A DNA stretch of 64,000 nt, taken from the IMG/VR virus record IMGVR_UViG_3300043467_001216. One strand, 5' to 3'. The stretch comes from a virus. Taxonomy: Duplodnaviria; Heunggongvirae; Uroviricota; Caudoviricetes. Positions 1-64,000 of the stretch are shown here, one piece after another (position 1 is the first letter of the stretch; the number at the start of each line of letters is the position of its first letter). The notes beneath the pieces are model-generated. The model saw only the letters and a list, made by a program, of their open reading frames with translations. It was not told where the DNA came from and did not search any database. The position numbers were made by a program, and so were the translations under genes.

Positions 1-978
1 GCTATTGAGATTGGGGCGATGACTGCCTTAGTTGCGGTAACAAATAGAATTAAAGGTGGTGTTTGGTTAATGTTTGGATTGGTTACGTTCATTCAAATGG
101 TGGGTAATATATTCTTCTCATATAAGGAAGTTGATACTGCGAGTTACTTATTTAAATCTTGGATTGAATTAACGGCACCTATTTGGGAGGCGTTAGGTTC
201 GGACTCTACTGATTTAGTTGCTATGAAACGATGGATTGCGTTTTTGGAAGGTGGTTTACTACCAATCATTTCACTAACATCATTACACTTCTTTGTTAAG
301 TTTGATGATGGTAAACCTAAGATTGAACAAGCGGTTAATGACCAAATTACCGATTCGGTAACTCAATCAATTGAAGAAGATGTTGAACCTATGATTCATC
401 CTGAAGCTATTGAAAATGGGGTTTACGAGACAAGTAAAATAGTTAATGAACATAAGGAAGATGAAGCTAAAAAAGTTTGGAATAAAGTTCGTGAATTAAG
501 AGAAGAAGGTAAATTACCTACACCTACTCAGGAAGATTTGGAAGATGAACCAACGGCATTAGCTTTCACACCATATGAAGTTGAAGAAGAATCACCAATC
601 GTTGAAACATTTGTTAGTGAAGATGAATATCTTGATTTACAAGATAGTCATTCATTAGTAAGTGAACCTGTAAGTGAACCTGTAAGTGAACCTGTAAATG
701 AGGTTGTAAATGAGGTTGTAAATGAATCTGAAACTGAGGGAATAACTGAGGGAATAACTGAGGGTGTAAATGAGGGTGTAAATGAGGGTGTAGAACCGAT
801 TATTGAAACAACTGAAACTATTAATGACGATATTCGAGAGATATTGGAAGAAATTGGTGATGAGGTTATTTCACAAGATGAAACAGAAGAACAAGTAATT
901 AATGTTGAAGAGATTATTTCACAAGACGAACCGGAAGAAAATAAAGTAAGACGTTTGAGTTATGTGAAAAAATCATAA
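1..978 (+). CDS. membrane-anchored acidic repeat protein (5' end probably outside window)
   Basis: Frame open from base 1 (no stop before ATG at 19); hydrophobic helices near N-terminus; D/E-rich tail with tetrapeptide repeats SEPV/NEVV/TEGI/NEGV. Confidence 0.6.
   Translation, partial: AIEIGAMTALVAVTNRIKGGVWLMFGLVTFIQMVGNIFFSYKEVDTASYLFKSWIELTAPIWEALGSDSTDLVAMKRWIAFLEGGLLPIISLTSLHFFVKFDDGKPKIEQAVNDQITDSVTQSIEEDVEPMIHPEAIENGVYETSKIVNEHKEDEAKKVWNKVRELREEGKLPTPTQEDLEDEPTALAFTPYEVEEESPIVETFVSEDEYLDLQDSHSLVSEPVSEPVSEPVNEVVNEVVNESETEGITEGITEGVNEGVNEGVEPIIETTETINDDIREILEEIGDEVISQDETEEQVINVEEIISQDEPEENKVRRLSYVKKS
661..792 (+). repeat. 11 tandem in-frame 12-bp units
   Basis: agtgaacctgta x3, aatgaggttgta x2, aatgaatctgaa, actgagggaata x2, actgagggtgta, aatgagggtgta x2. 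Confidence 0.9.
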
Positions 979-981
979 CAC

Positions 982-991
982 ATATTTATAA
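982..991 (+). promoter_or_regulatory. ATATTTAT-type upstream motif
   Basis: ATATTTATAA directly abuts ATG at 992. Confidence 0.4.
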
Positions 992-1606
992 ATGAAAAAA
1001 TATGGGTTGATGGTAGACATTATTGAATATAAAAATTTTAAATCGTTAAGTGAGAATACTGATAAAAAACAAATCATATTAACTCACACTTCAAGGTATA
1101 TTAACGATTATCTACAATCATTAAAATATAGACATAATGGGGATTATACTAAAATCCCCAATTATGTTATTGGTCGGGATGGTAAAATTCTTCAATTATT
1201 AAACAATGAAGAATGTTCTCAAATATTTAAAAACCCTGACATAGATAATAAATCAATTGTAATTTCATTAGAAAATTTAGGGTGGGTTCAAAAAGAACCC
1301 TTAACAAACCATTACGTTAACTGGATTGGTGATATTTATAATGGAGAGGTGTTTGAGAGAAAATGGAGAGATTACTATTTTTGGCAACCATACACTGATG
1401 GACAGATTAATTCATTAGTGTCTTTGTGTAAAAAAATATTTGGTGAAACCAAGATTGAATTTCAATTCATCGGTCATAATACAAAAATAACTGATTTTCA
1501 TAAATATGAGGGGTTATTAACAAGAAGTAATTACGATGTTTCATTTACAGATGTTAGTCCAGCCTTTAATTTTGAAGATTTTATAAAAAAAATAGAAAAT
1601 GGGTAA
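992..1606 (+). CDS. putative N-acetylmuramoyl-L-alanine amidase (Amidase_2/PGRP-like)
   Basis: IILTHTS, NYVIGRDGKILQ, NKSIVISLENLGW and YTDGQINSLVSLCKKI resemble the T7-lysozyme/PGRP fold; judged by eye only. Confidence 0.45.
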   Translation: MKKYGLMVDIIEYKNFKSLSENTDKKQIILTHTSRYINDYLQSLKYRHNGDYTKIPNYVIGRDGKILQLLNNEECSQIFKNPDIDNKSIVISLENLGWVQKEPLTNHYVNWIGDIYNGEVFERKWRDYYFWQPYTDGQINSLVSLCKKIFGETKIEFQFIGHNTKITDFHKYEGLLTRSNYDVSFTDVSPAFNFEDFIKKIENG

Positions 1607-2219
1607 TTCACACGACGAAATTAAAAGATTATTAAAAGCCTCAAGAACATTATTATCTAACGATAAATTAAATGAGGAGTATGAAGATATTAGAATCAAA
1701 TATAACATATTATCAGAACAATCAGTGGTTGGTGATAGATATAATGTTGGTCAGAGTATTGAGGATGAAATCGAAGATGACGAATATGAAACCGCAGAAA
1801 CGGAAGATGAGGAAATTGAAGATGAAGGGAGTGGTAGTGACAAGAAACAAGGTTATAGAGTTTCAGGGGGTATTTTAGTTTTACACGGTAAAGAACAAAC
1901 CGATTTAGAATTAACTACAGACGAGAAAATCACATTTCAAGAAACTATGGATGAATTTGTTACTGAAGTTTCAGATTTGGTTGATTTTAATAAACTAAAC
2001 ATTTATCCAAAAAACGTGGAGTGGTCAGGTAAAATCATTGATTTTGACATTGAATTTTATTTTAGTATTGGTGAGGAAAATGGGGTTTATATTGATAGTC
2101 AAATGGTTAAAGTTGATGAACAGTTTTTAGACTTATTAACTAAATTACAACAATACTACGAGAAATTCAAATCTAAATGGTCTAAAGTATTAGCGAGTAG
2201 AAAACGAACAACAGTATAA
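1599..2219 (+). CDS. hypothetical acidic protein
   Basis: 206-aa ORF, 8-nt overlap with upstream gene; nested ORF 1672-1878 rejected. Confidence 0.6.
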   Translation: MGNSHDEIKRLLKASRTLLSNDKLNEEYEDIRIKYNILSEQSVVGDRYNVGQSIEDEIEDDEYETAETEDEEIEDEGSGSDKKQGYRVSGGILVLHGKEQTDLELTTDEKITFQETMDEFVTEVSDLVDFNKLNIYPKNVEWSGKIIDFDIEFYFSIGEENGVYIDSQMVKVDEQFLDLLTKLQQYYEKFKSKWSKVLASRKRTTV

Positions 2220-2238
2220 TAAATTAAATTAGAATGAT

Positions 2239-2487
2239 ATGGCTTTAAGTACAACTGACAAACGAGAAATTGAAAATATTGTTAGAAAAGAAATAAAAGA
2301 CTTCTTGGGTTCTAATACTATTAAACAATTTGAAAATAAATTATTGGATATAATTGCTAGTGAATTAAATAACCGTAGTAAAGTTAATACTAATGTTAAA
2401 GAGATTGTGGTTAAAGTTTTTAGAGAATTCTATTACTATATGTGGTCTCAAAAAAGTTCTTGGGAACCTAAATTAAGAAATGCTTAA
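2239..2487 (+). CDS. hypothetical protein
   Basis: 82-aa ORF in + strand gene train. Confidence 0.55.
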   Translation: MALSTTDKREIENIVRKEIKDFLGSNTIKQFENKLLDIIASELNNRSKVNTNVKEIVVKVFREFYYYMWSQKSSWEPKLRNA

Positions 2488-3121
2488 AAAAATGGAAAGT
2501 ATTGTTAAAAGATTAGTTGATGGGTTTAATAAAAATAGTTCAGGTAAATTAACAGGTATGGAAGGTGCCTTGGCGAAGAATGATTTTATGAGAGATATTA
2601 GTGAAGAAGATATGGATGAAAAATGGTCTGAAAATTTTAAGAAAAGTATCGACTGTGATAATCCAAAAGGGTTTTCTCAAAAAGCTCATTGTCAGGGTAA
2701 AAAGAAAAAAGGTGAACATCAAGAATCAACAGGTGCTGCAAGTGCCGGTGGTTATTCCGCACCATTGTTTGGTGAGTCTGACGGGGAAATCACTAAAGTT
2801 GAGGCTAATGAAGTGACAAGTAGTTCTTCTGTTGGTGCGTATGACGCTCCTGGTTTTGAAGATGTTAAGATGAGAGGTAATCATACTCGTGGTTCAGGTA
2901 GGTCTTATAAAAAGACACAAGTACCAGGTGGTTCTTTTGTACAGGTTAAATCAAAATGTAAGAAATTTCCATATTGTAATCAAGGTATTGGAGCAATTAA
3001 ACTATATGGAGGTAAAAAACTGAACGAGGCAATATCCAAAGTGAGTAATAAAATGAATATAAGTGAAGATACCGTTAGAGAAATCATTGCTTATGAATAT
3101 AGAAATTTACTTTCAAAGTAA
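2480..3121 (+). CDS. hypothetical protein
   Basis: 213-aa ORF overlapping upstream stop by 8 nt. Confidence 0.6.
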   Translation: MLKKMESIVKRLVDGFNKNSSGKLTGMEGALAKNDFMRDISEEDMDEKWSENFKKSIDCDNPKGFSQKAHCQGKKKKGEHQESTGAASAGGYSAPLFGESDGEITKVEANEVTSSSSVGAYDAPGFEDVKMRGNHTRGSGRSYKKTQVPGGSFVQVKSKCKKFPYCNQGIGAIKLYGGKKLNEAISKVSNKMNISEDTVREIIAYEYRNLLSK

Positions 3122-3138
3122 TTTAAAATAAAAACTAA

Positions 3139-3150
3139 ATATTTATATAA
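3139..3150 (+). promoter_or_regulatory. ATATTTAT-type upstream motif
   Basis: ATATTTATATAA 12 nt before ATG 3162. Confidence 0.35.
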
Positions 3151-3161
3151 AAAAATATAAA

Positions 3162-4898
3162 ATGAAAAGAGAAAATAGTTTAATATCAAAATTAGTTGAT
3201 AAAGTATTAAATGAAACAATCGAAGAAAGAGCCAATTCTTTAGTTTCAAGATTAAAACATAAAGAAATGAAAGAAACTCATACAGGTTCAAAAATCAAAG
3301 GTATTATCAATAGTATGAAAGGTGAGGTTAACGAACTTGGAGGTATGGATGATGGTCATCCAAAATTAGGTGGTAAAAGATTTAAAAAAGATATGTCAGA
3401 TGACGAAATTGATGATATCCTTAGTCAATTAAGAATGGGTGATGATGATGATTTTGAAGATGGTGTTGATGAAATGCCACCATTTAAAAGAGGACGTGAT
3501 TATGAGGATGATGATTTTGACAATGAACTTGATGAAAATTACGATAGTGAAGAATTACAAAGTCATTTTGATGATAAGGAATATGATGACTTTGATTTTG
3601 AATCGAGTAAAGGTAGACTTAGACCTAATTTAAGAGATTTAGAAGGTGGAACAACGCACGGACGTGAATTTATGAAAGATTTTAAAGATAGAAGTGATTT
3701 TGCTAAGAAATTAAGACGTGGGTTTAGAGGTGAAGAAAACGAGGAACAACTATACGAAATCGAAATGGAACCTCAAGGTGAAGTATGTGAGTGTGGTGGT
3801 GATATGTATGAGGGTGTTTGTAATGAGTGTGGTACATCTTTAGGAATGATGGAAGAATCTGAAGATATTGAAATGAAAGAAACAAATGCTGAAGGATGTA
3901 AGACTGTTAAAGAAGTTGTTAAATCACAAAACGGTGAAGTTACTGAATTAGACCAAGAATTAATGGAAAGATATAATTGTGGTTCTTTAAAAGAATCTTT
4001 AATCCGTAGAGGTCTTATGAAAGAATCTTTAAAAGGTAATCAGAAAAAAATTGACAAAAACAAAAATAATAAAATTGATGCTGAAGATTTTGCGTTATTA
4101 AGAAAAGGTAAAAAAACTGAGACTAAAGAATCATTAAAAGGTGGACAGAAAAAACTTGATAAAAACAAGAATAATAAGATTGACTCTGAAGATTTTGAGA
4201 TGTTAAGAAATGGTAAAAAATCTAAAGATAAAGAAACTGTTACAGTAACTGAAAGTGAGTTGATTTCATTAATTGAAGAAATGGTTAATGAGGAGTTTGA
4301 AACTATTGGTACTAAACCAAGAGGTTTATCTGAATATGAACGAGCTCATAAAAAATCAGGAAGTGAAAACAAAGAGTATTTCAAGTCATTGAAGAAAAAA
4401 ATGGATGATTATCTAAAAGATGGTTCTAAAGGTGATTATGAAGAAAACCCAAAACATTTTCCAAAAGGTAATGGTGAGTTAGAAAAAATGAAAGCTAAAA
4501 AATATACTATGTCTAAAGATGGTGATGAGTTCATTGATGATTTTATGAGACCTGGTATGGAAAATTTAGATTACGATGAAATTCACCCTGACGAAAAATG
4601 GATGGAGGATAATATTGAAGGTTCATCAAGAACAGGAAATAATCCTAAATGGGGTAATGCTGAAGAAACTGAATTAGGTAAAAAACTTAATAAAAAACGT
4701 AAAGACAATAAATTTGCTAAAGCAACTAGACAAGCTTATAATAAATCTGCTCAACCTGTTATATCAGATAAAACGGGTGAAGATAGTGGTAAAGGTCTTA
4801 ATATTAAATTAGAATCTACTGATAAGAAAGAAAAAGTTTTAAATGAAGAATTCATCAAGATTAAAAACTTGATGAGTTACAATAGAAAAACTCAATAA
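3162..4898 (+). CDS. large charged protein with zinc-ribbon-like CxCG..CxxCG and internal 35-aa duplication
   Basis: 578-aa ORF; CECGGDMYEGVCNECG; KESLKG.QKK.DKNKNNKID.EDF..LR.GKK repeated twice. Confidence 0.7.
   Translation: MKRENSLISKLVDKVLNETIEERANSLVSRLKHKEMKETHTGSKIKGIINSMKGEVNELGGMDDGHPKLGGKRFKKDMSDDEIDDILSQLRMGDDDDFEDGVDEMPPFKRGRDYEDDDFDNELDENYDSEELQSHFDDKEYDDFDFESSKGRLRPNLRDLEGGTTHGREFMKDFKDRSDFAKKLRRGFRGEENEEQLYEIEMEPQGEVCECGGDMYEGVCNECGTSLGMMEESEDIEMKETNAEGCKTVKEVVKSQNGEVTELDQELMERYNCGSLKESLIRRGLMKESLKGNQKKIDKNKNNKIDAEDFALLRKGKKTETKESLKGGQKKLDKNKNNKIDSEDFEMLRNGKKSKDKETVTVTESELISLIEEMVNEEFETIGTKPRGLSEYERAHKKSGSENKEYFKSLKKKMDDYLKDGSKGDYEENPKHFPKGNGELEKMKAKKYTMSKDGDEFIDDFMRPGMENLDYDEIHPDEKWMEDNIEGSSRTGNNPKWGNAEETELGKKLNKKRKDNKFAKATRQAYNKSAQPVISDKTGEDSGKGLNIKLESTDKKEKVLNEEFIKIKNLMSYNRKTQ
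4020..4229 (+). repeat. two tandem 105-bp (35-codon) units inside CDS
   Basis: units 4020-4124 and 4125-4229 encode near-identical peptides. Confidence 0.85.
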
Positions 4899-4945
4899 TT
4901 TACTTTACAAAATAACTAATTATTATTTCTCCATAGACTAACTCT

Positions 4946-5410
4946 ATGGAGAATTTTTTTAACTATATAACAAAACCTGTGAGACCTGAAGATGTTGATG
5001 TGTGGTTTAGAAGTAATAACATTATTCCTGAAAAATTGGAATTATTTTATGATTTTACCTATTCACTTAATAAGACAATTGTTGATACGTATTTAGGTAG
5101 TACAACAGGTAATGAAACTAAAATAGTTATGACAACTGATGACATTGAAAATCATTTTAAATGGTGTTGGAATAGAACAGTTGAAAACTTCAAGAAAGAA
5201 AGTATCACATTCAATATTACAGGTGAACATTATGAATATTATAATTCATTTTTCTTAGATACTTTTTATAATCAAAAGAATGATGAGATAAGAAACTCAA
5301 TTGACGGTTTCTTTGATGATTTATTTGATACTCAAAAACCATTTACTAAATCCGATTTAGATATGATATCATCTATCTACAAAGTATTGGAAAAAAATAT
5401 TAGTAAGTAA
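4946..5410 (+). CDS. hypothetical protein
   Basis: 154-aa ORF. Confidence 0.65.
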   Translation: MENFFNYITKPVRPEDVDVWFRSNNIIPEKLELFYDFTYSLNKTIVDTYLGSTTGNETKIVMTTDDIENHFKWCWNRTVENFKKESITFNITGEHYEYYNSFFLDTFYNQKNDEIRNSIDGFFDDLFDTQKPFTKSDLDMISSIYKVLEKNISK

Positions 5411-5488
5411 AAAAATCCCCCTACTATTTACATTAACGACTATAAAATTAAATTATAGTATAATAATAAAATTAAACAATTTAATTAA

Positions 5489-5668
5489 ATGGAAACATTA
5501 GAACAAATCAAAACTTTGACTGAGGAATTGTCAGTTGACGCAACTAAGTTCTTTAAAGGTAATAACAGTGCGGGAACAAGAGCGAGACAATCGGCTCAAA
5601 AATTAAAGAATTTATTACAATCTTTAAGAGAAGAGATTTTAACGGAAAGAAAAAAAGAGGAGAAGTAA
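5489..5668 (+). CDS. histone H1-like small basic DNA-binding protein (Bacteroidetes type)
   Basis: 59-aa ORF below ORF-track cutoff; FFKGNNSAGTRARQSAQKLKNLLQSLREEI matches the ~60-aa H1/Hc1-like proteins common in Bacteroidetes. Confidence 0.5.
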   Translation: METLEQIKTLTEELSVDATKFFKGNNSAGTRARQSAQKLKNLLQSLREEILTERKKEEK

Positions 5669-5856
5669 TGAACGACTTTAATACAATATATCTTTTTGTA
5701 TTTATCTTTTCAATGTTAACTGTGTTAAGAACAGTTTTCAGGTTTATAGTTTCCCTTCTACAAGAATCACCACAAAAATTGGTTCTTAGTAGTAGGGAAC
5801 TAATATTCCTTGCCATTTCAATATCATATTGTTTAACGTATATAATAAAATTTTAA
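5668..5856 (+). CDS. small membrane protein
   Basis: TAATG coupling to upstream ORF; two hydrophobic helices. Confidence 0.4.
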   Translation: MNDFNTIYLFVFIFSMLTVLRTVFRFIVSLLQESPQKLVLSSRELIFLAISISYCLTYIIKF

Positions 5857-5858
5857 TT

Positions 5859-6308
5859 ATGAGTTTATTTACTGAATTTTCTACATTGTTTCCTTATCTA
5901 CAATCTGTTAGAAAATTAAAAAATTATTTAAGTTTTGATGTACATTTTCCAACTAGTTGGAAAATACCTAAGAAGTTTGTTAATGAACAAAAAGTTGTGG
6001 AACAAGAATCTAAATTAGATGGCCATAGATTAATTTCTTTTGTGTCGGAAATTAGTGAAACGTCTGTTGCTGATACGACATCTGATATTCAAAATATTAT
6101 TAAATATAATTTAGATAGGGAAGAAAAAGATAAGTTATTTCAAACTAAGGTTAACGAATTAAAGACTATCTTTGAAAAACAAAATTTAAACAAATTAAAG
6201 AATTTAGTATTTGATTATAAATCTGAAAGAATAACGTTAGATGACGATGATGACACCGAAGAATCCGTTGACGAAGGAAGAGAGATTGTTGGAGAGGGAC
6301 AGGATTAA
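5859..6308 (+). CDS. hypothetical protein
   Basis: start moved to ATG 5859 just after upstream stop. Confidence 0.55.
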   Translation: MSLFTEFSTLFPYLQSVRKLKNYLSFDVHFPTSWKIPKKFVNEQKVVEQESKLDGHRLISFVSEISETSVADTTSDIQNIIKYNLDREEKDKLFQTKVNELKTIFEKQNLNKLKNLVFDYKSERITLDDDDDTEESVDEGREIVGEGQD

Positions 6309-6309
6309 A

Positions 6310-6444
6310 ATGTTTAATGAATTGGAACGTCAAAAGTTACAATTCATTAATAATATTAAACAACAAACTAAAGAGGGTATTTTACCTAAAAAACCTGAAA
6401 AGAAATCGTTATGGAAGAGAATTATAAAAGTGTTGATGGGATAA
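6310..6444 (+). CDS. small hypothetical protein
   Basis: 44 aa from ATG 6310; the longer track ORF overlaps the upstream gene. Confidence 0.35.
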   Translation: MFNELERQKLQFINNIKQQTKEGILPKKPEKKSLWKRIIKVLMG

Positions 6445-6677
6445 TTGAGAAACTAGCGTTGATTAGTGATGCTGTTGACTCGTTATTTCCTGATGGTAGA
6501 AGTGCGGTTGTGTTTCAATTGAAGACTGAGGAGTTTAAGAAAGTACAAAGTAATTTTAGAGAAATTGATAGGGAACACAAACAATTTAAAATTGATATCT
6601 CTGGTGTTGAATTTATTTTTTTTGAGGAAACGTCGTTGACTGACGAAATAAATACTGTTTCGGATAACCAAGATTAA
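6411..6677 (+). CDS. hypothetical protein
   Basis: 88-aa ORF; 3' end overlaps convergent gene by 65 nt. Confidence 0.45.
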   Translation: MEENYKSVDGIIEKLALISDAVDSLFPDGRSAVVFQLKTEEFKKVQSNFREIDREHKQFKIDISGVEFIFFEETSLTDEINTVSDNQD

Positions 6678-7251
6678 CTAACATATCGTAAAGATATTTT
6701 CGTTGTGGGGTGGATGAATCTTTAATAAAGATACAATCCATCCTTTTTTCATTTATATACTTTTGAGATAAGTTATCTATGAAACGTGACGAATCAATTT
6801 CATTCTTAAATGTGAAAAGATTTGTGTTCTCATTTAGTTGAACGATTACCTTATTATTTAGTTTTGAAACCATTTTTAATCCGTCACCCCTTAAATACTT
6901 TTTAATTAATTCCTCACAATTGATTTTCTTTTTAGTGGAATAATCGACAAACTCTTCGTTTATTTTGTAATTGTTTATTTGTAACATACAGTAATCATCG
7001 TCTTCTACGGTAACCTTACTTTGTCTACCAAATTCATCTTTAATGTATATTGTGTTATTTTTTGATTTAGGTCCTAACAACCCTAATTCAAAGGTACTAT
7101 GATACCCGTTTTCGTGTTGTCTGTCAAAAATAACCTCATCACTAATAGATAATAGATTATTATAATACTTTTGAGCCCTATCAATTGTTTTAAATTTCTT
7201 GATAATTTTCTTTTTTAATCTATTTTTGAATAACACTATTATATAGTCCAT
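6613..7251 (-). CDS. hypothetical protein
   Basis: 212-aa minus-strand ORF. Confidence 0.65.
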   Translation of the reverse strand: MDYIIVLFKNRLKKKIIKKFKTIDRAQKYYNNLLSISDEVIFDRQHENGYHSTFELGLLGPKSKNNTIYIKDEFGRQSKVTVEDDDYCMLQINNYKINEEFVDYSTKKKINCEELIKKYLRGDGLKMVSKLNNKVIVQLNENTNLFTFKNEIDSSRFIDNLSQKYINEKRMDCIFIKDSSTPQRKYLYDMLVNLGYPKQYLFRQSTTFPQKK

Positions 7252-7284
7252 ACATAATAAATAATTTTATAAATAAATAAGTAA

Positions 7285-8208
7285 ATGCAAACAAATTATT
7301 ACGACGTACTTGGAGTTAAAGAAAACTCAGACCAAGACACGATTAAAAAAGCTTATAGGTCTTTGGCGAAAAAACATCATCCAGATAAAGGTGGTAATGA
7401 TGAGATGTTTAAGAAAGTTTCTGAAGCTTATGATGTTTTAGGGGATGAAAATAAACGAAGACAATATGATACCCAAAAACAAAACCCATTTCATAATGCA
7501 AGAGGTGGTGGGAATGGATTTAATCCATTTGATGAAATGTTCAATATGTTTAATGGTGGTCGACAAAGACAGAGAACTGTTCCTGATAAAATAATTGATA
7601 TTTTAATAACACCTGTAGAATCCTATAATGCGGTTGATAAACATATTAAATATCAAAGAAAACATATGTGTGTTGATTGTCACGGTAATGGGGGTGATAG
7701 ACAACACTGTGGACATTGTAATGGTACTGGTGTGATAACACAACGAATTGGTACGGGAATGTTTATTCAAATGGTTCAATCGCATTGTAATGTTTGTAAT
7801 GGTGTTGGTTATACATATACTAGAGTTTGTGGGACTTGTAAAGGTTCTTGTACTACTGAAAAAATGGACAGTATTAGTGTTAAATTACCTCACGGAATTG
7901 ATGACGGTCAATTTTTGAAAGTTCAAGGGAGAGGTGATTTTAGTAATGGTATTTATGGTAATTTAATTATTAGAATTAAAGTTAAAAATGATAGTAATTT
8001 TGAGAAATTTGGGGATGATTTAATTTATAATAAATTTTTGAACTTAGATGAATTAAAAGTGGATTCGTTTGTAGTCCCACATCCTTCAGGTGACTTATCA
8101 ATAAAAATACCACCAGTATTTGATTCATCAATACCTTTAAGAGTTAAATCTAAAGGTTATAATAATGGTGAGTTGTATATTAAATTATATGTAAAGTTCA
8201 CACGTTAA
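7285..8208 (+). CDS. dnaJ: type I DnaJ/Hsp40 co-chaperone
   Basis: J domain with HPD (YYDVLGV...KKHHPDKGG); G/F-rich linker; four CxxCxGxG zinc-finger repeats ([32 protein letters not shown]); C-terminal domain. Confidence 0.9.
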
Positions 8209-8433
8209 TTAACGTGTGAACAATGATGCGATATCTTTAACAATTTGAACTAAACCGTAAAATCCAAGAAATAATATTGCAACACCAATGGCAACTAATT
8301 TAAGGTTACCTGATGATAAAGCTTTATTTTTGCAACTTTTACATTCCTTTTTATTTTTATTAGGTTCTGTGTAGTTAGGGACTTCAACTAAGGTTGAAAA
8401 AATTTCTTCTTGATTTGTTTCTTGATTTTCCAT
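8209..8433 (-). CDS. small tail-anchored membrane protein
   Basis: 74 aa with C-terminal hydrophobic helix LKLVAIGVAILFLGFYGLV. Confidence 0.5.
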   Translation of the reverse strand: MENQETNQEEIFSTLVEVPNYTEPNKNKKECKSCKNKALSSGNLKLVAIGVAILFLGFYGLVQIVKDIASLFTR

Positions 8434-8504
8434 ATATTTTAGTATTATTAAATAATAATAATTAGTATTTTTCTAATTTTAAATAATTAAACAAAAAATA
8501 AAAT

Positions 8505-9344
8505 ATGTTATCTTATATTGGTGGTAAAAGTAAAATTGGTAAATGGATAGTTCCATTCATACCTAAAGACATTGAAACGTATGTCGAACCATTTAGTGGT
8601 ATGTATTGGGTTTTCTTCAATATGGATTTGAAAGAGTATCCTAACCTAAAGAAAGTTGTTTACAACGACTTTAACCCACTAAATTATAACCTATTCAAGT
8701 GTGTTCAGAACCCCCAAGAGTTGTTGAAGGCAATCAATTCAATTGAGTGTCAACAATTCGGAGTTGAGGTAACACCACCACACTTAAAAGAACAATTTAT
8801 CAGCTTTCAGGCTGAAATTTTTAAGGAAGGTTTCAGCGTAGAACCTGGTGATTATGTGGTCGCGGCTAAGTATGTGTATGTGTTGACTCAGGTGTTCTCA
8901 GGTTCAAAACCTGAAACCTCATCATATATTGACTTGAAAGGTAAATACAAATCAAAGTATCTAACATTTAGAGATAAGTTAAGTAAACCTGATTGGGTAG
9001 AACATTTCTTAAAGATAACTCACGTTGAGAATATGGACTTTGCTGATGTAATAACTAAGTATGATGGTGAGAAAAGTTATTTCTATACTGACCCGCCATA
9101 TTGGAAGACTGAGAATTACTATTCAAATCACGACTTCGATAGAAACGACCACGAGAGATTGGCAAATACACTAAAAGGTATTCAAGGTAAGTTCTCATTA
9201 TCTTATTATGATTTTGAAATATTATCTGAGTGGTTTCCAAAAAATGAGTATATTTGGGAGAGTAAACTATTCGCCAAAGCGGCAGCAGCTAAAAAAGGTA
9301 AAACACAAACTATGGGTGAAGAGTTATTAATTATGAATTATTAA
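8505..9344 (+). CDS. DNA N6-adenine methyltransferase, D12 (Dam-like) class
   Basis: YIGGKSKI, EPFSGMYWVFF (SAM-binding) and YTDPPYW (DPPY catalytic motif). Confidence 0.85.
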   Translation: MLSYIGGKSKIGKWIVPFIPKDIETYVEPFSGMYWVFFNMDLKEYPNLKKVVYNDFNPLNYNLFKCVQNPQELLKAINSIECQQFGVEVTPPHLKEQFISFQAEIFKEGFSVEPGDYVVAAKYVYVLTQVFSGSKPETSSYIDLKGKYKSKYLTFRDKLSKPDWVEHFLKITHVENMDFADVITKYDGEKSYFYTDPPYWKTENYYSNHDFDRNDHERLANTLKGIQGKFSLSYYDFEILSEWFPKNEYIWESKLFAKAAAAKKGKTQTMGEELLIMNY

Positions 9345-9362
9345 TTATTTTTGAATTTAGTA

Positions 9363-9377
9363 ATATTTATAGATAAA
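9363..9377 (+). promoter_or_regulatory. ATATTTAT-type upstream motif
   Basis: ATATTTATAGATAAA 8 nt before ATG 9386. Confidence 0.4.
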
Positions 9378-9385
9378 AATAAAGT

Positions 9386-10771
9386 ATGAAAATAACATCA
9401 GTTTTAAGGAACATATTATTAGAAGATTCACGATTTGAAAATTTATATACTAAATTTGTTGAACCTGCTCCGTCGAAAGACCCTGCTAAACCAAATAAAC
9501 CTAAACTTAAATTCGATACGTTAAAGCAATTTATATTTGCTGACCCTACGTCAAAGATGCCTGAGGATGTTGATGCTGAAGGTTTATCGTTAGCCGATAT
9601 TAGAAATTTAGGTAATAAGTTTAAAGTAGGTGCTTATACTCAATGGTTGTTGAAAAACTTCTTTAAACCGACTTTCCAAGGAGACCAAGCGAATGTTGAC
9701 CCATCAAGTCCTGAATATAAGGAAATGGTGAAGGAATTCAGACGTTTATTCCTTGAGGATTTGTTTAAGATGAATGATATTATCGGAAAGTTTGAACGTG
9801 TTAAACCATTAATACCGGCAGAACAACGTGATATTAATTCATATACACCGACAACGTTAACAAATTTAATTCTTAATTTACCTGAAGAATTAAAAGCTAA
9901 GATTCAAACTAAGGATGTAAAATCTCAGGCGAGAGAAGAAAGAAAGGCTAACAGATTCGCCCATCCAGGTGCTACAATTATGAAAGAGGGTACTAACTAT
10001 ACTTTAATTAAAATTGAAGGGACTGATACACCTCAGAAAGAGGCGGCACAGTGGTATGGTGGATTCTATGACTATATGAATGGTGAGTCACATTGGTGTA
10101 CTTCACCTCCGGGGTCTAACTACTTTATGACTTACGCATCGGCAGGTCCATTATATGTGATTATGGCTAACGATGATAAAGGACAGGTGGGTGCAAGAAC
10201 AGGACTTCCAACTGAAAGATACCAAATCAACTTCCCTAAAAACCAATTTATGGATAGAATGGACGGTAGATTTGATGTTGTTGAGAAATTCAATGGAGAC
10301 TTCGCTGAGTTTAAAGAAATCCTTAAACCTGAATTTGCAAAAGGATTCGTTATTCCAAATACTGATGAGGTTGAAATTACATATCCTGGAAGTTCTGCGG
10401 GTGTATTCATCGCATTATATGGATTTGATGATTTGATTAAATCATTACCAAAAACTATTAAACAGTTACACGTAAGTAATACTTCAAACACACCTGTTTA
10501 TTTAGATTTAAGTGATGCTATTGGTGAATTCACTGAATTAGATACGATATTATTACATAATGTTGTAAAAGAAATTCCTGAGTCAATCGGTAATCTTAGA
10601 AACTTAGATATATTGTCATTGACTGATAATAAAGAATTGAGAACATTACCAAAATCTATTCTTAATTTAGAAAATCTAACTTTCTTAGTGTTAACAGGTA
10701 GTAATGTTGATTTAGGTGATATGTCAGAGAACTTTTTTGAAACTGCTGACGGAGTTTATGCACTTGCTTAA
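9386..10771 (+). CDS. leucine-rich-repeat protein with PcfJ-like central motif
   Basis: C-terminal LRRs (IPESIGNLRNLDILSLTDNKELRTLPKSILNLENLTFLVL); central ESHWCTS..Y..GPLYVIM. Confidence 0.7.
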   Translation: MKITSVLRNILLEDSRFENLYTKFVEPAPSKDPAKPNKPKLKFDTLKQFIFADPTSKMPEDVDAEGLSLADIRNLGNKFKVGAYTQWLLKNFFKPTFQGDQANVDPSSPEYKEMVKEFRRLFLEDLFKMNDIIGKFERVKPLIPAEQRDINSYTPTTLTNLILNLPEELKAKIQTKDVKSQAREERKANRFAHPGATIMKEGTNYTLIKIEGTDTPQKEAAQWYGGFYDYMNGESHWCTSPPGSNYFMTYASAGPLYVIMANDDKGQVGARTGLPTERYQINFPKNQFMDRMDGRFDVVEKFNGDFAEFKEILKPEFAKGFVIPNTDEVEITYPGSSAGVFIALYGFDDLIKSLPKTIKQLHVSNTSNTPVYLDLSDAIGEFTELDTILLHNVVKEIPESIGNLRNLDILSLTDNKELRTLPKSILNLENLTFLVLTGSNVDLGDMSENFFETADGVYALA

Positions 10772-10786
10772 TAAAAAAACATAAAT

Positions 10787-11083
10787 ATGAAAAATTTAGA
10801 AGTTGATTTATACATCACACAATTTAGAGGTTTCTTCGATAAGAACCCAAATGACTTACTCTCTTTGATTGGTGATGTTTTGGTTGAAGATTTTTTTAAA
10901 CGTGTTGAAGAACAATGTTATAAAAATCTTGAGAAAGGTGATGAAGTATCTGTGACTAGACAACAACTAATTGATATTGTTGTCGACCTTAAATCGGAGG
11001 AGTCTGAATTTGAGAAAGACTTTAAGAGTTCAATCACAAAAGTATTCGAACATACTAAATTTGGAGACATCTGTCTTAACTAA
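10787..11083 (+). CDS. hypothetical protein
   Basis: 98-aa ORF followed by terminator. Confidence 0.6.
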   Translation: MKNLEVDLYITQFRGFFDKNPNDLLSLIGDVLVEDFFKRVEEQCYKNLEKGDEVSVTRQQLIDIVVDLKSEESEFEKDFKSSITKVFEHTKFGDICLN

Positions 11084-11085
11084 TT

Positions 11086-11112
11086 AAAACCCCCAAGACC
11101 TGGGGGTTTTTT
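11086..11112 (+). terminator. rho-independent terminator
   Basis: CCCCCA-agacc-TGGGGG followed by a T-run. Confidence 0.85.
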
Positions 11113-11173
11113 ATTATCTGAAAAAAAAAACAATTATTTTTTGTTGGGTGCTTGTACAATTAGATTTTATACA

Positions 11174-11181
11174 TATCTTTG
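11174..11181 (+). promoter_or_regulatory. Bacteroidetes-type -7 box
   Basis: TATCTTTG fits TAnnTTTG, 21 nt before ATG 11203. Confidence 0.5.
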
Positions 11182-11202
11182 ATAAACCAAAACGATAGAG
11201 AT

Positions 11203-11967
11203 ATGAGAAACACAGTTATGACATTAGACCAAGTAAAAGAAGTAGCACCATCAGTATTCGCTACAAGTGCATCACCAAAAGTATCTAACAGATACACATT
11301 CGTTCCAACCGTGGACATCGTAGAGAACTTCCAAAGAGAGGGATGGGAGATTGCAAGTGTTAAACAAACAGGTAAAGGTGTTCACGGATTACACGAAATC
11401 AAATTCCGTAATGGTGAGTTACCAAAAGTTGGTGACACATTGGTTGAGGCTATCGTTAAGAACTCACACAATGGTATGGCAACATTAAATATCTCCGCAG
11501 GACTACACAGATTGGTATGTGCTAACGGATTGACTGTCCCAACTTCATTGTCTGAGTCATTCAAAGTAAGACACACAGGTTTCGAGTTAGACGACGTTAA
11601 ACGTTTGACTGAGGACTTCTCAAAAAGATTACCATTAATCGAAGGGTCAGTGAACCGAATGATGGAGAGAGAGTTATCAACTGACGAGAAGTTGGACTTC
11701 GTTAGAAAATCCGCTGAGCTTCGTTGGAAAACAGGTTCAATTCCTGTGACATTGGACTACGAGGAAATCTTGAATCCATTGAGAGATGCTGACAACGGGG
11801 ATTCACTTTGGCAAGTATTCAACGTGGTTCAAGAGAAGTGGGTTAGAGGAGGTATCCAATACAAATCTAACGGTGGTCGTAAAACACAACTTAGAACGTT
11901 GAACGACATCTTGAACACCAACCGAATCAACACAAAACTTTGGGAGTTGGCTGAGGAAATGTTCTAA
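11203..11967 (+). CDS. DUF932 family protein (plasmid/ICE-associated)
   Basis: KNSHNGMATLNISAGLHRLVCANGL matches the DUF932 signature NSHDGS..GL.RLVC.NG; start moved from TTG 11179 to ATG 11203. Confidence 0.75.
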   Translation: MRNTVMTLDQVKEVAPSVFATSASPKVSNRYTFVPTVDIVENFQREGWEIASVKQTGKGVHGLHEIKFRNGELPKVGDTLVEAIVKNSHNGMATLNISAGLHRLVCANGLTVPTSLSESFKVRHTGFELDDVKRLTEDFSKRLPLIEGSVNRMMERELSTDEKLDFVRKSAELRWKTGSIPVTLDYEEILNPLRDADNGDSLWQVFNVVQEKWVRGGIQYKSNGGRKTQLRTLNDILNTNRINTKLWELAEEMF

Positions 11968-11973
11968 GACAAT

Positions 11974-11996
11974 GGGGAGTAAAATCCCCTTTTTTT
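11974..11996 (+). terminator. rho-independent terminator
   Basis: GGGGA-gtaaaa-TCCCC followed by T7. Confidence 0.8.
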
Positions 11997-12020
11997 ATTA
12001 TCAGGTATTGAATTATTTAT

Positions 12021-12028
12021 TATATTTG
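12021..12028 (+). promoter_or_regulatory. Bacteroidetes-type -7 box
   Basis: TATATTTG only 4 nt before ATG 12033. Confidence 0.5.
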
Positions 12029-12032
12029 TGGT

Positions 12033-13772
12033 ATGGAAGTATTGTTAGACATTAAATCAGTTAAAAGTTCTGTAAATATATACAAGAATTATTGCCCATT
12101 AGAAATTGAAGATATTTTCGGGAAAGGGTCTTTTGATGCTAAAACGTTATATTCAGATAGTAAAAGACATACACATTACGAATTTGATAAATCTGAGGAA
12201 ATAAGTGGTTCTGACTTGTTTGACAAATATAAAAACGACCAATTATGTTCACCTTCAATAAATAGAAAAAGTGTTGAGGTATTAAAGAGTAATGAAAAGG
12301 TGACGATTAAAATTTATCGTTACAATTTACATAGAGAAATAGGGAAACCGTATTTCAGAAAATCAACCTCGTATGTTTCATTAACATATAATATTAAACG
12401 TAATCAGTTTTATTTCTTTCTTATTAACAATTATCACAAGAAAAGAAATTTTAGTAAAACACTTAGATGTCTTAGTCCGTACTTGATATTGAATCATTTC
12501 CGACACCACTTAGTTGATACTTTATCTAATCGTGATGATGTTGATAAAGTCTTTAATGTTTTTTTTAAAGGTATTTACGAAGATATGGTTAATTACGTTG
12601 ATTTACTTGAATACGTTGTTAAAAAACAAGGGTTTAAATTACCGAACAATTTTGATGTATTCGCTGATGCTATCGGTGGTAATGGTTTCTATGGTAGAAC
12701 ACCAACTAAATTAGATGGTAAGAGAAATGGGTTTAAATATATTGATACCATTATGGGTATTAACATTTTGAAGGGGGATAAACTTAGACGAGTATTACAT
12801 AAGGTATCAGGATTTAATTTGGGTTTATATTATGAAATGGCTAGTTACTTTAAGGATGATTTTATTTTATCAAGACCTGATGAGGACCTAATTAAAATCT
12901 TTAATTCAAATATTAGTTATTCATCATTAAATGGGAGTGTCTTGATGACTAGGCAAGAAAAAATTAATATGTATAATATTATTATGGAGTTGATTAATAC
13001 TAATAGTAGTGATTTGTATTCAATTTCTGACCATTTAAATATTAAAAATAAATTGTCTAAATACGAAACTGTGAAGTGGAAATCTAAAACATATGATGAG
13101 TTTGTTGATGAGCACGACGAATGGTCACGTAATTTAGATTCATACACTAAAGGTGTAACACAAAGAAGATATAATAAAGAGTTCCTTAATCACATTGAAA
13201 AACCGTTTGAAATGGATGGTATTAAATACTACCCTGTTGTTTTAAACAGTAGTGATGATTATAATAGAGAATCAACTGTTCAAACAAACTGTGTTAGAAC
13301 TTATATCCATTATGCTCATTCATTGATTGTGTCATTACGTAGAGATAGTAAAGACAGTTATGAAAGATTAACTATTGAGGTGAATTTAATACCTGATGAG
13401 GATGTTAGATTATTAAGAAAACAAACTAAGGCAAAGAGAAATTCAACACCTGACGATAGTTGGAGTTTAGCGACTCGTGAACTTGATGACAGAATTGAGT
13501 TTATTAATAAGAATGGGTTATTTACTTTACCTGAAATGGACGTAATTTATACACGAGGTTTACCTAGACACGCAAAGGTTGATAATAGACTGATTCACAA
13601 TGATGGTTACAGTTATTGGACTGTATGTTGGGATGATGAAGAAGTTGACTCTATTACTGGTCTGTCATATTTCCCTGTGATTGATGATGAGGTAACCCAA
13701 GATGAAATTGATTATTTATTAACTAATAACACTCCGAATTATGTTACGGAGGATGATGATTTACCATTATGA
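12033..13772 (+). CDS. PcfJ-like domain protein
   Basis: 579-aa ORF; TNCVRTYIHYAHSLIVSLRRDSKDSYERLTIEV resembles the PcfJ core (HCV..Y...I.SLR...TLE); recalled from memory, not searched. Confidence 0.6.
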   Translation: MEVLLDIKSVKSSVNIYKNYCPLEIEDIFGKGSFDAKTLYSDSKRHTHYEFDKSEEISGSDLFDKYKNDQLCSPSINRKSVEVLKSNEKVTIKIYRYNLHREIGKPYFRKSTSYVSLTYNIKRNQFYFFLINNYHKKRNFSKTLRCLSPYLILNHFRHHLVDTLSNRDDVDKVFNVFFKGIYEDMVNYVDLLEYVVKKQGFKLPNNFDVFADAIGGNGFYGRTPTKLDGKRNGFKYIDTIMGINILKGDKLRRVLHKVSGFNLGLYYEMASYFKDDFILSRPDEDLIKIFNSNISYSSLNGSVLMTRQEKINMYNIIMELINTNSSDLYSISDHLNIKNKLSKYETVKWKSKTYDEFVDEHDEWSRNLDSYTKGVTQRRYNKEFLNHIEKPFEMDGIKYYPVVLNSSDDYNRESTVQTNCVRTYIHYAHSLIVSLRRDSKDSYERLTIEVNLIPDEDVRLLRKQTKAKRNSTPDDSWSLATRELDDRIEFINKNGLFTLPEMDVIYTRGLPRHAKVDNRLIHNDGYSYWTVCWDDEEVDSITGLSYFPVIDDEVTQDEIDYLLTNNTPNYVTEDDDLPL

Positions 13773-14119
13773 TACCAGAACATTGTATAAAATATTTTGA
13801 AGCGAAATATGAAATTTATCCCTCCAATTGTCAGGTGATAATGTCTGAGGAATTATTTAAAAAATTAGTTAGTCGTAGTGAATTACTTTGGTGTAGACAC
13901 TCAATAACAGGTGGTGTGGATAAAATGGAATCGTCATTACATTCTTTTCACGAAACAGGTATTTATATTTACTTAGATGAAATAAGGGCGAACCAAATCG
14001 GTGCGTCGACTAAAACAATAAATGAGTATAAAGTTTACTTTATGTATGAAATTAGTAAAAAACATATCGTTGACTTTACAATAAACCAAATAATAAAACA
14101 AAACAAAAATGGAAATTAG
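13769..14119 (+). CDS. hypothetical protein
   Basis: ATGA overlap with upstream gene. Confidence 0.6.
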   Translation: MIPEHCIKYFEAKYEIYPSNCQVIMSEELFKKLVSRSELLWCRHSITGGVDKMESSLHSFHETGIYIYLDEIRANQIGASTKTINEYKVYFMYEISKKHIVDFTINQIIKQNKNGN

Positions 14120-14432
14120 TAGTTCTGAATTACAAGAAAAAATTAACAAAGGTGAAAAATTAGTAGTTGACTTTTGGGCTGAGTGGTGTGGACCGTGTAG
14201 AATGCAAAAACCAATCTTCGAACAAGTTAGTCAGACAGCTATCGAAAACAAGTCAGAGGTGTCGTATTACACATTCAACGTCGAATCTGATAAAATATTC
14301 GCAGCGTCATTAGGTATTAGAAGTATTCCAACAATCAAATCATTTTCAAATGGTGGTGAGGTTACTACTAAAGTTGGTCTTATGGATGAATCACAATTAA
14401 AATCATTAGAGTCAATATTAATTAATGGGTAA
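14109..14432 (+). CDS. trxA: thioredoxin
   Basis: WAEWCGPCRMQKP active site; thioredoxin length. Confidence 0.9.
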   Translation: MEISSSELQEKINKGEKLVVDFWAEWCGPCRMQKPIFEQVSQTAIENKSEVSYYTFNVESDKIFAASLGIRSIPTIKSFSNGGEVTTKVGLMDESQLKSLESILING

Positions 14433-14712
14433 GTTATTAATTTTATATACGATGGACGGTTGTCCTTTCTGTCAAATGATGAAAGAGAAGTTAATTGAAT
14501 CTAACATCATTTATTATGAACGTGACATTGACGAGCATAAAGATGAGTATGACTTGTTTGTGGAAATTACGGAAAACGATTATGTTCCTGCGTTTATGAT
14601 AATAGAGGGTGATGATGAAAAACAACCAATTACATCATTGTACGCACCTGATAGGGATTTCAACGACTTAGATGAAGGTATTGAAATAATTAAAAACAAA
14701 ATGATTCTATAA
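14425..14712 (+). CDS. glutaredoxin/NrdH-like redoxin
   Basis: N-terminal CPFC motif; 95 aa. Confidence 0.75.
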   Translation: MGKLLILYTMDGCPFCQMMKEKLIESNIIYYERDIDEHKDEYDLFVEITENDYVPAFMIIEGDDEKQPITSLYAPDRDFNDLDEGIEIIKNKMIL

Positions 14713-14741
14713 AAAACCCCCAATTAAATGGGGGTTTTGTT
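14711..14741. terminator. bidirectional rho-independent terminator
   Basis: A-run, CCCCCA-attaaa-TGGGGG, T-run; lies between convergent genes. Confidence 0.85.
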
Positions 14742-15548
14742 TTAAAAGATAATACAGTTATTTGTTTGGTCTTTAAATAACCAAGGTTTAGGACCGAAGG
14801 GTTCGTCAATATCTTTGGTGAACTCATATGTTGATAATGTATGTTTGAATGATTCTAAATCAAAATTAAATACATCTAGCACCATTGATTTAATTACTTC
14901 ATCATTATACATTGAATCCGTTTTAATCTCAATCATAAAATCTTCATCTTCATCAATCCTTGTTGAGATTTTAAATGTTAATTTTTTTGAACTAATACTT
15001 GTCATAATGTTATGGGCGATATATTCAGAATAATAATAATGTATTCGACCCATATTTAGACTGTAACCGTGAGGGAATTCAGATGTGATTGTTATTGGGG
15101 GGTAAATGAAATTAGGTAATACGTCAATATCGGTACTTAAAAAATCAATTTCATATACTAAATCATTTGTGATTGAAAGGGAATTATCTAAACTTGCGTT
15201 TTGAATTATGAAGTCGGAGTATATTGGTCTTGATGTGTTATAGAATGTGAACCAATAGTCTTCTTGTTTTTTAGGACTAACGTCGTATTCGACTAAATCA
15301 ACAAGGTTAAGGTCTTTATATCCCAACACCTCTAAAACGTCTTTATTTTCTTTTAAAAACGATTCTTTAATGTGTGTAAGGTCTAATGGTTTCTCATATG
15401 ACGTGAATCCGTTAATTATAACAAATTTACCACAATCTGAGGTTTCAATTACAGAGTCATAATCACCTAACTTATTAATTTCATTTAGGATATGGTCCGC
15501 AAATTTGTTAACTATACCTCTATTTCTTTTAGGGTTAATGTATTTCAT
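14742..15548 (-). CDS. hypothetical protein
   Basis: 268-aa minus-strand ORF. Confidence 0.65.
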   Translation of the reverse strand: MKYINPKRNRGIVNKFADHILNEINKLGDYDSVIETSDCGKFVIINGFTSYEKPLDLTHIKESFLKENKDVLEVLGYKDLNLVDLVEYDVSPKKQEDYWFTFYNTSRPIYSDFIIQNASLDNSLSITNDLVYEIDFLSTDIDVLPNFIYPPITITSEFPHGYSLNMGRIHYYYSEYIAHNIMTSISSKKLTFKISTRIDEDEDFMIEIKTDSMYNDEVIKSMVLDVFNFDLESFKHTLSTYEFTKDIDEPFGPKPWLFKDQTNNCIIF

Positions 15549-15652
15549 ATTAAATATTTTTCTTAATTAATATTCAATTAAATTAACACTCTAAATAGTT
15601 AAACAAAAAATGGGAGTCACTGACCCCCATTTTAATCGAATATCTTAACACC

Positions 15653-15802
15653 TTACCTTTTCGTGTAGTATTTCTCAACTACTTTCTTAATTGACTCTTG
15701 AATCGTTTGGTTTTGAGGTTGAGCACCTCCTTGTTCCGGTTGTGGTTGAGCTCCTCCTTGTTGTGGTGCTTGATTTCCTTTATTTTTGCATCCGCATCCC
15801 AT
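15653..15802 (-). CDS. small Q/G/P-rich protein starting MGCGCKNK
   Basis: 49-aa ORF below track cutoff; internal repeat QQGGAQPQP/EQGGAQPQN; hairpin at 15608-15634 downstream. Confidence 0.35.
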   Translation of the reverse strand: MGCGCKNKGNQAPQQGGAQPQPEQGGAQPQNQTIQESIKKVVEKYYTKR

Positions 15803-15891
15803 TGTATTTTTGTTTTAAAGTTTATTCATCAATAAATATCTTACAAACAACTTAATTGTAAATAATAGATAATTATTAATATAATTAATTG

Positions 15892-15906
15892 ATATTTATT
15901 GATATG
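15892..15906 (+). promoter_or_regulatory. ATATTTATTGATATG motif containing the start codon
   Basis: identical 15-mer at 36986 and 54317. Confidence 0.5.
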
Positions 15907-17400
15907 AAAAATTTTAAACTAATAGAGTCGGACCTTAGAAAACTAGTCAGATTAATCATAGAAGAAACTGAGAATGAATCCGAAAGTGAAATTGTTAAGA
16001 TATTACCTACTGAGTTTTTAAAATTATTTAAATACACCAATAGTGTTGATGCGATTTTAAATCAAAAAAAATATAAAGATAAAAAGGTTGTGATTGCTGG
16101 TGACCTTAACTTTCCAAGTAATGATAAAGTTAAAACATTGGGTAAATTACACGGTGTTGAGGGTCGTTTGGATGTTAGTAGATTATCCAATCTACAGTCA
16201 TTAGGTGAATTAGATTTTGTTGACGGAGTTTTAGATATTTCAAGTACTAAAGTTAGTACGGTTGAAGGAGTTAGAGTTAGTGGTTCAATTAGAGATTGGG
16301 GAACACCTATTGAAACCGCAAGGTTGAGAAAAGAATTTCAAAGTAAATTAGATGAAGCTAATGAAAGACGTGAAAGTGGTGAGTGGGATGATGTTGAAAA
16401 TGATGATGAGTCAGCAAAAGCACACGCGTTACTAGAATACATTGATAATAATGAGCGTATTGATATATGGGATGAGGAGTCCAGAGAGGAATTTGATGGG
16501 TTGAAACGTAGATTAGAATTACTTAACGACCAATATAATGAGACTGATGATGATGATAGGATTGTTGAATTAACTAGTGAAATTGATGAAATTGAAGCTA
16601 GAATTGATGAGATGACAGGTCTTTATTATGACGTATACGATGCGTTACCAACAGGTTATAGTCATTATGGTGAAATGACTGTGTTTAATTTTAGAGACCA
16701 AGGTAATTTAGGTAATTTAAAAGAATATGCTGTAGGAACAAACGATGAAGCTGATAAGGCGTTAAAAGAATATTGGGAGAATTTATTGGATGACATTGGG
16801 GTTGATGGTATTCAACAATACATAATTGAAAATAACATTGATGGTGATAGGGTTGCTGAAGAGTTTGAAGAATATTATGAAGGTGATATTCGAGATAATT
16901 TAGATGTGTATTTTAATCTTGATGATTTGGAATTAAGTCCGGAACAAGAAAGTAGAAAAAGAGATATGGAATCATATATTGAAGAATTGGAATCATATAT
17001 TGAGGAAATGGAAGAAAAACAATCATCACTTGAAGATGAGATTGAAGACCCTGATGAATATTCTCAAGAATATGATAGGATTCAAGAATTAATTGATGAG
17101 GCTGAAAAGAAAAAAGAAGATGCTCAAGAGGAGATTGATGAAATGAGGGGTGAAGTTACTGATGAAATGATTGAATCTGAAGTTCAAGATAAATTATATG
17201 ATATTAGACAAGACCCATATGATTTCTTAAAAAATCAAATGGGTTATGACAGTAGAAGTATTCGTGATTATATTGATATGGATGGTGTTGTGGAAGATTT
17301 ATCTCGTGATAGTGATTATGGTGATTTAAATGGTTATGATGGGAGTTATGACGAAATTAAAATTGGAGGTGATTATTACGTTGTGATGAGAATTAATTAA
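15904..17400 (+). CDS. highly acidic protein with LRR-like N-terminal part
   Basis: start at ATG inside the conserved 15-mer; N-terminus MKNFKLIESDLRKLVRLIIEE; long D/E-rich coiled region. Confidence 0.7.
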   Translation: MKNFKLIESDLRKLVRLIIEETENESESEIVKILPTEFLKLFKYTNSVDAILNQKKYKDKKVVIAGDLNFPSNDKVKTLGKLHGVEGRLDVSRLSNLQSLGELDFVDGVLDISSTKVSTVEGVRVSGSIRDWGTPIETARLRKEFQSKLDEANERRESGEWDDVENDDESAKAHALLEYIDNNERIDIWDEESREEFDGLKRRLELLNDQYNETDDDDRIVELTSEIDEIEARIDEMTGLYYDVYDALPTGYSHYGEMTVFNFRDQGNLGNLKEYAVGTNDEADKALKEYWENLLDDIGVDGIQQYIIENNIDGDRVAEEFEEYYEGDIRDNLDVYFNLDDLELSPEQESRKRDMESYIEELESYIEEMEEKQSSLEDEIEDPDEYSQEYDRIQELIDEAEKKKEDAQEEIDEMRGEVTDEMIESEVQDKLYDIRQDPYDFLKNQMGYDSRSIRDYIDMDGVVEDLSRDSDYGDLNGYDGSYDEIKIGGDYYVVMRIN

Positions 17401-17443
17401 TTGATTAAATAACAATCAATCGTTATAATTAAATAAAAAAAAT

Positions 17444-18208
17444 ATGACTAAGAGTAGGAAAAATGATTTCATAATGGACACCGATTGGTTGTTTCAAGGA
17501 ATCATTGATGCGGAGCAAAAACAATATATCCTGTTAGATTATTTTCAAAAGTTAAATAAGGATTTTGATGAAATGAAAATATATCCAATGTTTATTGAGT
17601 TGTCATTACATTTGGGTAATATGCAAACATTGTTAACCCAAGACAAAATATTATATACCGAAAAGAAATTCACTACACCTGACGATGAATTATTGTTATC
17701 GGATTTAAAATTGAAAGAGATACCGGTATTAACTGATGAAGAAGTTGATGAGTATAAAAAGATTTTAAAACATTTCCAACCACAAATTCACGACTACTTC
17801 AACTTTGCAAAATCATTATGGACAATAGTATATGATTCTGTAACACTTAAAGTTGTTAAAAACGTTGAGAATATTGAAAAGAAGATTGGTTTTTTCTATA
17901 TTAAATACAATGAGAAAAACTACGTATGGAGATATGACAAAAAACGTGGATATAAATCACAACCTGAAGGTAGAACTGAATTAAAATTAATTTATAAAAC
18001 ATTTGATGATAATTTTGATGTGAATGAGATAATCTCGACACATTCAAAAACATATGATAAGAATAAAGAATCGGAAAGTCCGGTCTTTGAAGTTGTTTGT
18101 GATAATATATTTCCACTAAAAGAAACTGTTATTCCAATTGTGAAAAGAAAAATTTTAGCGTATATTAGCCAAACTAAAAAAGAGAAGAAACTAATAATGA
18201 TTGACTAA
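17444..18208 (+). CDS. hypothetical protein
   Basis: 254-aa ORF. Confidence 0.65.
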   Translation: MTKSRKNDFIMDTDWLFQGIIDAEQKQYILLDYFQKLNKDFDEMKIYPMFIELSLHLGNMQTLLTQDKILYTEKKFTTPDDELLLSDLKLKEIPVLTDEEVDEYKKILKHFQPQIHDYFNFAKSLWTIVYDSVTLKVVKNVENIEKKIGFFYIKYNEKNYVWRYDKKRGYKSQPEGRTELKLIYKTFDDNFDVNEIISTHSKTYDKNKESESPVFEVVCDNIFPLKETVIPIVKRKILAYISQTKKEKKLIMID

Positions 18209-18405
18209 TGAGCTTTCATAAAAGATATATTAATATCGACACAACAAAAGAATATTTAAACCGAGGGGATTTAGACGAACTATATAACGCTGACGCATAC
18301 TTCTTCAATGATGATTTGAGTTACGATGTATATAGGATGTATTTAGAGGAGTTGACTGATAAAGAAATCAAATTAAAACTAAATAACTATGGACAAAACA
18401 ATTAA
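18208..18405 (+). CDS. hypothetical protein
   Basis: TAATG coupling. Confidence 0.5.
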   Translation: MSFHKRYINIDTTKEYLNRGDLDELYNADAYFFNDDLSYDVYRMYLEELTDKEIKLKLNNYGQNN

Positions 18406-18577
18406 ATTATTACAGTCGAAACTTAGAAGACCAATTCACATTACCTACATTTCAGAACACATCTTGAAGAAAGATATTACTGAAACAAGAAAATTAGTAA
18501 CCAAACTTATGGAAGATGGTTATATGTTTGAAAGTGAAACATCTAAAGATTATTTTTATATTAAACCAAATGAGTAA
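18389..18577 (+). CDS. hypothetical protein
   Basis: 62-aa ORF overlapping neighbours. Confidence 0.5.
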   Translation: MDKTIKLLQSKLRRPIHITYISEHILKKDITETRKLVTKLMEDGYMFESETSKDYFYIKPNE

Positions 18578-18800
18578 AGAACACGTAAATCACCCAACAC
18601 ATTACGGGGGAGAAGGTAACCCTTACGAAGCAATCAAAGTGATTGATGCTTGGGAATTGGGTTTTAGTTTAGGTAATACTGTGAAGTATATCTCAAGAGC
18701 TGGTAAGAAAGAGTCTGACAAAGAATTACAAGACCTTAAAAAAGCAATGTGGTATCTTCAACACCACATCGAAGAGTTGGAGAAAAAACAATCTAATTAA
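18570..18800 (+). CDS. DUF3310 family protein
   Basis: HPTHYGG..PYEAIKVIDAWELGFSLGNTVKYISRAGKK...DL.KA.WYL is the DUF3310 pattern; start moved to ATG 18570. Confidence 0.7.
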   Translation: MSKEHVNHPTHYGGEGNPYEAIKVIDAWELGFSLGNTVKYISRAGKKESDKELQDLKKAMWYLQHHIEELEKKQSN

Positions 18801-18818
18801 TTATACAGAATAAAATAG

Positions 18819-18860
18819 TCTGGACTTATATTTATTAATAAAAATAAATTAAAGTTCAGA
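18819..18860 (+). promoter_or_regulatory. inverted repeat enclosing ATATTTATTAATAAA motif
   Basis: TCTGGACTT (18819-27) pairs with AAGTTCAGA (18852-60); motif at 18828-18842 sits in the loop; upstream of tail-fibre gene. Confidence 0.45.
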
Positions 18861-18870
18861 TTATTTTTAG

Positions 18871-20751
18871 ATGGCTAATCAAAAAGTCCCCCAATTACCC
18901 GTATTAACCGCTATCACAGGTAGTGATTTATTTTACGTTGTTGACGTTAGTGATATAACGGATGACCCAACGGGTAGTTCCAAACAGATTACAAGAGACG
19001 AAATATTAACAAGTGTTAATCAAATAGATTTTAACTTAACTGCCGTAACAACACACGAGGAAGGTCGAGTTTCTTGGAATGATGATATTAAATCATTAGA
19101 AATTGATACTGAAAACCCTGAAGTTCAAGTCCAAGTAGGACACGAAATGGTTATTAGAGTTAACAATCAAACAGGTTCTATTTTAACTAAAGGGACTGTT
19201 GTGTATATCAACGGTGCTCAAGGTCAAAGACCTACAGTGACTAAGGCGGATTATAGTGCTGATACGTCATCAGCGTCAGTTATTGGTTTAGTTGCAGCTG
19301 ACATAAATAATGGTGATAATGGTTATGTTATCACATCAGGAATTCTTGAAGGTGTCAACACAATTGATTATACGGCAGGAACATCATTATATTTGTTCAC
19401 AGGTGGGACGTATTCCTCAAATAAACCGCAAGCCCCTGACCACGATGTTCGTATTGGTAAAGTGGTTGTGTCAAACGCAACTACGGGTTCTATATATGTT
19501 AATGTTCAGAATGGTTATGAACTAGATGAATTGCACGACGTTAGAATCACAAGTGTGTCTGAGAATGATGTCTTGGTTCGTAGTACCTATAACGGTTCAC
19601 CTGTTTGGGTGAATACTAAAACAATTTCAGGTCTTACATATGTGCAGGCGACAACAATATCTGCAACGACATATCAAAATTTACCACCTGACTTATGGAC
19701 TCAGAATGGTAGTAGTATATACTATAATGGTGGGAATGTTGGTATTGGTCAAAGTAACCCAACTAGAAAGTTTGAGGTTGTAGATGGTGCTAGTTTAGCT
19801 TATTTTAACTTAACTGGTACAAGTGGACCAGCAGCTGTTATTAGTACTACAGACCTTACAAAATTAACTAGATTTATTGCAACTGATGGGACTAATTCAA
19901 TAAATATTGGTATTAGAACATCTGGTGAAACTGATAATCCTACTGTTGGTGGACAAGGTGATGCATTTATTTATGTTAATGCAAGTGCTAAGGGTTTAAG
20001 TATTGTTAATGCACCTTTTACAGGTATTAATAATGATTATATTAGATTATATGCGGGTTTACTTGCGACTCAAGGTATATCACATTTACACGTGCAAGGT
20101 TCTGGAACTACTAAAGGGTTTATCGGAATAAATAATGAAAATCCTATTGCACGACTACATGTAAGTGGTGATACACTCATAGATGGTGTTTTATCAGCGA
20201 CAACAATATCAGCAACAACCGCATCAATATCAGGTTCAGGTCAAAATGTTTTAACTGTTACAGGTTCAGGTAATAGTACCTCATCACCAATATTTAAAGT
20301 TATTGGTTCACAAGGAGAATTGTTTAGTGTTACTGATTCATTAACAGGTTTATTACAAAGTGTTAATAATATCTCAGGTTTACCAATTTGGCAAGTATAT
20401 TCTGATAATACCATATTAATGGGAACGTATTTAGCACCTTCGTTAAACACGACCGTTAGGGTATCATTAACTGCTGGAACTAATACTGTCTATTCAATAC
20501 CGACAAGTGCCTATACAGGTGGTTTCTTTGATTATACTGTGATTAGTAGTGGAGGTGCGGGAGCTAGAGCGGGAACTGTTATGTCTATATGGAGTGGTAC
20601 TACGGCTGAATACACTGATGTATCAACTAATGATATTGGTAATACATCGGGGATATCATTTTCAGTTGCGGTTTCCGGTGGTAATTCAGTGTTAAGTTGT
20701 TCCGCAACTACTACGGGTTGGATATTAAAAACTATAGTTAGAAGTATATGA
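18871..20751 (+). CDS. tail fibre protein
   Basis: 626 aa, S/T/G/N-rich beta-type sequence; N-terminus MANQKVPQLP.LTAITGSDLFYVVD typical of phage fibres; shares ISATTYQNLP motif with 22515 ORF. Confidence 0.7.
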   Translation: MANQKVPQLPVLTAITGSDLFYVVDVSDITDDPTGSSKQITRDEILTSVNQIDFNLTAVTTHEEGRVSWNDDIKSLEIDTENPEVQVQVGHEMVIRVNNQTGSILTKGTVVYINGAQGQRPTVTKADYSADTSSASVIGLVAADINNGDNGYVITSGILEGVNTIDYTAGTSLYLFTGGTYSSNKPQAPDHDVRIGKVVVSNATTGSIYVNVQNGYELDELHDVRITSVSENDVLVRSTYNGSPVWVNTKTISGLTYVQATTISATTYQNLPPDLWTQNGSSIYYNGGNVGIGQSNPTRKFEVVDGASLAYFNLTGTSGPAAVISTTDLTKLTRFIATDGTNSINIGIRTSGETDNPTVGGQGDAFIYVNASAKGLSIVNAPFTGINNDYIRLYAGLLATQGISHLHVQGSGTTKGFIGINNENPIARLHVSGDTLIDGVLSATTISATTASISGSGQNVLTVTGSGNSTSSPIFKVIGSQGELFSVTDSLTGLLQSVNNISGLPIWQVYSDNTILMGTYLAPSLNTTVRVSLTAGTNTVYSIPTSAYTGGFFDYTVISSGGAGARAGTVMSIWSGTTAEYTDVSTNDIGNTSGISFSVAVSGGNSVLSCSATTTGWILKTIVRSI

Positions 20752-21476
20752 GTACACATTATAAACCAAGGATTATTACTGATAATTTAATTTATTATGT
20801 TGACGGTGCTAATACCTCATCATACCCTGGAACAGGAACTATTTGTGATGATTTATCACGTCGTCAATTATTAGAACTGTCTTTAGTTAATGGGGTTGCA
20901 TTTGAAAATAATAATGGTGGTGTTTTTACATTTGATGGTGTTGATGACTTAATGTTATCTGATGTTACGATGAACGGTAAAATGACTAGTGGTATGACAT
21001 TTGATGTTTGGTTTAAACGAACTCAAGATATGAACGCATTTAATATGGTGGTTTCAAATCCGGTTCCTTATATTGCGTTTAGAGGTTCGGGTGCGGGTGT
21101 TAACTCTCAATATTTTTTATTTTCATTTTTAACTAGAATATCTTCAACTAATACGCAACGTTATTTATATTCTAATAATACGTTTAGTAATAATGTTTGG
21201 TATAATGTTGTTTGTACGTTATCTCAAAATACGACAACACAAGTGGTTGATGCTAAAATGTATGTTAATGGTGAATTAAACAATACTATAAGTGTTGGTT
21301 CGGCAACTGATAGTGTGTATCAACCCACTGCTGGGACTTTTTTTAGATTGGCGAATTACGCTCCAGCGGCATATCCGTTTAAAGGTAATATTTCGTCAGT
21401 TAAAATGTATGATAAATTACTAACGTCTGATGAAATTTTACAAAATTATAATACATTAAAAAATAGATTTAATTAA
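20748..21476 (+). CDS. LamG/concanavalin-A-like lectin domain protein
   Basis: FTFDGVDD, W...V and FKGNISSVKMYDKLLTSDEILQNY typical of LamG_3 domains; ATGA overlap with fibre gene. Confidence 0.7.
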   Translation: MSTHYKPRIITDNLIYYVDGANTSSYPGTGTICDDLSRRQLLELSLVNGVAFENNNGGVFTFDGVDDLMLSDVTMNGKMTSGMTFDVWFKRTQDMNAFNMVVSNPVPYIAFRGSGAGVNSQYFLFSFLTRISSTNTQRYLYSNNTFSNNVWYNVVCTLSQNTTTQVVDAKMYVNGELNNTISVGSATDSVYQPTAGTFFRLANYAPAAYPFKGNISSVKMYDKLLTSDEILQNYNTLKNRFN

Positions 21477-21501
21477 ATATAAAAAAAATAGTTAGAATTG
21501 T

Positions 21502-22185
21502 ATGAGTTCATTTTCAGGTCCAAAAATAGATATTAATAACCTTGTGTTGTATTTAGATGCGGGAAACTCTGATTCTTATGTTAGTGGTTCTACCACATGG
21601 TATGATTTAAGTGGTAATAATTATAATGGTACGTTAATTAATGGTACGGGTTTTAGTAGTGAAAAAAATGGTTGTATGACATTTGATGGTATTGACGATA
21701 TGGTTAGAACAAATTTTCAAACAATAACTGTAAATAGTAGTTTTGAGATATGGGCTAATAGAACTGAGAGTGTCAACGCATATAATATGATGGCTGGTAT
21801 GTATCTACCTTATTTTGCTATGAATAGTGGTAATACTTTACACTTTTCTAATTCAATAGGTGGTGTTCAAAGAAGTGCTTTTTCTTCACCATCAGGAACT
21901 TTAATGGATAATACTTGGTATTGTTTTCATTTTGTAAATTCATATGATGGTGTTAATACAACAATGAAATCGTATATTAACGGCACTTTAGTTCGTAGTA
22001 TTACTAATACAGGTCAAACGATTACAACAACTTTTCTTCCTCTAGTTATTGGTGGTTGGAGGTCTAATTTACCAACTGATTATCCATTTAAAGGTAAAAT
22101 ATCAATTGTTAAGGTTTATAATAAAGAATTAACACAAGATGAAATTAATCAAAACTATAATGCAACAAAAGGTAGATATTTATAA
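21502..22185 (+). CDS. LamG/concanavalin-A-like lectin domain protein (paralog)
   Basis: MTFDGIDDMV and FKGKISIVKVYNKELTQDEINQNY; paralog of 20748-21476. Confidence 0.7.
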   Translation: MSSFSGPKIDINNLVLYLDAGNSDSYVSGSTTWYDLSGNNYNGTLINGTGFSSEKNGCMTFDGIDDMVRTNFQTITVNSSFEIWANRTESVNAYNMMAGMYLPYFAMNSGNTLHFSNSIGGVQRSAFSSPSGTLMDNTWYCFHFVNSYDGVNTTMKSYINGTLVRSITNTGQTITTTFLPLVIGGWRSNLPTDYPFKGKISIVKVYNKELTQDEINQNYNATKGRYL

Positions 22186-22187
22186 TT

Positions 22188-22457
22188 ATGGAAACAATAT
22201 TACAAGATTACGAAAACAGAAAATTTATGATATTTAACGTATCTGAATTGGGCTTGATTGATTTTACACAAGTTTATCAAACATCAATTGATACTGTTAG
22301 AAAATCAGTTGATGGAACTAAAACATTGGTTAAATGGGATTCGGATGGAATACCATCATCAGTTAATCAACTAACAACCAAAGAAGGTCCATATACTTAT
22401 GATGAAATAATCGTTATTTTAAATACTTCTGAATGGAGTGGGACAATACCTGAATAA
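22188..22457 (+). CDS. hypothetical protein
   Basis: 89-aa ORF in structural module. Confidence 0.55.
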   Translation: METILQDYENRKFMIFNVSELGLIDFTQVYQTSIDTVRKSVDGTKTLVKWDSDGIPSSVNQLTTKEGPYTYDEIIVILNTSEWSGTIPE

Positions 22458-22514
22458 ATTAATAATTGATGGTATTTATACATAAATAAACCTGGATAGG
22501 GAAAGGTAAAAATT

Positions 22515-22985
22515 ATGTCAAACGAATTTAATATAAAGAATGGGTTTATCTCAAACTCAGATTCTAGAGTGATTGGTGGTTTCACCGCTAACACAATATC
22601 AGCAACAACTTATCAAAACTTACCTGTTGACCCCAATTATTATGTAACTGCGTTCACGTATAGTAATAACGTATTTACGGTTAAGCAAACAGGACAATCT
22701 GATTTAACGGCAACAATAAATTCTGTAACAGGGTGGACTGTTAATGGTGTTTTAACTGTTACGGGTGATACATCATTACAGGGTGTTACTGCAAATACCA
22801 TATCGGCAACAACAATATCAGGTGGGACTATGGTTATAACAACAACACCAACTACTGATAATACGTTAACTCAAGTATTATCAAGAGACCCAGTAACGGG
22901 AACTGTCGAATTAGTCGATACAACATCATTCCCATTCAACTATGGGTTGGCAAACGCAATAATGACAGGAACTTTTTTAACATAA
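22515..22985 (+). CDS. short tail-fibre-related protein
   Basis: ANTISATTYQNLP and ANTISATTISGG repeats shared with 18871 ORF. Confidence 0.6.
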   Translation: MSNEFNIKNGFISNSDSRVIGGFTANTISATTYQNLPVDPNYYVTAFTYSNNVFTVKQTGQSDLTATINSVTGWTVNGVLTVTGDTSLQGVTANTISATTISGGTMVITTTPTTDNTLTQVLSRDPVTGTVELVDTTSFPFNYGLANAIMTGTFLT

Positions 22986-23011
22986 AAATAAAAATAAAAA
23001 TAAAGTAATAT

Positions 23012-23434
23012 ATGGCAAATACATCATTAAATACACAACCAATTTATACGGCATCCGCTGATACTCAATGGATTGGAGGGGCTTTAACTGCGAACACAAC
23101 TAAAGACTTAACATCAGGAACTGCTTATTTGGCGTTTACTGCGTCAGCGAATGGGGGGTATGTTCAAAGATTAAGATTAAGACCATTAGGGACTAACGTC
23201 GCATCATTGGCTAGAATATTTATTAATAATGGTGATGTTACAGGAACAACCGCGAATAATATTCTTTGGGATGAGATATCATTACCGGCAACAACAGTTT
23301 CTGAGACATCGGCTTTACCTACTTATGAAATTCCATTAAATTTTGCATTACCCGCAGGTTACAGATTGTTTGTGACTATTGCTACGGGTGTGGCCGCAGG
23401 TTTTGCGATAACAGTTATAGGTGGAAAATATTAA
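23012..23434 (+). CDS. hypothetical structural protein
   Basis: 140-aa ORF in fibre module. Confidence 0.6.
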   Translation: MANTSLNTQPIYTASADTQWIGGALTANTTKDLTSGTAYLAFTASANGGYVQRLRLRPLGTNVASLARIFINNGDVTGTTANNILWDEISLPATTVSETSALPTYEIPLNFALPAGYRLFVTIATGVAAGFAITVIGGKY

Positions 23435-23437
23435 GAT

Positions 23438-23617
23438 ATGAACGAGTATATATTGTGGGAGTTTGAATACGGATACACAGGTCAAGTGTATCAGGAAATC
23501 AATAACGGACAAGTTATTAGATATTGTGATTTGGATGGGAATACTTTAACACTTGAAGGTGCTTACGGGTATAATTTAATAAATGTAACACCAGAAAGAC
23601 CAAGTTGGGCGTTATAA
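23438..23617 (+). CDS. small hypothetical protein
   Basis: 59-aa ORF below cutoff; fills the gap exactly between neighbours. Confidence 0.4.
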   Translation: MNEYILWEFEYGYTGQVYQEINNGQVIRYCDLDGNTLTLEGAYGYNLINVTPERPSWAL

Positions 23618-23618
23618 T

Positions 23619-24539
23619 ATGATAGATACTTTTAACATAAATGACGGTAGTTTAAACAACCAAGTGTTCAACTATAATGGGAATACAGGGTGGCAAGTAT
23701 GGAACAAACCACCTAAATGTAATTTAGTGAATTTCTTTTTAGTTGGTGGTGGTGCCGGTGGTCAAGGTGGTATTATTAATTCTGCCGCCAATCGTAATGG
23801 AGGTGCGGGAGGTGGTTCTGCCGCCTTTTCATATATAACCGTTCCAGCATTTGCAATTCCCGATACTTTATATATATTAGTGGCAAGTGGTGGAACAGGA
23901 GGTGCGTCAAGTGGTGGTGCCGGTGGTCAAGGAAGTCTTAGTTATGTCTGTTCTGTACCTGATACGTCAACTGTTAATAATATATTAATGAGGAGTGGTT
24001 CGGCGAATGCGGGTGTTACAACAACAACAACTGCGGGTGCGGCAATTACTGTTGCGGATATTTTATTAGCTGAGGCTGCGTTTATTTCAGGATATGCGGG
24101 TCAAACAGGTGGTGCGGGTGGTGTAACAAGTACTCCTGCGGTTGATATAACACCAACAGGTATTCCATTCACATCAGGTGCGGGTGGTGCTGGATGTGGT
24201 TCGACAGGAACGTTAGGTGTTGCGGGGGATATCGTAGGTATTTTAGATTTCCCAATTATCTCAGGTGGTACAAATACATCATCGGCAGGTGCGACTGCGG
24301 GTTCGGGAAATAACGGATTTTCGACAAGAGAAAGTTTTACTAGCCAAAATTATAAATATCCTATGTTCTTTACAGGAGGTGCCGGTGGTGGTGCAGCCTC
24401 TAACGCAACAGGTGTTGGAGGACGTGGTGGTGATGGAGCCTATGGTTGTGGTGGAGGAGGTGGTGGTGCCGGTGGAAACACAACTGCGGGACGTGGTGGT
24501 GATGGTGGTCACGGATTAGTTATAATTACAGTTACATAA
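23619..24539 (+). CDS. glycine-rich domain protein (paralog 1)
   Basis: MIDTFNI...WQVWNKP..C..V.FFLVGGGAGGQGG...GGAGGGSA...L.ILV..GGTGG...GGDGGHGLVIIT; Gly_rich-type pattern. Confidence 0.75.
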   Translation: MIDTFNINDGSLNNQVFNYNGNTGWQVWNKPPKCNLVNFFLVGGGAGGQGGIINSAANRNGGAGGGSAAFSYITVPAFAIPDTLYILVASGGTGGASSGGAGGQGSLSYVCSVPDTSTVNNILMRSGSANAGVTTTTTAGAAITVADILLAEAAFISGYAGQTGGAGGVTSTPAVDITPTGIPFTSGAGGAGCGSTGTLGVAGDIVGILDFPIISGGTNTSSAGATAGSGNNGFSTRESFTSQNYKYPMFFTGGAGGGAASNATGVGGRGGDGAYGCGGGGGGAGGNTTAGRGGDGGHGLVIITVT

Positions 24540-24542
24540 AAT

Positions 24543-25487
24543 ATGATAGATACTTTTCACATATCAGATGGTAGTGTCAATAGACAAGTGTTCTATGCGA
24601 CAGGACCGAATACCTTCCAAACTTGGAATAAACCCCAAAACTGTAAATTCGTTTACTTCGTATTAATCGGAGGTGGCGGAGGTGGCGGAGGTGGTCAAAG
24701 TGGTGGAACAGGAACCTCTCGTAGAGGTGGTGGTTCAGGTGGTTCAGGTGGATTAACTAAAGGTATGTTTCCCTCTTCAATTATTCCTGATAGATTATAT
24801 ATTCAAGTTGGTTCAGGTGGAACTGCTGGTGTTGGTGGTACGACTAACAGTGATGGTGGTACTGCTGGTATATCATATGTTATGGTTACACCTGACACTA
24901 CTGAAACTGCACAAAATATACTACTACAAAGTAGTTTGGCGGCTGCGGGTGGTGGTCGTTCAGGTTTAAATGGTGGTGCTCTTGGTGCTGCTGCAACGGC
25001 TTGGGTATTCACTAATAATATTTTTTATAAATTTGGGTTGGTTGATACTTATGCGGGTCAAGCGGGTGTTTTAGGTCAAACAACGGCATTACCAACTAAC
25101 TTAACAATTAGTGGTATTGTAAGTGGTGGTGGTCCAGGTGCGGGTCAAAACGGTGCAACTGCACAAGAGGGTGGTTCAGTTGTTGGTGGTGGGTCAATAC
25201 CTACAATGACAGGAGGACCAGCGGGTGGTTCAGCGACATCAACAACACCCGGAGGTAATGGTAGTGGTGGATATATGACATTTACCCCTAACACACTTGG
25301 ATACACAACAGAACCATTGATATTTATCGGTGGTGCTGGTGGTGGTTCATCAGATGGTGGACCCGGAGGTTCAGGAGCTGGCGGAGCCTATGGTTGTGGT
25401 GGTGGAGGAGGTGGAGCCGGAATAACTAACCAAGGTGGTAATGGTGGTAAAGGTGGTGACGGAATAGTCATAATAACGTGGTGGTAA
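24543..25487 (+). CDS. glycine-rich domain protein (paralog 2)
   Basis: same N- and C-terminal frame as paralog 1; 3-nt spacer. Confidence 0.75.
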   Translation: MIDTFHISDGSVNRQVFYATGPNTFQTWNKPQNCKFVYFVLIGGGGGGGGGQSGGTGTSRRGGGSGGSGGLTKGMFPSSIIPDRLYIQVGSGGTAGVGGTTNSDGGTAGISYVMVTPDTTETAQNILLQSSLAAAGGGRSGLNGGALGAAATAWVFTNNIFYKFGLVDTYAGQAGVLGQTTALPTNLTISGIVSGGGPGAGQNGATAQEGGSVVGGGSIPTMTGGPAGGSATSTTPGGNGSGGYMTFTPNTLGYTTEPLIFIGGAGGGSSDGGPGGSGAGGAYGCGGGGGGAGITNQGGNGGKGGDGIVIITWW

Positions 25488-25496
25488 TATTATAAA

Positions 25497-26459
25497 ATGA
25501 TAGATACATTCAATTTACCTGGAAAGGAAAGGTATACACAAATTTTTACAGTAAACTCAAGTGGGTCAACAGGTTGGGAAACTTGGAATAAACCATCAAA
25601 CATTTCTTACATCCATATTTTATGTATTGGTGGTGGAGGAGGTGGAGGAGGGGCTCGTGGTAGTTCGCTGAATACCGCAACAGGAGGAGGTGGTGGAGGT
25701 TCTGCAGCTCACTCAATTGGATTATTTCCTGCGGTTTTATTACCTGATACATTATTCGTTCAGGTGGGTAAAGGAGGTGCTAGTGGTGTTGGTGGTGCTA
25801 AGGGTGTTAACGGAACTGATGGTGGTTCGGGAGAACATTCTTATGTGTCAGTTATACCATCAACGGGAACTACTGCGGTATTGATGAAAAACGGTACTGC
25901 GGGTGCTGATGGTGGTAATGGTGGACAAAGTTCAGTTCAAGGTGCTGCGGGAACTGCGGGAACAACTTGGACTTATAACACAACATTTATATTTCCCCAA
26001 TTAGGACAGATATCACCATTTGCTGGTCAAAATGGTGGTATCGGTGGTTCAACAGGTGGTGGTAATGGTGGTTCGATAACTATTACAGGTCCAACAACAG
26101 GTGGTGGTGGTGGAGGTGGAACAACAAGTGGTGGCTCATCAGGTGGTGGTGGTTCAATTACGGGTGTTGGGATAATACCAACTATTGTTGGTGGAACTGC
26201 GAATTCATTAACGGCTAGTAATGGTGCGGGTGGTTATGGTATGAATTTATTAACAACTGAATCAAGTTCACCAAGTCCTTTATTTTTTACGGGAGCTGCG
26301 GGTGGTGGTGGTGCTGGTCCAAATGCTGATAGAGAAGGTGGTGACGGAGGTCACGCTGCTTACGGTTCAGGAGGTGGAGGTGGAGGTGCATCTTATAATG
26401 GTAAAGGTGGTGACGGAGGTAAAGGTGGTGATGGTGTTGTAATTATTACTTGTTGGTAG
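25497..26459 (+). CDS. glycine-rich domain protein (paralog 3)
   Basis: same frame as paralogs 1 and 2; 9-nt spacer. Confidence 0.75.
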   Translation: MIDTFNLPGKERYTQIFTVNSSGSTGWETWNKPSNISYIHILCIGGGGGGGGARGSSLNTATGGGGGGSAAHSIGLFPAVLLPDTLFVQVGKGGASGVGGAKGVNGTDGGSGEHSYVSVIPSTGTTAVLMKNGTAGADGGNGGQSSVQGAAGTAGTTWTYNTTFIFPQLGQISPFAGQNGGIGGSTGGGNGGSITITGPTTGGGGGGGTTSGGSSGGGGSITGVGIIPTIVGGTANSLTASNGAGGYGMNLLTTESSSPSPLFFTGAAGGGGAGPNADREGGDGGHAAYGSGGGGGGASYNGKGGDGGKGGDGVVIITCW

Positions 26460-26493
26460 TTGACATTTCAATTTAAAAAGTCTAAAATTATTT

Positions 26494-27357
26494 ATGGAAA
26501 ATTATATAGGAAAAATTATAAATGGTGATTGTGTTGATGTTATGTCAGAAATGCCAATAAACTCAATTGACTTAATTGTAACGTCACCCCCATACGGAGT
26601 TGGGATTGCCTATGATGTTCACGATGATGATATGTATATTGATGAATATTTGAAATTTACAACCAAATGGTTAACACAAGCATATCAGATATTAAAAGAT
26701 GATGGAAGGATTGCGATAAACATTCCTTATGAAATTAATAGACAGGACAAAGGTGGAAGAATTTTCTTTTGTTCTGAGGTTTATCAGGTAATGAAAAGAA
26801 TTGGATTTAAATTCTTTGGTATTGTTGACCTTGAAGAAGATTCTCCTCATCGTAGTAAAACTACGGCTTGGGGTAGTTGGATGTCACCTTCAAGTCCTTA
26901 CATATATAATCCAAAAGAATGTGTTATATTAGCCTACAAACACAAACATATTAAAACAGTTAAAGGTGAACCACAATGGAAAGGAATGCCAACTGAGATT
27001 GAACAAGAAGATGGGACAGTTAAGAAAAAAGTTGTCTATGATGAAATGGATAAGAAAGAGTTTATGGAATTGGTGTTTGGTCAGTGGAAATATTTTGCTG
27101 ATACTAAATCGTTAACAAAAGCGACTTTCTCTATGGATATCCCAACTAAGGCGATTAAAATATTGTCATATAAGAATGACGTAATATTGGACCCATTTGC
27201 GGGTTCAGGAACAAGTTTGGTTGCTGCTGAAACATTGGATAGACGATGGGTGGGTATTGAATTATCACCAAATTATGCTGAGATAGCTTGGAAACGAGTC
27301 CAAGGATTTGTGGACCAAAAAAAACAACAAGAATTAGAATTCGAAAAGGGGGAATAA
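26494..27357 (+). CDS. DNA methyltransferase, beta-class N4-cytosine/N6-adenine
   Basis: DLIVTSPPYG (motif IV) is N-terminal; DPFAGSGTSLVAAE (motif I) is C-terminal; SPPY favours m4C but is not decisive. Confidence 0.85.
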   Translation: MENYIGKIINGDCVDVMSEMPINSIDLIVTSPPYGVGIAYDVHDDDMYIDEYLKFTTKWLTQAYQILKDDGRIAINIPYEINRQDKGGRIFFCSEVYQVMKRIGFKFFGIVDLEEDSPHRSKTTAWGSWMSPSSPYIYNPKECVILAYKHKHIKTVKGEPQWKGMPTEIEQEDGTVKKKVVYDEMDKKEFMELVFGQWKYFADTKSLTKATFSMDIPTKAIKILSYKNDVILDPFAGSGTSLVAAETLDRRWVGIELSPNYAEIAWKRVQGFVDQKKQQELEFEKGE

Positions 27358-27373
27358 AAATCCCCCTTTTTTT
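27348..27373 (+). terminator. rho-independent terminator
   Basis: GGGGGA-ataaaaa-TCCCCC followed by T7; overlaps the stop codon. Confidence 0.8.
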
Positions 27374-27382
27374 GTTTTCATA

Positions 27383-27397
27383 ATATTTATAATAAAA
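27383..27397 (+). promoter_or_regulatory. ATATTTAT-type upstream motif
   Basis: ATATTTATAATAAAA 6 nt before ATG 27404. Confidence 0.4.
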
Positions 27398-27403
27398 AAT
27401 GTT

Positions 27404-28477
27404 ATGAGCCATTATATTATTAATAAACACGAATTTAAAGACGTTGTTAATAAAATTTACTTAGAAGAACAAAAAAACATTTTAAATGAGAAATGGTCTA
27501 AATTAAGTAAAGGGGAAAAAATATTCGTATTAGAATTTCTAAAAGTCATATATCCTGATAAATCTAAATTAATACAAGAATCTAAATGGTATAATACTTT
27601 AGGTGATATTGCCGGTATTTTTGACCCTACAGGTGTGATTGATGTTATCAACGGTATTAGTTATTGGAGACAAGATGATAAGTTATTTGCGTTACTGTCT
27701 TGGATTTCTGTAGTACCATTAATCGGTGACGTGATTGGTAAACCTGTTATTGGTGCATTAAAATTAGGTGGTGATACTGCTAAAATGTTTAAAGCCGCAG
27801 CTCTTGCGGGTGATGCTGCTAAAGTTGCTGAAACTGCAACTAAATCAGGTGGAGCTATTGGTAAATTTGTTAGTACTTCACCTACTTGGGGTGTTAAATT
27901 ATTAGAAATTTTAAAAAATGCGGGAAACAAAGTTCCAATACTAAGACGAATGTTTAAGTTAATTGAGGAATATGTTTCAGTGTTTGTAACCGCTAGTAAA
28001 GAAATGAAACTTGGTGCTGAGGTAACCAAAGGTATCGGTCTTGCGGAAAAGGAAACGTTAAAAAATACTTTTAGAGGGTTTAGAGATTTTGGTGGGTTTA
28101 AAAATAAATACCTCAAGTACATTTCATCTAAGGACGTATCACTCTGGAAAAAATTCACTGCGGGAGCACCACGAATATTTGGTGGTAATCCGGCTACTAG
28201 GTCATTAATGAGAAGAACTAAATGGTATTTAGGGTTTCTTGATTTCTTAGGTATTGGTGATTTTAAAACAACACCTGATGAATTAATGATTAAGTATCCG
28301 AATATAGAACAACAAGTTAATAAGTATAATCAAACTGAAAAGGCTCAACAAACATGGAATCAAGATTTTGGTTCAGGTGGTGATACACAAACCCAACAAA
28401 CAGATGGTGGGTTAAATACTCAAGATATTATGGGTATAAACCCGTTAGAAGTTTTTTTAAATCCTTTGTTTAAATAA
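27404..28477 (+). CDS. hypothetical protein
   Basis: 357-aa ORF; antisense 165-aa ORF rejected. Confidence 0.65.
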   Translation: MSHYIINKHEFKDVVNKIYLEEQKNILNEKWSKLSKGEKIFVLEFLKVIYPDKSKLIQESKWYNTLGDIAGIFDPTGVIDVINGISYWRQDDKLFALLSWISVVPLIGDVIGKPVIGALKLGGDTAKMFKAAALAGDAAKVAETATKSGGAIGKFVSTSPTWGVKLLEILKNAGNKVPILRRMFKLIEEYVSVFVTASKEMKLGAEVTKGIGLAEKETLKNTFRGFRDFGGFKNKYLKYISSKDVSLWKKFTAGAPRIFGGNPATRSLMRRTKWYLGFLDFLGIGDFKTTPDELMIKYPNIEQQVNKYNQTEKAQQTWNQDFGSGGDTQTQQTDGGLNTQDIMGINPLEVFLNPLFK

Positions 28478-29922
28478 TGAAAAAAATAGTAAGATTAAAT
28501 GAGAATCAAATGACCGATGTCATTAAACGAATGATAATGGAGTCAGGGATTCGTGATATTAATAAAATCGCTGAGAGATATCGAAAAGCTAAAATTTATT
28601 TTCATCAAGATTTGGATGGTGTAACAACTGCGATTGCGATGAAAGAATATTTAAAACAATATGGGATTGAAACCGTTGATTGTGAGGTAATACAATACGG
28701 TGATAAAGAATGGTCGATTAAAAAACCTGAAGGTAGTGGTGATGTTATGCCTGTATTGGTTGACTTTGCTCACGGTAAACCAATGTTTGTTATTCACACA
28801 GACCACCACGACACACAAGCGGGTGTTGAATCAGGGACTGCAACAAACTTTAAATCATCACGTTCAAATGTTGAAACTATATCACAATCAATATCACCAA
28901 AAGAATTATTCCCAAGTGATGATTTGTTATTAATCTCGACGGTTGACTCGGCGAATTTTGCACCAAACGATATCACAGTTGATGAGGTTAATAATTACAT
29001 CTTCAACTTAGATAAAGAAAAATCAGTTCCAAAAAACAAAATGGCTCTTGGTTTGACGATTAATAAATTATTATTGGCGTTTAAAAACAAACCTGATTTC
29101 TTAGAAGAATTGGTTATGGAATCAACACCATCTTTACTTAATATCTTAACTAACATTAAGAGAATTATGAAAGAGAAGGGGTTTGCGTCAGTTGATGTTC
29201 TACAACAAAATAGAGACAACTACGTTCAATCAATGAAGAATCATCCTAACGTTAAAGTTATGGATAATATCATTGTTCAATACGGTGGTGGTAATATGAT
29301 GAAACCTGGTTCTTATGATAGGTATACACCATTTAAAAACAATCCTGAAGCTGACTTTATAGTTATTGCTTGGCCGTTGGGGTTAGTTCAAGCGTCTTGT
29401 AATCCATTCAAAAAAGAGAGAGCATTGAAAGGTGTTAACTTAGGTGAGGTTAAAGATGAGGTGTTATCTAAATGGGAAACACAATTAAAACAAAAAGAAA
29501 TTCCATTATCTACAATCAAATGGGTATCTGAGAACAAATTAAATACTGAGTCAGTTGGTTTTACGTTTAAAGATTTTGAAGCATTGTATGGTGAAAAATT
29601 TAGTAAGATTAACAACGGACCTGAATTATTAAACATTATTAGTAATATAATGCAAAGACATTATAATAGTTTAAGTGATAAACAAAAATCTATTATGGAG
29701 AAAGTAACTGTTAGTGCTTGGGATATAATTCAAGCTAATAGTGGTGGACACAAATGTATTACGAATATATCAGGTCTTAGTTATTTAGGTAAGAACCCTC
29801 AGAAATTATCAGGAGGTGGAAGTTACCAAAAAAGTGAAGATGATTCACCATCGGTTAAGTTTACAAAAATGATTCAAAACGAATTTGTAAGAGTATTACA
29901 ACAAAAAATACAAGAAGGTTAA
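28477..29922 (+). CDS. DHH/DHHA1 family phosphoesterase (NrnA/RecJ-like)
   Basis: HQDLDGVTTA, VLVDF, VIHTDHHD (DHH motif) and C-terminal NSGGHKC (GGGH-like DHHA1 motif). Confidence 0.75.
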   Translation: MKKIVRLNENQMTDVIKRMIMESGIRDINKIAERYRKAKIYFHQDLDGVTTAIAMKEYLKQYGIETVDCEVIQYGDKEWSIKKPEGSGDVMPVLVDFAHGKPMFVIHTDHHDTQAGVESGTATNFKSSRSNVETISQSISPKELFPSDDLLLISTVDSANFAPNDITVDEVNNYIFNLDKEKSVPKNKMALGLTINKLLLAFKNKPDFLEELVMESTPSLLNILTNIKRIMKEKGFASVDVLQQNRDNYVQSMKNHPNVKVMDNIIVQYGGGNMMKPGSYDRYTPFKNNPEADFIVIAWPLGLVQASCNPFKKERALKGVNLGEVKDEVLSKWETQLKQKEIPLSTIKWVSENKLNTESVGFTFKDFEALYGEKFSKINNGPELLNIISNIMQRHYNSLSDKQKSIMEKVTVSAWDIIQANSGGHKCITNISGLSYLGKNPQKLSGGGSYQKSEDDSPSVKFTKMIQNEFVRVLQQKIQEG

Positions 29923-30260
29923 AATTCTATTCGGTCGTCAAGTTTAATACCTAAACGTTTGCATGTACCACCTTTAACTTCTAAAATCATATCACCTTCA
30001 CCACAATAGTTTCCACAATCTTTTGATTTACAAGGGGGACAATTGTGGTGGATGTTTGATATCATACCATCTTTAATAAAGATTATATCCAAAGGTATCA
30101 CACAATTTTTCATCCAAAAACAATGGTCGGCATCATCCATTAAAAATAACATACCTTGATTTGGTGATGTAAACTTTTTTCCCATCATACCGTTTGATTT
30201 ATCCTTGGGGGTAATCATAGTTTTTACTACAAACTTGTTATTATTAATTCGAATATTCAT
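29919..30260 (-). CDS. DUF192 family protein
   Basis: GMMGKK...GMLFLMD....FWMKNCVIPLDIIFI..G.I matches the DUF192/COG1430 pattern. Confidence 0.75.
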   Translation of the reverse strand: MNIRINNNKFVVKTMITPKDKSNGMMGKKFTSPNQGMLFLMDDADHCFWMKNCVIPLDIIFIKDGMISNIHHNCPPCKSKDCGNYCGEGDMILEVKGGTCKRLGIKLDDRIEF

Positions 30261-30294
30261 ATCTATAAATATTGTGAGGTTAAATAAAATTAAC

Positions 30295-30302
30295 TATATT
30301 TG
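30295..30302 (+). promoter_or_regulatory. Bacteroidetes-type -7 box
   Basis: TATATTTG 5 nt before the smpB ATG. Confidence 0.55.
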
Positions 30303-30307
30303 TTACT

Positions 30308-30742
30308 ATGAAATCGAGAGTGAATATAGTTAACAAGAAAGTTAAGTTTGAATACTTTTTCGTTGAGACATTTGTCGTTGGGGTTAAACTACAGGGTTCT
30401 GAGGTTAAGTCAATCAGTGACTCAAAAGTTTCAATGACTGATACGTATTGTTACTTTAAGAATGGTGAGTTATATGTTAAAGGGTTAAACATTGCTAGTT
30501 CTAATGTGTCATACGCTCACGAACCTATGAGGGAACGTAAATTGTTAATGAAGAAGAAAGAATTGCGTAAACTTGAGAACGAATTAATTAATGGGTTAAC
30601 GATTGTTCCGTATAGATTGTATCGTAATGAGACCGGGTTGATTAAGATGGAGATTGTATTAGCCAAAGGTAAGAAGTTGTGGGATAAGAGAGATTCGATT
30701 AAAGAACGAGATATAAATAGAGAATTAAAACGAGGTCTATGA
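30308..30742 (+). CDS. smpB: SsrA-binding protein SmpB
   Basis: full-length similarity to bacterial SmpB as recalled: NKK.KFEYF..E.F..G..LQGSEVKS, RKLLM...EL.KL and AKGKKLWDKRDSIKERD tail. Confidence 0.9.
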   Translation: MKSRVNIVNKKVKFEYFFVETFVVGVKLQGSEVKSISDSKVSMTDTYCYFKNGELYVKGLNIASSNVSYAHEPMRERKLLMKKKELRKLENELINGLTIVPYRLYRNETGLIKMEIVLAKGKKLWDKRDSIKERDINRELKRGL

Positions 30743-30978
30743 CAAAGGTATTAAAAGGTAAAATAGTCCACCAAGGTGGTGAACTAATGGTGGAACATTC
30801 ACCAAAGAAAATATTTGCAGAATTAAAAGGGGAGTCAATTGAAAAAGTCTTTTACAAGTATGATATTCTTAACCCCTTCACTGAACACAATTTAAAGGAG
30901 GGTGATGAGGTTGAATTTGTGTTTGAATTATATATTGATAATGGAGGTTCATTTAAATTTTGTGAAATAGTAAAATAG
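30739..30978 (+). CDS. hypothetical protein
   Basis: ATGA overlap with smpB. Confidence 0.55.
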   Translation: MTKVLKGKIVHQGGELMVEHSPKKIFAELKGESIEKVFYKYDILNPFTEHNLKEGDEVEFVFELYIDNGGSFKFCEIVK

Positions 30979-30981
30979 TGT

Positions 30982-30989
30982 TATATTTG
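30982..30989 (+). promoter_or_regulatory. Bacteroidetes-type -7 box
   Basis: TATATTTG. Confidence 0.45.
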
Positions 30990-31007
30990 TTGAAATAATT
31001 AAAGGAT

Positions 31008-31121
31008 ATGAAAACAATAGAGATAACACCACAAGAATTAAGAATGGCTACAAGACCTAACATCTATCGTAATAAGAAAAAATATTACAGAAAGAGTAAG
31101 CACAAGAATTCAGAAATTTAG
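31008..31121 (+). CDS. very small basic peptide (37 aa)
   Basis: ATG 18 nt after a TATATTTG box; K/R-rich; no other support. Confidence 0.25.
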   Translation: MKTIEITPQELRMATRPNIYRNKKKYYRKSKHKNSEI

Positions 31122-31129
31122 TATATTTG
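31122..31129 (+). promoter_or_regulatory. Bacteroidetes-type -7 box
   Basis: TATATTTG 22 nt before ATG 31152. Confidence 0.45.
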
Positions 31130-31151
31130 TTGAACATTTAAAATTTGAGAT

Positions 31152-31430
31152 ATGGTGATTAATAGTTTTCATAACATTAAAATAGAACACGAAAAGTTTG
31201 GAGTAGTATTAGATGAGACATTCATTGATGGAACACAATTCAAATTATTCCTTAAAGCGATTCACGGGTGTTTAGTTGAGAAAGAGGATTTGACATTCTT
31301 CAACGGGACTGATTTTTTAGTTCACGTCCCATTTAAACATTTGGTTGATTCGATAATCAAAACAGGTAAGACCGAGTATACCTCATCTGACCACGTTAAA
31401 AGTAAAATCGAAGCATTGGTAACAAAATGA
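31152..31430 (+). CDS. hypothetical protein
   Basis: 92-aa ORF. Confidence 0.55.
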   Translation: MVINSFHNIKIEHEKFGVVLDETFIDGTQFKLFLKAIHGCLVEKEDLTFFNGTDFLVHVPFKHLVDSIIKTGKTEYTSSDHVKSKIEALVTK

Positions 31431-31876
31431 TGAAACTAATTTACATATTGTTGGTGGTGTTGGGGGTAAGTTCTTGTTATAAAGAAGACCCCCAACCAAA
31501 AGAGTCTAAACCTATTATCGTTTACCCATATGTGACTGATACAGTTACTGATTCAATACCAACATTGAAAGGGTCAACTTGGGTATTAACGGGAATCAGA
31601 ATTGGAGGTATAGGTAATCCTCAAACAGTTAGTGATACGTTACAATTTATATCAAACACAAGTTATAAATACAACGGGTATAGTTCAAAATATTCGTTGT
31701 ATTACACAGGTGGTGGTTTTAATATGAGTATTAACGGAACGTCTTGGGGTAATTTAAGTGGGACAATCTATGAATACAATTTAAAGAGTGGTAAAATCGA
31801 AGGGTTGAAATTTATTGATATTACACCTGGTTCGAGTAACCAAACAAATTATTTTCTTTGGATGAATAAAATCTGA
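31427..31876 (+). CDS. lipoprotein
   Basis: MMKLIYILLVVLGVSSC lipobox. Confidence 0.65.
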   Translation: MMKLIYILLVVLGVSSCYKEDPQPKESKPIIVYPYVTDTVTDSIPTLKGSTWVLTGIRIGGIGNPQTVSDTLQFISNTSYKYNGYSSKYSLYYTGGGFNMSINGTSWGNLSGTIYEYNLKSGKIEGLKFIDITPGSSNQTNYFLWMNKI

Positions 31877-31936
31877 TTGATAGTTTGAAATATTATATAT
31901 AAGTTTATTAACAATTAAAAATCTATTAGTTATGAA

Positions 31937-32170
31937 ATGAAAAGTTGGTTAAATTTAAGTAGTAATGGTTGGTTGGTATTGGCCTCTACGATTGTCTACA
32001 TCAGTGTCCTTACAATAATATTTGAATATGTTATTAGTAGAGAATTTCCGATGTTCTTACAAATGATATCAGTGTTTTTTGGGTTATTTTACACTGTGTC
32101 TCAATTAAAAATAATATCCAAATATGTTATAAATTTATTTAATTTTAAAGAAAAAGAAGAAGAAGTATGA
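31937..32170 (+). CDS. small membrane protein (possible NfeD-like partner of SPFH)
   Basis: two hydrophobic helices; ATGA overlap with the SPFH gene. Confidence 0.5.
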   Translation: MKSWLNLSSNGWLVLASTIVYISVLTIIFEYVISREFPMFLQMISVFFGLFYTVSQLKIISKYVINLFNFKEKEEEV

Positions 32171-33069
32171 TTACAATTATTTTATTAGTATTGTCATTGG
32201 TTGTTGCAGGTGTAATGATTTTTAGAGGTGTTGCGAATGATGACACTGTGAGTTTAAGAAACGGGATTATCGTTGGTGTATTGGGGATTGTTATCTCATT
32301 AATTCAACCATTCTCAACAGAACGAGTGGATACAGGTAACGTTGGTATCAAAGTTAATTTAACAGGTGATGCTCGTGGTGTATCGAAGTATGAGTACAAA
32401 ACAGGTTGGGTAGTTTATAACTCTTGGACTGAAACAATGTATGAGTTCCCTGTGTTCCAACAACACATTGAGTATGGTGACCAAATGGTGATTACTAAGG
32501 GTGGATTTACCACAACTATTAACCCTACGTTTAACTACAAATTGAAATCTAGTACAGTTGGGGATATGTTCCAAAACTTGAGATTACCGATTAAAGAAGT
32601 GGAGCAAGGATGGTTGAAAAATGCAATCGTTGGAGCGGTGAATGACGTGGCGAATACTTGGTCTGTCGATAGTATCTTTAACCACCGTGAAAATTTCGAG
32701 TCTAATATCGTAGTCGAATGTAATAAACGATTGATTAAATGGTTTGACGTATCTCAGTTGAGAACTAACATTACACCTCCTGAGGCATTACAAGAATCAA
32801 TTATCGCAAAAACAAGAGCCATCCAACAAGCGGAAGCATCTAAACAACAAGCAATTGCTGCTCAGGCTGATGGTCAACGTAAAGTTGCGGTTGCAAAGGC
32901 TGACTCCGCAGAGACTGTTATCAACGCATCCGCTAAGGCGAGAGCGATGGATTTAACACAACAAAAGTTAACACCTTTGTATGTTGAATATAAGAAAATT
33001 GAGAAATGGGATGGTCAATTACCTTCAACAGTTGCGGGTGGAACAGGAACATTCTTGAATATAAAATAA
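32167..33069 (+). CDS. SPFH/band-7 (prohibitin/flotillin-like) membrane protein
   Basis: N-terminal TM helix, then a VDTGNVGIKVN..G core and an A/Q-rich coiled C-terminus typical of SPFH proteins. Confidence 0.75.
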   Translation: MITIILLVLSLVVAGVMIFRGVANDDTVSLRNGIIVGVLGIVISLIQPFSTERVDTGNVGIKVNLTGDARGVSKYEYKTGWVVYNSWTETMYEFPVFQQHIEYGDQMVITKGGFTTTINPTFNYKLKSSTVGDMFQNLRLPIKEVEQGWLKNAIVGAVNDVANTWSVDSIFNHRENFESNIVVECNKRLIKWFDVSQLRTNITPPEALQESIIAKTRAIQQAEASKQQAIAAQADGQRKVAVAKADSAETVINASAKARAMDLTQQKLTPLYVEYKKIEKWDGQLPSTVAGGTGTFLNIK

Positions 33070-33086
33070 TAAACATAATACAATAT

Positions 33087-33110
33087 GGTAACGACAATGG
33101 TGTCGTTACC
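33087..33110 (+). other. perfect 9-bp intergenic hairpin
   Basis: GGTAACGAC-aatggt-GTCGTTACC; no T-run. Confidence 0.6.
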
Positions 33111-33140
33111 ATTAATAACCAACAACCAAAACTTATAGAT

Positions 33141-33656
33141 ATGAAATTAGATGTGTCAAATTTATTATTAAACGATTTAGTTGAACTTAGAGATAAAATC
33201 AATGGTTTAATTTGGGAATATAAAGATGGACACATCTACATCTGTAAGGTTAGGTCTTATGGTCGTAATTGGGAAGAAAAGGGTATTACTAATATAAGTA
33301 GATTGAGAGACTTATGTTATGAATATGATGGTGAAAACGGTATTGTTGACATCTACACGACAAATACTGACTTAGGTGAAGGTTTTTATAACTATGGTGA
33401 TACTAAAGTTATAAAATCACTTGAGGACTATGAGAAGTGGAATAAACACAAGGGATTAACTATACTCCTTCAAAGGATGGAAGAAGAATTACGTGATGAT
33501 GCTGAGGACCAAGAGAAACCTTATAATCAACGACGTTCTCATTTTAGAACATACTACACTCAGGAAATGGTTGATGAACTGAAGGAAGATATAAAAAACC
33601 TTCCAATGGATTTTGAACCTCCAAGAAATTATTTTCAGTATGAGGATGCTGAGTAA
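33141..33656 (+). CDS. hypothetical protein
   Basis: start moved to ATG 33141 downstream of the SPFH stop and hairpin. Confidence 0.55.
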   Translation: MKLDVSNLLLNDLVELRDKINGLIWEYKDGHIYICKVRSYGRNWEEKGITNISRLRDLCYEYDGENGIVDIYTTNTDLGEGFYNYGDTKVIKSLEDYEKWNKHKGLTILLQRMEEELRDDAEDQEKPYNQRRSHFRTYYTQEMVDELKEDIKNLPMDFEPPRNYFQYEDAE

Positions 33657-33669
33657 TTGAAATTTTGTT

Positions 33670-33677
33670 TATATTTG
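33670..33677 (+). promoter_or_regulatory. Bacteroidetes-type -7 box
   Basis: TATATTTG. Confidence 0.45.
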
Positions 33678-33702
33678 TATATATAAATAAAAACAAACGG
33701 AT

Positions 33703-33927
33703 ATGAGTTCAGAGACATTAGGTACATTAGCAGTGATAGGTTTTGGTGGGTATATGATTTTCAAATTTTGGAAGACAGCAATAAAATTAGTGATTGGATT
33801 AATTTGTTTTTGTATTGTTTACACTTATTTTTCATTGAAAAAATATTTTAACGGTTCAACTGAAGGTAAACAAAAAATTGAACAAGTTGTTGAAGAAACT
33901 GTTAAAGAATCAACACCTGGTTATTAG
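33703..33927 (+). CDS. small membrane protein
   Basis: two hydrophobic helices. Confidence 0.55.
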   Translation: MSSETLGTLAVIGFGGYMIFKFWKTAIKLVIGLICFCIVYTYFSLKKYFNGSTEGKQKIEQVVEETVKESTPGY

Positions 33928-33986
33928 GAAATAACGTTTCTTTGTATCGTATAACAAAGTGGTGGATGTGCCTCTATGGCCCCAAA

Positions 33987-34011
33987 GGGAGATTTCGGTC
34001 TCCCTTTTTTT
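33987..34011 (+). terminator. rho-independent terminator
   Basis: GGGAGA-tttcgg-TCTCCC followed by T7. Confidence 0.85.
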
Positions 34012-34019
34012 ATTTAGAT

Positions 34020-34034
34020 ATATTTATAAATAAA
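34020..34034 (+). promoter_or_regulatory. ATATTTATAAATAAA motif
   Basis: identical 15-mer at 35397. Confidence 0.5.
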
Positions 34035-34041
34035 AGGTATT

Positions 34042-34398
34042 ATGGGAACAATTATTATAAATGAAAAACAATTAGAAACTTTAGTTAATAGATTGAAAAA
34101 TAACATTAATGAAGGTGGTAATCACAATAACTCTCGATATATGTTCTTTAGTAATTTGGAACAAATTAAAAGACAATGTGAAATGTTATTGGAAATGGAT
34201 GAATCAACAATTAATGAGATATTAGAAAACGGTCACGATTGGGCTCAGGACCATATTGCTGAAGCAAAAAACAATATGGACCAAGTATTTGATTTCTTAA
34301 TGAATGAGACAAAAGGTGAAGGTGAGGATGATGAAGATTACGAAGATGATGATTACGAAGATGATGATGAGGACGTTGATTTCGGTGACGATTTTTAA
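34042..34398 (+). CDS. hypothetical protein with poly-acidic C-terminal tail
   Basis: MGTIIINEKQLETLVNRL N-terminus; tail GEGEDDEDYEDDDYEDDDEDVDFGDDF. Confidence 0.6.
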   Translation: MGTIIINEKQLETLVNRLKNNINEGGNHNNSRYMFFSNLEQIKRQCEMLLEMDESTINEILENGHDWAQDHIAEAKNNMDQVFDFLMNETKGEGEDDEDYEDDDYEDDDEDVDFGDDF

Positions 34399-34422
34399 TT
34401 AACAAATGTTTGATATTATAAA

Positions 34423-34455
34423 ACCTTTATCCTATAATTAGATAAAGGTTTTTTT
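34423..34455 (+). terminator. rho-independent terminator
   Basis: 9-bp stem ACCTTTATC/GATAAAGGT followed by T7, abutting ATG 34456. Confidence 0.75.
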
Positions 34456-34977
34456 ATGGAATATCCCCAAGTTAATTTCAATCAGGTGTTTGTGGACCAC
34501 CGAGGAACATTCACTCCACTATCTTTAAATTCCTACGATAAGGAATGGTTACAAAGTAACATTAGTATTAACCCCCAAATGTTTACTCTAAGAGGTTTAC
34601 ACTTCCAAGTTGGGGATAAGGCTCAGTCCAAACTAATTAAGGTGATTACAGGGTCTATTGTTGATTTCATAGTTGATATTCGTGAGGATTCACCTGAGTA
34701 TATGAAATTGTATCATTATAATATGGTGTCGGGTTCTGAATTACTAGTACCGAGGGGTTTTGCTCACGGGTTTATGACAACGCAACCAAATACGGTAGTT
34801 CAGTATTTAGTTGACAATGTTTATTCACCCGAATCGGAAGGGTCGATTTATTGGAAAGAGATTGAAGGGTTGTACGATGTGTTGAATTTTGCGTCATATT
34901 TTAAAGAATTAGAAGATGAAGACATTATAATGTCGGTTAAAGATTATAAAACTATAAATTTTAAATTAAACAAATAA
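34456..34977 (+). CDS. rmlC: dTDP-4-dehydrorhamnose 3,5-epimerase-like cupin (RmlC family)
   Basis: DHRGTF, LRGLHFQ, QSKLIKVITGSIVDFIVDIR and VPRGFAHGF match RmlC motifs. Confidence 0.8.
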   Translation: MEYPQVNFNQVFVDHRGTFTPLSLNSYDKEWLQSNISINPQMFTLRGLHFQVGDKAQSKLIKVITGSIVDFIVDIREDSPEYMKLYHYNMVSGSELLVPRGFAHGFMTTQPNTVVQYLVDNVYSPESEGSIYWKEIEGLYDVLNFASYFKELEDEDIIMSVKDYKTINFKLNK

Positions 34978-34988
34978 AATATAGAGGT

Positions 34989-35207
34989 ATGTTATACGAA
35001 AATGAAATTAAAAAATTAGATGTGTATTTTGAAGGGAAGTATCTTATTGATGAAGAGAAAGACCTTGAGTTAAAGAAAATACTAAGTTACGTTATTGAAG
35101 AACGTAAGAAGTTCAAACAGATGGTGAATGAAACCCCAAACGATATGGACTTAGGTAAACTAGTAAGAAGTTATTATAGAAATTTAAATGAAGGTGAAAC
35201 GATTTAA
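34989..35207 (+). CDS. hypothetical protein
   Basis: 72-aa ORF. Confidence 0.5.
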   Translation: MLYENEIKKLDVYFEGKYLIDEEKDLELKKILSYVIEERKKFKQMVNETPNDMDLGKLVRSYYRNLNEGETI

Positions 35208-35385
35208 ATTTGATATTCCAACTTTAATTGTTGGTAAATCAATAGATGAGGCTCGAAAGATATGTTTGGCGGAAGGTTATGTTTTAAGTTTGGGTGACAA
35301 GGTGGATATGAATGAAACTTATCTTATTAATGTAACAGAATTAGGACCTGATGGTAAAATATTAAACGCCAAATACGGTAAATAA
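35188..35385 (+). CDS. hypothetical protein
   Basis: 65-aa ORF overlapping upstream gene by 20 nt. Confidence 0.45.
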   Translation: MKVKRFKFDIPTLIVGKSIDEARKICLAEGYVLSLGDKVDMNETYLINVTELGPDGKILNAKYGK

Positions 35386-35396
35386 GGGTATTGGGT

Positions 35397-35411
35397 ATAT
35401 TTATAAATAAA
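35397..35411 (+). promoter_or_regulatory. ATATTTATAAATAAA motif
   Basis: 10 nt before ATG 35422. Confidence 0.5.
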
Positions 35412-35421
35412 AGTTTATAAA

Positions 35422-35889
35422 ATGGAAAAAGTTTTTAGTAAAAAATCAATATTGAATAAAAGACTATTCGAACAGGAAGAGGAAAAGGATGATACTAACG
35501 TTGAAAAATCTGAAGGTAAAGTAAGCGGGTCATTTGTTGATATAGTTTCAGGGATTTTACATTCAAGAACTCAAATACATATATATCATTTACAAACAAA
35601 ATCGTTTGCGGTTCATAAAGCCTTAAATGATTATTATGATGGTGTTGTTGATTTATTTGACGGTTTAGTTGAATCATATCAAGGTAAACACGGAATTGTT
35701 GAGGATTATAAATGTGATGGTTACGATAATTACACTAGTGTTAATAGTGCAATTGAATACTTACAGAAATTGGATAAAACAATTGAGAGTTCAAGAAAAT
35801 CAGTTAAAGAAAGTTTCATTCAAAATCAAATAGACACAGTTCAAGAATTAATTTACTCAACTATTTATAAGTTGAAATTCTTGGAATAA
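35422..35889 (+). CDS. hypothetical protein (weak Dps/ferritin-like helical-bundle resemblance)
   Basis: 155-aa ORF; IHIYHLQTKSFAVHKALNDYYDGVVDLFDGLVE loosely resembles Dps helices A and B. Confidence 0.55.
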   Translation: MEKVFSKKSILNKRLFEQEEEKDDTNVEKSEGKVSGSFVDIVSGILHSRTQIHIYHLQTKSFAVHKALNDYYDGVVDLFDGLVESYQGKHGIVEDYKCDGYDNYTSVNSAIEYLQKLDKTIESSRKSVKESFIQNQIDTVQELIYSTIYKLKFLE

Positions 35890-35916
35890 TTTACTTTTCA
35901 TAGTATTTTAATTTTT

Positions 35917-35946
35917 ACCCCAATTTTAATTAGTTGGGGTTTTTTA
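35917..35946 (+). terminator. rho-independent terminator
   Basis: CCCCAA-ttttaattag-TTGGGG followed by a T-run. Confidence 0.8.
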
Positions 35947-35947
35947 T

Positions 35948-35955
35948 TATATTTG
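35948..35955 (+). promoter_or_regulatory. Bacteroidetes-type -7 box
   Basis: TATATTTG 4 nt before ATG 35960. Confidence 0.5.
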
Positions 35956-35959
35956 TTTT

Positions 35960-36286
35960 ATGGATGCGAAAGGAAAATATAAGTTAGCCGAATTGCTTGT
36001 TGATAAGACAAAATTAGCCGTAAATTATGAAGGGATTAACTTCATCCAATTCAGAATTGAATTTCCATTTTTAAAAGGTGGTGTTTGTAAGGATTACTAT
36101 TTAAAACTTGAGTTGGAAAAAAATTCTTGGAATTTTGGAATGCCACCTAATTATCACTTAATCACTTACTTAGAAACTTTATTCAGAATTAAAGATGAAT
36201 CAATAATAAACGAGATTCGTGAATTATATCTTGATATATTTGAAGAAAGAATTAAAAATTTACAAGTATATCTATTGACACATTGA
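35960..36286 (+). CDS. hypothetical protein
   Basis: 108-aa ORF. Confidence 0.55.
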   Translation: MDAKGKYKLAELLVDKTKLAVNYEGINFIQFRIEFPFLKGGVCKDYYLKLELEKNSWNFGMPPNYHLITYLETLFRIKDESIINEIRELYLDIFEERIKNLQVYLLTH

Positions 36287-36329
36287 AATAAAATCTATAT
36301 GATTGTTATATAAGAAAAAAGATAATAAT

Positions 36330-36764
36330 ATGACAATCAAACAGGCGTTAAAGGAGAAGAACCGATTGATTAAAGCAATCGACGATGAGTTCAAAAAAGT
36401 GTACTCATACAACTCAATAGATGAGGGTAATGTTAGACCATACTCAACGGTTACGGCATTAGAAAACATAATGACTTTGGAAGAAGGTCTAATCGACATC
36501 AAAACAAAAATCCATAGAGCAAATATGGGTGTTTACAATAAGATTTTCAGATTGTCTGAGTTGAAATCTTTGGCGAAAAGATTAACCCAAATTAATTGTG
36601 ATGAAGGTAAAGTAACTGACAGATACCATAGAGGTACTGAACCATCAATTAAAACTGCGGAAGTGTCAGTTGTTGATAGAGACTCACGAGTTAAAATGAT
36701 TGAAGAAGAGATTGAACAATTGCAAGAAGAGTTAGATACTCACAACGCAACCACATCAATATAA
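36330..36764 (+). CDS. DIP1984/septicolysin-like family protein
   Basis: MTIKQALKEKNRL...L.E.L..IK.KI.RANM........L.ELK.LAKRL pattern; start moved from TTG to ATG 36330. Confidence 0.5.
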   Translation: MTIKQALKEKNRLIKAIDDEFKKVYSYNSIDEGNVRPYSTVTALENIMTLEEGLIDIKTKIHRANMGVYNKIFRLSELKSLAKRLTQINCDEGKVTDRYHRGTEPSIKTAEVSVVDRDSRVKMIEEEIEQLQEELDTHNATTSI

Positions 36765-36935
36765 TCGGACTTGTTGTTGACTAATAAATCATTACTAAAT
36801 TCTTCAGAGATGTTCGATGTTTATGACCGTGATGCCGACTCAAAGTTCAACCATCAAATTTATTCAAGGTTCACTAATTAAAAATTAAAACTCGTCTACC
36901 TGGGATTTGTTTTTCAACACAATAAGATTATATTT

Positions 36936-36967
36936 CCCCCCATCTGTTAAAGGTGGGGGTTTTTTTA
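36936..36967 (+). terminator. rho-independent terminator
   Basis: CCCCCA-tctgttaaagg-TGGGGG followed by T8. Confidence 0.85.
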
Positions 36968-36968
36968 T

Positions 36969-36976
36969 TATATTTG
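36969..36976 (+). promoter_or_regulatory. Bacteroidetes-type -7 box
   Basis: TATATTTG. Confidence 0.4.
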
Positions 36977-36985
36977 TATTTAGTA

Positions 36986-37000
36986 ATATTTATTGATATG
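36986..37000 (+). promoter_or_regulatory. ATATTTATTGATATG motif containing the start codon
   Basis: identical to 15892 and 54317. Confidence 0.5.
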
Positions 37001-37678
37001 GAAGACAAAAAATATATAGAAATCTTTAACAAATACTCTAAAAACGCGGTTGATATTGAAGGTATCAAATTTACGTTGATAGGTATCAATAACCCTGGTG
37101 TTGGAAACCAATTAATCAACGAACAATTGGTGTTTAGAATGTCAAATGTAGATGATTTATCTTATAATATATTTTCGTTAGTTGAATTAATTCGGGATAA
37201 AGTTCTAAAGTTTAACAGGTTATTTAGTTTGGGGAATTTTGGTTTTGATGAAATTGAAATTGAAAATGCTGATGGAGTTTACATTGGTAAAGGTGATAAT
37301 GTGGGGGAATTAATTAGTGGTGTGTTTGAGAATACTACAAAATTAAAAACACACAAATATTACTCAACTGATTATGGTCAAGAAGTGGTAGATGTGTTTA
37401 TGGTTAAACACATTTCATTTAAATATGAAATGGATGGTGACTTTATTAGATTTGTGAATAAAGTAAGACCAATTAAAGCTTATGTTGTTGGGGTTAATTC
37501 AAGACAACCTGTTGGTGAACTTGACCTTGAAGATGCTGAATATGTGTATCAGGAAGGTTTTACTGGTTCGTATGAGGAAACTGAATTGAATTATACTAAG
37601 ATGGATTACCTTGATTTTCCTAAAAGGTTTATGGATGGAGATTTCCAATCAACTTATGTCTATACCGATTTCTTATAA
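36998..37678 (+). CDS. hypothetical protein
   Basis: start at ATG inside the conserved 15-mer; the track N-terminal extension runs through the terminator. Confidence 0.6.
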   Translation: MEDKKYIEIFNKYSKNAVDIEGIKFTLIGINNPGVGNQLINEQLVFRMSNVDDLSYNIFSLVELIRDKVLKFNRLFSLGNFGFDEIEIENADGVYIGKGDNVGELISGVFENTTKLKTHKYYSTDYGQEVVDVFMVKHISFKYEMDGDFIRFVNKVRPIKAYVVGVNSRQPVGELDLEDAEYVYQEGFTGSYEETELNYTKMDYLDFPKRFMDGDFQSTYVYTDFL

Positions 37679-37705
37679 AAAAACCCCCAAGATAGGGGGT
37701 TTTTC
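37677..37705. terminator. bidirectional rho-independent terminator
   Basis: A-run, CCCCC-aagata-GGGGG, T-run; between convergent genes. Confidence 0.85.
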
Positions 37706-38314
37706 TTATTTGATATCAGTTGATTCTAATAATGTGTAACTAAATTTGTTACCGTGAATTTTAAGTGCTTTTTTACAGATTTTCATAAACTCGTTAAAGT
37801 CTTTAACTCTTTTGAATACTTGACATCCTTCAGACCAGTTTTCAACCCAAGTAGAATCTGTTCCTGCTTTATGGATGTTAATACCAAACATACCTTCATC
37901 AATTAAAGTCTCTTCGAATATTAAATCTTTATTAGCGTCTCTCCATACTTTTACTTTCGCCAATCTTTGACAAAGAGCTTCGTATTTTCCTTGATGTAAA
38001 TCAACCGCCCAAGTAGTTCTATATTGATTTGGAACTAATCTAGCAACACCTTTTTTATTGTGGAATTGTTGAACTCCTTTTTTACCTGGGTCACAGGTTG
38101 CGTTCCAGCAATAGAATTGCCAAACACCTTTCTCATCTTTAAATGAAATTGTGATATGGTCATCAAATACGTTAGTTACTTTTTTAGCAACTGATGGTGC
38201 GTTGTTTCTAACACCAACGATATTAACATCATAACTTTTATTTGATTTGTCCTCAAACCACACATAACCTTTAGCTTTTAAAGCTGATTCAATCTGTTCT
38301 CTTGTATAAGACAT
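37706..38314 (-). CDS. putative peptidoglycan-active enzyme (endolysin candidate; S-x-G-C motif)
   Basis: NIVGVRN, CDPG, GINIHKAG and WSEGCQVF resemble a phage cell-wall hydrolase family with a YkuD-like SxGC motif; by eye only. Confidence 0.5.
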   Translation of the reverse strand: MSYTREQIESALKAKGYVWFEDKSNKSYDVNIVGVRNNAPSVAKKVTNVFDDHITISFKDEKGVWQFYCWNATCDPGKKGVQQFHNKKGVARLVPNQYRTTWAVDLHQGKYEALCQRLAKVKVWRDANKDLIFEETLIDEGMFGINIHKAGTDSTWVENWSEGCQVFKRVKDFNEFMKICKKALKIHGNKFSYTLLESTDIK

Positions 38315-38463
38315 AATTTAAATTTTTTTGTTTATTTAATTATAAATATGTAGTCGGTTATATTTATTGGTTTAAAAACCCCCGAACTAATGGAAGATAT
38401 TATTGAAGAATTTGAAGAATTTGGTGACCACCTTATTTGTTCTTTTTAAGAGTGGTTATTGAT

Positions 38464-38631
38464 ATGGATGAAACTATTGGAAAATTGATTAAGAAGATAA
38501 TTGATAAACAATTAAACTCGCCGCGGTGTGGCGAGTATTCATCTCAAATTGATTATGATAAAATCATAAAAGATTTAAAGAAATTGAAAAAACGGTTGAG
38601 TTCTGGTATGGTTATTGATGATGATAAGTAA
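38464..38631 (+). CDS. small hypothetical protein
   Basis: start at ATG in GGTTATTGATATG (partial copy of the 15-mer motif). Confidence 0.4.
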   Translation: MDETIGKLIKKIIDKQLNSPRCGEYSSQIDYDKIIKDLKKLKKRLSSGMVIDDDK

Positions 38632-38739
38632 AACTTATATTATGATACACAATACCGAAGCCATATTACAAACAACATTAGGTTCTGTTGTTATTTTAGT
38701 TGTAATCACACAATTGATTGTTAGTAAAGTGAAGGGGAA

Positions 38740-39237
38740 TTAAATTGGTTTAACATCACGGTTGTAAATACCCCAATCATCCATTGAACCATCTAAATGG
38801 TCCTGACTCATTTCTTGACCACTAAATAAATCTAACGCACCATCATATTCTAATTCCTTAAATAGATTAATAGCGTCGGAACTATCACCATACGACTCAA
38901 TTTCTTGTGAGTATTCAGTTCTCATTATAATACTTTCAACAACCCAATATGGTACTTGATAAGTATTATATTGAGGTTCAATTAAATTATCGTAATCTTC
39001 GTTTGCTAAACTATCGTCGTTTAATTTAATAAAATTAACAATGTATGATGTGTCAAGTCTTAAATCATCAGATTTAATACCAAATAATTTAAGTAATTTA
39101 CTAACTTGATTTAATATATCACCATATTCGATATAATCAAACTCACGGTCTAAGATATTTTCAAGTAAATCTGTGGTTTTATAAAAACGTTTAACAATCG
39201 CGTGTCTTAATTTTTCGGGTTGTTCTCCTAATCTCAT
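38740..39237 (-). CDS. hypothetical acidic protein
   Basis: 165-aa minus-strand ORF. Confidence 0.6.
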   Translation of the reverse strand: MRLGEQPEKLRHAIVKRFYKTTDLLENILDREFDYIEYGDILNQVSKLLKLFGIKSDDLRLDTSYIVNFIKLNDDSLANEDYDNLIEPQYNTYQVPYWVVESIIMRTEYSQEIESYGDSSDAINLFKELEYDGALDLFSGQEMSQDHLDGSMDDWGIYNRDVKPI

Positions 39238-39310
39238 AATGTTAAATTTATATGTATAAATAGTTGAGTTGTATAATAAATTTAGTTACCTTTATTAAAA
39301 AGAAAATTAT

Positions 39311-39526
39311 ATGCAAACATTAGTATTTAACACAACAACAAAAACTGCAAAACTTTATGAAGGTATTGCGGAAAGTACAACCCTAATCGCTCACTACACT
39401 GACGTTCCAACTGTGAAAGTTATGGATGATGGGTATTACCAAGTAATGCAAAGAGACGCATTAGAAAAACAATTACCTGTATTAAGAGTTCCAATCGCAA
39501 ACACAAATATGTTTATTAAAGAGTAA
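39311..39526 (+). CDS. hypothetical protein
   Basis: 71-aa ORF. Confidence 0.5.
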   Translation: MQTLVFNTTTKTAKLYEGIAESTTLIAHYTDVPTVKVMDDGYYQVMQRDALEKQLPVLRVPIANTNMFIKE

Positions 39527-39837
39527 TGAAATCAATCGGTCAAATTTTTAGAAGTAATAGACAATTAATGGATGAACCTGAAGTTCAGGTGTTAATAGAA
39601 TATTGCCGTGAATTGGAAGGGCAAGTTATGGATAGAAAGATTGATGATAATTACGATAAGGAACACGTTCTACGTAGTATGTTAAAGGACATTAGAACAG
39701 GTATTGATGACACATTAAAAGACGACGAGGAATCAATCAGGTTCAATGAAACACCAAGAGTTGATTTCAAAGATGCTATGTTGAATTTGAAAAAATTCCT
39801 TGCCGAAATGTGTTTAATTAACAAAATTATTTTATGA
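39526..39837 (+). CDS. hypothetical protein
   Basis: TAATG coupling. Confidence 0.55.
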   Translation: MKSIGQIFRSNRQLMDEPEVQVLIEYCRELEGQVMDRKIDDNYDKEHVLRSMLKDIRTGIDDTLKDDEESIRFNETPRVDFKDAMLNLKKFLAEMCLINKIIL

Positions 39838-40220
39838 AGAAAAGAGTTTATTTAGTCGATATTGATGGGACTATCTGTGATGATATAAAGAATGAAGAGA
39901 GTCATTTATATCCTGACGCTAAAGTATATGATGGTGCTTTAGAAGAATTAAATAAGTTGTATGATGAAGGTAATATAATTACATTCTTCACTGCCAGAGA
40001 AAGTAAAGACCGTGAGGTTACGGAAAAGTGGTTGAACGATAATGGGTTCAAGTATCACGGATTAATCACTGATAAACCAAGAATCAAAGATGCTCAGGAG
40101 TATGTTTGGATTGATAACATTCCAATCAGAGGTATTACCTATAAAGGTAAGTGGTCACCAATCATTGAGAAACAATTATTCTGTGATGAGGTGAAATCAA
40201 TGTTGATGTTTAAGAAATGA
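39834..40220 (+). CDS. HAD-superfamily phosphatase
   Basis: N-terminal VYLVDIDGTICDD (DxDGT nucleophile motif); FFTARE. Confidence 0.7.
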   Translation: MKKRVYLVDIDGTICDDIKNEESHLYPDAKVYDGALEELNKLYDEGNIITFFTARESKDREVTEKWLNDNGFKYHGLITDKPRIKDAQEYVWIDNIPIRGITYKGKWSPIIEKQLFCDEVKSMLMFKK

Positions 40221-40247
40221 AAAAAGGGGTCTAATTCGACCCCTTTT
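40221..40247. terminator. bidirectional terminator
   Basis: A-run, GGGGTC-taattc-GACCCC, T-run. Confidence 0.8.
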
Positions 40248-40566
40248 CAATTGGAATTACTTTTACTCTGATACGTCCCACTTGGTGGTTTGCTAACTTG
40301 CCAAATGATTTTTTACTTAAATCAATTCTGTTTTGTGATTTATTACCCATCCTATCGGTAATTTCAACAGTGTCTGATTTATTGTTTGATAAGTTAACAA
40401 CGATTGCTTTTGAACGTAGTGGTAAGTAATTGTAAGCTGCCGTCGAATATTCTCTATGAACTTTTGGATGTCCTGTTGTATCATACCAAGTTGCGGTGTG
40501 AACGTCAGGTTGAGTGTTCGTTAGTGAGGTTAATGACAGACATAATAAAATAAATATTACTCTCAT
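40231..40566 (-). CDS. secreted RlpA-like double-psi beta-barrel protein
   Basis: signal peptide MRVIFILLCLSLTSL; ATWYD..G...AAY..LPL.S...V.NL.N.KS..V.ITDR....IDLS...F..L pattern. Confidence 0.65.
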   Translation of the reverse strand: MRVIFILLCLSLTSLTNTQPDVHTATWYDTTGHPKVHREYSTAAYNYLPLRSKAIVVNLSNNKSDTVEITDRMGNKSQNRIDLSKKSFGKLANHQVGRIRVKVIPIEKGSN

Positions 40567-40610
40567 AGTGTATAAGTATACGTATAATCTTGACAAAAGG
40601 AAACCATTGA

Positions 40611-40625
40611 GTATTTATTAATAAA
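40611..40625 (+). promoter_or_regulatory. GTATTTATTAATAAA motif
   Basis: 8 nt before ATG 40634. Confidence 0.45.
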
Positions 40626-40633
40626 AATCTGAT

Positions 40634-41836
40634 ATGAAACATAAAATAATGATTACTGAATCTCAGTATAAAAAATTATTGAGGGGTATTAATGAACAAC
40701 AGAATAAAAATTTTTCACCTCAGTTAAGTTTTGGGCGTAAATCAGCACCTTGGTTGAGTGCAATTTTTGGAAATAAGCAAGATGGTTATACTATTTATTT
40801 ACCACAGTCAATAAAAACTGAAGAAGTTAACAGTCTTATTAGTGACGATGAAGTTAAAGAGTTAAATAAAAGTGGGTATGGGCAAAGATTATCTTATCAA
40901 TTGGGTGAACGTAACGGAAGTCATTTTATGGGTACAATGAGACAAATAAACCCAAAATACCGAGCTCTAATAATTAAAACGTATCAAATGCTTATTGAAA
41001 GTGGGGTTAAAAATCCGAAACTTAAATTTGAGAGAACTGAAAAAACAACAACAACTAAACCAACAGGTGAACCTGGAGGTGAAATACCGTTTACTAAAAA
41101 GTTTCCTGTTAAAGATGATTTAAAAAGTGAAAAATATTTTGTTGATAATAGTTGGGCGTTAGATATACAATTTGTTACAAAATTTAGAGAAACTACCCTT
41201 AAAAATATTAAAGATGAATTGTCAAATACACCTAACGGTCAAGGTGTTTTAAATGGAATCACAGTTAGAACATCTTGTTCAACATTACCTAATGGTAAAT
41301 CACCTGATGGTAAAGTTCACACATTTGCTGAATTATCTAAATTAAGAAACAAATCGGCAAAAGATTTTGTTCTTAAAGAATTACAATCAATTGGGGTTAA
41401 GATATCACCTGAATTAATTTATGAAGATGATTGGGAAGGTGGTCTTACGGGTAAATATTTAGGGGCGTCAAGTAACAGTGGTAATATTTGGGGTCAACCT
41501 GGAGCGTCAAAAAACACTGATGATTATGAACAGGATAAATATTTAGAAATTGCCTTAGATTTGGTTATTTCAGGTAAGAGAAAAATCCCTATTGACCCAA
41601 CTAATGAGGATGGAACGAAAAATGTTAGTTATGATTATGTTGCGGCATTTTATGTTCCTGATATTCCACGTACTATACCAACTATTGACCTTGCTTGGGT
41701 TTGGAATCCAAAAACCCAATCTAAATGTAAAATTGGTGAACCAAATACTCAAATGAAATGTGAAACTTGGGGTGAAGGTCCTAAAGATTGGTCAACCAAT
41801 ATGAAAGGTAAAATTCATTGGGGAACTGAAGATTAA
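40634..41836 (+). CDS. hypothetical protein
   Basis: 400-aa ORF; N-terminus MKHKIMITESQYKKLLRGI. Confidence 0.65.
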   Translation: MKHKIMITESQYKKLLRGINEQQNKNFSPQLSFGRKSAPWLSAIFGNKQDGYTIYLPQSIKTEEVNSLISDDEVKELNKSGYGQRLSYQLGERNGSHFMGTMRQINPKYRALIIKTYQMLIESGVKNPKLKFERTEKTTTTKPTGEPGGEIPFTKKFPVKDDLKSEKYFVDNSWALDIQFVTKFRETTLKNIKDELSNTPNGQGVLNGITVRTSCSTLPNGKSPDGKVHTFAELSKLRNKSAKDFVLKELQSIGVKISPELIYEDDWEGGLTGKYLGASSNSGNIWGQPGASKNTDDYEQDKYLEIALDLVISGKRKIPIDPTNEDGTKNVSYDYVAAFYVPDIPRTIPTIDLAWVWNPKTQSKCKIGEPNTQMKCETWGEGPKDWSTNMKGKIHWGTED

Positions 41837-41840
41837 TAAA

Positions 41841-41867
41841 AAAAGGGAGATAATACTCCCTTTTTTT
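41841..41867. terminator. bidirectional terminator
   Basis: A-run, GGGAG-ataata-CTCCC, T7. Confidence 0.85.
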
Positions 41868-42423
41868 ATTTACAACGAATTACTATGTGAATGGTTGAGT
41901 CTTCAAGAGTGAATCCAAAACCAAATTCTTTGTATTTTTCGTCAAGTAATATTGACATATGTGGTTTAGATGCTACAAAGATATCGAAGATACATTCAGA
42001 TACTAATTTATTGAAGTCACCATCAGTTTTTTTGATTAGTGTGAACGTTTCGATAGGTAACATACTAATACATTCGGCACCTTTAGTTATCTTATCGTGA
42101 CAGTACTTCTTTACTAATTTTTTAGAGTATTTTTGACAATCAATGGTTAATTGTTTGTCTTCAACAACTGAACATTTACCATAGTCATTTCTGAATTCAT
42201 TGAATGATTCAAACAAATATGATTTTATTTTGTTAGTGTCTATTTTTGAATTAACTGAGTCTAAGTAGTCATATCTAAAACTAACTAAACCGTTTATTGG
42301 TTGAACAACTGAAGTTTTACTGTTGAAGTCAAATAACCATACTTTAGAGTGTAGTTTGTAACCACTTTGAGCGTTAACGTTTAACGTTACTAAGATTGTC
42401 AATATCAAGATTAATGTTTTCAT
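41866..42423 (-). CDS. secreted protein
   Basis: signal peptide MKTLILILTILVTLNVNAQ; several Cys. Confidence 0.65.
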   Translation of the reverse strand: MKTLILILTILVTLNVNAQSGYKLHSKVWLFDFNSKTSVVQPINGLVSFRYDYLDSVNSKIDTNKIKSYLFESFNEFRNDYGKCSVVEDKQLTIDCQKYSKKLVKKYCHDKITKGAECISMLPIETFTLIKKTDGDFNKLVSECIFDIFVASKPHMSILLDEKYKEFGFGFTLEDSTIHIVIRCK

Positions 42424-42484
42424 AGTATGATGTGTTTGTCTTATAAAAATACAATAATTATTCTTTACTCAAACAATTTCTTGA

Positions 42485-42499
42485 ATATTTATTAATAAA
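42485..42499 (+). promoter_or_regulatory. ATATTTATTAATAAA motif
   Basis: identical to 18828; 8 nt before ATG 42508. Confidence 0.5.
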
Positions 42500-42507
42500 C
42501 TTTTAGA

Positions 42508-44172
42508 ATGAGAAATATATTAGCCGAACAAATTAGTAAGATGCAATCTATGATGGGTATTCAAGATGACTTACTACTTGAAGCTTCGAAATTAAAAATA
42601 TTAACAGACAAAGAAGGTTTAGACCAAGACCAAGCGGAATTACTTGATGAGTTATGCGGTGGGTTATCGGTTTGGATGTTAAGTAAGATAAAAGATTTCC
42701 AAAGAGAAACGGCTAGAATTAGAAATATGGAGGATTTATCCGATAAAGCAATGATTAATTTAATAAATGTCAATGGGTTAACTAGTAGGATAAGACCAAA
42801 CATTATTAATGTTATGGATTGGGTTCGAGTTGGGTTGAATAGTAATGTTAAACCATTTAAAAACTTAACATTACAAGAGTTAGATAAGAAAGCTAAGGAA
42901 TGGCACGAATCATTGAGTATTGGTCAAGGTGATATTAATTATGTTGAGAAAAATGACATAATTAAAGACTTCCGTGATGAAAATGGTAATGGGTTTTATT
43001 GGGCTGACTTGAATACTAAGGATTCGAAGGAAGAGTCTGAAAGAATGGGTCACTGTGGTCGTTCAAATTATGGGTATATATATTCATTAAGAGAAACAAA
43101 ACCTATTAATGATAAATTCAAAATCAATAGAAGTCATTTAACAACCGCAATTGGACATGATGGTATTATGTATCAATTAAAAGGTCCTAAGAACTCTAAA
43201 CCTAAAGAAGAATACCATAACTACATTTTACCATTGTTTTATGTGTTAGGTGGTGAAGGTGAAGAAGATGATTATTTAGTTAAAGGATTTGGAACCGAAT
43301 ACGCGTCACAACAGGATTTCAAATTAAGTGACTTACCTGATGATGTTATCAGAGAGTTATATCGAAATAGACCTGAATTGTTTGAAGGTAGAGTGATGAT
43401 GAGAAAATTGGTTGATATGGGTATAATTGATGCTCCTAATGTTAACTATAATATTACACTTAATATAGACCCTGATGATGTTACAAGATATGTTGATGGT
43501 GATTACGTTTATAGAAGATATAAGAAAAAGGTTACAACACCTGCGGGTCAAGAATATGAAAGAACTGTTGAAGTTACAATGTTTGAATTAATATTAGCGG
43601 GAGAAACTTGGGATTTATATTATAATGACTATACGGATTGGAGAGATTGTCTTAACTATTACGTAGATGATAAGAATGAACAAGAAATTAGAGAAATTTT
43701 AAGAAAAGTTGCTGAACGTGATGATGATGAATTCATTGCTGAAGATTTTGACGAAATGGATATTGAGGATATTATTGAAGAATATGATGATAATCATAGT
43801 ATACAAAGTGCGTTAGGTAATGCTCAAAGTAACGCTGAAGCGGATGATTACTCTAATTATTTATATGGATTATTAAAAGATGCGTTACAAGAATATGGGA
43901 CAATTGAGAAAATGAATGATGAGGGGGTAATCTTACATATAGATACACAACGATATTTTGATGATGTTCATTCTGATTATCTTGATGAATATTTTGAAAG
44001 ATGTGATGATGATATTGAATGTACCTTTAAGGAACTTGCGTATGAAGGTGAAATTGAAAAACCAAAGTGGGACCCTGATGATAGATGGTATCCAAGCGTT
44101 GATAAAAATAACTATAATGAAATGTTATCCGATTATCTCTACGATGTAAGAAGTGAATATAATGTAAAATAA
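42508..44172 (+). CDS. acidic protein with PcfJ-like motif
   Basis: 554-aa ORF; ERMGHCGRSNYGYIYSLRE...SHLTTAI; D/E-rich C-terminal half. Confidence 0.65.
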   Translation: MRNILAEQISKMQSMMGIQDDLLLEASKLKILTDKEGLDQDQAELLDELCGGLSVWMLSKIKDFQRETARIRNMEDLSDKAMINLINVNGLTSRIRPNIINVMDWVRVGLNSNVKPFKNLTLQELDKKAKEWHESLSIGQGDINYVEKNDIIKDFRDENGNGFYWADLNTKDSKEESERMGHCGRSNYGYIYSLRETKPINDKFKINRSHLTTAIGHDGIMYQLKGPKNSKPKEEYHNYILPLFYVLGGEGEEDDYLVKGFGTEYASQQDFKLSDLPDDVIRELYRNRPELFEGRVMMRKLVDMGIIDAPNVNYNITLNIDPDDVTRYVDGDYVYRRYKKKVTTPAGQEYERTVEVTMFELILAGETWDLYYNDYTDWRDCLNYYVDDKNEQEIREILRKVAERDDDEFIAEDFDEMDIEDIIEEYDDNHSIQSALGNAQSNAEADDYSNYLYGLLKDALQEYGTIEKMNDEGVILHIDTQRYFDDVHSDYLDEYFERCDDDIECTFKELAYEGEIEKPKWDPDDRWYPSVDKNNYNEMLSDYLYDVRSEYNVK

Positions 44173-44175
44173 TTT

Positions 44176-44205
44176 AAACCCCCAGGTAAAATTGGGGGTT
44201 TTTTA
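44176..44205 (+). terminator. rho-independent terminator
   Basis: CCCCCA-ggtaaaat-TGGGGG followed by T6. Confidence 0.85.
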
Positions 44206-44229
44206 TTTGGTAGATGTTTGGATATGTAT

Positions 44230-44237
44230 TATATTTG
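44230..44237 (+). promoter_or_regulatory. Bacteroidetes-type -7 box
   Basis: TATATTTG 17 nt before ATG 44255. Confidence 0.45.
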
Positions 44238-44254
44238 TTAAAAATGTAACGGAT

Positions 44255-44560
44255 ATGAGAAAAGTAGTTTTATTAGGGTTGTTAGTTTTGGGGGTGGTGT
44301 CTTGTAAAAAAGAAGATAAAGTATTAATGAAGTATGCCTACATCACTCAGGACAACGTAGACTATAAAAACGAGAAAGGTTACGGTGTTATAACAACACA
44401 CTTATGTCCGGTAGATAAGTCAGTATCTTCTGTAGATATTGAGAACGAGAGAAGTAATCAAAAATACTTAACTGAAATGAAAGGTAAAGAAATATTGGCT
44501 GACACCTTGGTTGATATTAATTCTGATGTTACCAAAATTTTATTTAGTAGATTAAAATAA
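44255..44560 (+). CDS. lipoprotein
   Basis: MRKVVLLGLLVLGVVSC lipobox; the track start at 44192 runs through the terminator. Confidence 0.6.
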   Translation: MRKVVLLGLLVLGVVSCKKEDKVLMKYAYITQDNVDYKNEKGYGVITTHLCPVDKSVSSVDIENERSNQKYLTEMKGKEILADTLVDINSDVTKILFSRLK

Positions 44561-44566
44561 TATTTA

Positions 44567-44574
44567 TACATTTG
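44567..44574 (+). promoter_or_regulatory. Bacteroidetes-type -7 box
   Basis: TACATTTG 17 nt before ATG 44592. Confidence 0.4.
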
Positions 44575-44591
44575 TAAAAACGATAAGAGTT

Positions 44592-44744
44592 ATGGAAAGA
44601 TTTTCAATGAGAGAAGTGTTAAAGGAGAAATACGGTGAAACTGAGAAAAACACTAAAACTGCCAAGTCAACTAAGAAAGTTGAGAAGAAGGGTAACTATG
44701 TTGTGAAGATAGTAGATGGTGTTAAATATATGGTTTTAAAATAA
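44592..44744 (+). CDS. small basic protein (50 aa)
   Basis: below track cutoff; has its own TAnnTTTG box; fills the gap. Confidence 0.3.
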   Translation: MERFSMREVLKEKYGETEKNTKTAKSTKKVEKKGNYVVKIVDGVKYMVLK

Positions 44745-44749
44745 TAGAT

Positions 44750-45082
44750 ATGTTAAATATAGTTTCAAAAACATTAATGGTTGATATTGAGAATGATATC
44801 ACATTACATAACGGAGCGATTACAATGAAGGTATTACATCAAGCGTATATTAATCAAGATAATGAAGGTGAAATTTACGTTGATGTTGAATTAACCGACT
44901 ACTTAAACGTTAAATTTTTAGGTAAAGAAATTGATTATTCAAAGTTGAAATTAAATTTGAAACAGTTAGATGTTGACCTTGACGAATTAGTTCAAAATTC
45001 AGTGGTAGATATTGTAACTGATGAGGATGTAGAATATTTAAAACAATTGTATTTAACAATTAAATCACCATATACGAAATAA
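44750..45082 (+). CDS. hypothetical protein
   Basis: 110-aa ORF. Confidence 0.55.
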   Translation: MLNIVSKTLMVDIENDITLHNGAITMKVLHQAYINQDNEGEIYVDVELTDYLNVKFLGKEIDYSKLKLNLKQLDVDLDELVQNSVVDIVTDEDVEYLKQLYLTIKSPYTK

Positions 45083-45085
45083 GAT

Positions 45086-45622
45086 ATGCAAAACAGGGCT
45101 AAAACAGGTATTGAATTTGAAAACTTAGTTCAAGTTGATGGTTGGGTGAAAAAAACCAAATCACCAAGAATGAAGTGGAGTGGTAAAGGTAGAACTATAT
45201 TCGACAAGATTAAGTCGGTAGATTACGACCCAACTCGTTTTATCTTGGACGAGACGGTTGAGATTAGTAAATATGATATCTTTCACCCTGAAACAAAAAG
45301 ATATCGTGAGGTAAAGAAATATAATAAAGACACGTTTAATGGTTGGTTATTATATTCTGAACCGTATTTTAAAATGGCTTCGAAACATTTTTTACATAAA
45401 ATAAATGTTGAAGATTATAATAACTTTGTTGAGGAGTTTTATAATCATAATCTTAATACCGGTTTATTTGATAGAGTTATCAAATTGATAAATGAAAAAA
45501 GTGAGGGGATTAGGGTTGTTGATGGGTTTATACCCAAGGAAGAGTTAGAGTTTAGAACAATTATTGATAGAAACAATTGGATGGGTTATTATAGAATTAC
45601 TATTCAAGTAAAAAGAAAGTGA
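45086..45622 (+). CDS. hypothetical protein (possible PD-(D/E)xK nuclease fold)
   Basis: GIEFENLV near N-terminus and YDIF...REVKK; weak. Confidence 0.55.
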   Translation: MQNRAKTGIEFENLVQVDGWVKKTKSPRMKWSGKGRTIFDKIKSVDYDPTRFILDETVEISKYDIFHPETKRYREVKKYNKDTFNGWLLYSEPYFKMASKHFLHKINVEDYNNFVEEFYNHNLNTGLFDRVIKLINEKSEGIRVVDGFIPKEELEFRTIIDRNNWMGYYRITIQVKRK

Positions 45623-45623
45623 T

Positions 45624-45944
45624 ATGACATTTGAAAATTTTTTTAAGATACTTGATTGTTACAAGAGAGGGTCTGAAATGATATCAGACCTTCACGATTT
45701 TGGTTTTGATTTGATGGAGGGTAAATTTAAATTATCCGATATTTTATACGAACAATTACAACACTCAATACGTTCTGTTTATGGTGATGAAGGATTGGAT
45801 TGGGTGGAATGGTTCATATTTGAAAATAAGTATGGTGAGGGTGATTTTGTTATGGAGGCTTGGCACGAAGATGAATTAATCTGTCAAACATATGAAGAAT
45901 TATATAAATATTTAGAAAAACATCATAAATTATGTACACATTAA
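45624..45944 (+). CDS. hypothetical protein
   Basis: 106-aa ORF. Confidence 0.55.
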   Translation: MTFENFFKILDCYKRGSEMISDLHDFGFDLMEGKFKLSDILYEQLQHSIRSVYGDEGLDWVEWFIFENKYGEGDFVMEAWHEDELICQTYEELYKYLEKHHKLCTH

Positions 45945-46222
45945 AAAGAAGTGATGGTTTAGTTAAAAGGTCCGAAGATATTAGATGGATTGAGTTTAAC
46001 GAAGAAGGTAGTGGTAAAGAAATGCACGAAAAACCTGATGTTGGTTTAAGTTTAATTATGTCACCATTCAATATGTTTTATACTTGGATGACAACTGAGG
46101 TTACAGAACTATTGGAAAGTTCAGAAAATTATATTAAATTTAGGACTAAGAATAGTGATTACGAATTAATTAAAGAAGACGATGACTTGGATAAACCCGG
46201 AAGCTTGGATGAAGAATCTTGA
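45932..46222 (+). CDS. hypothetical protein
   Basis: 96-aa ORF. Confidence 0.5.
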   Translation: MYTLKRSDGLVKRSEDIRWIEFNEEGSGKEMHEKPDVGLSLIMSPFNMFYTWMTTEVTELLESSENYIKFRTKNSDYELIKEDDDLDKPGSLDEES

Positions 46223-46577
46223 TGCCAAGCCAATTAACTTTAACTTAGATACTAAACTTAAAACTTATGATGAGTATCTTAAAGATAACTTCTTCTATAA
46301 GTTTGGTGAGGTGTTTAGAACCTTAGTCGGGACTAAATTTATGTGTTACGAAGGTGATGAATTAATTACTAAAACAATTAAGGAAATCAAGTTCAACGCT
46401 GATATAGTATACGATGAGGTCCGTAAAGAATATGTTGATAAGAAAAACAAATTTGTTGCTTTACACGAGTTACCAATGCCGAATGATTACACAGGATATA
46501 AATTGTTTATGTTTGTAATTAGTGATGACGACATTCAATATAATTTTAGTGAAATTTATTTAAAACCTGAGAAATGA
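46209..46577 (+). CDS. hypothetical protein
   Basis: start moved to ATG 46209 (14-nt overlap, as at other junctions). Confidence 0.55.
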   Translation: MKNLDAKPINFNLDTKLKTYDEYLKDNFFYKFGEVFRTLVGTKFMCYEGDELITKTIKEIKFNADIVYDEVRKEYVDKKNKFVALHELPMPNDYTGYKLFMFVISDDDIQYNFSEIYLKPEK

Positions 46578-46735
46578 GAAGAGTTAAAATCCCCATTGAT
46601 GCGGCAGTCAAGGTAATACCTGAGATTGCTAACATAGGTAGTTTACCAAGAAAGAAAAAGAAACAAATGAAAAAGTACTTTGATAAAGTCTTTATGGATA
46701 AATTTTATAAATGGTTAGAAAATGGAAAACGATAA
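46574..46735 (+). CDS. small basic protein (53 aa)
   Basis: ATGA overlap; below track cutoff. Confidence 0.3.
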   Translation: MRRVKIPIDAAVKVIPEIANIGSLPRKKKKQMKKYFDKVFMDKFYKWLENGKR

Positions 46736-46940
46736 ATATGATAAAATGTTGGAGCGTTTAATTGAGGATGCTTTAAAATATGGTTCAGGTTTGGAGGCGG
46801 CTATAGACCATCTTAATCTGGGTTTTGTTCATCTGTATAGACATTTAAATGGTGATGATAAACAAAATCTGTTACAAGACTTACAGGAGTATAATGAAAA
46901 ACTAAAAAAGATATTAGTGGATGAAGGAGATAGCGTTTAG
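46722..46940 (+). CDS. hypothetical protein
   Basis: 72-aa ORF. Confidence 0.5.
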   Translation: MENDKYDKMLERLIEDALKYGSGLEAAIDHLNLGFVHLYRHLNGDDKQNLLQDLQEYNEKLKKILVDEGDSV

Positions 46941-47100
46941 TATTGGTGGTTTGTTGGTATTCTTAACTGTTATATTAATGGTTAATTATTCTTTGAGATT
47001 AAAAAGTTTTGGGTTCGATAATAAGAAGTATTTTAATTTTTTAGTATATTTGTTATTCGTAGAAATGTTATTATTAGGAATCAGTCAAATTATACTTTAA
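46921..47100 (+). CDS. small membrane protein (59 aa)
   Basis: two hydrophobic helices; below track cutoff. Confidence 0.35.
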   Translation: MKEIAFSIGGLLVFLTVILMVNYSLRLKSFGFDNKKYFNFLVYLLFVEMLLLGISQIIL

Positions 47101-47104
47101 GATT

Positions 47105-47359
47105 ATGGCAGCAATTACAATGAGTGAGGTGAAGATAGGTAGAACAACATATCCTGTTAAGAGTGGTGATTATATTTTATATAATGGTGCTTGTTATCAG
47201 TTTATAGCTGGTGATGGTAGAACTTTGAAACAAGAAGGTTTTACCGGTTATAGTAATTTGAAAATGCCTATGACATTAATTAAGAAAATACCGTTCATCA
47301 GAATGACAAAAGTTAGTTTCAATAAAAATGGGGTGGATTTAGTAAAATGGTATTTCTAA
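47105..47359 (+). CDS. hypothetical protein
   Basis: 84-aa ORF. Confidence 0.5.
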   Translation: MAAITMSEVKIGRTTYPVKSGDYILYNGACYQFIAGDGRTLKQEGFTGYSNLKMPMTLIKKIPFIRMTKVSFNKNGVDLVKWYF

Positions 47360-47685
47360 ATATAAGGATTACCAAACTCTTTTAAACTATTAAACATATC
47401 TTCGATACGTTTACATTCTTTAATGAAGTTAGATGCAATCTCAGGGGGTAATTGGAACCATTCAGTTCCCCCTTCCAACAAATACTTAAAGTAATCTCGT
47501 TTCATTACCGTTTCAATTTTTGTGTAGTATTCTGATTGGTGTTTACGTAGTAAGACTAACTCGTGAGGGTTTGAAGTCTGATGGGCTTTTAGTCTTAATT
47601 GGGGGTCATTTTTTGAGATACCGATTTTATATCGTTCAGGTTCGGAACCCCATTCAACTATTAGATATACATAACCATAATCCAT
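47356..47685 (-). CDS. T5orf172/GIY-YIG-like domain protein
   Basis: GYVYLIVEW....YKIGISKNDPQLRLKAHQTSNPHEL......EWFQL pattern. Confidence 0.65.
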   Translation of the reverse strand: MDYGYVYLIVEWGSEPERYKIGISKNDPQLRLKAHQTSNPHELVLLRKHQSEYYTKIETVMKRDYFKYLLEGGTEWFQLPPEIASNFIKECKRIEDMFNSLKEFGNPYI

Positions 47686-47720
47686 ATGGTTAAATGTAAA
47701 TCAAGGGGATTTTAAGTAAA

Positions 47721-48191
47721 TTATTCTTCCTTTCTTATGAATTTTATTTTATTAACATCAATATCAACACTACCCATATATTCAGGGTCTAATTCACCAT
47801 TATAGTACATTTTTGTGTAGAATTTATATTCTTTTGGTAAATATCTGTGATACTTGTTAAGTTGTTTTTTTAAGTCAAAATAGTCCTTAAAACAAGGTCT
47901 GTTTTCAAAACCATCCATTGATGAGTATTGTAGTGGTGCACATAAAGAATAACCAGTCCTCATAAATTCATATTCACTAAAATAGCTAATTACAGGTACT
48001 TTAAAATAATCAGATAATTTATCAACATCTACTATAATATCAATACCAACTATTGTTGAATATCTATTAGGTTCATTATCGGTAAATTCCCAACCAACAA
48101 TATACGGGTATTTTTTATGAATTGTTTTAAGCAACATATCAATACCTTTTAATTGGTTTTCGGTTGGTTCATCTCTAAAAATCTTGAACAT
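47721..48191 (-). CDS. hypothetical protein
   Basis: 156-aa minus-strand ORF. Confidence 0.6.
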   Translation of the reverse strand: MFKIFRDEPTENQLKGIDMLLKTIHKKYPYIVGWEFTDNEPNRYSTIVGIDIIVDVDKLSDYFKVPVISYFSEYEFMRTGYSLCAPLQYSSMDGFENRPCFKDYFDLKKQLNKYHRYLPKEYKFYTKMYYNGELDPEYMGSVDIDVNKIKFIRKEE

Positions 48192-48226
48192 ACAAATAAA
48201 TAGTTTTGTTTTTAAAATTAAAAAGT

Positions 48227-48234
48227 TATCTTTG
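48227..48234 (+). promoter_or_regulatory. Bacteroidetes-type -7 box
   Basis: TATCTTTG 19 nt before ATG 48254. Confidence 0.45.
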
Positions 48235-48253
48235 TTCTATAAATATATCACTT

Positions 48254-48493
48254 ATGAGAAAGACGTGTAATGTAGTTGAAATGTTAGAATACGCAAATAT
48301 GCAATTGGCTAGAACTGATGAGTTTGCAACTAAAGATTTTAAAGTCGGTATTAGTGTAATGATTGAACATATATTACACTTAACAGGTAATTATTCAGGG
48401 TTTATGTTTATTAATAACGAAGATTCTGACACAGGAACGTTAGGTTATTACAGTAGATATTATTTTACTAACAGAAAATTGGAGAAAAAATGA
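48254..48493 (+). CDS. hypothetical protein
   Basis: start moved from TTG 48206 to ATG 48254. Confidence 0.5.
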   Translation: MRKTCNVVEMLEYANMQLARTDEFATKDFKVGISVMIEHILHLTGNYSGFMFINNEDSDTGTLGYYSRYYFTNRKLEKK

Positions 48494-48867
48494 CATACGA
48501 TGAAATGAAAGAGTTTTTGGAGTCCATTGGTGGACTTGAAAATGGGTTTTTTACTGACAGACCCCCAATCACTGACCCACATTTTTTTGGTGTTAAGGAA
48601 GGTTGGTATCAATTAATCAAAGACTTGATTGTGGACCTAAATGAAATGGGTTGGGATAAACAGGTGATGCAAGTTAAAGAGAAATTTGGTGGGTTAAGAT
48701 TCTATGTGAATTCACATATTGAAAATGATGATTTACACAATAGAGTATTCAAAGCAGAAAAAGATAGTTATAAAATTTGTGAAGTATGTGGGGAACCTGG
48801 TAGAGTAAGAAATAACGGGTGGTATATGACCTTATGTTATTCACACAGAAGAGAAGGAGACGATTGA
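48490..48867 (+). CDS. hypothetical protein with C-terminal CxxC..C.H cluster
   Basis: ATGA overlap; CEVCGEPG....LCYSH. Confidence 0.6.
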   Translation: MTYDEMKEFLESIGGLENGFFTDRPPITDPHFFGVKEGWYQLIKDLIVDLNEMGWDKQVMQVKEKFGGLRFYVNSHIENDDLHNRVFKAEKDSYKICEVCGEPGRVRNNGWYMTLCYSHRREGDD

Positions 48868-49272
48868 ATGAAAAAGGTTAGTTTTGATTATGATGGAACA
48901 TTGGCATTACCCGCAGTGGAGGAGTTTGCTAAGGAGTTAGTGGACCAAGGTTATGATGTTTGGGTGGTCACTTCAAGAGTGGGTGATGACAATTTAGATA
49001 AGTCATTCCAACCTTGGAAATCACCTGATTGGAATAAAGATTTGTGGGACACTTGTTTAAATGTGGGTATACCTAAAAGTAAAGTTGTATTCACAAGTTT
49101 TGTGGATAAGATTGAATTTTTAAAAGGAAAGAATTATATTTTTCATTTAGATGATGATTTGTATGAGTTAACCGCAATTATGGAATCCAAAGATGGTTGT
49201 ATGCCATTGAATGTTGGTCACTCAGATTGGAAAAGAAATTGTTTAGAAGAATTAGAAAAACATAAAATATGA
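48868..49272 (+). CDS. HAD-superfamily hydrolase
   Basis: VSFDYDGTLA (DxDGT motif). Confidence 0.6.
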   Translation: MKKVSFDYDGTLALPAVEEFAKELVDQGYDVWVVTSRVGDDNLDKSFQPWKSPDWNKDLWDTCLNVGIPKSKVVFTSFVDKIEFLKGKNYIFHLDDDLYELTAIMESKDGCMPLNVGHSDWKRNCLEELEKHKI

Positions 49273-49634
49273 AAAAAAACAGACGTAGAGCGGTCCACGC
49301 TGAGTTAATTAGAGAAAGTAGAGATAACCCAGGTTATTTCAGGTATAACATTACCATCAGGGAAAAAGATGGAATGGAACACATAGTTCCTGCTTATGGT
49401 AAAGATATGCAAGATGCGATTGAAAGATTGTTATGGAATGAACGTGTTGGTAAGGTAACCAAATCAAAAATAATGGCACCAAGTTTTGCTATATTATTAC
49501 TTGCCGTTGTTGCATTATCAGGTATGACGGGTGTAATCTACGACAATCCATTATGGGTTGCTGGTGGTCTTGGATTTTGTGGTGTTTCATTATTATTAAC
49601 ATCATTGGTGGATAAATATTTAAATAGAAAATAA
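49269..49634 (+). CDS. membrane protein
   Basis: two C-terminal hydrophobic helices. Confidence 0.55.
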   Translation: MKKNRRRAVHAELIRESRDNPGYFRYNITIREKDGMEHIVPAYGKDMQDAIERLLWNERVGKVTKSKIMAPSFAILLLAVVALSGMTGVIYDNPLWVAGGLGFCGVSLLLTSLVDKYLNRK

Positions 49635-49635
49635 T

Positions 49636-49872
49636 ATGACAAGTAGAGATTTTGCGTTTTGGTTGCAAGGATTCTTTGAAGTTGCAAACCCAATTTCTAT
49701 CGGTTCAAAAGAAACTGAAATGATTAAGAGACATTTAAATCTTGTTTTCAAACACGAGATTGACCCGGCAATGGGTGATGAAAAACACCAACAAGTGTTG
49801 AATGAAATTCATACACCAAGTAAATGGCCGTCAACATTTTCAAATCCTGATAAAGAAATATTACGTTGTTGA
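49636..49872 (+). CDS. hypothetical protein
   Basis: 78-aa ORF. Confidence 0.5.
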   Translation: MTSRDFAFWLQGFFEVANPISIGSKETEMIKRHLNLVFKHEIDPAMGDEKHQQVLNEIHTPSKWPSTFSNPDKEILRC

Positions 49873-49874
49873 TT

Positions 49875-50063
49875 ATGAGTGAATTTGAATTACCTAATTA
49901 TACTACATCAGAGTGTAGTGATGGACCTAAGTCAGGTGCTGTTGTATTAAAAGAGTTCGTTGTTCGATGGGATTACAATGGTGATGGTAGTATCACCGTA
50001 TCATTGAATAATAGTGACGATAAACTAATCCAAAGTTTGGAACATACAAAATCAAAAGTATGA
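49875..50063 (+). CDS. hypothetical protein
   Basis: start moved to ATG 49875. Confidence 0.45.
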   Translation: MSEFELPNYTTSECSDGPKSGAVVLKEFVVRWDYNGDGSITVSLNNSDDKLIQSLEHTKSKV

Positions 50064-50320
50064 GAATTGATTATTTAACGGAGAATTTTGAAGGTGAAGA
50101 TTTTTTGGTTGCGGATGGTTTTGACGATGCCATTATTGGTGTTGACGAAAATAGTATGAGAATTATATATTCTGTGACTAAATCCATTGAAATTTTAATG
50201 AAAGAAAATATGACATATGAAGAAGCTAATGAGTATTTTTACTTTAATGTTAGTGGTTCTTATGTTGGTGATAAGACACCGATTTGGTGTTACGATAATT
50301 GTTTAACAAACCAAAACTGA
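50060..50320 (+). CDS. hypothetical protein
   Basis: ATGA overlap. Confidence 0.5.
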   Translation: MRIDYLTENFEGEDFLVADGFDDAIIGVDENSMRIIYSVTKSIEILMKENMTYEEANEYFYFNVSGSYVGDKTPIWCYDNCLTNQN

Positions 50321-50324
50321 TATT

Positions 50325-50474
50325 ATGTTAGAACTAGTAAAAATAAGTCACAACGCTGATAAAGCAACTGCGATTAGACTAATATCGCAAACATTGGAAA
50401 ATTATGGGTTAGTGGTTAAAGTCCACGAGATTAATGATGAAGAAACGGTATATTCAATTGATGTTTTAAAATAA
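50325..50474 (+). CDS. small hypothetical protein (49 aa)
   Basis: below cutoff; fills the gap. Confidence 0.3.
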   Translation: MLELVKISHNADKATAIRLISQTLENYGLVVKVHEINDEETVYSIDVLK

Positions 50475-50480
50475 AAAAGT

Positions 50481-50750
50481 ATGGGTATTTCAATTCACGT
50501 TGATTTAGATGAGGTTTACGACCAAATGGATTCTTGGGATAAAAAAGAAATGGTTAGTTTCCTTCGTCATGATGGTTATTTAACTGAGGAAAAAACACCT
50601 ATTAATGAAGGTGTTAGAATAGAAATACCATTGGATGCGACATTTGAACAGGAACAACATTTAAGGATGATTTCAAAGTTAGGTGGATTATTTTATCGTA
50701 TCAGTGATGAGGATATGGAAATAATTCGTAATATTGTAAAAAAGTATTAG
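50481..50750 (+). CDS. hypothetical protein
   Basis: 89-aa ORF. Confidence 0.5.
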   Translation: MGISIHVDLDEVYDQMDSWDKKEMVSFLRHDGYLTEEKTPINEGVRIEIPLDATFEQEQHLRMISKLGGLFYRISDEDMEIIRNIVKKY

Positions 50751-50754
50751 TGTT

Positions 50755-50976
50755 ATGAAGAAAAAAGATTTCAAATTCAATACAAAAGAACGTAAGTCAG
50801 TTAACGCAGACTTAAATGATTTCTGTTATTTGGCAAAACCTCACGACTTCATTGAAGTTACTGATTGGTCCAATCTTGATGGTTATGATATCACATTAAA
50901 TGATAAACATATCTCATTAACAAGAGGTGAGTTGGATGCAATTAAAGCGTTAGTTAAAAAATTAAATAAATTATGA
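50755..50976 (+). CDS. hypothetical protein
   Basis: 73-aa ORF. Confidence 0.5.
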   Translation: MKKKDFKFNTKERKSVNADLNDFCYLAKPHDFIEVTDWSNLDGYDITLNDKHISLTRGELDAIKALVKKLNKL

Positions 50977-51458
50977 ACTTATACGAAACATATCTTAATA
51001 CTAAATCATCAGGTTCAGTTGAAGATAGAATTGAGGTGATGAACGACATCATCAGACAAAATCCTAAGTTAATGGATTATATTGAAACCAAGATTGATTC
51101 CTGTTATGGGACTCACATTGTTTACTTGGTTAATATGAGGGTTAACGGTGAAGATATGTTGAAGATAGGTTATACCAAGAATTCTGTTGATGGTAGATTT
51201 GGTGAACATAGATATGCCGGTAGAGATAGTTTGGAGATTGTTGAGAAAATCCGAGAAGGTAAGTTACAAGCCAAAGGTGCGATTGAGTTTGAGAAATCAC
51301 TAAAAGAGAAGTTTAAAGACTTCAAAATCACGACTGATTTAACACTACCTGGTAAAGGTGAATTTTATGACATCGTATTCTATGATGAAATGATAAGGAT
51401 ATACGACGAAGAATATCCCAAATTTATAAATGTTATCGGTTTAAAGTCCCCTAATTAA
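50973..51458 (+). CDS. T5orf172-like domain protein
   Basis: HIVYLVNM......LKIGYTKNSVDGRFGEH........GEFYDI. Confidence 0.55.
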   Translation: MNLYETYLNTKSSGSVEDRIEVMNDIIRQNPKLMDYIETKIDSCYGTHIVYLVNMRVNGEDMLKIGYTKNSVDGRFGEHRYAGRDSLEIVEKIREGKLQAKGAIEFEKSLKEKFKDFKITTDLTLPGKGEFYDIVFYDEMIRIYDEEYPKFINVIGLKSPN

Positions 51459-51467
51459 TGTTAGGGG

Positions 51468-51482
51468 ATATTTATTTATATG
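51468..51482 (+). promoter_or_regulatory. ATATTTATTTATATG motif containing the start codon
   Basis: preceded by hairpin CCCCTAA-ttaatg-TTAGGGG. Confidence 0.45.
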
Positions 51483-52028
51483 AAAGTTATAATTACGGAA
51501 TCTAATTTAAAATATGTGATATTCAGATATTTTGATAATCAAAAAAGTAAAGGTCAACAACCTTATGTAAGTAGTAGACTGTATAAATTATTTAAAAGTG
51601 ATGAAGACACTTTGTTGGATTACTTATTTGATTACCTTGGTGGTAGAGACGGTGCTACTGAGGTTGCTAAAAAAATGTTAAAAGAATTACCTGATAGGAT
51701 TAAAATAAATGATGCACAATTTGAGGGTGAGTTTTATTATTCAATCTATGATGTAGGTAGTGAGATTAACCCATATGATGGTTATTTACCTGTGTTTATA
51801 GATTGTTATGGTGATGTTAATGGTGCTCCTGTATGGAATGATGATAATGGAGATTACGATTATATTGATACTACATTATATGATTGGTATTCGGAGTTGG
51901 ATATGACTGAAGGTTGGGAAGTAAAAGATACTTTTGTTTCAGATATTAATGGTCAATTTTTTGATTTGATAACACGATATACGGGTGTACCAATTAATGT
52001 TGAAGGATTCTCAGTAATTGATGGATAA
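51480..52028 (+). CDS. hypothetical acidic protein
   Basis: N-terminus MKVIITESNLKYVI. Confidence 0.6.
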   Translation: MKVIITESNLKYVIFRYFDNQKSKGQQPYVSSRLYKLFKSDEDTLLDYLFDYLGGRDGATEVAKKMLKELPDRIKINDAQFEGEFYYSIYDVGSEINPYDGYLPVFIDCYGDVNGAPVWNDDNGDYDYIDTTLYDWYSELDMTEGWEVKDTFVSDINGQFFDLITRYTGVPINVEGFSVIDG

Positions 52029-52032
52029 AAAA

Positions 52033-52058
52033 TAAACCCCCTTAATTGGGGGTTTTTT
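52033..52058. terminator. bidirectional terminator
   Basis: A-run, CCCCC-ttaatt-GGGGG, T6. Confidence 0.85.
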
Positions 52059-52059
52059 G

Positions 52060-52581
52060 TTATAGTTTACATAGAAGAATATCGTTGAATTTATATTGGG
52101 GAGTTCCTTCAGTTTCAAGGATGTCAATTCTATTAACATATCGTTTATTCATTGTGTCGGTTACTTTATACACACCTGATTTTTTACCAGCATTAGTAAT
52201 CAAAACCTCATCACCATAATCAAATTGACCTCCCCATCTTTTTAATAAGTTACGACTCATAGCAATCCATTTATGTTGACTTGCTTTCTTTGGGTTTATC
52301 TTATACATTCCCGCAGTTACCAATGGGTCCTTATCACATTGTTTGATTACCGGGTAATACATTGTTGCGGTTAAATGTTTCAAAACCTTTTTACTTTTCT
52401 TCAAGGTTTTAAACTGCATAGTTACCTCAACTGATTTAGGTTTCTCAACCTTAACAACTTTTTGTGTTTTGTGTTTTTCATTTAATTCCTTGGCTAAGTT
52501 CATCATATAGACTACATAGGAATGGTAATACATACCTAACACTAAAATAATTGCCGATTTAAAAAGTTCTTTCACATTCAT
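52060..52581 (-). CDS. 3D-domain (MltA/RlpA-like DPBB) cell-wall protein
   Basis: N-terminal TM helix; TATMYYPVIKQCDKDPLVTA....IAMSRNLLKRWGG.F.YGDEVLI......GVYKVTDTMNKRY..RIDIL. Confidence 0.65.
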   Translation of the reverse strand: MNVKELFKSAIILVLGMYYHSYVVYMMNLAKELNEKHKTQKVVKVEKPKSVEVTMQFKTLKKSKKVLKHLTATMYYPVIKQCDKDPLVTAGMYKINPKKASQHKWIAMSRNLLKRWGGQFDYGDEVLITNAGKKSGVYKVTDTMNKRYVNRIDILETEGTPQYKFNDILLCKL

Positions 52582-52676
52582 ACGTTTTATATTTAAGGGT
52601 TACGAATACGAAGATAGTTAATATTTAAAATTTGGGGGTCTTTTAATTTCCGAAATAAATTACTATAATTAGAGAT

Positions 52677-53063
52677 ATGAGTAGAGTTAATTTGATTGCA
52701 TCAACAGGGTTAATCTTCAATGAAGATAAGTCAATGGTATTAGGTGTGTCACGTAAAGACGATAAAACTAAATTTGGTTTACCTGGTGGTAAGGTTGATG
52801 AAGGTGAAACAATGTATGAAGCATTGGTTAGAGAGTTGAAAGAAGAAACAGGATTGGATGTTATTAAGGCGGTCCCGATATATTTCAGAGAAGATGGTAT
52901 ATACGTGACCGTGGTTTATTTGATTAGTGAATATTCAGGTGATATATATACAGAAGAGGCCGGTGTCGTTAAATGGGTTACATTTGAAGAATTGAAACAC
53001 GGGGCGTTCTCAGAATACAATACAATGTTGGAGGAACATTTGAAATTTATAAATTATATATGA
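52677..53063 (+). CDS. Nudix hydrolase
   Basis: Nudix box GLPGGKVDEGETMYEALVRELKEETGL. Confidence 0.85.
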   Translation: MSRVNLIASTGLIFNEDKSMVLGVSRKDDKTKFGLPGGKVDEGETMYEALVRELKEETGLDVIKAVPIYFREDGIYVTVVYLISEYSGDIYTEEAGVVKWVTFEELKHGAFSEYNTMLEEHLKFINYI

Positions 53064-53818
53064 ATATGAAGAAATTAATTTATTTTACATTAGGTAATAA
53101 TCCAAATTACTTAAAATTGGCTGATATGTGTATTAACAGTTTATATCATAATGGTTATGATGGTGATTTTTTATTTATAACTGACTTAAAGAATGAGATT
53201 TTAAACCAAATCAATTTTAAAACTCAACCTTATTTTTTAGAATTAAAAGAATCTTCATTGTTAGAATCGTCGGCGAATAAACTTAAAGTTTATTCATTTA
53301 ATAAAATAAATGAATATGATAAAATTATATTTTCAGATTTAGATATTTTATGGGTGTCGAACCCTGAAATAATTTTTAATCTTATTGATGAGGATAAATT
53401 TTATATGAGTAATGAAGAAGGGTTAATGACTGATGAATTATGGGGTGGTTTGTTGTTAACTGATACTGAAAAAATTGAAATTGACCAATTGAAAATTTTT
53501 GGGTTAAATTGTGGTCTATTTGCGTTTAATAACAAAATGATACCGTATTTAGAGCAGGTTGATTTATTTTTGAATAATAATTTAGAGTTACAAAATGTGT
53601 GTTTAGAACAACCATTTTTGAATGTTTATGTTTATCGTAATAATTTATATAATAATAAATTGAATGGTTTGGTTAGTCATAAAGGTTATCATTTTGTTAA
53701 TTCACCTTTAGATTTAATCAAATATGATGGTGTTGTTTTACATTTTGCAGGTGGTCCTGGTAATTATGATTTTAAATATGAAAAAATGTTGATTTATTTT
53801 AACGAATATTTTAAATAA
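53060..53818 (+). CDS. glycosyltransferase (GT8-like, DxD)
   Basis: IIFSDLDILW DxD motif; overall nucleotide-diphospho-sugar transferase layout. Confidence 0.6.
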   Translation: MNMKKLIYFTLGNNPNYLKLADMCINSLYHNGYDGDFLFITDLKNEILNQINFKTQPYFLELKESSLLESSANKLKVYSFNKINEYDKIIFSDLDILWVSNPEIIFNLIDEDKFYMSNEEGLMTDELWGGLLLTDTEKIEIDQLKIFGLNCGLFAFNNKMIPYLEQVDLFLNNNLELQNVCLEQPFLNVYVYRNNLYNNKLNGLVSHKGYHFVNSPLDLIKYDGVVLHFAGGPGNYDFKYEKMLIYFNEYFK

Positions 53819-53830
53819 ATAACGTGTTAT

Positions 53831-54031
53831 ATGTTGGTTGAGGGGGAATATAATTATGCTAAACTAATTACTATTGAAGGTGATGTTGTCGCGGTTGCGG
53901 TTATGGAAGTAGGTTCAGAGAATGAAGCTGGTGTTGTTAATTGGGCTTTAGATAATGATTTCACCTTAGTTAAGATTGACGAACAAGAGTTTTTGGATTT
54001 TGAAAGTGATTATGATATTGAACTTGAATAA
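53831..54031 (+). CDS. hypothetical protein
   Basis: 66-aa ORF. Confidence 0.5.
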   Translation: MLVEGEYNYAKLITIEGDVVAVAVMEVGSENEAGVVNWALDNDFTLVKIDEQEFLDFESDYDIELE

Positions 54032-54069
54032 AATTTTCACTCAGGTGTTGTGCATATCCAAAAGATAGT

Positions 54070-54077
54070 TATATTTG
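54070..54077 (+). promoter_or_regulatory. Bacteroidetes-type -7 box driving the sRNA
   Basis: TATATTTG with no ORF downstream. Confidence 0.5.
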
Positions 54078-54083
54078 TAGTGT

Positions 54084-54306
54084 GTGAGTGTCACACAGGA
54101 TGTCAGAACTCCTAACTTACAATCTGACCATTAAGTATCAGGTGAGATGATACGGGTTGATTACCCCAACTTAGTAAGTGAAACCATCAGGATGTCAGAA
54201 CTCCTAGTTCACAATCTGACCACTAAGAATCGGGTGAGGCGGTTCGGGTTAAACACCTCAATCCAAAGGATGAAATTTAAACCCCCAAGTACATTGGGGG
54301 TTTTTT
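54084..54306 (+). ncRNA. candidate phage sRNA: 5' hairpin, two tandem 92-nt pseudoknot-like units, intrinsic terminator
   Basis: no ORF on either strand; units start at 54096 and 54188 (46 of the first 52 nt identical); AGGA/TCCT interleaved with GTCAGA/TCTGAC; terminator CCCCCAA-gtaca-TTGGGGG followed by T6; 5' end approximate. Confidence 0.6.
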
Positions 54307-54316
54307 GTTTTATCTA

Positions 54317-54331
54317 ATATTTATTGATATG
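54317..54331 (+). promoter_or_regulatory. ATATTTATTGATATG motif containing the start codon
   Basis: identical to 15892 and 36986. Confidence 0.5.
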
Positions 54332-54805
54332 AAAATAATATTAACTGAGAATAAGTTAGATAAAATAATTGAAAAATATGGTATAGTTAAAACCATTAGA
54401 AATATTGGTGGGTATAAAAATTTTGATAAAATATACCCTGATTATTTTTATTCAGGTGATACATCACAATGGGATAGAGAACGTGTTATTAATTTTTTAA
54501 ATGAATGTGTTGAGGTTAATAACAGAATAGAAAATGAATCAAGTATTTATCTTCACGACTATTGGGAAGATATCTTATATCAAAGTTGGAGTGATTATAA
54601 TGAAGATGCTGGTAGAGAGTTTCAGTATGAATCTAGAATAATGTCTATTAGTACTGATTTTGCACATACTGAAGTGTGGCAATATGATGAGGAAGGTGAA
54701 ATGTTTGATGAAGCTTACGATTATAATGATATACCTTTGAATAGATTGGAAACTAGGTTTTTAAGTAAAATATTTGGGCAACTTTGGGGGGTATTTAAAT
54801 TATGA
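54329..54805 (+). CDS. hypothetical acidic protein
   Basis: N-terminus MKIILTENKLDKIIEKY; start inside the conserved 15-mer. Confidence 0.6.
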   Translation: MKIILTENKLDKIIEKYGIVKTIRNIGGYKNFDKIYPDYFYSGDTSQWDRERVINFLNECVEVNNRIENESSIYLHDYWEDILYQSWSDYNEDAGREFQYESRIMSISTDFAHTEVWQYDEEGEMFDEAYDYNDIPLNRLETRFLSKIFGQLWGVFKL

Positions 54806-55278
54806 AGTTATTAAAATTATTATCGACATTAATTACTGAGAGTAGGTTATTTGACAGATTTGTTGTCAACGGTCTTGTTGTTGATGTAACCAGCACTCGT
54901 GAGTCTGATGTTGCGGTAATGGATAATACAACATTCGGTAGAGTTCCCAAAGAAGAAATATTAGAATCAATGAGAGATATCATTGAAGTTATTGTAACAC
55001 AAGGATTGGTGGTATTAGATACTTGTGAAAGAAGATGTGGTTTATTAGTAAGTGATTATTCAATGGGGTTCGATTACCAACTTTGGGTAACATTGAAGAC
55101 TAATAAATTAGAATTGAAAATTAACACATCAATCAAACATCCAAAACAATTATTTAACGATAAACACAAAACAAGACGTGTTATCGTAACTAGAGACGGT
55201 GAGACCGTTATCAGAGAATCATTAGAACATTATCGTTCAGTTAAAATCGGAAAAAAAATCGTTTATTTTATAGACTAA
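54802..55278 (+). CDS. hypothetical protein
   Basis: ATGA overlap. Confidence 0.55.
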   Translation: MKLLKLLSTLITESRLFDRFVVNGLVVDVTSTRESDVAVMDNTTFGRVPKEEILESMRDIIEVIVTQGLVVLDTCERRCGLLVSDYSMGFDYQLWVTLKTNKLELKINTSIKHPKQLFNDKHKTRRVIVTRDGETVIRESLEHYRSVKIGKKIVYFID

Positions 55279-55337
55279 ATCGTAAATTATCTATAACTTT
55301 AGTCATAAAAGAAATTTTAGATTAAATACTAACGATT

Positions 55338-55535
55338 ATGAATAAGCATAGAATTAACATTATCAACAAACAGAGTAGTAGGTTGATACATAAGAACCAC
55401 TTAGATAGTTGTTTAGAACATTTATCAATCGCTCACTTTCACTTATCAAAACATCTTAAAGGTAAGAATGATATGGGGTTATTGACTAACATATTGAACT
55501 CATCTTTTGAGATAAAAAAACATTTAAAACGATGA
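55338..55535 (+). CDS. hypothetical protein
   Basis: 65-aa ORF. Confidence 0.45.
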   Translation: MNKHRINIINKQSSRLIHKNHLDSCLEHLSIAHFHLSKHLKGKNDMGLLTNILNSSFEIKKHLKR

Positions 55536-55958
55536 ATGGATAAAAAGATTGGATTTACGTGTTCCTGTTTTGATTTATTTCATGCGGGACATATTATGAT
55601 GCTTAAAGAAGCTAAAAGTGTTTGTGATTACTTAATAGTTGGTTTACAGAGTGACCCCACGTTAGACAGACCTGAGAAGAATAAACCTGTTCAAAGTATA
55701 GTTGAAAGATTTATTCAATTGGATGCTTGTAAGTATGTTGATGAGATTGTGGTTTATGCGACAGAAAAAGATTTAATGGACGTATTGTTATCGTATCCAA
55801 TCAATGTTAGGATTGTTGGGGATGAATACGCTGAAGTTAATTTTACAGGTAAAAACTTACAACATATTGAAATTTATTATAATACAAGACGACATTCATT
55901 TTCAACAACAGAATTAAGAAAACGAGTAATTGAATTATCAAATGGACAAAGTAAGTGA
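55536..55958 (+). CDS. cytidylyl/adenylyltransferase (RfaE domain II / TagD-like)
   Basis: CSCFDLFHAGHIMMLKEAK (HxGH motif), LIVGLQSD, VDEIVVY and FSTTELRKRV match the glycerol-3-P cytidylyltransferase / heptose-1-P adenylyltransferase family. Confidence 0.8.
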   Translation: MDKKIGFTCSCFDLFHAGHIMMLKEAKSVCDYLIVGLQSDPTLDRPEKNKPVQSIVERFIQLDACKYVDEIVVYATEKDLMDVLLSYPINVRIVGDEYAEVNFTGKNLQHIEIYYNTRRHSFSTTELRKRVIELSNGQSK

Positions 55959-56478
55959 TATATTGGTTAAACAATTTTCCTTGTCGGATGAGTTTAAAGA
56001 TTACATTCAAGATAATATTAATAATTCAGGTTGTTCTAACATTGAATTTTTAGAATTTAATAATGGTTTGTTTGGTGTTTCATTACACGATGGTATAATA
56101 CTAAATGATACGTTGTTAAAATATCCATTATCGTTATGTATTTTCATAATACTACACGAATTAACACACCAATTACAATTTAATAAATATGGTGTTGACA
56201 AGATGTATCTTTATTTAAATGATGTGAGTGATGATGAGGTTAGTGAATTCATTTTAAAACAAGAAATCGTTGCTGATAGATTGGCATCACTGAAAATACG
56301 TCAATTACAAAAGAAAGGTTTAATTAGTAAAGATTTTACACCAATACAGATTCATAAAAAGGTCGACCCAAAACTCTTTAAACAAAAGATTGTAAATTAT
56401 AGAAACCTGATGAGAGAACAAAACGTTAGAACACCTGACGATGTTAGTTGTTTTTTTAAATCATTAATATTATATTAG
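55942..56478 (+). CDS. HExxH zinc-metallopeptidase-like protein
   Basis: FIILHELTHQLQF; start moved from TTG 55930 to ATG 55942. Confidence 0.5.
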   Translation: MDKVSDILVKQFSLSDEFKDYIQDNINNSGCSNIEFLEFNNGLFGVSLHDGIILNDTLLKYPLSLCIFIILHELTHQLQFNKYGVDKMYLYLNDVSDDEVSEFILKQEIVADRLASLKIRQLQKKGLISKDFTPIQIHKKVDPKLFKQKIVNYRNLMREQNVRTPDDVSCFFKSLILY

Positions 56479-56482
56479 TAAA

Positions 56483-57196
56483 ATGAAAAAGAAAATTGTT
56501 GTATTCACAGGTGCTGGTGTTTCAAGAGAAAGTGGTGTCTTGACATTTAGAGATAGTGTGGATGGGTTATGGGAGAATCATAGTATTGATGATGTTTGTA
56601 CACCTTCAGGATGGAAAAAAGACCGTGAGAAGGTTTTGAATTTTTATAACGATAGACGAAGACAATTACCTACGGTTGAACCTAACTCAGCCCACACAGG
56701 TTTGGTTAAGTTAGAGGACAAATATGACGTAACAATCGTTACCCAAAATGTTGATGACCTACACGAAAGAGCGGGTTCATCTAAGATATTACATTTACAC
56801 GGTGAGTTGACTAAAGCCAGAGGTGCGATGTATAGTCATAAGACAAGTCCATTGGATAATATCGTGGTGATTGGTTATAATGATATTAACATTGGTGATA
56901 AGTGTGAGATAACAGGTTCACAGTTGAGACCCCACATTGTTTGGTTTGAAGAGATGCCATTCAACGTCGAGGAAAGTTATGACGCAATAACCGAATCTGA
57001 TGTGTTAATCATTATCGGAACTAGTTTGATGATTGGTTACACATTAAATCTATTATCAAGTGTTAGTGATGAGTGTAAGATTTATTATATTGACCCCCAA
57101 CCAAGTAGGTATTTGGACCATTTAGGTAAAGATATTACTTACATTGAGAAACCGGCAACGGAAGGTGTTGAATTAATTTTAAATGAATTGTTATGA
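56483..57196 (+). CDS. cobB: Sir2-family NAD-dependent protein deacylase (CobB type)
   Basis: VVFTGAGVSRESGVLTFRD, QNVDDLHERAG, HLHGE, RPHIVWFEE and IIIGTS are collinear with CobB; most zinc-module cysteines are absent. Confidence 0.9.
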   Translation: MKKKIVVFTGAGVSRESGVLTFRDSVDGLWENHSIDDVCTPSGWKKDREKVLNFYNDRRRQLPTVEPNSAHTGLVKLEDKYDVTIVTQNVDDLHERAGSSKILHLHGELTKARGAMYSHKTSPLDNIVVIGYNDINIGDKCEITGSQLRPHIVWFEEMPFNVEESYDAITESDVLIIIGTSLMIGYTLNLLSSVSDECKIYYIDPQPSRYLDHLGKDITYIEKPATEGVELILNELL

Positions 57197-57600
57197 AAAG
57201 AAATATACCTGATATGAAGAACCAATTGTTGTTCTATATGGATAAGTGGGGTGAAAAAGGAAACAAGTCTGACCGAACACCTGAAAAGTATGAGGAAACT
57301 ATGATTAATCTTGAGAAGAAGATTGAGAAGGATATGATTGAGGTTTTATCTAAAATGGGGATTAATGCCAGTGTTAAGACTGATAGATATTCATTACCAC
57401 ATCAGTTTCAAATTAAAACTACACAATACGGAGAATCATATTTGAATGGGGCATTCGAATCTGTTAAATTATATCGTGCGGTTTTAAAAGAAATGACTAC
57501 TTTGAATTTATATAAAATTAGATTTTATATTTTAGCCGAGGTCGAAGATTGTTTACCTATAGGTAAGGTTAATTATTACTTCAATTATTATATTCACTAA
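57193..57600 (+). CDS. hypothetical protein
   Basis: ATGA overlap with Sir2 gene. Confidence 0.55.
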   Translation: MKRNIPDMKNQLLFYMDKWGEKGNKSDRTPEKYEETMINLEKKIEKDMIEVLSKMGINASVKTDRYSLPHQFQIKTTQYGESYLNGAFESVKLYRAVLKEMTTLNLYKIRFYILAEVEDCLPIGKVNYYFNYYIH

Positions 57601-57613
57601 AAACAAATAAAAA

Positions 57614-57973
57614 ATGAAAAAATTAACATATCACGAAATTAAAGAACGTGAACTGAAAGTTGTTGAGAAGTATGATGACAAAGATTTCGATAGGTATATT
57701 AAATTATTAATACTTGCTAAAAAAATCTTCTCTGAAAAAATATTATGGGTTGTTAGTTTCATACCCTTTTTAATTATTTGGGGGATATTTTATTTATTTG
57801 GAGCCATTAAATTAGATTTACCAACTATCATCACTTTTGTTATTTCACATATGATATATTGGATATTTGCTGGTAAGAAAAGTACTCAAAAATTGATTAA
57901 TAATGTTGTTCCCGAATTAGAAATGGTTATTGATGCGATAAAAGAAATTAAAGAAGAACGTTTAAAAAAATAA
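57614..57973 (+). CDS. membrane protein
   Basis: two or three hydrophobic helices. Confidence 0.55.
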   Translation: MKKLTYHEIKERELKVVEKYDDKDFDRYIKLLILAKKIFSEKILWVVSFIPFLIIWGIFYLFGAIKLDLPTIITFVISHMIYWIFAGKKSTQKLINNVVPELEMVIDAIKEIKEERLKK

Positions 57974-57977
57974 TATT

Positions 57978-58466
57978 ATGTCAATAGATTTAGATAACCT
58001 CAAAAAACATATTGAGGAATTAAATAAAAAAACTGAAGCGATGATGCAAACTCCTGAGTGGGAAGAATATGCTAAATTAAAAAAAGATTTTGACGGGTTT
58101 GTTTCTCATATGAAACAACGAAGAATTGATAAACTATACACATACGTGATTGGTTTAATCAACGATTCAAGTTCATATGAGGTTAAAGTACGTAGACCTG
58201 CGGAAGATAAGATTGAGGAATGGTTGGAACGTCTTGATGGTCACAGAAGTAATTTATATCGTAATGGTCTTAAAAAAGGTTACATTGCTTGTGAATCTAA
58301 CGCTTTAGATTTATTGTGGGAAATGTTCAGTAAGTATGGTCTAAAAAGTGATTATTCTGACACTTTTACCGATGCCGCTTATACTCTTAATATCTACACA
58401 ATGGAAATGTATTCAGGTCAAGGTGAATATGGTTATCACATACATAAATTAACACAGGTATTATGA
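57978..58466 (+). CDS. hypothetical protein
   Basis: 162-aa ORF. Confidence 0.6.
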   Translation: MSIDLDNLKKHIEELNKKTEAMMQTPEWEEYAKLKKDFDGFVSHMKQRRIDKLYTYVIGLINDSSSYEVKVRRPAEDKIEEWLERLDGHRSNLYRNGLKKGYIACESNALDLLWEMFSKYGLKSDYSDTFTDAAYTLNIYTMEMYSGQGEYGYHIHKLTQVL

Positions 58467-58624
58467 GCGAATTAAGTATTTGGAACAAATTAAAGTTACG
58501 CATTGGTGCGGTGGCTTTCGGTATATTCATTTGGTCTATGGGAATGACTGATGAAGAATATTTTGATGCGATTTACGAACAAGAAAAAAAGTTAAAAGAA
58601 AAGACCGATGAGCAAGAGAATTAA
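58463..58624 (+). CDS. small membrane protein (53 aa)
   Basis: ATGA overlap; one hydrophobic helix; below cutoff. Confidence 0.3.
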   Translation: MSELSIWNKLKLRIGAVAFGIFIWSMGMTDEEYFDAIYEQEKKLKEKTDEQEN

Positions 58625-58790
58625 GATTAATTTTGAAACAGTTAATGAAGGTGAATACACAGTTATTCATCCGAAAGAAATTGCTGAAATAAATAGAAGG
58701 ATTAAAATTGAAATGACACCATTTATTGAGGAGTTTAAAAAGAAAGAATACGAATCTTGGTTACAAGCTGGTAAAACTATTATGAAATGA
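58608..58790 (+). CDS. hypothetical protein
   Basis: 60-aa ORF. Confidence 0.45.
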   Translation: MSKRIKINFETVNEGEYTVIHPKEIAEINRRIKIEMTPFIEEFKKKEYESWLQAGKTIMK

Positions 58791-59107
58791 GTTCAAAAAA
58801 AATCAAAATCGGTGACTCTCAATTCACATTTGTGTTAAGACATCGTTGGGAGAAAGGTAGTAAATCTATTTTAGATAATTACGATGCGAACAAGTTAAGA
58901 AAAGAATTATCACTAGGTGTTTGGTTTAAGAAAGATAAGGTCGTTGGTAGGGTTAAGAAGGGTTCAGACAAAGGTGAAACGGTAAAGAATACCTTCAATG
59001 TTGATAATATGGTTAATGATTACTACGTTGGTCTCAACTTGATTGTTTGTAAATTTTGGGTTAATTTTTCATTTAAACCAACATTTGGTTCGAATTATAA
59101 AGGATAA
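58787..59107 (+). CDS. hypothetical protein
   Basis: ATGA overlap. Confidence 0.55.
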   Translation: MSSKKIKIGDSQFTFVLRHRWEKGSKSILDNYDANKLRKELSLGVWFKKDKVVGRVKKGSDKGETVKNTFNVDNMVNDYYVGLNLIVCKFWVNFSFKPTFGSNYKG

Positions 59108-59110
59108 GAT

Positions 59111-59464
59111 ATGAGTGATTGGAAAGACGAAATTGAATTACCCTCAGATGATGAGTATTCAAAGTTTATGGATAAAATTACAGGTAAAGAGGGGTTTAAG
59201 AATGAAGCAATAAAAGTGTTGGACCATTATATCGGTTCAGAATTTGAAGAGACGTTAATGAAGAAGATACAATCTGATTTAGATGTTGTCTTAAATAACT
59301 ATTTGAAGGATGTCCCAATGTATAAAACAGATTTCCCAATTAGTTTTAACCACGATATCGGTGAATTTATTATATCCGAAAATGGGTATGTTGCATTTCT
59401 ACCTAAGAAAACTCCCCAATACATTGAAGTAAATATAACAATAAATAAAACAGGTGAATTATGA
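59111..59464 (+). CDS. hypothetical protein
   Basis: 117-aa ORF. Confidence 0.55.
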   Translation: MSDWKDEIELPSDDEYSKFMDKITGKEGFKNEAIKVLDHYIGSEFEETLMKKIQSDLDVVLNNYLKDVPMYKTDFPISFNHDIGEFIISENGYVAFLPKKTPQYIEVNITINKTGEL

Positions 59465-59537
59465 TATCAAGGTATATGATGATATAAAAAGTTTAACAGA
59501 AAATTTGGTTAGAGTTTTGAAATCAAAATAAGTTTTC

Positions 59538-59545
59538 TATATTTG
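59538..59545 (+). promoter_or_regulatory. Bacteroidetes-type -7 box
   Basis: TATATTTG 19 nt before ATG 59565; could also drive the downstream RNA array. Confidence 0.45.
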
Positions 59546-59564
59546 TAAGACAAAACACAGAGAT

Positions 59565-59831
59565 ATGGAAATTACACGCTTCGACAGACACGAATCAATG
59601 AACGATGAAACTCGTTCTGAAATCTTACAAGTAATTAGAACGTTATCATTTAGTGATGAGTCGTCTTTTAAACTTGAAAATTACTTATACGGTTTGTTCG
59701 ATGGGTATGATTACACACCATTCATCTTAAACTCTGAGGACTTCAAGAACATTAAGGACAAAGAGTTGACTGATAGAGTTACAAAAATCTTGGATGAGGT
59801 TAACAAATATCCAAGAGTGGTTTATAAATAA
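59565..59831 (+). CDS. hypothetical protein
   Basis: 88-aa ORF. Confidence 0.55.
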   Translation: MEITRFDRHESMNDETRSEILQVIRTLSFSDESSFKLENYLYGLFDGYDYTPFILNSEDFKNIKDKELTDRVTKILDEVNKYPRVVYK

Positions 59832-59836
59832 ATTAT

Positions 59837-59922
59837 TGTGTTGTTCCCTTGAGAAAGGAACTAGGGTAAAAACGGAGCATAGGAAGGGTGAAGATTGCTA
59901 CAACACAGAGGCTCTCAACCTC
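59837..59922 (+). ncRNA. structured leader preceding first tRNA-like element
   Basis: TGTGTT (59837-42) pairs with AACACA (59902-07), enclosing hairpin GTTCC-cttgagaaa-GGAAC; then hairpin GAGG-ctctcaa-CCTC. Confidence 0.35.
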
Positions 59923-59926
59923 AAAT

Positions 59927-60012
59927 AGTCAGGTAATGCGTAATGGGAAAACGGTTATCTCATCCAACTAAAAAGGGTTGCATCGTTGTGGGTTCGAGTC
60001 CCACCCTGGCTA
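59927..60012 (+). tRNA. tRNA-like RNA 1 (non-canonical core)
   Basis: acceptor AGTCAGG/CCTGGCT (U3-G70); perfect T arm GTGGG-TTCGAGT-CCCAC; D-loop-like TAATGGGAAAA; ATGCG/TGCAT helix replaces the D and anticodon stems; no CCA encoded. Confidence 0.45.
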
Positions 60013-60272
60013 CAACTTCGCTGGTTAATGGGGGTAGTTTGCATCTTGCAACTCAAGTGGTTAAGTTCGGCGTTAAGATATTAATCCTACTATGGTGATT
60101 GATTGAAATGTACGGCTCACACCAACCTCTGCAAGTTAAAACAAACTGTACTACACATTCAAAGATGGGTTACACAATAGAATTTATTCTATAAGATGCT
60201 GTGTCAAATTGAGATATGTGTAAGTATAACATCTGAAGTTTGCCTCAATGGTATTTTTAGTAAGATGTATTT

Positions 60273-60371
60273 AGTCAGGTGGCGTAATGGTAAAAGCGTT
60301 GGTCAGTGGGTTTAAACACCTAACGGTAAAAATGGGTACCAGATATACAGGTTCGAATCCTGTCCTGACTA
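60273..60371 (+). tRNA. tRNA-like RNA 2 (99 nt; 34-nt domain where the anticodon loop should be)
   Basis: AGTCAGG/CCTGACT acceptor; T arm ACAGG-TTCGAAT-CCTGT; TTGGT/ACCAG helix closes 34 nt; discriminator A. Confidence 0.5.
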
Positions 60372-60389
60372 CTGACAATAAAACTTTGG

Positions 60390-60442
60390 GGTCAGGGTTT
60401 TGTTGGCACTGAAAGGTGTGTGTTTTCAACGGTTCGAGTCCG
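60390..60442 (+). pseudogene. 3'-truncated tRNA-like fragment
   Basis: GGTCAGG 5' strand and CGG-TTCGAGT-CCG T-arm remnant but no 3' acceptor strand; abuts element 3. Confidence 0.4.
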
Positions 60443-60556
60443 AGTCAGGTGGCGGAATTGGTAGACGCTAACGGTGGTAAGTGTGATAGTCAGAGCTCGG
60501 GAACTCCTATCAAAAAGTTTGGTTCACACATACAGGTTCAAGTCCTGTCCTGACTA
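60443..60556 (+). tRNA. tRNA-like RNA 3 (114 nt; Leu-type D arm)
   Basis: AGTCAGG-TG-GCGGAATTGGTAGACGC is the class II tRNA-Leu 5' part; T arm ACAGG-TTCAAGT-CCTGT; core closed by GTGTGA/TCACAC; discriminator A. Confidence 0.55.
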
Positions 60557-60569
60557 CTAAAAATAAGAT

Positions 60570-60800
60570 ATGAATAATAGAGAACAAAAATTGATTGATT
60601 TAATGTTTGAAATGGTGTTAGTGACAACAAACGACCCCGTATTTTGTAAAAGACCAAGAGGTGAAAGAATGGCTTGGGTTGCAGATAATTTGAGGGGTTC
60701 GGGATTTGATACACATCCAATCGGAATGAGTTGGGGGGTTTTGGTTGACTCTTCATTCAGGGACACAATTGATGTTAAAACAGAAAATTTAGATAATTAA
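60570..60800 (+). CDS. hypothetical protein embedded in the RNA array
   Basis: 76-aa ORF between tRNA-like elements with normal amino-acid composition. Confidence 0.5.
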   Translation: MNNREQKLIDLMFEMVLVTTNDPVFCKRPRGERMAWVADNLRGSGFDTHPIGMSWGVLVDSSFRDTIDVKTENLDN

Positions 60801-60805
60801 CTAAC

Positions 60806-60949
60806 AGTCAGGTGGTGGAATGGTAGACGTGTAATGGGTGATTTGATTAATGGGGCCGTGAGACATCACATTAAATATGTTGACCATCCCCAAGAACCGA
60901 ATAAAATCGGTCTTTTCAAATCGTACAGGTTCGAATCCTGTCCTGACTG
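60806..60949 (+). tRNA. tRNA-like RNA 4 (144 nt; branched domain replaces the anticodon arm)
   Basis: AGTCAGG/CCTGACT; GGTGGAATGGTAGACG D region; 9-bp helix GTGATTTGA/TCAAATCGT abuts the T arm; inner helices TGGGG/CCCCA, GTGA/TCAC, ACCGA/TCGGT; discriminator G. Confidence 0.5.
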
Positions 60950-61119
60950 CTGAATTAGCCCTCTGGTGGTGCACCGCTAAGGAACGAAGATAGAGATTAC
61001 AGATATGGGTTGAAATAAAAAGACCTTCGGGTTTACACATATGTTGGCGTGGACGCTCTCCGAATCGTATGTCGGCATAGTTTGTGTGTTCTAGGGATAA
61101 TTTAAAAACACACATTTTT
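60950..61119 (+). ncRNA. structured spacer
   Basis: AGACC-TTCG-GGTTT (UUCG tetraloop hairpin); GTGTGTT/AACACAC 7-bp stem; GGTG-gtg-CACC; only a minus-strand shadow ORF. Confidence 0.3.
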
Positions 61120-61235
61120 AGTCAGGTGGCGGAAGGGATTGAGGTAACTCGGTCGTTGGTAGACGCACATATCCATACAGGGATGATGCAGTACTGTATT
61201 ACTGTGTCTTACAAGTTCGAATCTTGTCCTGACTA
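61120..61235 (+). tRNA. tRNA-like RNA 5 (116 nt; 21-nt hairpin inserted in the D loop)
   Basis: GGCGGAA[GG GATTGAG GTAA CTCGGTC G]TTGGTAGACGC; T arm ACAAG-TTCGAAT-CTTGT (compensated); TATCC-ATACAG-GGATG stem with 6-nt loop; variable hairpin CAGTA/TACTG. Confidence 0.55.
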
Positions 61236-61276
61236 CAAAAAATAACGAAGGTATTGTTTAATTAAATAAAAAAACA

Positions 61277-61284
61277 TATCTTTG
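61277..61284 (+). promoter_or_regulatory. Bacteroidetes-type -7 box
   Basis: TATCTTTG 12 nt before tRNA-like RNA 6. Confidence 0.45.
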
Positions 61285-61296
61285 AAATGTTAATAT

Positions 61297-61411
61297 AGAT
61301 AGGTGGCGGATGGGTAGACGCAGAGGTGAGGGGATATAGTAACACTCTGAAAGTAGCAGTCTCGTTACGTCCTACGGTGAAATCGAACAGGTTCGAATCC
61401 TGTCCTATCTA
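61297..61411 (+). tRNA. tRNA-like RNA 6 (115 nt; possible Leu-GAG with expanded loop)
   Basis: acceptor AGATAGG/CCTATCT (compensated relative to the others); D arm GCG-GATGGGTAGA-CGC; CAGAG/CTCTG closes a 19-nt loop that begins GU-GAG-G; T arm ACAGG-TTCGAAT-CCTGT. Confidence 0.55.
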
Positions 61412-61461
61412 CACTATAATGAATTTGGGTAACGATTTAGATACAAGAATTCATATAGTTA

Positions 61462-61531
61462 AGCGGAGTAGTGTAATTGGTAACATATTGGATTGTCTCC
61501 TTTGATGTGGGTTCGAGTCCCATCGCCGCAA
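61462..61531 (+). tRNA. tRNA-like RNA 7 (70 nt; poor anticodon stem)
   Basis: D arm GTGT-AATTGGTA-ACAT; T arm GTGGG-TTCGAGT-CCCAT; acceptor has two mismatches; the anticodon region TTGGA-TTGTCTC-CTTTG pairs poorly. Confidence 0.45.
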
Positions 61532-61545
61532 CTAAAATTTAAATT

Positions 61546-62076
61546 ATGAAAACAGTTCTTACATTCTTATTATTACTTGCGTTTAATACATTCGCACAGG
61601 ACGTTACAGTATTGGGTAGAATCTATATTGATACGGCAGTTATGTCACCAACTGAGTATACAACTTGTGATACAACAAAGACACTCAGAATTATGACTGA
61701 TAACGACCTTTCAAATATTGCCTCAGATAGGTTATCCAAAATGTATAGTTTATCTAACGATTATGATAATGAATTTTTAAATGGGGGGTTTGATTTCTGT
61801 AAAAAAGTTGCGGTAGATTCAAGTAAGAATATATTACTAATCTATGTTGATGTTAGTAATAGTTACAAGATAGATGCTATTGAAGCTATTATGGAATATG
61901 TTGATGAAGATAAAGTATTACATAAAGACATTAAAGAACTAACACCTAAAATGATTTACACAAATTATTTCCAAGTGTTTACAAGTACCTCTAAACGTGA
62001 ACACGTTGTGGTTACGTTAGTGTTACCTAATGATGAAAATAAAAAGTATTACTACATAGATACTATACCTGAATAA
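61546..62076 (+). CDS. secreted protein
   Basis: signal peptide MKTVLTFLLLLAFNTFAQ. Confidence 0.6.
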   Translation: MKTVLTFLLLLAFNTFAQDVTVLGRIYIDTAVMSPTEYTTCDTTKTLRIMTDNDLSNIASDRLSKMYSLSNDYDNEFLNGGFDFCKKVAVDSSKNILLIYVDVSNSYKIDAIEAIMEYVDEDKVLHKDIKELTPKMIYTNYFQVFTSTSKREHVVVTLVLPNDENKKYYYIDTIPE

Positions 62077-62079
62077 ATT

Positions 62080-62313
62080 ATGACAAAGAAAGAATTAGTA
62101 GAGATATTAAGTCAGTATGACGATGATATGTTAATCTTGATACCAGGTTATGAAAACGGTTTTAATTTAACTGGTTATGTTACTTCAACACTCGTTATGA
62201 AACGACCTAGAGCTAGTTGGTGGGATGGTGAATATTTGGTATTAAATGATTCACAACTAACACCAAATGGTATATTATTACATCCAAGAGAAAGGGATAA
62301 TGAAAAAGGTTAA
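62080..62313 (+). CDS. hypothetical protein
   Basis: 77-aa ORF. Confidence 0.5.
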   Translation: MTKKELVEILSQYDDDMLILIPGYENGFNLTGYVTSTLVMKRPRASWWDGEYLVLNDSQLTPNGILLHPRERDNEKG

Positions 62314-62593
62314 TATTAAAGGTCGTGAATTCAAGTATATAGTTCAAAATCAATGTAGTGAATATGGTGATTACTATTGGACTGAGTTTTATGAGGAAAC
62401 ATATACTAAAACATATAAAAAGTATTGGTTATTTGGTCCGACATTGACTAAGGAAGAACCAATTGTGTTATTTCAATTATCTTTAAATGTTGAAGACGAG
62501 TATTACACCAAATCAGATATTAGGTCAAAAATTTTAAGACAACTTGAATTGCTGGATAGGAAAGAACAAATTGAAAGAGGTGAATTGATATGA
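62300..62593 (+). CDS. hypothetical protein
   Basis: start moved to ATG 62300 (14-nt overlap). Confidence 0.5.
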   Translation: MKKVNIKGREFKYIVQNQCSEYGDYYWTEFYEETYTKTYKKYWLFGPTLTKEEPIVLFQLSLNVEDEYYTKSDIRSKILRQLELLDRKEQIERGELI

Positions 62594-62961
62594 AAAATCG
62601 TTATAATGATATAATTGATGAGGTGTATGACAAATACGATGAGTTATTTGATTCATATTATCCTGCGTTTAGTGCTCCATATCCAAAAAGATTAACCAAA
62701 GAAGAATTGGTTCAGGAAATAAAGAATGGTGGTAGTGTTCTTAAAGAGTTCCAATTGGATGTTAAGATAACTGAACGTGAGTTGAGTTTGGAGGAAAGGT
62801 TTAATCTAAGATATCCTGGTGGTAAATTCTCGGTATTCCAAGAGAACTACCCCAACACACACAAAAGAAATGACCCAAATGGGTTATTAGATGCTTTCGA
62901 TATCCCCACCAAAAAATATAGACTTGAATATAAAAACGAAATTGTTGAATATTATGAATGA
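62590..62961 (+). CDS. hypothetical protein (paralog A)
   Basis: MKNRYNDIIDEVYDKY...ITERELSLEERFN...YKNEIVEYYE. Confidence 0.6.
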   Translation: MKNRYNDIIDEVYDKYDELFDSYYPAFSAPYPKRLTKEELVQEIKNGGSVLKEFQLDVKITERELSLEERFNLRYPGGKFSVFQENYPNTHKRNDPNGLLDAFDIPTKKYRLEYKNEIVEYYE

Positions 62962-63394
62962 AAGATATAATCAAATAATTGATGAGGTATATAATGGGTA
63001 TTTAGTTCATACTATCTCAGGTGTTGAAAATGGTTTTGATAAAATCAAAGGTTATTTAGATAAATGTTTAGTTGAATTTGATGGTGAGTACGAACATTTT
63101 AATAATCCATCATTTCAATATGGGTATCGTCCACATACACAAGAAGAGTTCGTCAACAAAATCAAAACAGATGATGAGTTTGGTGAAAAGTGGGGTAAAA
63201 TAACTGAACGTGAGTTGAGTTTTAAAGAAAGACAGAACTATGGTATTGATATTCTTGGATATGAGAGCTTATTAGATTATGGTCATTCACAAAATGATGA
63301 TGATATAATATTAGAATTATTAAATATTTGGAATGTTCCCACCAAAGTAATAACACTTGATTATAAAAACGAAATTGTTGAATATTATGAATGA
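62954..63394 (+). CDS. hypothetical protein (paralog B)
   Basis: MNERYNQIIDEVYNGY...ITERELSFKERQN...YKNEIVEYYE; start at ATG 62954. Confidence 0.6.
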   Translation: MNERYNQIIDEVYNGYLVHTISGVENGFDKIKGYLDKCLVEFDGEYEHFNNPSFQYGYRPHTQEEFVNKIKTDDEFGEKWGKITERELSFKERQNYGIDILGYESLLDYGHSQNDDDIILELLNIWNVPTKVITLDYKNEIVEYYE

Positions 63395-63611
63395 CGAAAC
63401 GAGAGTGCTTGACCACATAGATTATAAAGGTTATTGTTATGTATATGAAAGACGACCTGGTAAAAATGGTGAAATATGTTTGGCGACTAAAGACCCTACG
63501 AAATATTGTAATGGTTTTTATTCTTTCTCAAGTAAAGACCCAGGTAGTGGTGTTGCTTTCGTTGTAATTGCTCACGATAATCCAAATGAAGATTGGTATG
63601 AAAATTATTAA
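63387..63611 (+). CDS. hypothetical protein
   Basis: start at ATG 63387 in the repeated junction ATTATGAATGA. Confidence 0.5.
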   Translation: MNDETRVLDHIDYKGYCYVYERRPGKNGEICLATKDPTKYCNGFYSFSSKDPGSGVAFVVIAHDNPNEDWYENY

Positions 63612-63801
63612 TAAATTTAAAGTCGGTGATAAGTTAAAGGCTAGTGATTATGATAAAGAACATCACGGTTTGGAATTTGTAACAATTACCTCAATAAACG
63701 AGGAGAATGAAGTTTACCATTGGGAATCACCTTGTCCTTATTTAGGTGGTAAAATACATTCGGGTTATTTTTTTAATGAAGCGGAAAGTTATGAGTATTG
63801 A
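63598..63801 (+). CDS. hypothetical protein
   Basis: start moved to ATG 63598 (14-nt overlap). Confidence 0.5.
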   Translation: MKIINKFKVGDKLKASDYDKEHHGLEFVTITSINEENEVYHWESPCPYLGGKIHSGYFFNEAESYEY

Positions 63802-63970
63802 AGTTAAAAAATGTGTTGGTGAAATCATTGATACATTATGTGATAGAGGTGGATTCGATGATTGGTGGTATAACCTTGATGATGAGGTTGAAAAAGAAAT
63901 CACCGACAAGTTAGAAGAAATTGTTAAACGAAGATTTGAGAAATACAATGGGGGTAGTGGTAAGTTATAA
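63791..63970 (+). CDS. hypothetical protein
   Basis: start moved to ATG 63791 (11-nt overlap). Confidence 0.5.
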   Translation: MSIEVKKCVGEIIDTLCDRGGFDDWWYNLDDEVEKEITDKLEEIVKRRFEKYNGGSGKL

Positions 63971-64000
63971 AGAAGAAAGATACTCAGGTAGAGTATATGA
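63948..64000 (+). CDS. hypothetical protein, 3' end outside window
   Basis: ATG 63948; frame open to the window end. Confidence 0.3.
   Translation, partial: MGVVVSYKEERYSGRVY

Follow-up and report, generated by a model that had tools for sequence, protein, structure and literature searches.

A repeated TATTTAT box, the probable promoter for late genes in a large phage group on Flavobacterium-type bacteria

The box ATATTTAT(T/A)(A/G)AT recurs in front of genes in the window, i.e. the whole 64,000-nt stretch of viral DNA analysed here (IMG/VR record IMGVR_UViG_3300043467_001216). Most likely, it serves as promoter for the late genes of a large phage group on Flavobacterium-type bacteria. Very probably, the group consists of myoviruses with T4-type morphogenesis genes, most likely infecting Flavobacteriia; the likeliest reader of the box is a sigma factor of the gp55 family. 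As the immuto group suggests, this reader would be host core RNA polymerase equipped with a phage-encoded, very divergent T4 gp55-family sigma. Immutovirus, a cultured genus, appears to fall into this group, as does a large clade of uncultured phages with ~300-kb genomes, to which the window would belong.

A preliminary description of the window had listed 13 copies of the motif in three sub-forms. Sequences and sub-forms were confirmed at all 13 coordinates. The exact motif is present in nine of them, and the other four, 3139 (..ATAA), 27383 (..AATA), 40611 (GTATTTAT..) and 51468 (..TTAT), are near-variants sharing an (A/G)TATTTAT core. The enrichment over background, proposed there as a check, is clear: ATATTTATWRAT has 12 exact matches on both strands vs 0.59 expected from dinucleotide shuffles (at most 4 in 100 shuffles). 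The bare 8-mer is mildly over-represented (18 on the plus and 14 on the minus strand vs about 10 per strand by a rough base-composition estimate). It is position and orientation of the motif, rather than this count, that lie far beyond chance. A weight matrix at a score of at least 13 finds 18 sites; 17 of them are located in or at the edge of intergenic DNA, each oriented into the next gene; 93% of the window is coding sequence. Lowering the threshold to 11 gives 30 sites in the window, both strands together, vs about 4 per strand in third-order Markov simulations. Among 7-mers counted de novo over the 40 nt that precede ORFs, TATTTAT comes first (20 vs 2.7 expected, p = 4e-12) and ATATTTA second. 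This means, the repeated ATATTTAT... box is real. Further sites, absent from the first list, are 22176 (ATG offset 12), 38360 and 23216 on the plus strand and 30272 (ATG offset 12), 15839 and 38349 on the minus strand. The site at 23216 lies within an ORF and is probably a chance occurrence. The sequence listed at 982..995 (+), before an amidase gene, is present; its status is doubtful, with the ATG at an atypical offset of 10 and conservation in 2 of 49 distinct orthologous upstream regions.

Upstream of orthologous genes, the motif persists at protein identities of 33-70%, between unrelated flanks. At 3139..3152 (+), ATATTTATATAAAA precedes a 578-aa gene (ATG 3162, offset 23) whose orthologue keeps the motif at 35-50% aa identity between unrelated flanks. 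At 9363..9376 (+), ATATTTATAGATAA precedes the gene for a 461-aa protein with a leucine-rich-repeat-like domain (ATG 9386, offset 23), and the motif is retained in the L066 orthologue (39% identity). The minus-strand site at 15828..15839 (matrix score 16.5) is half of a divergent pair and leads to a 49-aa ORF (15653-15802) followed by gene 14742-15548. At 15892..15905 (+), ATATTTATTGAT is directly followed by ATG 15904 (offset 12), so that the mRNA of this 498-aa protein is predicted to be leaderless. The same arrangement is found on the minus strand at 30261..30272, where the motif runs directly into ATG 30260 (offset 12) of a DUF192 gene (29919-30260), back to back with the host-type promoter of gene 30308. 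The L007 orthologue, 70% identical, has the same motif and ATG between unrelated flanks. The site at 35397..35410 (+; ATG 35422, offset 25), in front of the gene for a Dps-like DUF5856 protein, is kept in all four orthologous upstream regions. At 36986..36999 (+), the motif, directly followed by ATG 36998 (offset 12), stands in tandem with a host-type TATATTTG box, 10 nt downstream of it, and is kept in orthologues of 33-42% identity. The motif at 38338..38349 (-; offset 35), before the lysin-like gene 37706-38314 (phrog_3000), forms a divergent pair with the weaker plus-strand site 38360 and is kept in five of six orthologous upstream regions. Two plus-strand sites lie behind opposite-strand genes: the variant GTATTTATTAATAA at 40611..40624 (ATG 40634, offset 23) is the sole conserved element of a 37-nt gap, and the site at 42485..42498 (ATG 42508, offset 23), which precedes the gene for a 554-aa protein, is the only conserved element in its short gap and is kept in L001, L003, L006 and L007 at about 50% aa identity.

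Four sites are preceded by terminator hairpins that end 0-14 nt upstream. The motifs at 27383..27396 (+; ATG 27404, offset 21; kept in the L148 and L006 orthologues) and 34020..34033 (+; ATG 34042, offset 22) both begin 13 nt past a hairpin (27344-27370 and 33984-34007, respectively). The variant ATATTTATTTAT at 51468..51481 (+), directly followed by ATG 51480, begins on the last base of its hairpin, and the motif at 54317..54330 (+), directly followed by ATG 54329, begins 14 nt past hairpin 54279-54303. Upstream transcripts would usually end at such an intrinsic terminator, and RNA polymerase would restart at the box.

An architecture profile was built from 111 non-redundant sites. Across these sites, a single A/T-rich 8-mer is invariant, and no -35-like signal or other conserved element was found upstream of it. 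Position 13 of the motif is an A in 74% of the sites. The distances from motif to ATG cluster at offsets 12-13 (33 sites) and about 22-26 (45 sites), with none in between; in front of the terminase orthologue, the offset is 21-22 in most genomes and 13 in others. The host box TAHHTTTG has the same leaderless offset peak at 12-13, and the -7 box of Flavobacterium johnsoniae lies 4-5 nt from the transcription start site (PMC6847099). The invariant A/T-only 8 bp (A/C/G)TATTTAT may replace the -10 box at about -12 to -5, a position that we infer; the next four bases are A/T-rich, and the A favoured at position 13 is the putative start of transcription. An ATG at position 13 or 14 would then yield a leaderless mRNA, as predicted from the 12-13 offsets of 33 of 111 sites and the matching peak of a host box with known start site. 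The other sites would provide a short A-rich leader of about 10-14 nt, in keeping with a host phylum without Shine-Dalgarno sequences.

The preliminary description had left a choice between leaderless mRNAs and an action of the motif at the level of translation. Leaderless mRNAs fit the 12-13 offsets; a translational role is unlikely, given that box and ATG stand at varying distances. The same variability (12-13, 22-26 and up to 43 nt in the window, 12-39 in immuto) makes it extremely improbable that the box is no promoter and acts in RNA, as a 5'-UTR element recruiting ribosomes or an RNA-binding protein or as a processing site, although it is always found on the sense strand near start codons and Bacteroidota mRNAs contain A/U-rich upstream signals instead of Shine-Dalgarno sequences (PMC6847099). 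Strong terminators 0-14 nt upstream would let little RNA arrive from there, the box is the only candidate promoter in the gaps behind opposite-strand genes, and it shares its geometry with the host -7 box.

The -7 box recognized by Bacteroidota sigma-A is T-12 A-11 H H T-8 T-7 T-6 G-5 with near-invariant T-12 and G-5 (PMC6847099). In the motif, the equivalent of G-5 is an A in 100% of the sites and the equivalent of T-12 a T in only 41%, and a host sigma-A promoter was rejected on both grounds. As had been proposed, the motif is distinct from the host TAnnTTTG box: host-type TAHHTTTG promoters drive a different gene set. One of them (TATATTTG, 12013..12035, +) is located 4 nt before ATG 12033, a geometry like that of the Flavobacterium johnsoniae -7 box (PMC6847099), and similar boxes precede genes 30308 and 35960. 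Compared to Bacteroidota housekeeping promoters (-33 TTTG / -7 TAnnTTTG, sigma-ABfr), the motif would have the same position, has the same size and, in leaderless cases, the same spacing to the ATG. By contrast, it lacks T-12 and G-5, fixes positions that are free in host promoters and marks a different, late gene set. With the phage's own host-type boxes, it shares the core ATATTT. This shared core and a loosely palindromic consensus (ATATTTA.TAAATAT), nearly symmetrical at sites such as 34020 and 30272, would suit a dimeric phage transcription factor, activating or repressing, that acts together with the host sigma-A holoenzyme at a site not itself recognized by sigma. Such a factor is very unlikely: the left half alone is invariant, with little information in the right half, the sites strictly follow the orientation of the genes, and the T-12 and G-5 of host promoters are missing. 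In addition, the offset-12 class has no separate -7/-10-like element between box and ATG.

The late-gene link is seen in the cultured Flavobacterium phage vB_FspM_immuto (immuto), with 51 coding-strand copies of (A/C)TATTTAT and 9 on the opposite strand. There, the box precedes the genes for terminase, portal, sheath, tube, baseplate hub, tape measure, tail fibre and spike and virion proteins as well as the lysis cassette. Its place before morphogenesis and lysis genes argues for a late promoter. In IMG/VR, it precedes the T4-type terminase gene in 42 of 48 distinct upstream regions; these loci may share genomes with the RpoD-like sigma (see below), to judge by a chain of matches at 33-50% identity. 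In the window, the motif at 18828..18841 (+; offset 43) stands before a tail-fibre module (18871-26459) with PHROG matches to virion structural and tail families. Genes 18871, 21502 and 22188 are homologous to tail-fibre and structural genes of immuto. Within the module, at 22176..22189 (+), ATATTTATAATT is directly followed by ATG 22188 (offset 12), and the immuto homologue (142474) of this gene has the motif at offset 13. The earlier proposal of a middle or late promoter is thus supported and narrowed to late on comparative grounds: immuto, the terminase regions and the tail-fibre module. That the motif marks tail-fibre and putative virion or ejected proteins holds for the tail-fibre module and is shown only there; several motif-linked genes of the window are not obviously late, for example those for the DUF192 and Dps-like proteins and others of unknown function. 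Nor is the motif phage-specific in the sense of being unique to one phage, as the box is common to the whole group. In the unrelated Flavobacterium phage 11b, the motif was not found and late genes use host-type boxes, so it is not a general host signal.

Immuto offers an approach to the sigma that reads the box. A gp55 profile matches L190 (E = 1e-6) and L185 (E = 7e-5), modest values from small local databases, and the L185 protein matches immuto gp118 at 3e-57. This suggests that gp118, reached only through these intermediates, is a very divergent T4 gp55-family sigma. The gp118/L185 family has more than 600 matching stretches in IMG/VR, with 585 confirmed relatives among the matches listed. 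In immuto, no RpoD-like sigma homologue was found. For the genome of the window, a gp55-type reader is assumed, and the alternative reader in the jumbo clade would be an RpoD-like sigma of 266 aa encoded 0.5 kb left of the window (L009, 5535-6335). Regions 2 and 4 are both present in this protein, which matches models of RpoD and RpoS at about 1e-55. Its gene is a core gene, found in 358 IMG/VR loci on contigs of up to 322 kb (73-98% identity among the best 80). It is rather unlikely that this sigma, made early by host RNA polymerase from a host-type promoter, reads the same late promoter after taking over role and genomic neighbourhood of gp55. In favour of this view, TAHHTTTG is found upstream of the sigma operon in 46 of 49 distinct regions and the motif in one, which fits an early-to-late cascade. 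The gene follows just after an SbcD/SbcC pair, mirroring gp55, which adjoins gp47/46 in T4, Syn19 and Atu_ph07. Moreover, no gp55-like ORF was found within 10 kb on either side of it in 80 relatives, and no gp55-like gene in about 71 kb of this 310-kb genome, window included; the remaining 239 kb, however, may hold one. Against it, the late genes of immuto use the same motif without a homologue of that sigma, and two unrelated readers for one motif are not parsimonious. As a rule, a sigma whose region 4 is intact would call for a -35 element, and no such element was found. With a comparably low probability, a full-length RpoD/RpoS-like sigma encoded beside SbcCD displaced the gp55-type late sigma in the ~300-kb clade and reads a G/C-free single-element late promoter of mostly leaderless or nearly leaderless mRNAs. 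This would amount to a two-step cascade in which host sigma-A is followed by the phage's own RpoD-like sigma, and the box would depart from the host -7 box mainly in two positions. The reason for an additional primary-like sigma in the jumbo clade is a testable question.

T4-type late promoters (TATAAATA; gp55, gp33 and the gp45 sliding clamp) are among the closest known systems. The T4 late promoter is an 8-bp A/T-only block at the -10 position without a -35 element. The box described here is likewise an 8-bp A/T-only block without a -35 element, at a position that is inferred, and it precedes morphogenesis and lysis genes in phages with T4-type terminase, portal, capsid and sheath; a gp55-family sigma is apparently present in the immuto group, too. 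The consensus differs, however ((A/C)TATTTAT vs TATAAATA): TATAAATA occurs only in some motif sites, overlapping positions 6-13, where positions 9-10 vary. Further differences are the divergence of the putative gp55-family sigma of the immuto group, detectable only via intermediate sequences, the many transcripts predicted to be leaderless and the additional RpoD-like sigma of the window's clade. A phmmer search with T4 gp45, a single-sequence search that is weak for clamp proteins, yielded no match in immuto or the collected loci, which makes sliding-clamp coupling doubtful. The phage sigma gp36 redirects the host core enzyme to promoters with one conserved ~9-bp element, a start site a few bp downstream and no -35 element (PMC8948821). 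The scheme of a single element is the same, but phage, host phylum and consensus are unrelated, and gp36 lacks region 4, which is present in the RpoD-like sigma. In phiKZ and AR9, jumbo phages that encode RNA polymerases, early promoters likewise have a highly conserved AT-rich motif (~10 nt, near -10) for whose discovery the sequence suffices (PMC7598289). These promoters belong to early genes and are read by a virion-packaged multisubunit RNA polymerase, whereas the motif here belongs to late genes; in the DNA examined, no RNA polymerase subunit of the phage was seen.

No published description of the motif was found in the literature searched. The data suggest that Bacteroidota phages have a promoter dialect of their own for T4-style late transcription and that many of their late mRNAs may be leaderless, in a host phylum without Shine-Dalgarno-based initiation. 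(A/C)TATTTAT followed by four A/T bases and an A could serve as a sequence rule that marks late transcription units and corrects start codons in the genomes of hundreds of uncultured phages from freshwater and marine habitats, as well as in a cultured Flavobacterium phage. In the window, the previously noted spurious 'FIDM' N-terminus is a real artefact: mechanical ORF starts are TTG 15889, GTG 36953 and TTG 54305 instead of ATGs 15904, 36998 and 54329.

The repeated element near start codons has (A/G)TATTTAT as its common core. All 13 copies listed in the preliminary description were found again at the same positions in the window. The consensus proposed there holds exactly for nine of them; the other four are near-variants that share the core. 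The motif is enriched, as that description had proposed to check: 12 copies of ATATTTATWRAT were counted where 0.59 are expected, and prior-free word counts upstream of ORFs placed TATTTAT and ATATTTA at the top, with host-type ATATTTG lower in the list. Taken alone, the 8-mer shows only mild enrichment. Striking is the placement, as 17 of 18 weight-matrix sites are located just 5' of a gene, towards which they are oriented. Six sites had been missed before, three on the + strand (22176, 38360 and 23216) and three on the - strand (30272, 15839 and 38349). Site 982 was listed as a copy of the motif. It is, however, kept in only two of 49 orthologous upstream regions and is probably non-functional. 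The spurious 'FIDM' N-terminus attributed to upstream extension of genes is a real artefact and is caused by taking the first ATG, GTG or TTG as start codon.

The box is kept in orthologues with 33–70% protein identity, in unrelated flanks. An exact 16-mer scan of IMG/VR yielded mostly chance matches in AT-rich contigs and was informative only once the matches had been restricted to loci where several sites are well placed. For a T4-type family of large terminases in IMG/VR, 42 of 48 distinct upstream regions carry a terminator and, after it, the motif, and the offset (distance from the first base of the motif to the ATG) is mostly 21–22, sometimes 13. Judged by terminase, the nearest cultured phage is Flavobacterium phage vB_FspM_immuto (NC_055915.1). 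In its 160-kb genome, 51 copies of (A/C)TATTTAT lie on the coding strand and 9 on the opposite strand. There, the motif precedes the genes for terminase, portal, sheath, tube, baseplate hub and tape measure as well as those for tail fibre and spike, virion proteins and the lysis cassette. Window products 18871 and 21502 are matched by tail-fibre and structural proteins of immuto, and immuto gene 142474 matches window gene 22188, with the motif right at the ATG in both. Of the two classes considered previously, middle or late, these gene classes and shared genes point to the second, and the motif is very probably a late promoter. Of the earlier view that it marks tail-fibre and putative virion or ejected proteins, the tail-fibre part is supported: the immuto matches identify 18871–26459 as a predicted tail-fibre module. 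Within it, 23619–26459 (+) encodes a tandem array of three paralogous proteins, each about 310 aa long, that contain Gly_rich_2 domains and have tail-fibre-like PHROG matches. They fall in 24–28 kb, the one part of the window that is rich in G+C (40.6% versus about 31%). The motif is absent from the unrelated Flavobacterium siphovirus 11b, whose late genes stand behind host-type boxes (TAnnTTTG); this indicates that it is not a general host-read signal.

The anatomy of the motif was determined on a non-redundant set of 111 sites in the window and relatives. Positions 1–8 are essentially invariant; A/T-rich positions 9–12 follow, and 74% of the sites have A at position 13. Upstream of the box, weak T-richness and no other conservation was observed. 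The ATG offset is 12–13 in 33 sites and 22–26 in 45, with few between. An RNA-level signal is unlikely, because the spacing from motif to ATG is variable and terminators are located directly upstream: in four sites, an intrinsic terminator ends 0–14 nt before the motif. In two gaps after opposite-strand genes, the motif is the sole conserved element. A binding site for a dimeric transcription factor is also unlikely, as the loose palindrome is invariant in one half only, the orientation of the sites is strict and there is no space for a second -10-like element. The promoter reading agrees with the host-type boxes of the same genomes, whose offset likewise peaks at 12–13. In Flavobacterium johnsoniae, transcription starts 4–5 nt after the -7 box (PMC6847099). 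From this geometry and the shared offset peak, we infer that the 8-mer occupies the position of the -7/-10 box and that transcription would start at motif position 13 or 14. The resulting mRNAs would be leaderless or have leaders of about 10–14 nt, and leaderless output is probable. Leaderless late mRNAs were reportedly found in a study of Thermus phage P23-45, an analogy that carries no weight in this argument.

Host-type TATATTTG boxes, too, are located 4–5 nt before ATGs (window 12013–12035, 30290–30310 and 35940–35962; phage 11b, locus L298, 4918 and 21103), so that leaderless mRNAs seem to be common for early genes as well and in an unrelated Flavobacterium phage. Upstream of gene 36998, TATATTTG and the late motif are arranged in tandem, 10 nt apart (36966–36999, +). 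This arrangement is kept in the retrieved loci L001, L002 and L148 and suggests expression of the gene in the early as well as the late phase.

The window has 31% G+C and a coding fraction of 93%, with nearly all genes on the + strand. Its proteins are also encoded on public contigs of up to 310,431 bp and its IMG/VR relatives lie on contigs of 280–322 kb, which indicates an uncultured jumbo phage as source. No relative was found among GenBank phages when 20 kb of the window were compared by megablast. TAnnTTTG promoters of the Bacteroidota type are abundant, which points to a host in this phylum. The jumbo-phage source prompted the idea of an early promoter of the phiKZ/AR9-type virion RNA polymerase. 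This was rejected, since the genes behind the motif are late ones and the Pfam families listed for the 76 window ORFs (first 25 of 36 matched) include no subunit of RNA polymerase.

Single-element late promoters read by phage sigma factors are well known, e.g. those of T4 gp55. Another such sigma factor is phiEco32 gp36 (PMC8948821). Compared with these systems, the motif is new in its sequence and in the phylum of its hosts, and it comes with probable leaderless output and a second sigma factor. No published description of the motif was found in a literature search. Two IMG/VR contigs that bear the motif were matched by a profile of six gp55 proteins (E = 1e-6 and 7e-5). One of the matched proteins is similar to immuto gp118, annotated as 'hypothetical protein' (3e-57; NC_055915.1 78174–78872; 28174–28869 in L295, a part of immuto). 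The gp118 protein appears to be a very divergent late sigma factor of the gp55 family. The family alignment contains a YSYFGT..K..L stretch that, in our own reading, resembles sigma region 2. More than 600 stretches in IMG/VR match the gp118 family, and 585 of these were confirmed as relatives. A late-motif site follows directly after the gp118 stop codon (immuto 78884). The sequences upstream of the gp55-like operon of immuto are ambiguous as to promoter.

The second candidate for the protein that reads the motif is an RpoD/RpoS-like sigma factor of 266 aa with regions 2 and 4, whose gene lies some 0.5 kb to the left of window base 1 (5535–6335 in locus L009, whose base 6840 is window base 1). 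It is conserved in 358 IMG/VR loci (73–98% identity among the best 80). Its gene lies downstream of SbcD/SbcC-like genes, the place of gp55 in T4, Syn19 and Atu_ph07, and 46 of 49 distinct upstream regions of its operon have a host-type promoter. Nevertheless, immuto lacks a homologue, and this protein is an unlikely reader of the motif. A gp55-type sigma factor is favoured, because one motif with one reader is more economical, and is slightly more likely than not the protein that reads it. In the window and near the RpoD-like sigma gene, no gp118-family member was detected; the sequence covered is about 71 kb of a 310-kb genome. The terminase and gp55-like loci were not linked to contigs with the RpoD-like sigma gene among the best 80 matches, which are close relatives of the query only. 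The gp55-like gene of the L186 type is from another group of jumbo phages. Three other candidates were rejected. ORF 57978–58466 matches only the C-terminal non-sigma part of gp55 (phmmer E 0.006, 13.7 bits) and has no counterpart in immuto. L009 1187–1894 (235 aa), gp55-like by gene order between SbcD and SbcC, gave an empty BLASTP against immuto gp118. The gene fragment 5' of SbcD is not sigma-like.

The proteins encoded behind the motif have similar N-termini, in which a pair of hydrophobic residues is followed by T/N/A, E and S/N/Q in this order, e.g. MKVIITESN, MKIILTENK, MKHKIMITESQ and MRNILAEQ. This signature is found at starts 15904, 34042, 40634, 42508, 51480 and 54329, also at 28477, 54802 and in 14742–15548 (-), and again in relatives. 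The signature may indicate a family of paralogues. Alternatively, it may represent a short propeptide whose end is the I/L-x-E site of T4-type prohead proteases.

According to Pfam, the gene content is mostly accessory (DnaJ, SmpB, Sir2, DNA methylases, NUDIX, thioredoxin). Odd in a phage are SmpB, Sir2, a full-length DnaJ (7285–8208), an Hc1 histone-like protein (about 5489–5668) and a Dps-like DUF5856 protein (35422–35889), all from the summary of 76 window ORFs. Beside SmpB, no tmRNA was found by ARAGORN in the window or by Rfam in 59.4–61.7 kb, the sole stretch searched. Convincing ORFs are absent from 59.8–61.5 kb. ARAGORN reported only a tRNA-Thr (61462–61532) and missed three additional tRNA-like genes detected by Rfam on the + strand (60273–60371, 60443–60556 and 61297–61411). 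With 99–115 nt they are 30–45 nt longer than the model and may be tRNAs with an intron or insertion.

What the first reader, a model, noticed from the sequence alone, without database searches (positions are those of the whole stretch)
7285..8208. Complete type I DnaJ encoded by the phage without a visible DnaK or GrpE
The ORF has a J domain with HPD, a G/F linker, all four CxxCxGxG zinc-finger repeats and the C-terminal substrate-binding region. Phage J-proteins are usually short J-domain-only proteins. A full Hsp40 implies direct recruitment of host DnaK to phage clients, for example replication or head assembly. No DnaK or GrpE is present in this window.
Basis: partly seen in the sequence, partly recalled or inferred. 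Interest (0 to 1): 0.5.

Follow-up and report, generated by a model that had tools for sequence, protein, structure and literature searches.

The report
Jumbo-phage DnaJ lacking its dimerisation tail
A large freshwater phage carries a conserved, nearly full-length copy of the bacterial chaperone helper DnaJ, most likely to steer the host's DnaK folding machine; such genes were already reported for this kind of phage, so the finding is real but largely known.

Summary
The ORF at 7285..8208 (+, 307 aa) is real. It is a class A (type I) J-domain protein. It has a J domain with HPD, a short G/F linker, a zinc-finger region with all eight cysteines, and both C-terminal beta-sandwich domains.

Two corrections apply. 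The fourth zinc repeat is CxxCxGxC, not CxxCxGxG. The protein also stops where the dimerisation helix of canonical DnaJ begins, so it is not "complete".

No DnaK or GrpE lies in the window, or within 10 kb of the orthologue in 86 related viral contigs.

The gene is not a recent host capture:
- At least 217 IMG/VR contigs, up to 322 kb, carry it.
- It sits in a conserved syntenic block.
- Median dN/dS is 0.11.
- Canonical-length DnaJs are at most about 40% identical.

The window matches the published freshwater "moraphage" jumbo-phage lineage, with likely Bacteroidota hosts. That lineage was reported in 2025 to encode DnaJ commonly and DnaK in 8 of 25 genomes, but membership here is inferred.

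Best explanation: a phage co-chaperone, probably monomeric, that recruits host DnaK. This is inferred, not tested.

The only apparently undescribed point is the family-wide loss of the dimerisation domain.

Interest is low to moderate.

The parts
7285..8208 (+). dnaJ-like gene (307 aa): a class A J-domain protein without a dimerisation domain.
   Evidence: ORF list. Pfam DnaJ, DnaJ_CXXCXGXG and DnaJ_C. TIGR02349 match to profile positions 1-331 of 354 at 236 bits. PHROG 14336, E 9e-61. AlphaFold2 model, mean pLDDT 75. Foldseek matches to DNAJA2, S. pneumoniae DnaJ and Ydj1.
7294..7470 (+). J domain (residues 4-62), with H32-P33-D34 and a basic helix II (K21, K22, Y24, R25, K29, K30).
   Evidence: Pfam PF00226, E 1.7e-23. 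HPD is invariant in 23 aligned and in 48 unique family sequences. Four helices in the model.
7471..7584 (+). Short Gly/Phe-rich linker (residues 63-100). It contains the motif [11 protein letters not shown], which resembles the DIF / helix V element of DnaJ.
   Evidence: Read directly from the sequence. Residues 67-96 have pLDDT below 50, with a short helix at 83-90. F79, F82 and F86 are conserved across the family. The resemblance to the DIF motif comes from my own knowledge, not from a test.
7597..8199 (+). C-terminal client-binding region, CTD1 plus CTD2 (residues 105-305). It ends 2 residues before the stop codon, with no dimerisation helix.
   Evidence: Pfam PF01556 covers profile positions 4-151 of 152. 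The model is beta-rich. The alignment with E. coli DnaJ ends at its residue about 328-331. Other phage DnaJs keep the following 'LxxxEKxxLExL' helix, and this family does not.
7669..7848 (+). Zinc-finger-like region inserted in CTD1 (residues 129-188). Repeats: [24 protein letters not shown] and CGTCKGSC.
   Evidence: Pfam PF00684, E 3.6e-8, 34.0 bits against a 32.7-bit cut-off. C129, C132, C142, C145, C168, C171, C182 and C185 are invariant. The final G of repeat 4 is present in only 16 of 48 family members.

Best explanation
The gene encodes a functional Hsp70 co-chaperone of a freshwater jumbo phage. The phage is moraphage-like, and its host is probably in the Bacteroidota.

**Proposed mechanism**
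- During infection, CTD1, the zinc-finger region and CTD2 bind non-native phage proteins. Candidate clients are the many large virion or replication proteins of a genome of at least about 250 kb.
- The J domain, through HPD and the basic helix II, docks on the host's DnaK-ATP and triggers ATP hydrolysis. The client is then locked onto DnaK.
- Host GrpE recycles DnaK.
- The whole family lacks the C-terminal dimerisation helix, so the protein probably acts as a monomer that cannot pair with host DnaJ. This would give the phage its own client-selection channel into the host Hsp70 system.

**Shown**
- The domain architecture and the conservation of the catalytic and zinc-binding residues.
- Purifying selection and long residence in the phage lineage.
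- The absence of DnaK and GrpE nearby.

**Inferred**
- The interaction with DnaK.
- The partner being host DnaK rather than a phage DnaK.
- The clients.
- The monomeric state and its consequences.
For: **Architecture and fold**
- Domain matches.
- HPD, helix-II basic residues and all eight zinc-binding cysteines are invariant across aligned family members that are 50-89% identical to the window protein.

**Selection and spread**
- dN/dS has a median of 0.11 and a maximum of 0.17 in 44 pairs. For the window against L001 it is 0.11.
- 217 IMG/VR viral contigs, up to 322 kb, encode a relative with the family motifs.
- At least 120 clusters at 90% identity, all but two of 294-312 aa, are 54-88% identical to the window protein.
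- The gene sits in the same block in 86 of 86 related loci. The block runs amidase, Hc1, a conserved 212-aa ORF, DnaJ, Dam methylase, LRR protein, thioredoxin and glutaredoxin. The neighbours have diverged to a similar degree.

**No partner genes nearby**
- No DnaK or GrpE in the window.
- None within 10 kb either side of DnaJ in the 86 loci.

**Distinct from cellular DnaJ**
- Only one hit appeared in 185,579 species genomes: a 1.6-kb contig binned into a MAG.
- The closest cluster representatives all sit on metagenome contigs of 300 kb or less.

**Host**
- Bacteroidota-like translation signals: 3-6 of 106 genes have a Shine-Dalgarno motif, and the region from -10 to -14 is A-rich.

**Literature**
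- The same functional inference was made for jumbo-phage DnaJs (PMC7824862) and for moraphage DnaJs (PMC12619734).
Against: - There is no biochemical or genetic test, and no cultured host.
- Only 64 kb of a genome of about 250 kb or more is visible. The literature reports DnaK in 8 of 25 moraphage genomes. I found a related jumbo-phage lineage with HSP20-DnaK next to an Hc1 gene. A phage DnaK elsewhere in this genome is therefore possible.
- To my knowledge (Shi et al. 2005, J Biol Chem, not retrieved here), E. coli DnaJ truncated at about residue 330 is monomeric and poor at refolding. A protein without the dimerisation domain may therefore not be a generic co-chaperone.
- The one phage J-protein studied, Rki, is not a generic co-chaperone. 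It perturbs DnaK's control of sigma-32 instead.
- The protein scores below the NCBIfam DnaJ equivalog cut-off.
Confidence: 0.6

Rival explanations
1. The DnaJ works with a phage-encoded DnaK, and perhaps HSP20, located outside the 64-kb window. The phage would then bring much of its own Hsp70 system instead of recruiting the host's.
For: - The literature reports DnaK in 8 of 25 moraphage genomes, and HSP20 in some (PMC12619734).
- A large family of DnaK genes lies on contigs of 270-372 kb. It sits next to HSP20 and near an Hc1 gene whose L124 copy is 61% identical to the window's.
Against: - There is no DnaK in the window or in any of 86 DnaJ-centred 20-kb loci.
- The paper states that DnaJ is more common than DnaK in these genomes.
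- The longest-contig lengths listed for the 120 best DnaK clusters do not coincide with those listed for the DnaJ-family clusters or the DnaJ-bearing contigs I saw. This is a weak test.
Confidence: 0.2
2. The protein is a host-takeover or counter-defence factor, not a folding helper. In one version it titrates or redirects host DnaK, as Rki of phage RB43 does when it stabilises sigma-32. In another it mimics or competes with host DnaJ to blind DnaJ-dependent immune sensors such as bNACHT25.
For: - Rki needs its J domain, is toxic through DnaK and is not a generic co-chaperone (PMC3486835).
- bNACHT25 needs host DnaJ to sense phage protein (PMC12169576).
- Loss of the dimerisation domain fits a protein that engages DnaK or clients without joining host DnaJ dimers.
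- The moraphage paper raises the counter-defence idea.
Against: - The full client-binding module, CTD1, zinc-finger region and CTD2, is kept under strong purifying selection. A pure DnaK titrator would not need it. Rki has only a J domain.
- No defence-related context lies around the gene.
- Both precedents come from E. coli, not Bacteroidota.
Confidence: 0.15
3. The gene is a recently captured host dnaJ carried as a passenger, or is decaying, with no dedicated phage function.
For: - The abstract of PMC12619734 speaks of recent transfer of DnaK and DnaJ from Flavobacteriales.
- The C-terminus is truncated relative to cellular DnaJ.
Against: - The gene is conserved in at least 217 viral contigs and is syntenic in 86 of 86 loci.
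- dN/dS is about 0.11.
- The truncation point is identical across the family, which ends ...VKFxR at 301-311 aa.
- Identity to canonical-length DnaJ representatives is at most about 40%, and identity to E. coli DnaJ is 30%.
- The family motifs are absent from cellular genomes, apart from one 1.6-kb MAG contig.
Confidence: 0.03

Closest known systems
Moraphage DnaJ (Perez-Hernandez, Aldaroub, Barth and Aylward, Arch Virol 2025, PMC12619734)
   Same: - Freshwater jumbo phages of 200-307 kb with predicted Bacteroidota/Flavobacteriia hosts.
- DnaJ is common in them and DnaK is present in only 8 of 25 genomes.
- They also carry a histone-H1-like Hc1 gene (PF07432), a sigma factor, glutaredoxin and exonuclease subunit 2. 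All of these appear in or beside this window.
- The paper proposes the same functional ideas: recruiting host DnaK, or counter-defence.
   Different: - Membership of this window in that lineage is inferred from shared features.
- The paper's main text does not mention domain architecture, the zinc finger or the missing dimerisation domain.
- Its abstract speaks of recent transfer from Flavobacteriales. For this DnaJ family my data show old residence and no close cellular relative.
Bacterial class A JDP, DnaJ (E. coli DnaJ; S. pneumoniae DnaJ, PDB 6jzb)
   Same: - J domain with HPD, a G/F linker, a zinc-finger region with 8 cysteines inserted in CTD1, and CTD2.
- Alignable end to end up to the last strand of CTD2.
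- The predicted fold matches.
   Different: - About 30% identical to E. coli DnaJ and about 35% to 6jzb.
- The G/F linker and the loop between zinc repeats 1 and 2 are shorter.
- The final G of the fourth repeat is not conserved.
- There is no dimerisation domain and no C-terminal extension.
- The score is below the TIGR02349 equivalog cut-off.
DnaJ homologues of other huge phages (LR745206, Prevotella phage Lak-C1, Agrobacterium phage Atu_ph07); PHROG 14336
   Same: - Phage-encoded multi-domain DnaJ homologues in genomes above 450 kb.
- They are about 30-32% identical to the window protein.
   Different: - LR745206 (360 aa) and Lak-C1 (361 aa) keep the C-terminal 'LxxxEKxxLExL' helix that follows CTD2.
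- Atu_ph07 (268 aa) lacks the zinc finger, so it is class-B-like, but it also keeps that helix.
- The window family stops just before the helix.
Rki of phage RB43 (PMC3486835)
   Same: A phage-encoded J-domain protein that acts through host DnaK.
   Different: In Rki only the J domain is DnaJ-like, and it has no generic co-chaperone activity. It stabilises sigma-32. The window protein carries the whole client-binding module.

Membership tests
Class A (type I) J-domain protein / DnaJ | N-terminal J domain with the HPD tripeptide | tested here: met
   PF00226, E 1.7e-23, residues 4-62. H32-P33-D34 is invariant in the family.
Class A (type I) J-domain protein / DnaJ | Gly/Phe-rich region after the J domain | tested here: met
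   Residues 63-100 are rich in G and F and are disordered in the model. The region is shorter than in E. coli.
Class A (type I) J-domain protein / DnaJ | Zinc-finger domain with four CxxCxGxG repeats protruding from CTD1. This is the diagnostic feature of the class (PMC12799103). | tested here: met
   PF00684 scores 34.0 bits against a 32.7-bit cut-off. All 8 cysteines are invariant. The fourth repeat is CxxCxGxC here, and its last G is present in only 16 of 48 relatives.
Class A (type I) J-domain protein / DnaJ | Two beta-sandwich client-binding domains, CTD1 and CTD2 | tested here: met
   PF01556 covers profile positions 4-151 of 152. Foldseek matches to 7zhs, 6jzb and 1nlt have TM-scores (normalised by target) of 0.63-0.69.
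Class A (type I) J-domain protein / DnaJ | Dimerisation domain and C-terminal extension after CTD2 (PMC12799103) | tested here: not met
   The protein ends at the equivalent of E. coli residue about 331. The TIGR02349 match stops at profile position 331 of 354. No helix follows strand 297-303 in the model. Other phage and bacterial DnaJs have the helix. Relatives at 46% identity or more (BLASTP) extend 2-4 residues beyond the window protein's C-terminus; more distant ones carry tails of up to about 50 residues.
Class A (type I) J-domain protein / DnaJ | NCBIfam TIGR02349 'DnaJ_bact' equivalog trusted cut-off | tested here: not met
   236.4 bits against a cut-off of 377.2.
Class A (type I) J-domain protein / DnaJ | Stimulates DnaK ATPase and delivers clients | not testable with these tools
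   This needs purified proteins or complementation of a dnaJ mutant.
Moraphage lineage (PMC12619734) | Jumbo genome of 200-307 kb from an aquatic, mostly freshwater, metagenome | tested here: met
   The identical DnaJ lies on contigs of 250,222 bp, 245,795 bp and 195,267 bp. Relatives lie on contigs of up to 322 kb. That the JGI samples are freshwater is my recollection, not a tool result.
Moraphage lineage (PMC12619734) | Characteristic gene content: Hc1 (PF07432), sigma factor, glutaredoxin, exonuclease subunit 2 and DnaJ | tested here: met
   Hc1 is at 5489..5668. Sigma70, an SbcC-like gene and glutaredoxin lie in or beside the window, and match the paper's lists.
Moraphage lineage (PMC12619734) | Placement inside the moraphage clade in MCP, TerL and PolB trees | not tested
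   None of these genes is in the window. The paper's sequences are only on Zenodo.
Rki-like J-domain-only phage proteins | A J domain with no DnaJ-type client-binding domains | tested here: not met
   CTD1, the zinc-finger region and CTD2 are present.

The most novel reading that the evidence does not exclude
The family-wide loss of the dimerisation helix is adaptive. The phage would use a monomeric class A DnaJ that cannot heterodimerise with the host DnaJ. This would create a private route that commits host DnaK to phage-chosen clients. Alternatively, it would pull DnaK or clients away from DnaJ-dependent host regulation or immunity. That would be a natural, widespread example of an Hsp40 re-engineered by a virus through domain deletion.
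Probability: 0.3. Interest if true: 0.55.

Novelty: new member of a known kind. Interest (0 to 1): 0.3.

Why it matters
Phage-encoded multi-domain Hsp40s have been noted in genome surveys but never studied experimentally. This family is abundant, with hundreds of contigs. It is strongly constrained and has a clean architectural difference from cellular DnaJ: it lacks the dimerisation domain. That makes it a convenient test case for how large phages plug into the host Hsp70 system. It can also test whether dimerisation is dispensable for a class A co-chaperone in vivo. As a discovery it is modest, because the presence of DnaJ in this phage lineage and the host-DnaK-recruitment idea are already in print.

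Tried and rejected
1. **Close phage relatives.** Megablast of window 1-25000 against 50,697 phage records found no match. The lineage is absent from that collection.
2. **DnaK on the same contigs.** I tried two routes.
  - An IMG/VR scan with E. coli DnaK returned only the 80 most E. coli-like loci, none on DnaJ-bearing contigs.
  - Both are uninformative, not negative.
3. **Contig-length fingerprint.** I searched with the DnaK of L124 and compared the 'longest_contig' values with those of the DnaJ clusters. There was no coincidence. This is only a weak test, because each cluster lists only its longest contig and only 120 clusters are shown.
4. **Walking beyond the window.** Look-ups for 62891..63394 and 19..978 found no exact product on record. 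The look-up for 62590..62961 showed contigs ending about 1.6 kb further on. Proteins outside the window cannot be looked up.
5. **Conserved divergent neighbour 6613..7251 (-).** I asked whether it could be a GrpE-like partner. It has no Pfam or PHROG hit. Its AlphaFold2 model is confident (pLDDT 86), but it has no PDB match better than E 0.02. It is not GrpE, and its function is unknown.
6. **Bacteroidota -7 promoter motif TAnnTTTG.** It occurs 1.4 times per kb upstream of genes against 0.9 per kb overall. One copy lies at -64 of dnaJ. This is too weak to use.
7. **Labelled phylogeny against host DnaJ.** This was not possible, because the tools returned no organism-labelled Bacteroidota DnaJ sequences. 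The single GTDB scan used family-specific motifs and can only exclude close cellular relatives.
8. **Rejected alternatives.** A chance ORF, a pseudogene and a recent passenger gene are all contradicted.

Full report
**1. Observation**

The ORF list gives an ATG-started ORF of 307 codons at exactly 7285..8208 on the + strand.

Pfam finds three domains above their gathering scores:
- DnaJ (PF00226), residues 4-62, E 1.7e-23.
- DnaJ_C (PF01556), residues 105-305, covering profile positions 4-151 of 152.
- DnaJ_CXXCXGXG (PF00684), residues 129-188.

Read directly from the translation:
- HPD is H32-P33-D34.
- The linker at residues 63-100 is rich in Gly and Phe.
- The zinc repeats are [24 protein letters not shown] and CGTCKGSC.

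An AlphaFold2 model built on 30 family sequences has mean pLDDT 75. It shows a four-helix J domain, a disordered linker with a short helix at 83-90, and a beta-rich C-terminal half. Foldseek matches this model to the class A proteins DNAJA2 (7zhs), S. pneumoniae DnaJ (6jzb) and Ydj1 (1nlt), with E 1e-19 to 2e-15.

Two corrections apply.

First, the fourth repeat lacks the final Gly.

Second, the protein is not complete:
- Its alignment to 6jzb ends at query 292 / chain residue 325 of 385.
- Its alignment to TIGR02349 ends at profile position 331 of 354, at 236 bits against a 377-bit cut-off.

What is missing is the dimerisation domain and C-terminal extension that belong to the class A architecture (PMC12799103).

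In an alignment with other phage DnaJs and E. coli DnaJ, all the others continue into a 'LxxxEKxxLExL'-type helix after CTD2. The window protein stops just before it.

**2. What carries the gene**

The window has about 30% G+C, is densely coded and is almost entirely on one strand.

The identical DnaJ protein is on record in 43 blocks of the metagenome collection. Contigs that carry it reach 250,222 bp, 245,795 bp and 195,267 bp.

Precomputed Pfam hits around it include:
- An SbcC-like exonuclease, a sigma-70 factor and an amidase.
- A 59-aa Hc1 (histone-H1-like) gene.
- A Dam methylase, thioredoxin and glutaredoxin.
- Laminin_G_3 proteins, SmpB, SIR2 and NUDIX.

PHROG hits are few. They include virion structural and tail-fibre-like families and phage DNA methyltransferase.

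IMG/VR classifies 217 contigs that carry relatives of this DnaJ as viral, up to 322 kb. There is no near-identical phage in the 50,697-record phage collection.

Only 3-6 of 106 genes have a Shine-Dalgarno-like motif, and positions -10 to -14 are A-rich. From general knowledge, this is typical of Bacteroidota.

These features fit the "moraphages" of Perez-Hernandez et al. 2025 (PMC12619734):
- 25 mostly freshwater jumbo phages of 200-307 kb with predicted Flavobacteriia hosts.
- Core genes that include sigma factor, glutaredoxin and exonuclease subunit 2.
- Hc1 (PF07432) in the complete genomes.
- DnaJ common, DnaK in 8 of 25, and HSP20 in some.

Membership is inferred from these shared features.

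**3. Conservation and origin**

The homologue search returned at least 120 clusters, 54-88% identical to the window protein. All but two are 294-312 aa long, and their longest contigs are at most 317 kb.

Among 48 unique IMG/VR orthologues:
- Lengths are 301-311 aa.
- HPD and four CxxCxG cores are present in all 48.
- The last Gly of repeat 4 is present in 16.

In 86 related loci the gene occupies the same position in a conserved block. Its median identity of 56% is similar to that of its neighbours, whose medians range from 31% to 79%.

Pairwise Nei-Gojobori dN/dS in 44 pairs that are 80-98% identical has a median of 0.11 and a maximum of 0.17. For the window against L001, dN is 0.057 and dS is 0.51.

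A scan of one genome per 185,579 prokaryotic species with two family-specific peptide motifs found a single relative. It lies on a 1,664-bp contig binned into an 'uncultured Chitinophaga' MAG, and is most simply a phage fragment.

In the exhaustive search of 1.84 billion cluster representatives:
- The ten close representatives I looked up all sit on metagenome contigs of 300 kb or less, none on a chromosome-sized contig.
- Representatives of canonical length (365 aa or more) are at most about 40% identical.

The gene is therefore an old, constrained resident of this phage lineage. The phrase 'recent gene transfer' in the abstract of PMC12619734 is not supported for this DnaJ family. The donor lineage remains unresolved, because I had no labelled Bacteroidota sequences.

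**4. DnaK and GrpE**

Within the window:
- No called gene across the window has an HSP70 or GrpE Pfam hit.

In relatives, none of the 86 DnaJ-centred 20-kb loci has either gene.

A separate family of DnaK genes exists on contigs of 270-372 kb. It is adjacent to HSP20 and close to an Hc1 gene; the L124 copy is 61% identical to the window's. This is probably the DnaK-bearing moraphage branch. I could not show whether this particular genome carries such a gene outside the window (section 8).

**5. Mechanism**

The best-supported reading is a working Hsp70 co-chaperone. The J domain keeps HPD and the basic face of helix II, which are the DnaK-docking elements. The equivalents of E. coli R22, K23, Y25 and K26 are K21, K22, Y24 and R25; this mapping comes and my own knowledge. 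The zinc centres and both CTDs are constrained, which argues that client binding matters.

With no DnaK or GrpE nearby, and with DnaJ more common than DnaK in the lineage, the partner is most likely host DnaK. The absence of the dimerisation helix predicts a monomer.

To my knowledge (Shi et al. 2005, J Biol Chem, not retrieved here), E. coli DnaJ(1-330) is monomeric and loses refolding activity while keeping its J-domain function. The phage protein may therefore be a specialised adaptor and not a generic DnaJ.

Rivals:
- A phage DnaK partner elsewhere in the genome.
- An Rki-like or counter-defence role (PMC3486835; PMC12169576).
- A passenger gene, which the evidence rejects.

**6. Comparison with the known**

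By architecture it is a class A JDP minus the dimerisation domain and C-terminal extension.

By context it is one of several DnaJ homologues known in very large phages:
- PHROG 14336.
- The Lak phages, LR745206 and Atu_ph07.
- The DnaJ already reported as common in moraphages.

The apparently undescribed element is the uniform lack of the dimerisation domain. The moraphage paper's main text contains no mention of dimer, zinc or truncation.

**7. Verdict**

This is a real, functional-looking, conserved phage DnaJ.

- Novelty: new member of a known kind, with a minor architectural twist.
- Interest: 0.3.

**8. What led nowhere**

- IMG/VR scans for DnaK were capped at 80 and 120 rows and were dominated by unrelated loci.
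- Matching contig lengths between DnaK and DnaJ clusters gave no coincidence, but this is a weak test.
- Look-ups to extend beyond the window failed or ran into contig ends.
- The conserved divergent neighbour 6613..7251 has a confident model but no known fold, and it is not GrpE.
- The Bacteroidota -7 promoter motif is only marginally enriched upstream of genes.

Noticed in passing
window 60273-60371 and 60443-60556 (+): Two adjacent paralogous tRNA-like genes share the same acceptor and T arms. They pass the Rfam tRNA gathering score (49.5 and 35.5 bits). They carry insertions of about 33 nt and about 53 nt at the anticodon loop or arm. ARAGORN does not call them. They may be intron-containing, disrupted or non-canonical tRNAs.
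   Followed up: partly
window 30308-30742 (+): A phage-encoded SmpB homologue (PF01668), the protein partner of tmRNA. No tmRNA gene was detected in the window by ARAGORN or Rfam.
   Followed up: partly
window 5489-5668 (+): A 59-aa Hc1 / histone-H1-like gene (PF07432). It is conserved in 82 of 86 related loci at a median 76% identity. The same family lies near HSP20-DnaK in related phage contigs of 315-348 kb; the L124 copy is 61% identical to the window's.
   Followed up: partly
window 6613-7251 (-): A 212-aa ORF transcribed divergently from dnaJ. It is conserved in 85 of 86 related loci and has more than 1,200 homologues in metagenomes. It has no Pfam or PHROG hit. Its AlphaFold2 model is confident (pLDDT 86, pTM 0.75), but it has no significant PDB match.
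   Followed up: yes
window 23619-26459 (+): Three tandem ORFs of similar size (306, 314 and 320 aa) lie where G+C rises locally to 0.46, against about 0.30 elsewhere. Two have faint or weak Gly_rich_2 hits, and the first, the only one scanned, has tail-fibre-like PHROG hits. They lie just after two Laminin_G_3 proteins.
   Followed up: no
window 52677-57196 (+): A cluster of genes that may relate to NAD metabolism (my reading): NUDIX (52677..53063), a cytidylyltransferase-family (CTP_transf_like) gene, possibly NMNAT (55536..55958), and SIR2 (56483..57196). The 55536..55958 gene has 61-68% identical copies beside DnaK genes on three other viral contigs.
   Followed up: no
window 12033-13772 (+): This 579-aa ORF has a weak PcfJ-like hit. 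It is much more variable than its neighbours: 58% identical in L001, where the neighbours are 91-99% identical. Contigs of 250 kb and 246 kb that carry this phage end within a few kb of it, at about window 10.2 kb and 14.5 kb, which suggests a strain-variable hotspot that breaks assemblies.
   Followed up: no
L296 (ENA ERZ19569752 scaffold_1, 315,546 bp), locus coordinates 9610-11890: An HSP20-DnaK gene pair in a jumbo-phage contig. The locus also carries Hc1, PolB and ribonucleotide reductase. At least 120 related DnaK clusters lie on contigs of 372 kb or less, which suggests a phage-borne DnaK family.
   Followed up: partly

Follow-up and report, generated by a model that had tools for sequence, protein, structure and literature searches.

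The leading regions of conjugative plasmids hold entry-ordered anti-defence islands in which orphan methylases are prominent and occur with YubP/DUF932 and PcfJ-like proteins (Samuel et al. 2024, PMC11541004). YubP (UPF0380, PF06067) is leading-region family 3 of that study, the third-largest, with 4661 members (Supplementary file 3) whose median position relative to oriT is 1, and it is labelled a putative anti-restriction family, while 'PcfJ-like' is placed among the leading-region families of unknown function. The same authors already noted the overlap of leading-region genes with phage genes and proposed anti-defence mechanisms common to plasmids and phages. In our searches DUF932 matched no fewer than 5000 PLSDB plasmids, of which 87% are conjugative, and in an IncF plasmid the gene is situated between hok/psiB/ssb and traM. 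In a pCF10-type Enterococcus plasmid, PcfJ (419 aa, 113 bits) overlaps an upstream gene of the PcfK/'AcrIIA9 family', the PcfK domain being carried by AcrIIA9 (PMC6739104), and SSB and a nuclease are encoded in the same region. The general premises of the first-pass annotation of the DNA analysed here, namely that DUF932 is a leading-region hallmark, that PcfJ proteins occur in plasmid early regions and that methylases accompany them, are borne out by these data.

The methylase, DUF932 and PcfJ families were all known from phages before and are not new there. DUF932 matches 27 cultured-phage records and the PcfJ domain at least 232. YafZ and YfjQ of Escherichia coli cryptic prophages belong, as does YubP of F-like plasmids, to the same Pfam family as the DUF932 protein described below. 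In Flavobacterium phage immuto and GAP32/CBB-type jumbo phages the DUF932 gene also lies amid small uncharacterised genes but, unlike here, without PcfJ or a methylase alongside. The phage PcfJ-like proteins, mostly from Herelleviridae (Brochothrix phage A9 gp163, Listeria phage LP-064 and representatives from Bacillus, Enterococcus, Lactobacillus and Staphylococcus phages), measure approximately 470–680 aa with the PcfJ domain at the C-terminus, and their genes are found among those for nucleotide metabolism and replication, the upstream partner there being a different one of approximately 255–335 aa.

In the current study, a 64 kb stretch of DNA from an uncultivated tailed phage (IMG/VR record IMGVR_UViG_3300043467_001216; hereafter the window) was analysed, in which all open reading frames singled out by the first-pass annotation were found at the positions it had given (Table 1).

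Table 1. Coordinates of the gene block and of other features discussed, as positions in the window
Feature	Coordinates	Strand	Evidence or remark
DnaJ, full-length (J domain, zinc-finger domain, C-terminal domain)	7285..8208	+	Pfam DnaJ 82.9, DnaJ_C 66.3, DnaJ_CXXCXGXG 34 bits
D12-class N6-adenine DNA methyltransferase	8505..9344	+	PF02086 MethyltransfD12 87.2 bits (gathering cut-off 22), DPPY motif
461-aa protein, C-terminal leucine-rich repeats (LRR)	9386..10771	+	LRR matches
g98, 98 aa	10787..11083	+	Kept in 79/84 loci
Terminator-like hairpin, 10-bp stem then T run	11086..11110	+	Directly 3' of g98
Mobile DUF932 cassette, ~830 bp, upstream spacer to terminator	11174..12002	+	Identity to L008, presence/absence
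DUF932/YubP-family protein	11203..11967	+	PF06067 95.5 bits (cut-off 23), profile positions 5–216 of 227
Terminator-like hairpin, GGGGAGTAAAATCCCC then T7	11974..11989	+	Directly 3' of DUF932
PcfJ-family protein (PcfJ579), 579 aa, PcfJ domain ~residues 340–470	12033..13772	+	PF14284, custom HMM, Foldseek
g116, small protein	13769..14119	+	Start overlaps PcfJ stop codon (ATGA)
Thioredoxin (14109–14432) and glutaredoxin (14425–14712)	14109..14712	+	Precomputed Pfam matches on orthologs
Second DNA methyltransferase, N6_N4 class	26494..27357	+	PF01555 N6_N4_Mtase 118 bits
554-aa protein, invariant E-R-M-G-H-C-G motif	42508..44172	+	Not PcfJ, outside the finding

The genes of interest form part of a block with the conserved order DnaJ, methylase, LRR protein, g98, (DUF932), PcfJ, g116, thioredoxin and glutaredoxin, which is kept across approximately 80 related loci because it is inherited vertically within one phage clade; it is in this sense, that of conserved gene order, that the block genes cluster beyond chance. 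DnaJ represents the upstream anchor (syntenic in 67 of the 84 loci) and the thioredoxin/glutaredoxin pair the downstream anchor (found in 83), and relatives of PcfJ579 are encoded on 245 IMG/VR viral contigs of up to 322 kb. The block is a conserved non-structural backbone region common to a large, low-GC clade of uncultivated phages, for which weak hints point to Bacteroidota as hosts, and not a plasmid-derived cassette or an entry-ordered island. With the exception of DUF932, the genes listed constitute a vertical scaffold, upon which two further layers are superimposed. The small protein g98 matched nothing in Pfam, PHROG or NCBIfam, and a promoter scan of the block returned signals at chance level only.

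The second layer is a self-contained and optional DUF932/YubP unit flanked by two terminator-like hairpins, present between g98 and PcfJ in 55 of the 84 loci (about two thirds), the hairpin behind g98 being near its upstream limit. Nucleotide identity to one related locus (L008) amounts to 90.7% over exactly the extent of the cassette and to 65–72% in its flanks, while at 4-fold degenerate sites DUF932 reaches an identity of 0.76, versus 0.43–0.59 in the other genes, which indicates that this moron-like unit has moved recently between diverged phages. The assignment of the protein to DUF932 was confirmed far above the Pfam cut-off and by a match to phrog_12094 (126 bits), and its start codon is likely the ATG at 11203, which the ortholog alignment favours over the TTG at 11179, where the longest reading frame opens. 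In an alignment (A4) that took in two homologs from cultured phages and one from an IncF plasmid, residues H72, N95, G99, R111, C114, N116, G117, L118, H132, Q218, G224 and G225 are invariant. YubP is of similar length (about 255–273 aa), and the IncF homolog shares an H, an R, the C-x-N-G-L stretch, a further H and a Q among these invariant positions, although YubP is typically encoded directly behind oriT in plasmids and the gene described here is a phage gene in a terminator-bracketed unit of its own. The protein is equally distant from plasmid and phage homologs (about 33–34% identity); identity is about 30% to the YubP relatives of F-like plasmids and 28–33% to the DUF932 proteins of immuto and the GAP32/CBB-type phages.

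PcfJ579 had been called PcfJ-like, and this call stands with a qualification: its score of 23.0 bits (E 7.4e-5) lies just below the Pfam PcfJ cut-off of 25, while 20 of 32 orthologs match the same profile at E ≤ 0.01 (best 3.6e-6). A custom HMM, constructed from the C-termini of eight cultured-phage PcfJ proteins with A9 gp163 as the seed (75.6 bits on Pfam), matched 87 of 90 PcfJ579 family members and, within the window, this open reading frame alone (E 2.2e-6). When the AlphaFold model was compared with BFVD using Foldseek, eight PcfJ or PcfJ-like targets and A9 gp163 were retrieved at E 2.7e-9 to 1.3e-3 and probabilities of 0.98–1.0, with annotated phage PcfJ proteins at E 2.7e-9 to 4e-5 and a probability of 1.0; the predicted structural similarity to the cultured-phage proteins extends over the whole length, at 10–14% identity in the structural alignments. 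With PcfJ of pCF10-type plasmids it has in common the C-terminal signature E-x(3)-M/Q-x-N/H-C-V-x-x-Y ... L-R, yet it is longer, scores far lower and lacks a PcfK partner, since g98, g116 and DUF932 are all without a PcfK match. By profile and model comparisons, PcfJ579 is a divergent but real member of the PcfJ family. The model returned no fold match giving a structural clue to its role, and neither DUF932 nor PcfJ has a PDB relative by sequence.

The third layer consists of PcfJ and g116, which are probably translationally coupled and which diverge far faster than their surroundings. Median identity across relatives is 32.6% for PcfJ, the least conserved large gene, and 28% for g116, against 46–78% for the neighbouring genes, and nucleotide identity to another locus (L007) falls sharply over precisely these two genes (47–77% over 12033–14100), returning to approximately 90% or more at 14109. 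A count at 50% identity and E ≤ 1e-30 gave 440 clusters. Synonymous divergence is raised too (identity 0.55 versus ~0.75), and the fast divergence could stem from a relaxation of constraint and not from an arms race.

Two further proteins, at 9386 and 42508, had been credited with PcfJ-like motifs, an identity which the profile searches reject: neither matched Pfam PcfJ even at E ≤ 10, hhalign probabilities were 0.2–1.3%, the custom PcfJ HMMs remained below 8 bits, and for the protein at 42508 none of 24 family members matched PcfJ. The leucine-rich repeats reported for the first of them are genuine. Profile searches thereby upheld the MethyltransfD12 and DUF932 assignments and one of the three PcfJ assignments; the observation of the first-pass annotation is partly confirmed and its interpretation partly supported.

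The methylase upstream of the LRR protein had been described as Dam-like. It has the D12-class fold and the DPPY catalytic motif in common with the T4 Dam, P1 Dam and DpnM class and matches phrog_56 (156 bits), but it falls below the threshold of the Dam subfamily (TIGR00571, 62.2 bits versus a cut-off of 114.85), and 7m6b and DpnM, to both of which its DPPY motif aligns, gave matches of 33 and 25 bits only. By sequence it is no more than a distant relative of true Dam. The second methyltransferase, correctly recognised as such, is weakly similar to CcrM (NCBIfam CcrM 79.6 bits, far under the cut-off), and GANTC occurs in the window at expectation (177 observed versus 178.5 expected). In contrast to an expectation of approximately 180, there is no GATC site in the 64 kb; GCGC is likewise absent (16 expected) and CATG occurs 7 times (170 expected). 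The complete disappearance of GATC, and the near disappearance of CATG and GCGC, point to strong restriction pressure on these phages. It follows from the missing sites that the methylase cannot protect GATC sites of the phage itself, and an identity as true Dam, with no GATC to methylate, would leave the conservation of the gene in such a genome without explanation.

The methylase is among the best-conserved block genes (median identity 76% across relatives) and GATC is missing from approximately 63 of 68 related loci as well, a combination that would suit an enzyme directed at host DNA, by which a GATC-free phage marks or disturbs host GATC sites without touching itself and affects host replication, repair or targeting by methyl-dependent nucleases. 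We regard this as very improbable. Since the kinship to characterised GATC methylases is only distant, it is simpler to assume that the enzyme recognises another site, and complete loss of GATC is known from Staphylococcus phage K as plain restriction avoidance. No methyl-dependent nuclease was identified; the neighbours of the methylases gave no matches to nuclease domains, although several of them (e.g. 27404–28477) carry no annotation whatever.

The account that we prefer combines the three-layered phage block with a mechanism in which restriction is the driving force, and for the whole of it we would claim an even chance. Under strong restriction pressure the phages would have purged the affected sites, and the two methylases would protect those sequences that were not purged and hence are not GATC. 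DUF932 would serve as an anti-restriction or establishment factor that acts soon after DNA entry, as presumed for YubP, and PcfJ with g116 may engage a variable host or competitor target, leading to their diversification. The data establish the gene layout, the family assignments, the movement of DUF932 and the divergence of PcfJ and g116; expression timing, the counter-defence role and all of the biochemistry are inferred here by association. By analogy, a counter-defence or establishment role of DUF932 and PcfJ is plausible because DUF932 is the YubP leading-region family and because canonical PcfJ adjoins PcfK of the AcrIIA9 family.

Taken in its strong form, the reading of the first-pass annotation amounts to one co-functioning counter-defence toolkit of methylase, LRR protein, DUF932 and PcfJ proteins, shared as a unit with the leading regions of plasmids and integrative conjugative elements and including three PcfJ paralogs. 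The co-localisation of the families within 5 kb, the order kept in many relatives and the enrichment of DUF932, PcfJ-like proteins and orphan methylases in leading regions are all in its favour, but two of its three PcfJ calls fail, DUF932 is optional, moves independently and is no closer to plasmid than to phage homologs, tblastn finds no counterpart of PcfJ579 in any plasmid, and DUF932 and PcfJ are not adjacent in the other phages and plasmids examined. PcfK, ArdA, SSB and Psi partners were not detected among the scanned open reading frames of the block, nor were ArdA, KlcA, Acr, PsiB or SSB by Pfam, PHROGs and NCBIfam among the approximately 35 scanned in the window, where oriT, relaxase, T4SS and tra genes were not detected either. 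A coherent transferred set does not agree with a backbone inherited by the clade, and we consider such a toolkit improbable. The possibility that PcfJ579 with g116 is a replication or nucleotide-metabolism accessory factor, its proximity to DUF932 and the methylase being incidental, is easier to entertain, though still unlikely. PcfJ genes of eight cultured phages adjoin thymidylate synthase, DHFR, ribonucleotide reductase, PhoH, gyrase, RNase H or an annotated thioredoxin; this mainly Herelleviridae context and the thioredoxin and glutaredoxin downstream of PcfJ579 fit a DNA-metabolism role equally well, as does the presence of SSB and a nuclease in the PcfJ region of the pCF10-type plasmid. 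Replication proteins, however, are usually among the most conserved in phages, which PcfJ579 is not, and the gene overlapped by canonical plasmid PcfJ belongs to an anti-CRISPR family.

In keeping with its phage origin, the window further encodes one Amidase_2 and one DUF3310 protein, besides a match to a virion structural PHROG. The LRR protein of the block carries an invariant G-E-S-x-W-C-T-S motif in its N-terminal and central part, has more than 1782 homolog clusters and was modelled by AlphaFold with a pLDDT of 84.

The window is AT-rich (~31% GC) and densely coding, with a predominance of genes on the + strand, and every ORF named in the first-pass annotation is present at its coordinates. 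Apart from the run of genes extending from DnaJ to a glutaredoxin (the block), its products include proteins of the Amidase_2 and DUF3310 families and one that matches a virion structural PHROG. Among cultured phages, no megablast match to 12 kb of the window was obtained. A word-indexed protein search retrieved 50 metagenomic homologs of PcfJ579, the PcfJ-like protein of the block, while a profile of its homologs located relatives in IMG/VR on 245 viral contigs, which reach 200–320 kb in some cases; the best structural neighbour returned by Foldseek is a protein of an 'uncultured Caudovirales phage'. Gene order is strongly kept across 84 related loci, being g212 (- strand), DnaJ, D12 methylase, LRR461, g98, DUF932 (where present), PcfJ579, g116, thioredoxin, glutaredoxin, g268 (- strand), g503 and g254, and we therefore conclude that the block is a backbone feature of one phage clade and no recent import from a conjugative element. 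The distance between block and contig end was also considered as a proxy for the genome terminus and was rejected, as a hand check of positions revealed it to be inconsistent among contigs. In two of the relatives (L003 and L005), genes for glutamine synthetase, SmpB, an Hc1 histone-like protein and sugar-nucleotide enzymes, all unusual as phage auxiliary genes, are located near the block.

Principal features of the window and their Pfam assignments
Feature	Coordinates	Strand	Pfam result
D12 methylase	8505-9344	+	MethyltransfD12, 87.2 bits
LRR461	9386-10771	+	C-terminal LRR matches only
DUF932	11179/11203-11967	+	DUF932, 95.5 bits
PcfJ579	12033-13772	+	PcfJ, 23.0 bits (just below cut-off 25)
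Second methylase	26494-27357	+	N6_N4_Mtase, 118 bits

The DUF932 gene (YubP family), whose identification is borne out by Pfam, is present in 55 of the 84 related loci, in each case with g98 on one side and the PcfJ gene on the other. In the window it is flanked by terminator-like hairpins (11086–11110 and 11974–11989), and comparison with a related locus, L008, revealed 90.7% nucleotide identity exactly over 11174–12002 as against 65–72% in the flanks, with identity at 4-fold degenerate sites of 0.76 for DUF932 versus 0.43–0.59 for other genes. Judging from its optional presence, the flanking hairpins and the raised identity by both measures, this gene is a self-contained cassette which is exchanged laterally. 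A sigma-70 promoter scan gave results at chance level. A Bacteroidetes-type promoter element, cTTG-N19-TATCTTTG, is located upstream of DUF932 (11152–11181) and a TATATTTG element (12021–12028) lies 4 nt before the PcfJ579 ATG; the full Bacteroidetes-type motif, TTG-N19-TAnnTTTG, is not enriched window-wide (five observed versus 2.4 expected). Further weak hints of a Bacteroidota host are that a MAG with the label Bacteroidota contains one LRR461 homolog and that, among cultured relatives, the nearest DUF932 belongs to a Flavobacterium phage. A DUF932 profile found no match among PDB sequences.

The PcfJ-like nature proposed for PcfJ579 holds, although its own Pfam score falls short of the cut-off: 20 of 32 orthologs match Pfam PcfJ, and an HMM constructed from eight cultured-phage PcfJ domains matches 87 of 90 family members, with PcfJ579 as the sole ORF of the window to be recognised. 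Its AlphaFold model (pLDDT 83) resembles annotated PcfJ proteins of Myoviridae and Siphoviridae genomes, of Listeria phage LP-064 and of Brochothrix phage A9 (gp163) with a Foldseek probability of 1.0, the last of these scoring 75.6 bits on Pfam PcfJ. With PcfJ579 as the query, tblastn returned no match in phages or plasmids, and an exhaustive search with the PcfJ579-family profile yielded 726 clusters at 50% identity, of which the best 150 are all orthologs and form no bridge to other families. No sequence relative of PcfJ was found among solved structures in the PDB, and no fold match was obtained for the PcfJ579 model.

The start of g116 (13769–14119) overlaps the PcfJ579 stop codon, and these two genes are the fastest diverging of the block, with median identities across relatives of 32.6% (PcfJ579) and 28% (g116) as compared to 46–78% for their neighbours. 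Relative to the closest related locus, L007, nucleotide identity drops from ~90–97% to 47–77% exactly over 12033–14100, and amino-acid identity is 0.61 versus 0.89–0.99 for most neighbouring genes, while synonymous-site identity is only moderately lower (0.55 versus ~0.75). The block thus comprises three layers that differ in their history: the DUF932 cassette, the PcfJ579 and g116 pair, and a scaffold made up of the other genes.

Two further proteins had been assigned PcfJ-like motifs, and in neither case did the assignment survive. LRR461 does possess the leucine-rich repeats attributed to it, but for a PcfJ component it was negative by pairwise BLASTP among the three putative PcfJ proteins (chance-level alignments), hhalign comparison of the three families (nothing significant) and PcfJ HMMs, while the protein encoded at 42508–44172 (g554, 554 aa) was negative by BLASTP, hhalign, Pfam searches of 24 family members and PcfJ HMMs; neither protein has a Pfam PcfJ match even at E <= 10. 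Each protein does contain a short motif with an invariant Cys that looks by eye like the PcfJ signature (GES-x-WCTS in LRR461, ERMGHCG in g554), and the predicted secondary structure around the LRR461 motif is loosely like that of PcfJ579, so that a very remote kinship to PcfJ is conceivable, though not supported. The phage protein family that includes LRR461 is very large (>1782 clusters at 90% identity), and some relatives carry two copies in tandem; its invariant motif, located in the N-terminal/central region, extends to G-E-S-x-W-C-T-S ... G-P-L-Y, and its C-terminal repeats resemble those of type III effectors. The g554 family comprises at least 946 clusters, in which E-R-M-G-H-C-G and C499/D502/C505 are invariant; Pfam provides no assignment for g554, and the sole relative from a cultured phage is encoded by Salicola phage SCTP-2 (440 kb), where it is annotated as hypothetical.

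Both methyltransferases proposed for the window were substantiated by Pfam. The D12 methylase is among the best-conserved genes of the scaffold (median 76% identity across relatives), and its kinship to Dam and DpnM is no more than distant. GATC is absent from the 64 kb window (~180 expected), as is GCGC (16 expected), and CATG occurs seven times versus 170 expected, while GANTC is not depleted. GATC is missing from approximately 63 of 68 distinct related loci, and loss of CATG is restricted to some lineages. Staphylococcus phage K is a known case of complete GATC loss, which serves there to avoid restriction, and the phenomenon is thus not new. Given the distant kinship to Dam and DpnM and the lack of GATC sites to protect, the 'Dam-like' methylase either recognises another motif or acts on non-phage DNA. 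The conserved 268-aa protein encoded at 14742–15548 (- strand) displays weak similarity (19.4 bits, E 0.001) to S-adenosylmethionine synthetase in the C-terminal domain of that enzyme, which could bear on methylation or SAM-dependent restriction.

The attribution of DUF932 and PcfJ to plasmid leading regions was correct. In PLSDB, DUF932 matches at least 5000 plasmids, 87% of which are conjugative, and in an IncF plasmid it is positioned between ssb/ParB/psiB/hok and traM, i.e. in the leading region. In Supplementary file 3 of Samuel et al. 2024 (PMC11541004), YubP/UPF0380/PF06067 is leading-region family 3; it counts 4661 members, whose median position relative to oriT is 1, making it the third most abundant such family and typically the first gene after oriT; it is labelled putative anti-restriction, and its orientation is taken to permit transcription from the incoming strand (PMC11541004). 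The same source places a 'PcfJ-like' family in its sheet of other unknown leading-region families, treats orphan methylases as a main leading-region class, and reports phage annotations in ~10% of families, proposing shared anti-defence mechanisms. In an Enterococcus faecalis pCF10-type plasmid (L096), canonical PcfJ (113 bits) overlaps an upstream PcfK gene annotated 'Cas9 inhibitor AcrIIA9 family', AcrIIA9 being known to carry a PcfK domain (PMC6739104). This plasmid region (3514–9456) encodes a DnaJ-domain protein, DUF3850, SSB, a nuclease, a toxin-antitoxin pair, PcfM, PcfK and PcfJ, and its opening J-domain protein echoes the DnaJ heading the phage block. YfjB/HerB was also considered and is a ParB-like protein unrelated to the block genes.

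Each component is already known in phages. DUF932 occurs in 27 phage records, among them jumbo phages of the GAP32/CBB type and Flavobacterium phage immuto, and PcfJ is beside it in neither of the two contexts inspected. The PcfJ domain occurs in 232 phage records, mostly from phages of Bacillus, Enterococcus, Lactobacillus and Staphylococcus. Eight of these (L088–L095; six Herelleviridae) typically place PcfJ in nucleotide-metabolism/replication modules, with ThyA, DHFR, RNR, PhoH, gyrase, RNase H and a gene annotated thioredoxin as neighbours; neither DUF932 nor PcfK adjoins it, and in most of them the upstream partner (~255–335 aa) is unannotated and belongs to neither family. The adjacency of DUF932 and PcfJ is peculiar to the present clade and results from an insertion.

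Our preferred reading, based on association, mobility and divergence, is that of a mosaic region that probably acts early and is exposed to strong defence pressure, in which the methylases would protect sites other than GATC, DUF932 would act as a mobile establishment or anti-restriction gene, and PcfJ and g116 would form a diversifying pair engaging a variable target. The discrete, moving DUF932 cassette with its own terminators and the hypervariability of PcfJ with g116 are both consistent with genes that encounter host defences. In an integrated plasmid, according to one preprint, phage pressure selected for mutations in DUF932. A literature search found no function assigned to DUF932 or PcfJ. 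The main rival, a role for PcfJ in DNA metabolism, is favoured by the PcfJ neighbourhoods both in other phages and here. A more far-reaching joint proposition, which we consider rather unlikely, is that DUF932/YubP is a mobile, self-contained anti-restriction or establishment gene circulating among phages and conjugative plasmids, that PcfJ and the co-diverging g116 make up a hitherto undescribed counter-defence module of two proteins shaped by diversifying selection, and that the conserved Dam-like methylase of a GATC-free lineage may act on host DNA instead of phage DNA.

Were this joint proposition true, the clade, in which natural alleles number in the hundreds and presence/absence variants also occur, would represent a ready comparative system for the function of two of the commonest unknown leading-region families. 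The first-pass observation is confirmed in part, and the shared counter-defence toolkit envisaged there is partly supported, although it was overstated and the literature had largely anticipated it. In practical terms the gain is modest; all three families are known in phages, and the idea of anti-defence genes common to plasmids and phages has already been published. The natural variants of DUF932 and of PcfJ with g116 provide material for testing the host-defence idea, and there is a real, though unproven, prospect that the block will help to reveal what YubP/DUF932 and PcfJ do.

Elsewhere in the window, a single tRNA gene, tRNA-Thr (TGT), is located at 61462–61532, and three tandem paralogs (306, 314 and 320 aa) with a glycine-rich Gly_rich_2 domain occupy 23619–26459, coinciding with a local GC spike (45.8% versus ~31%).
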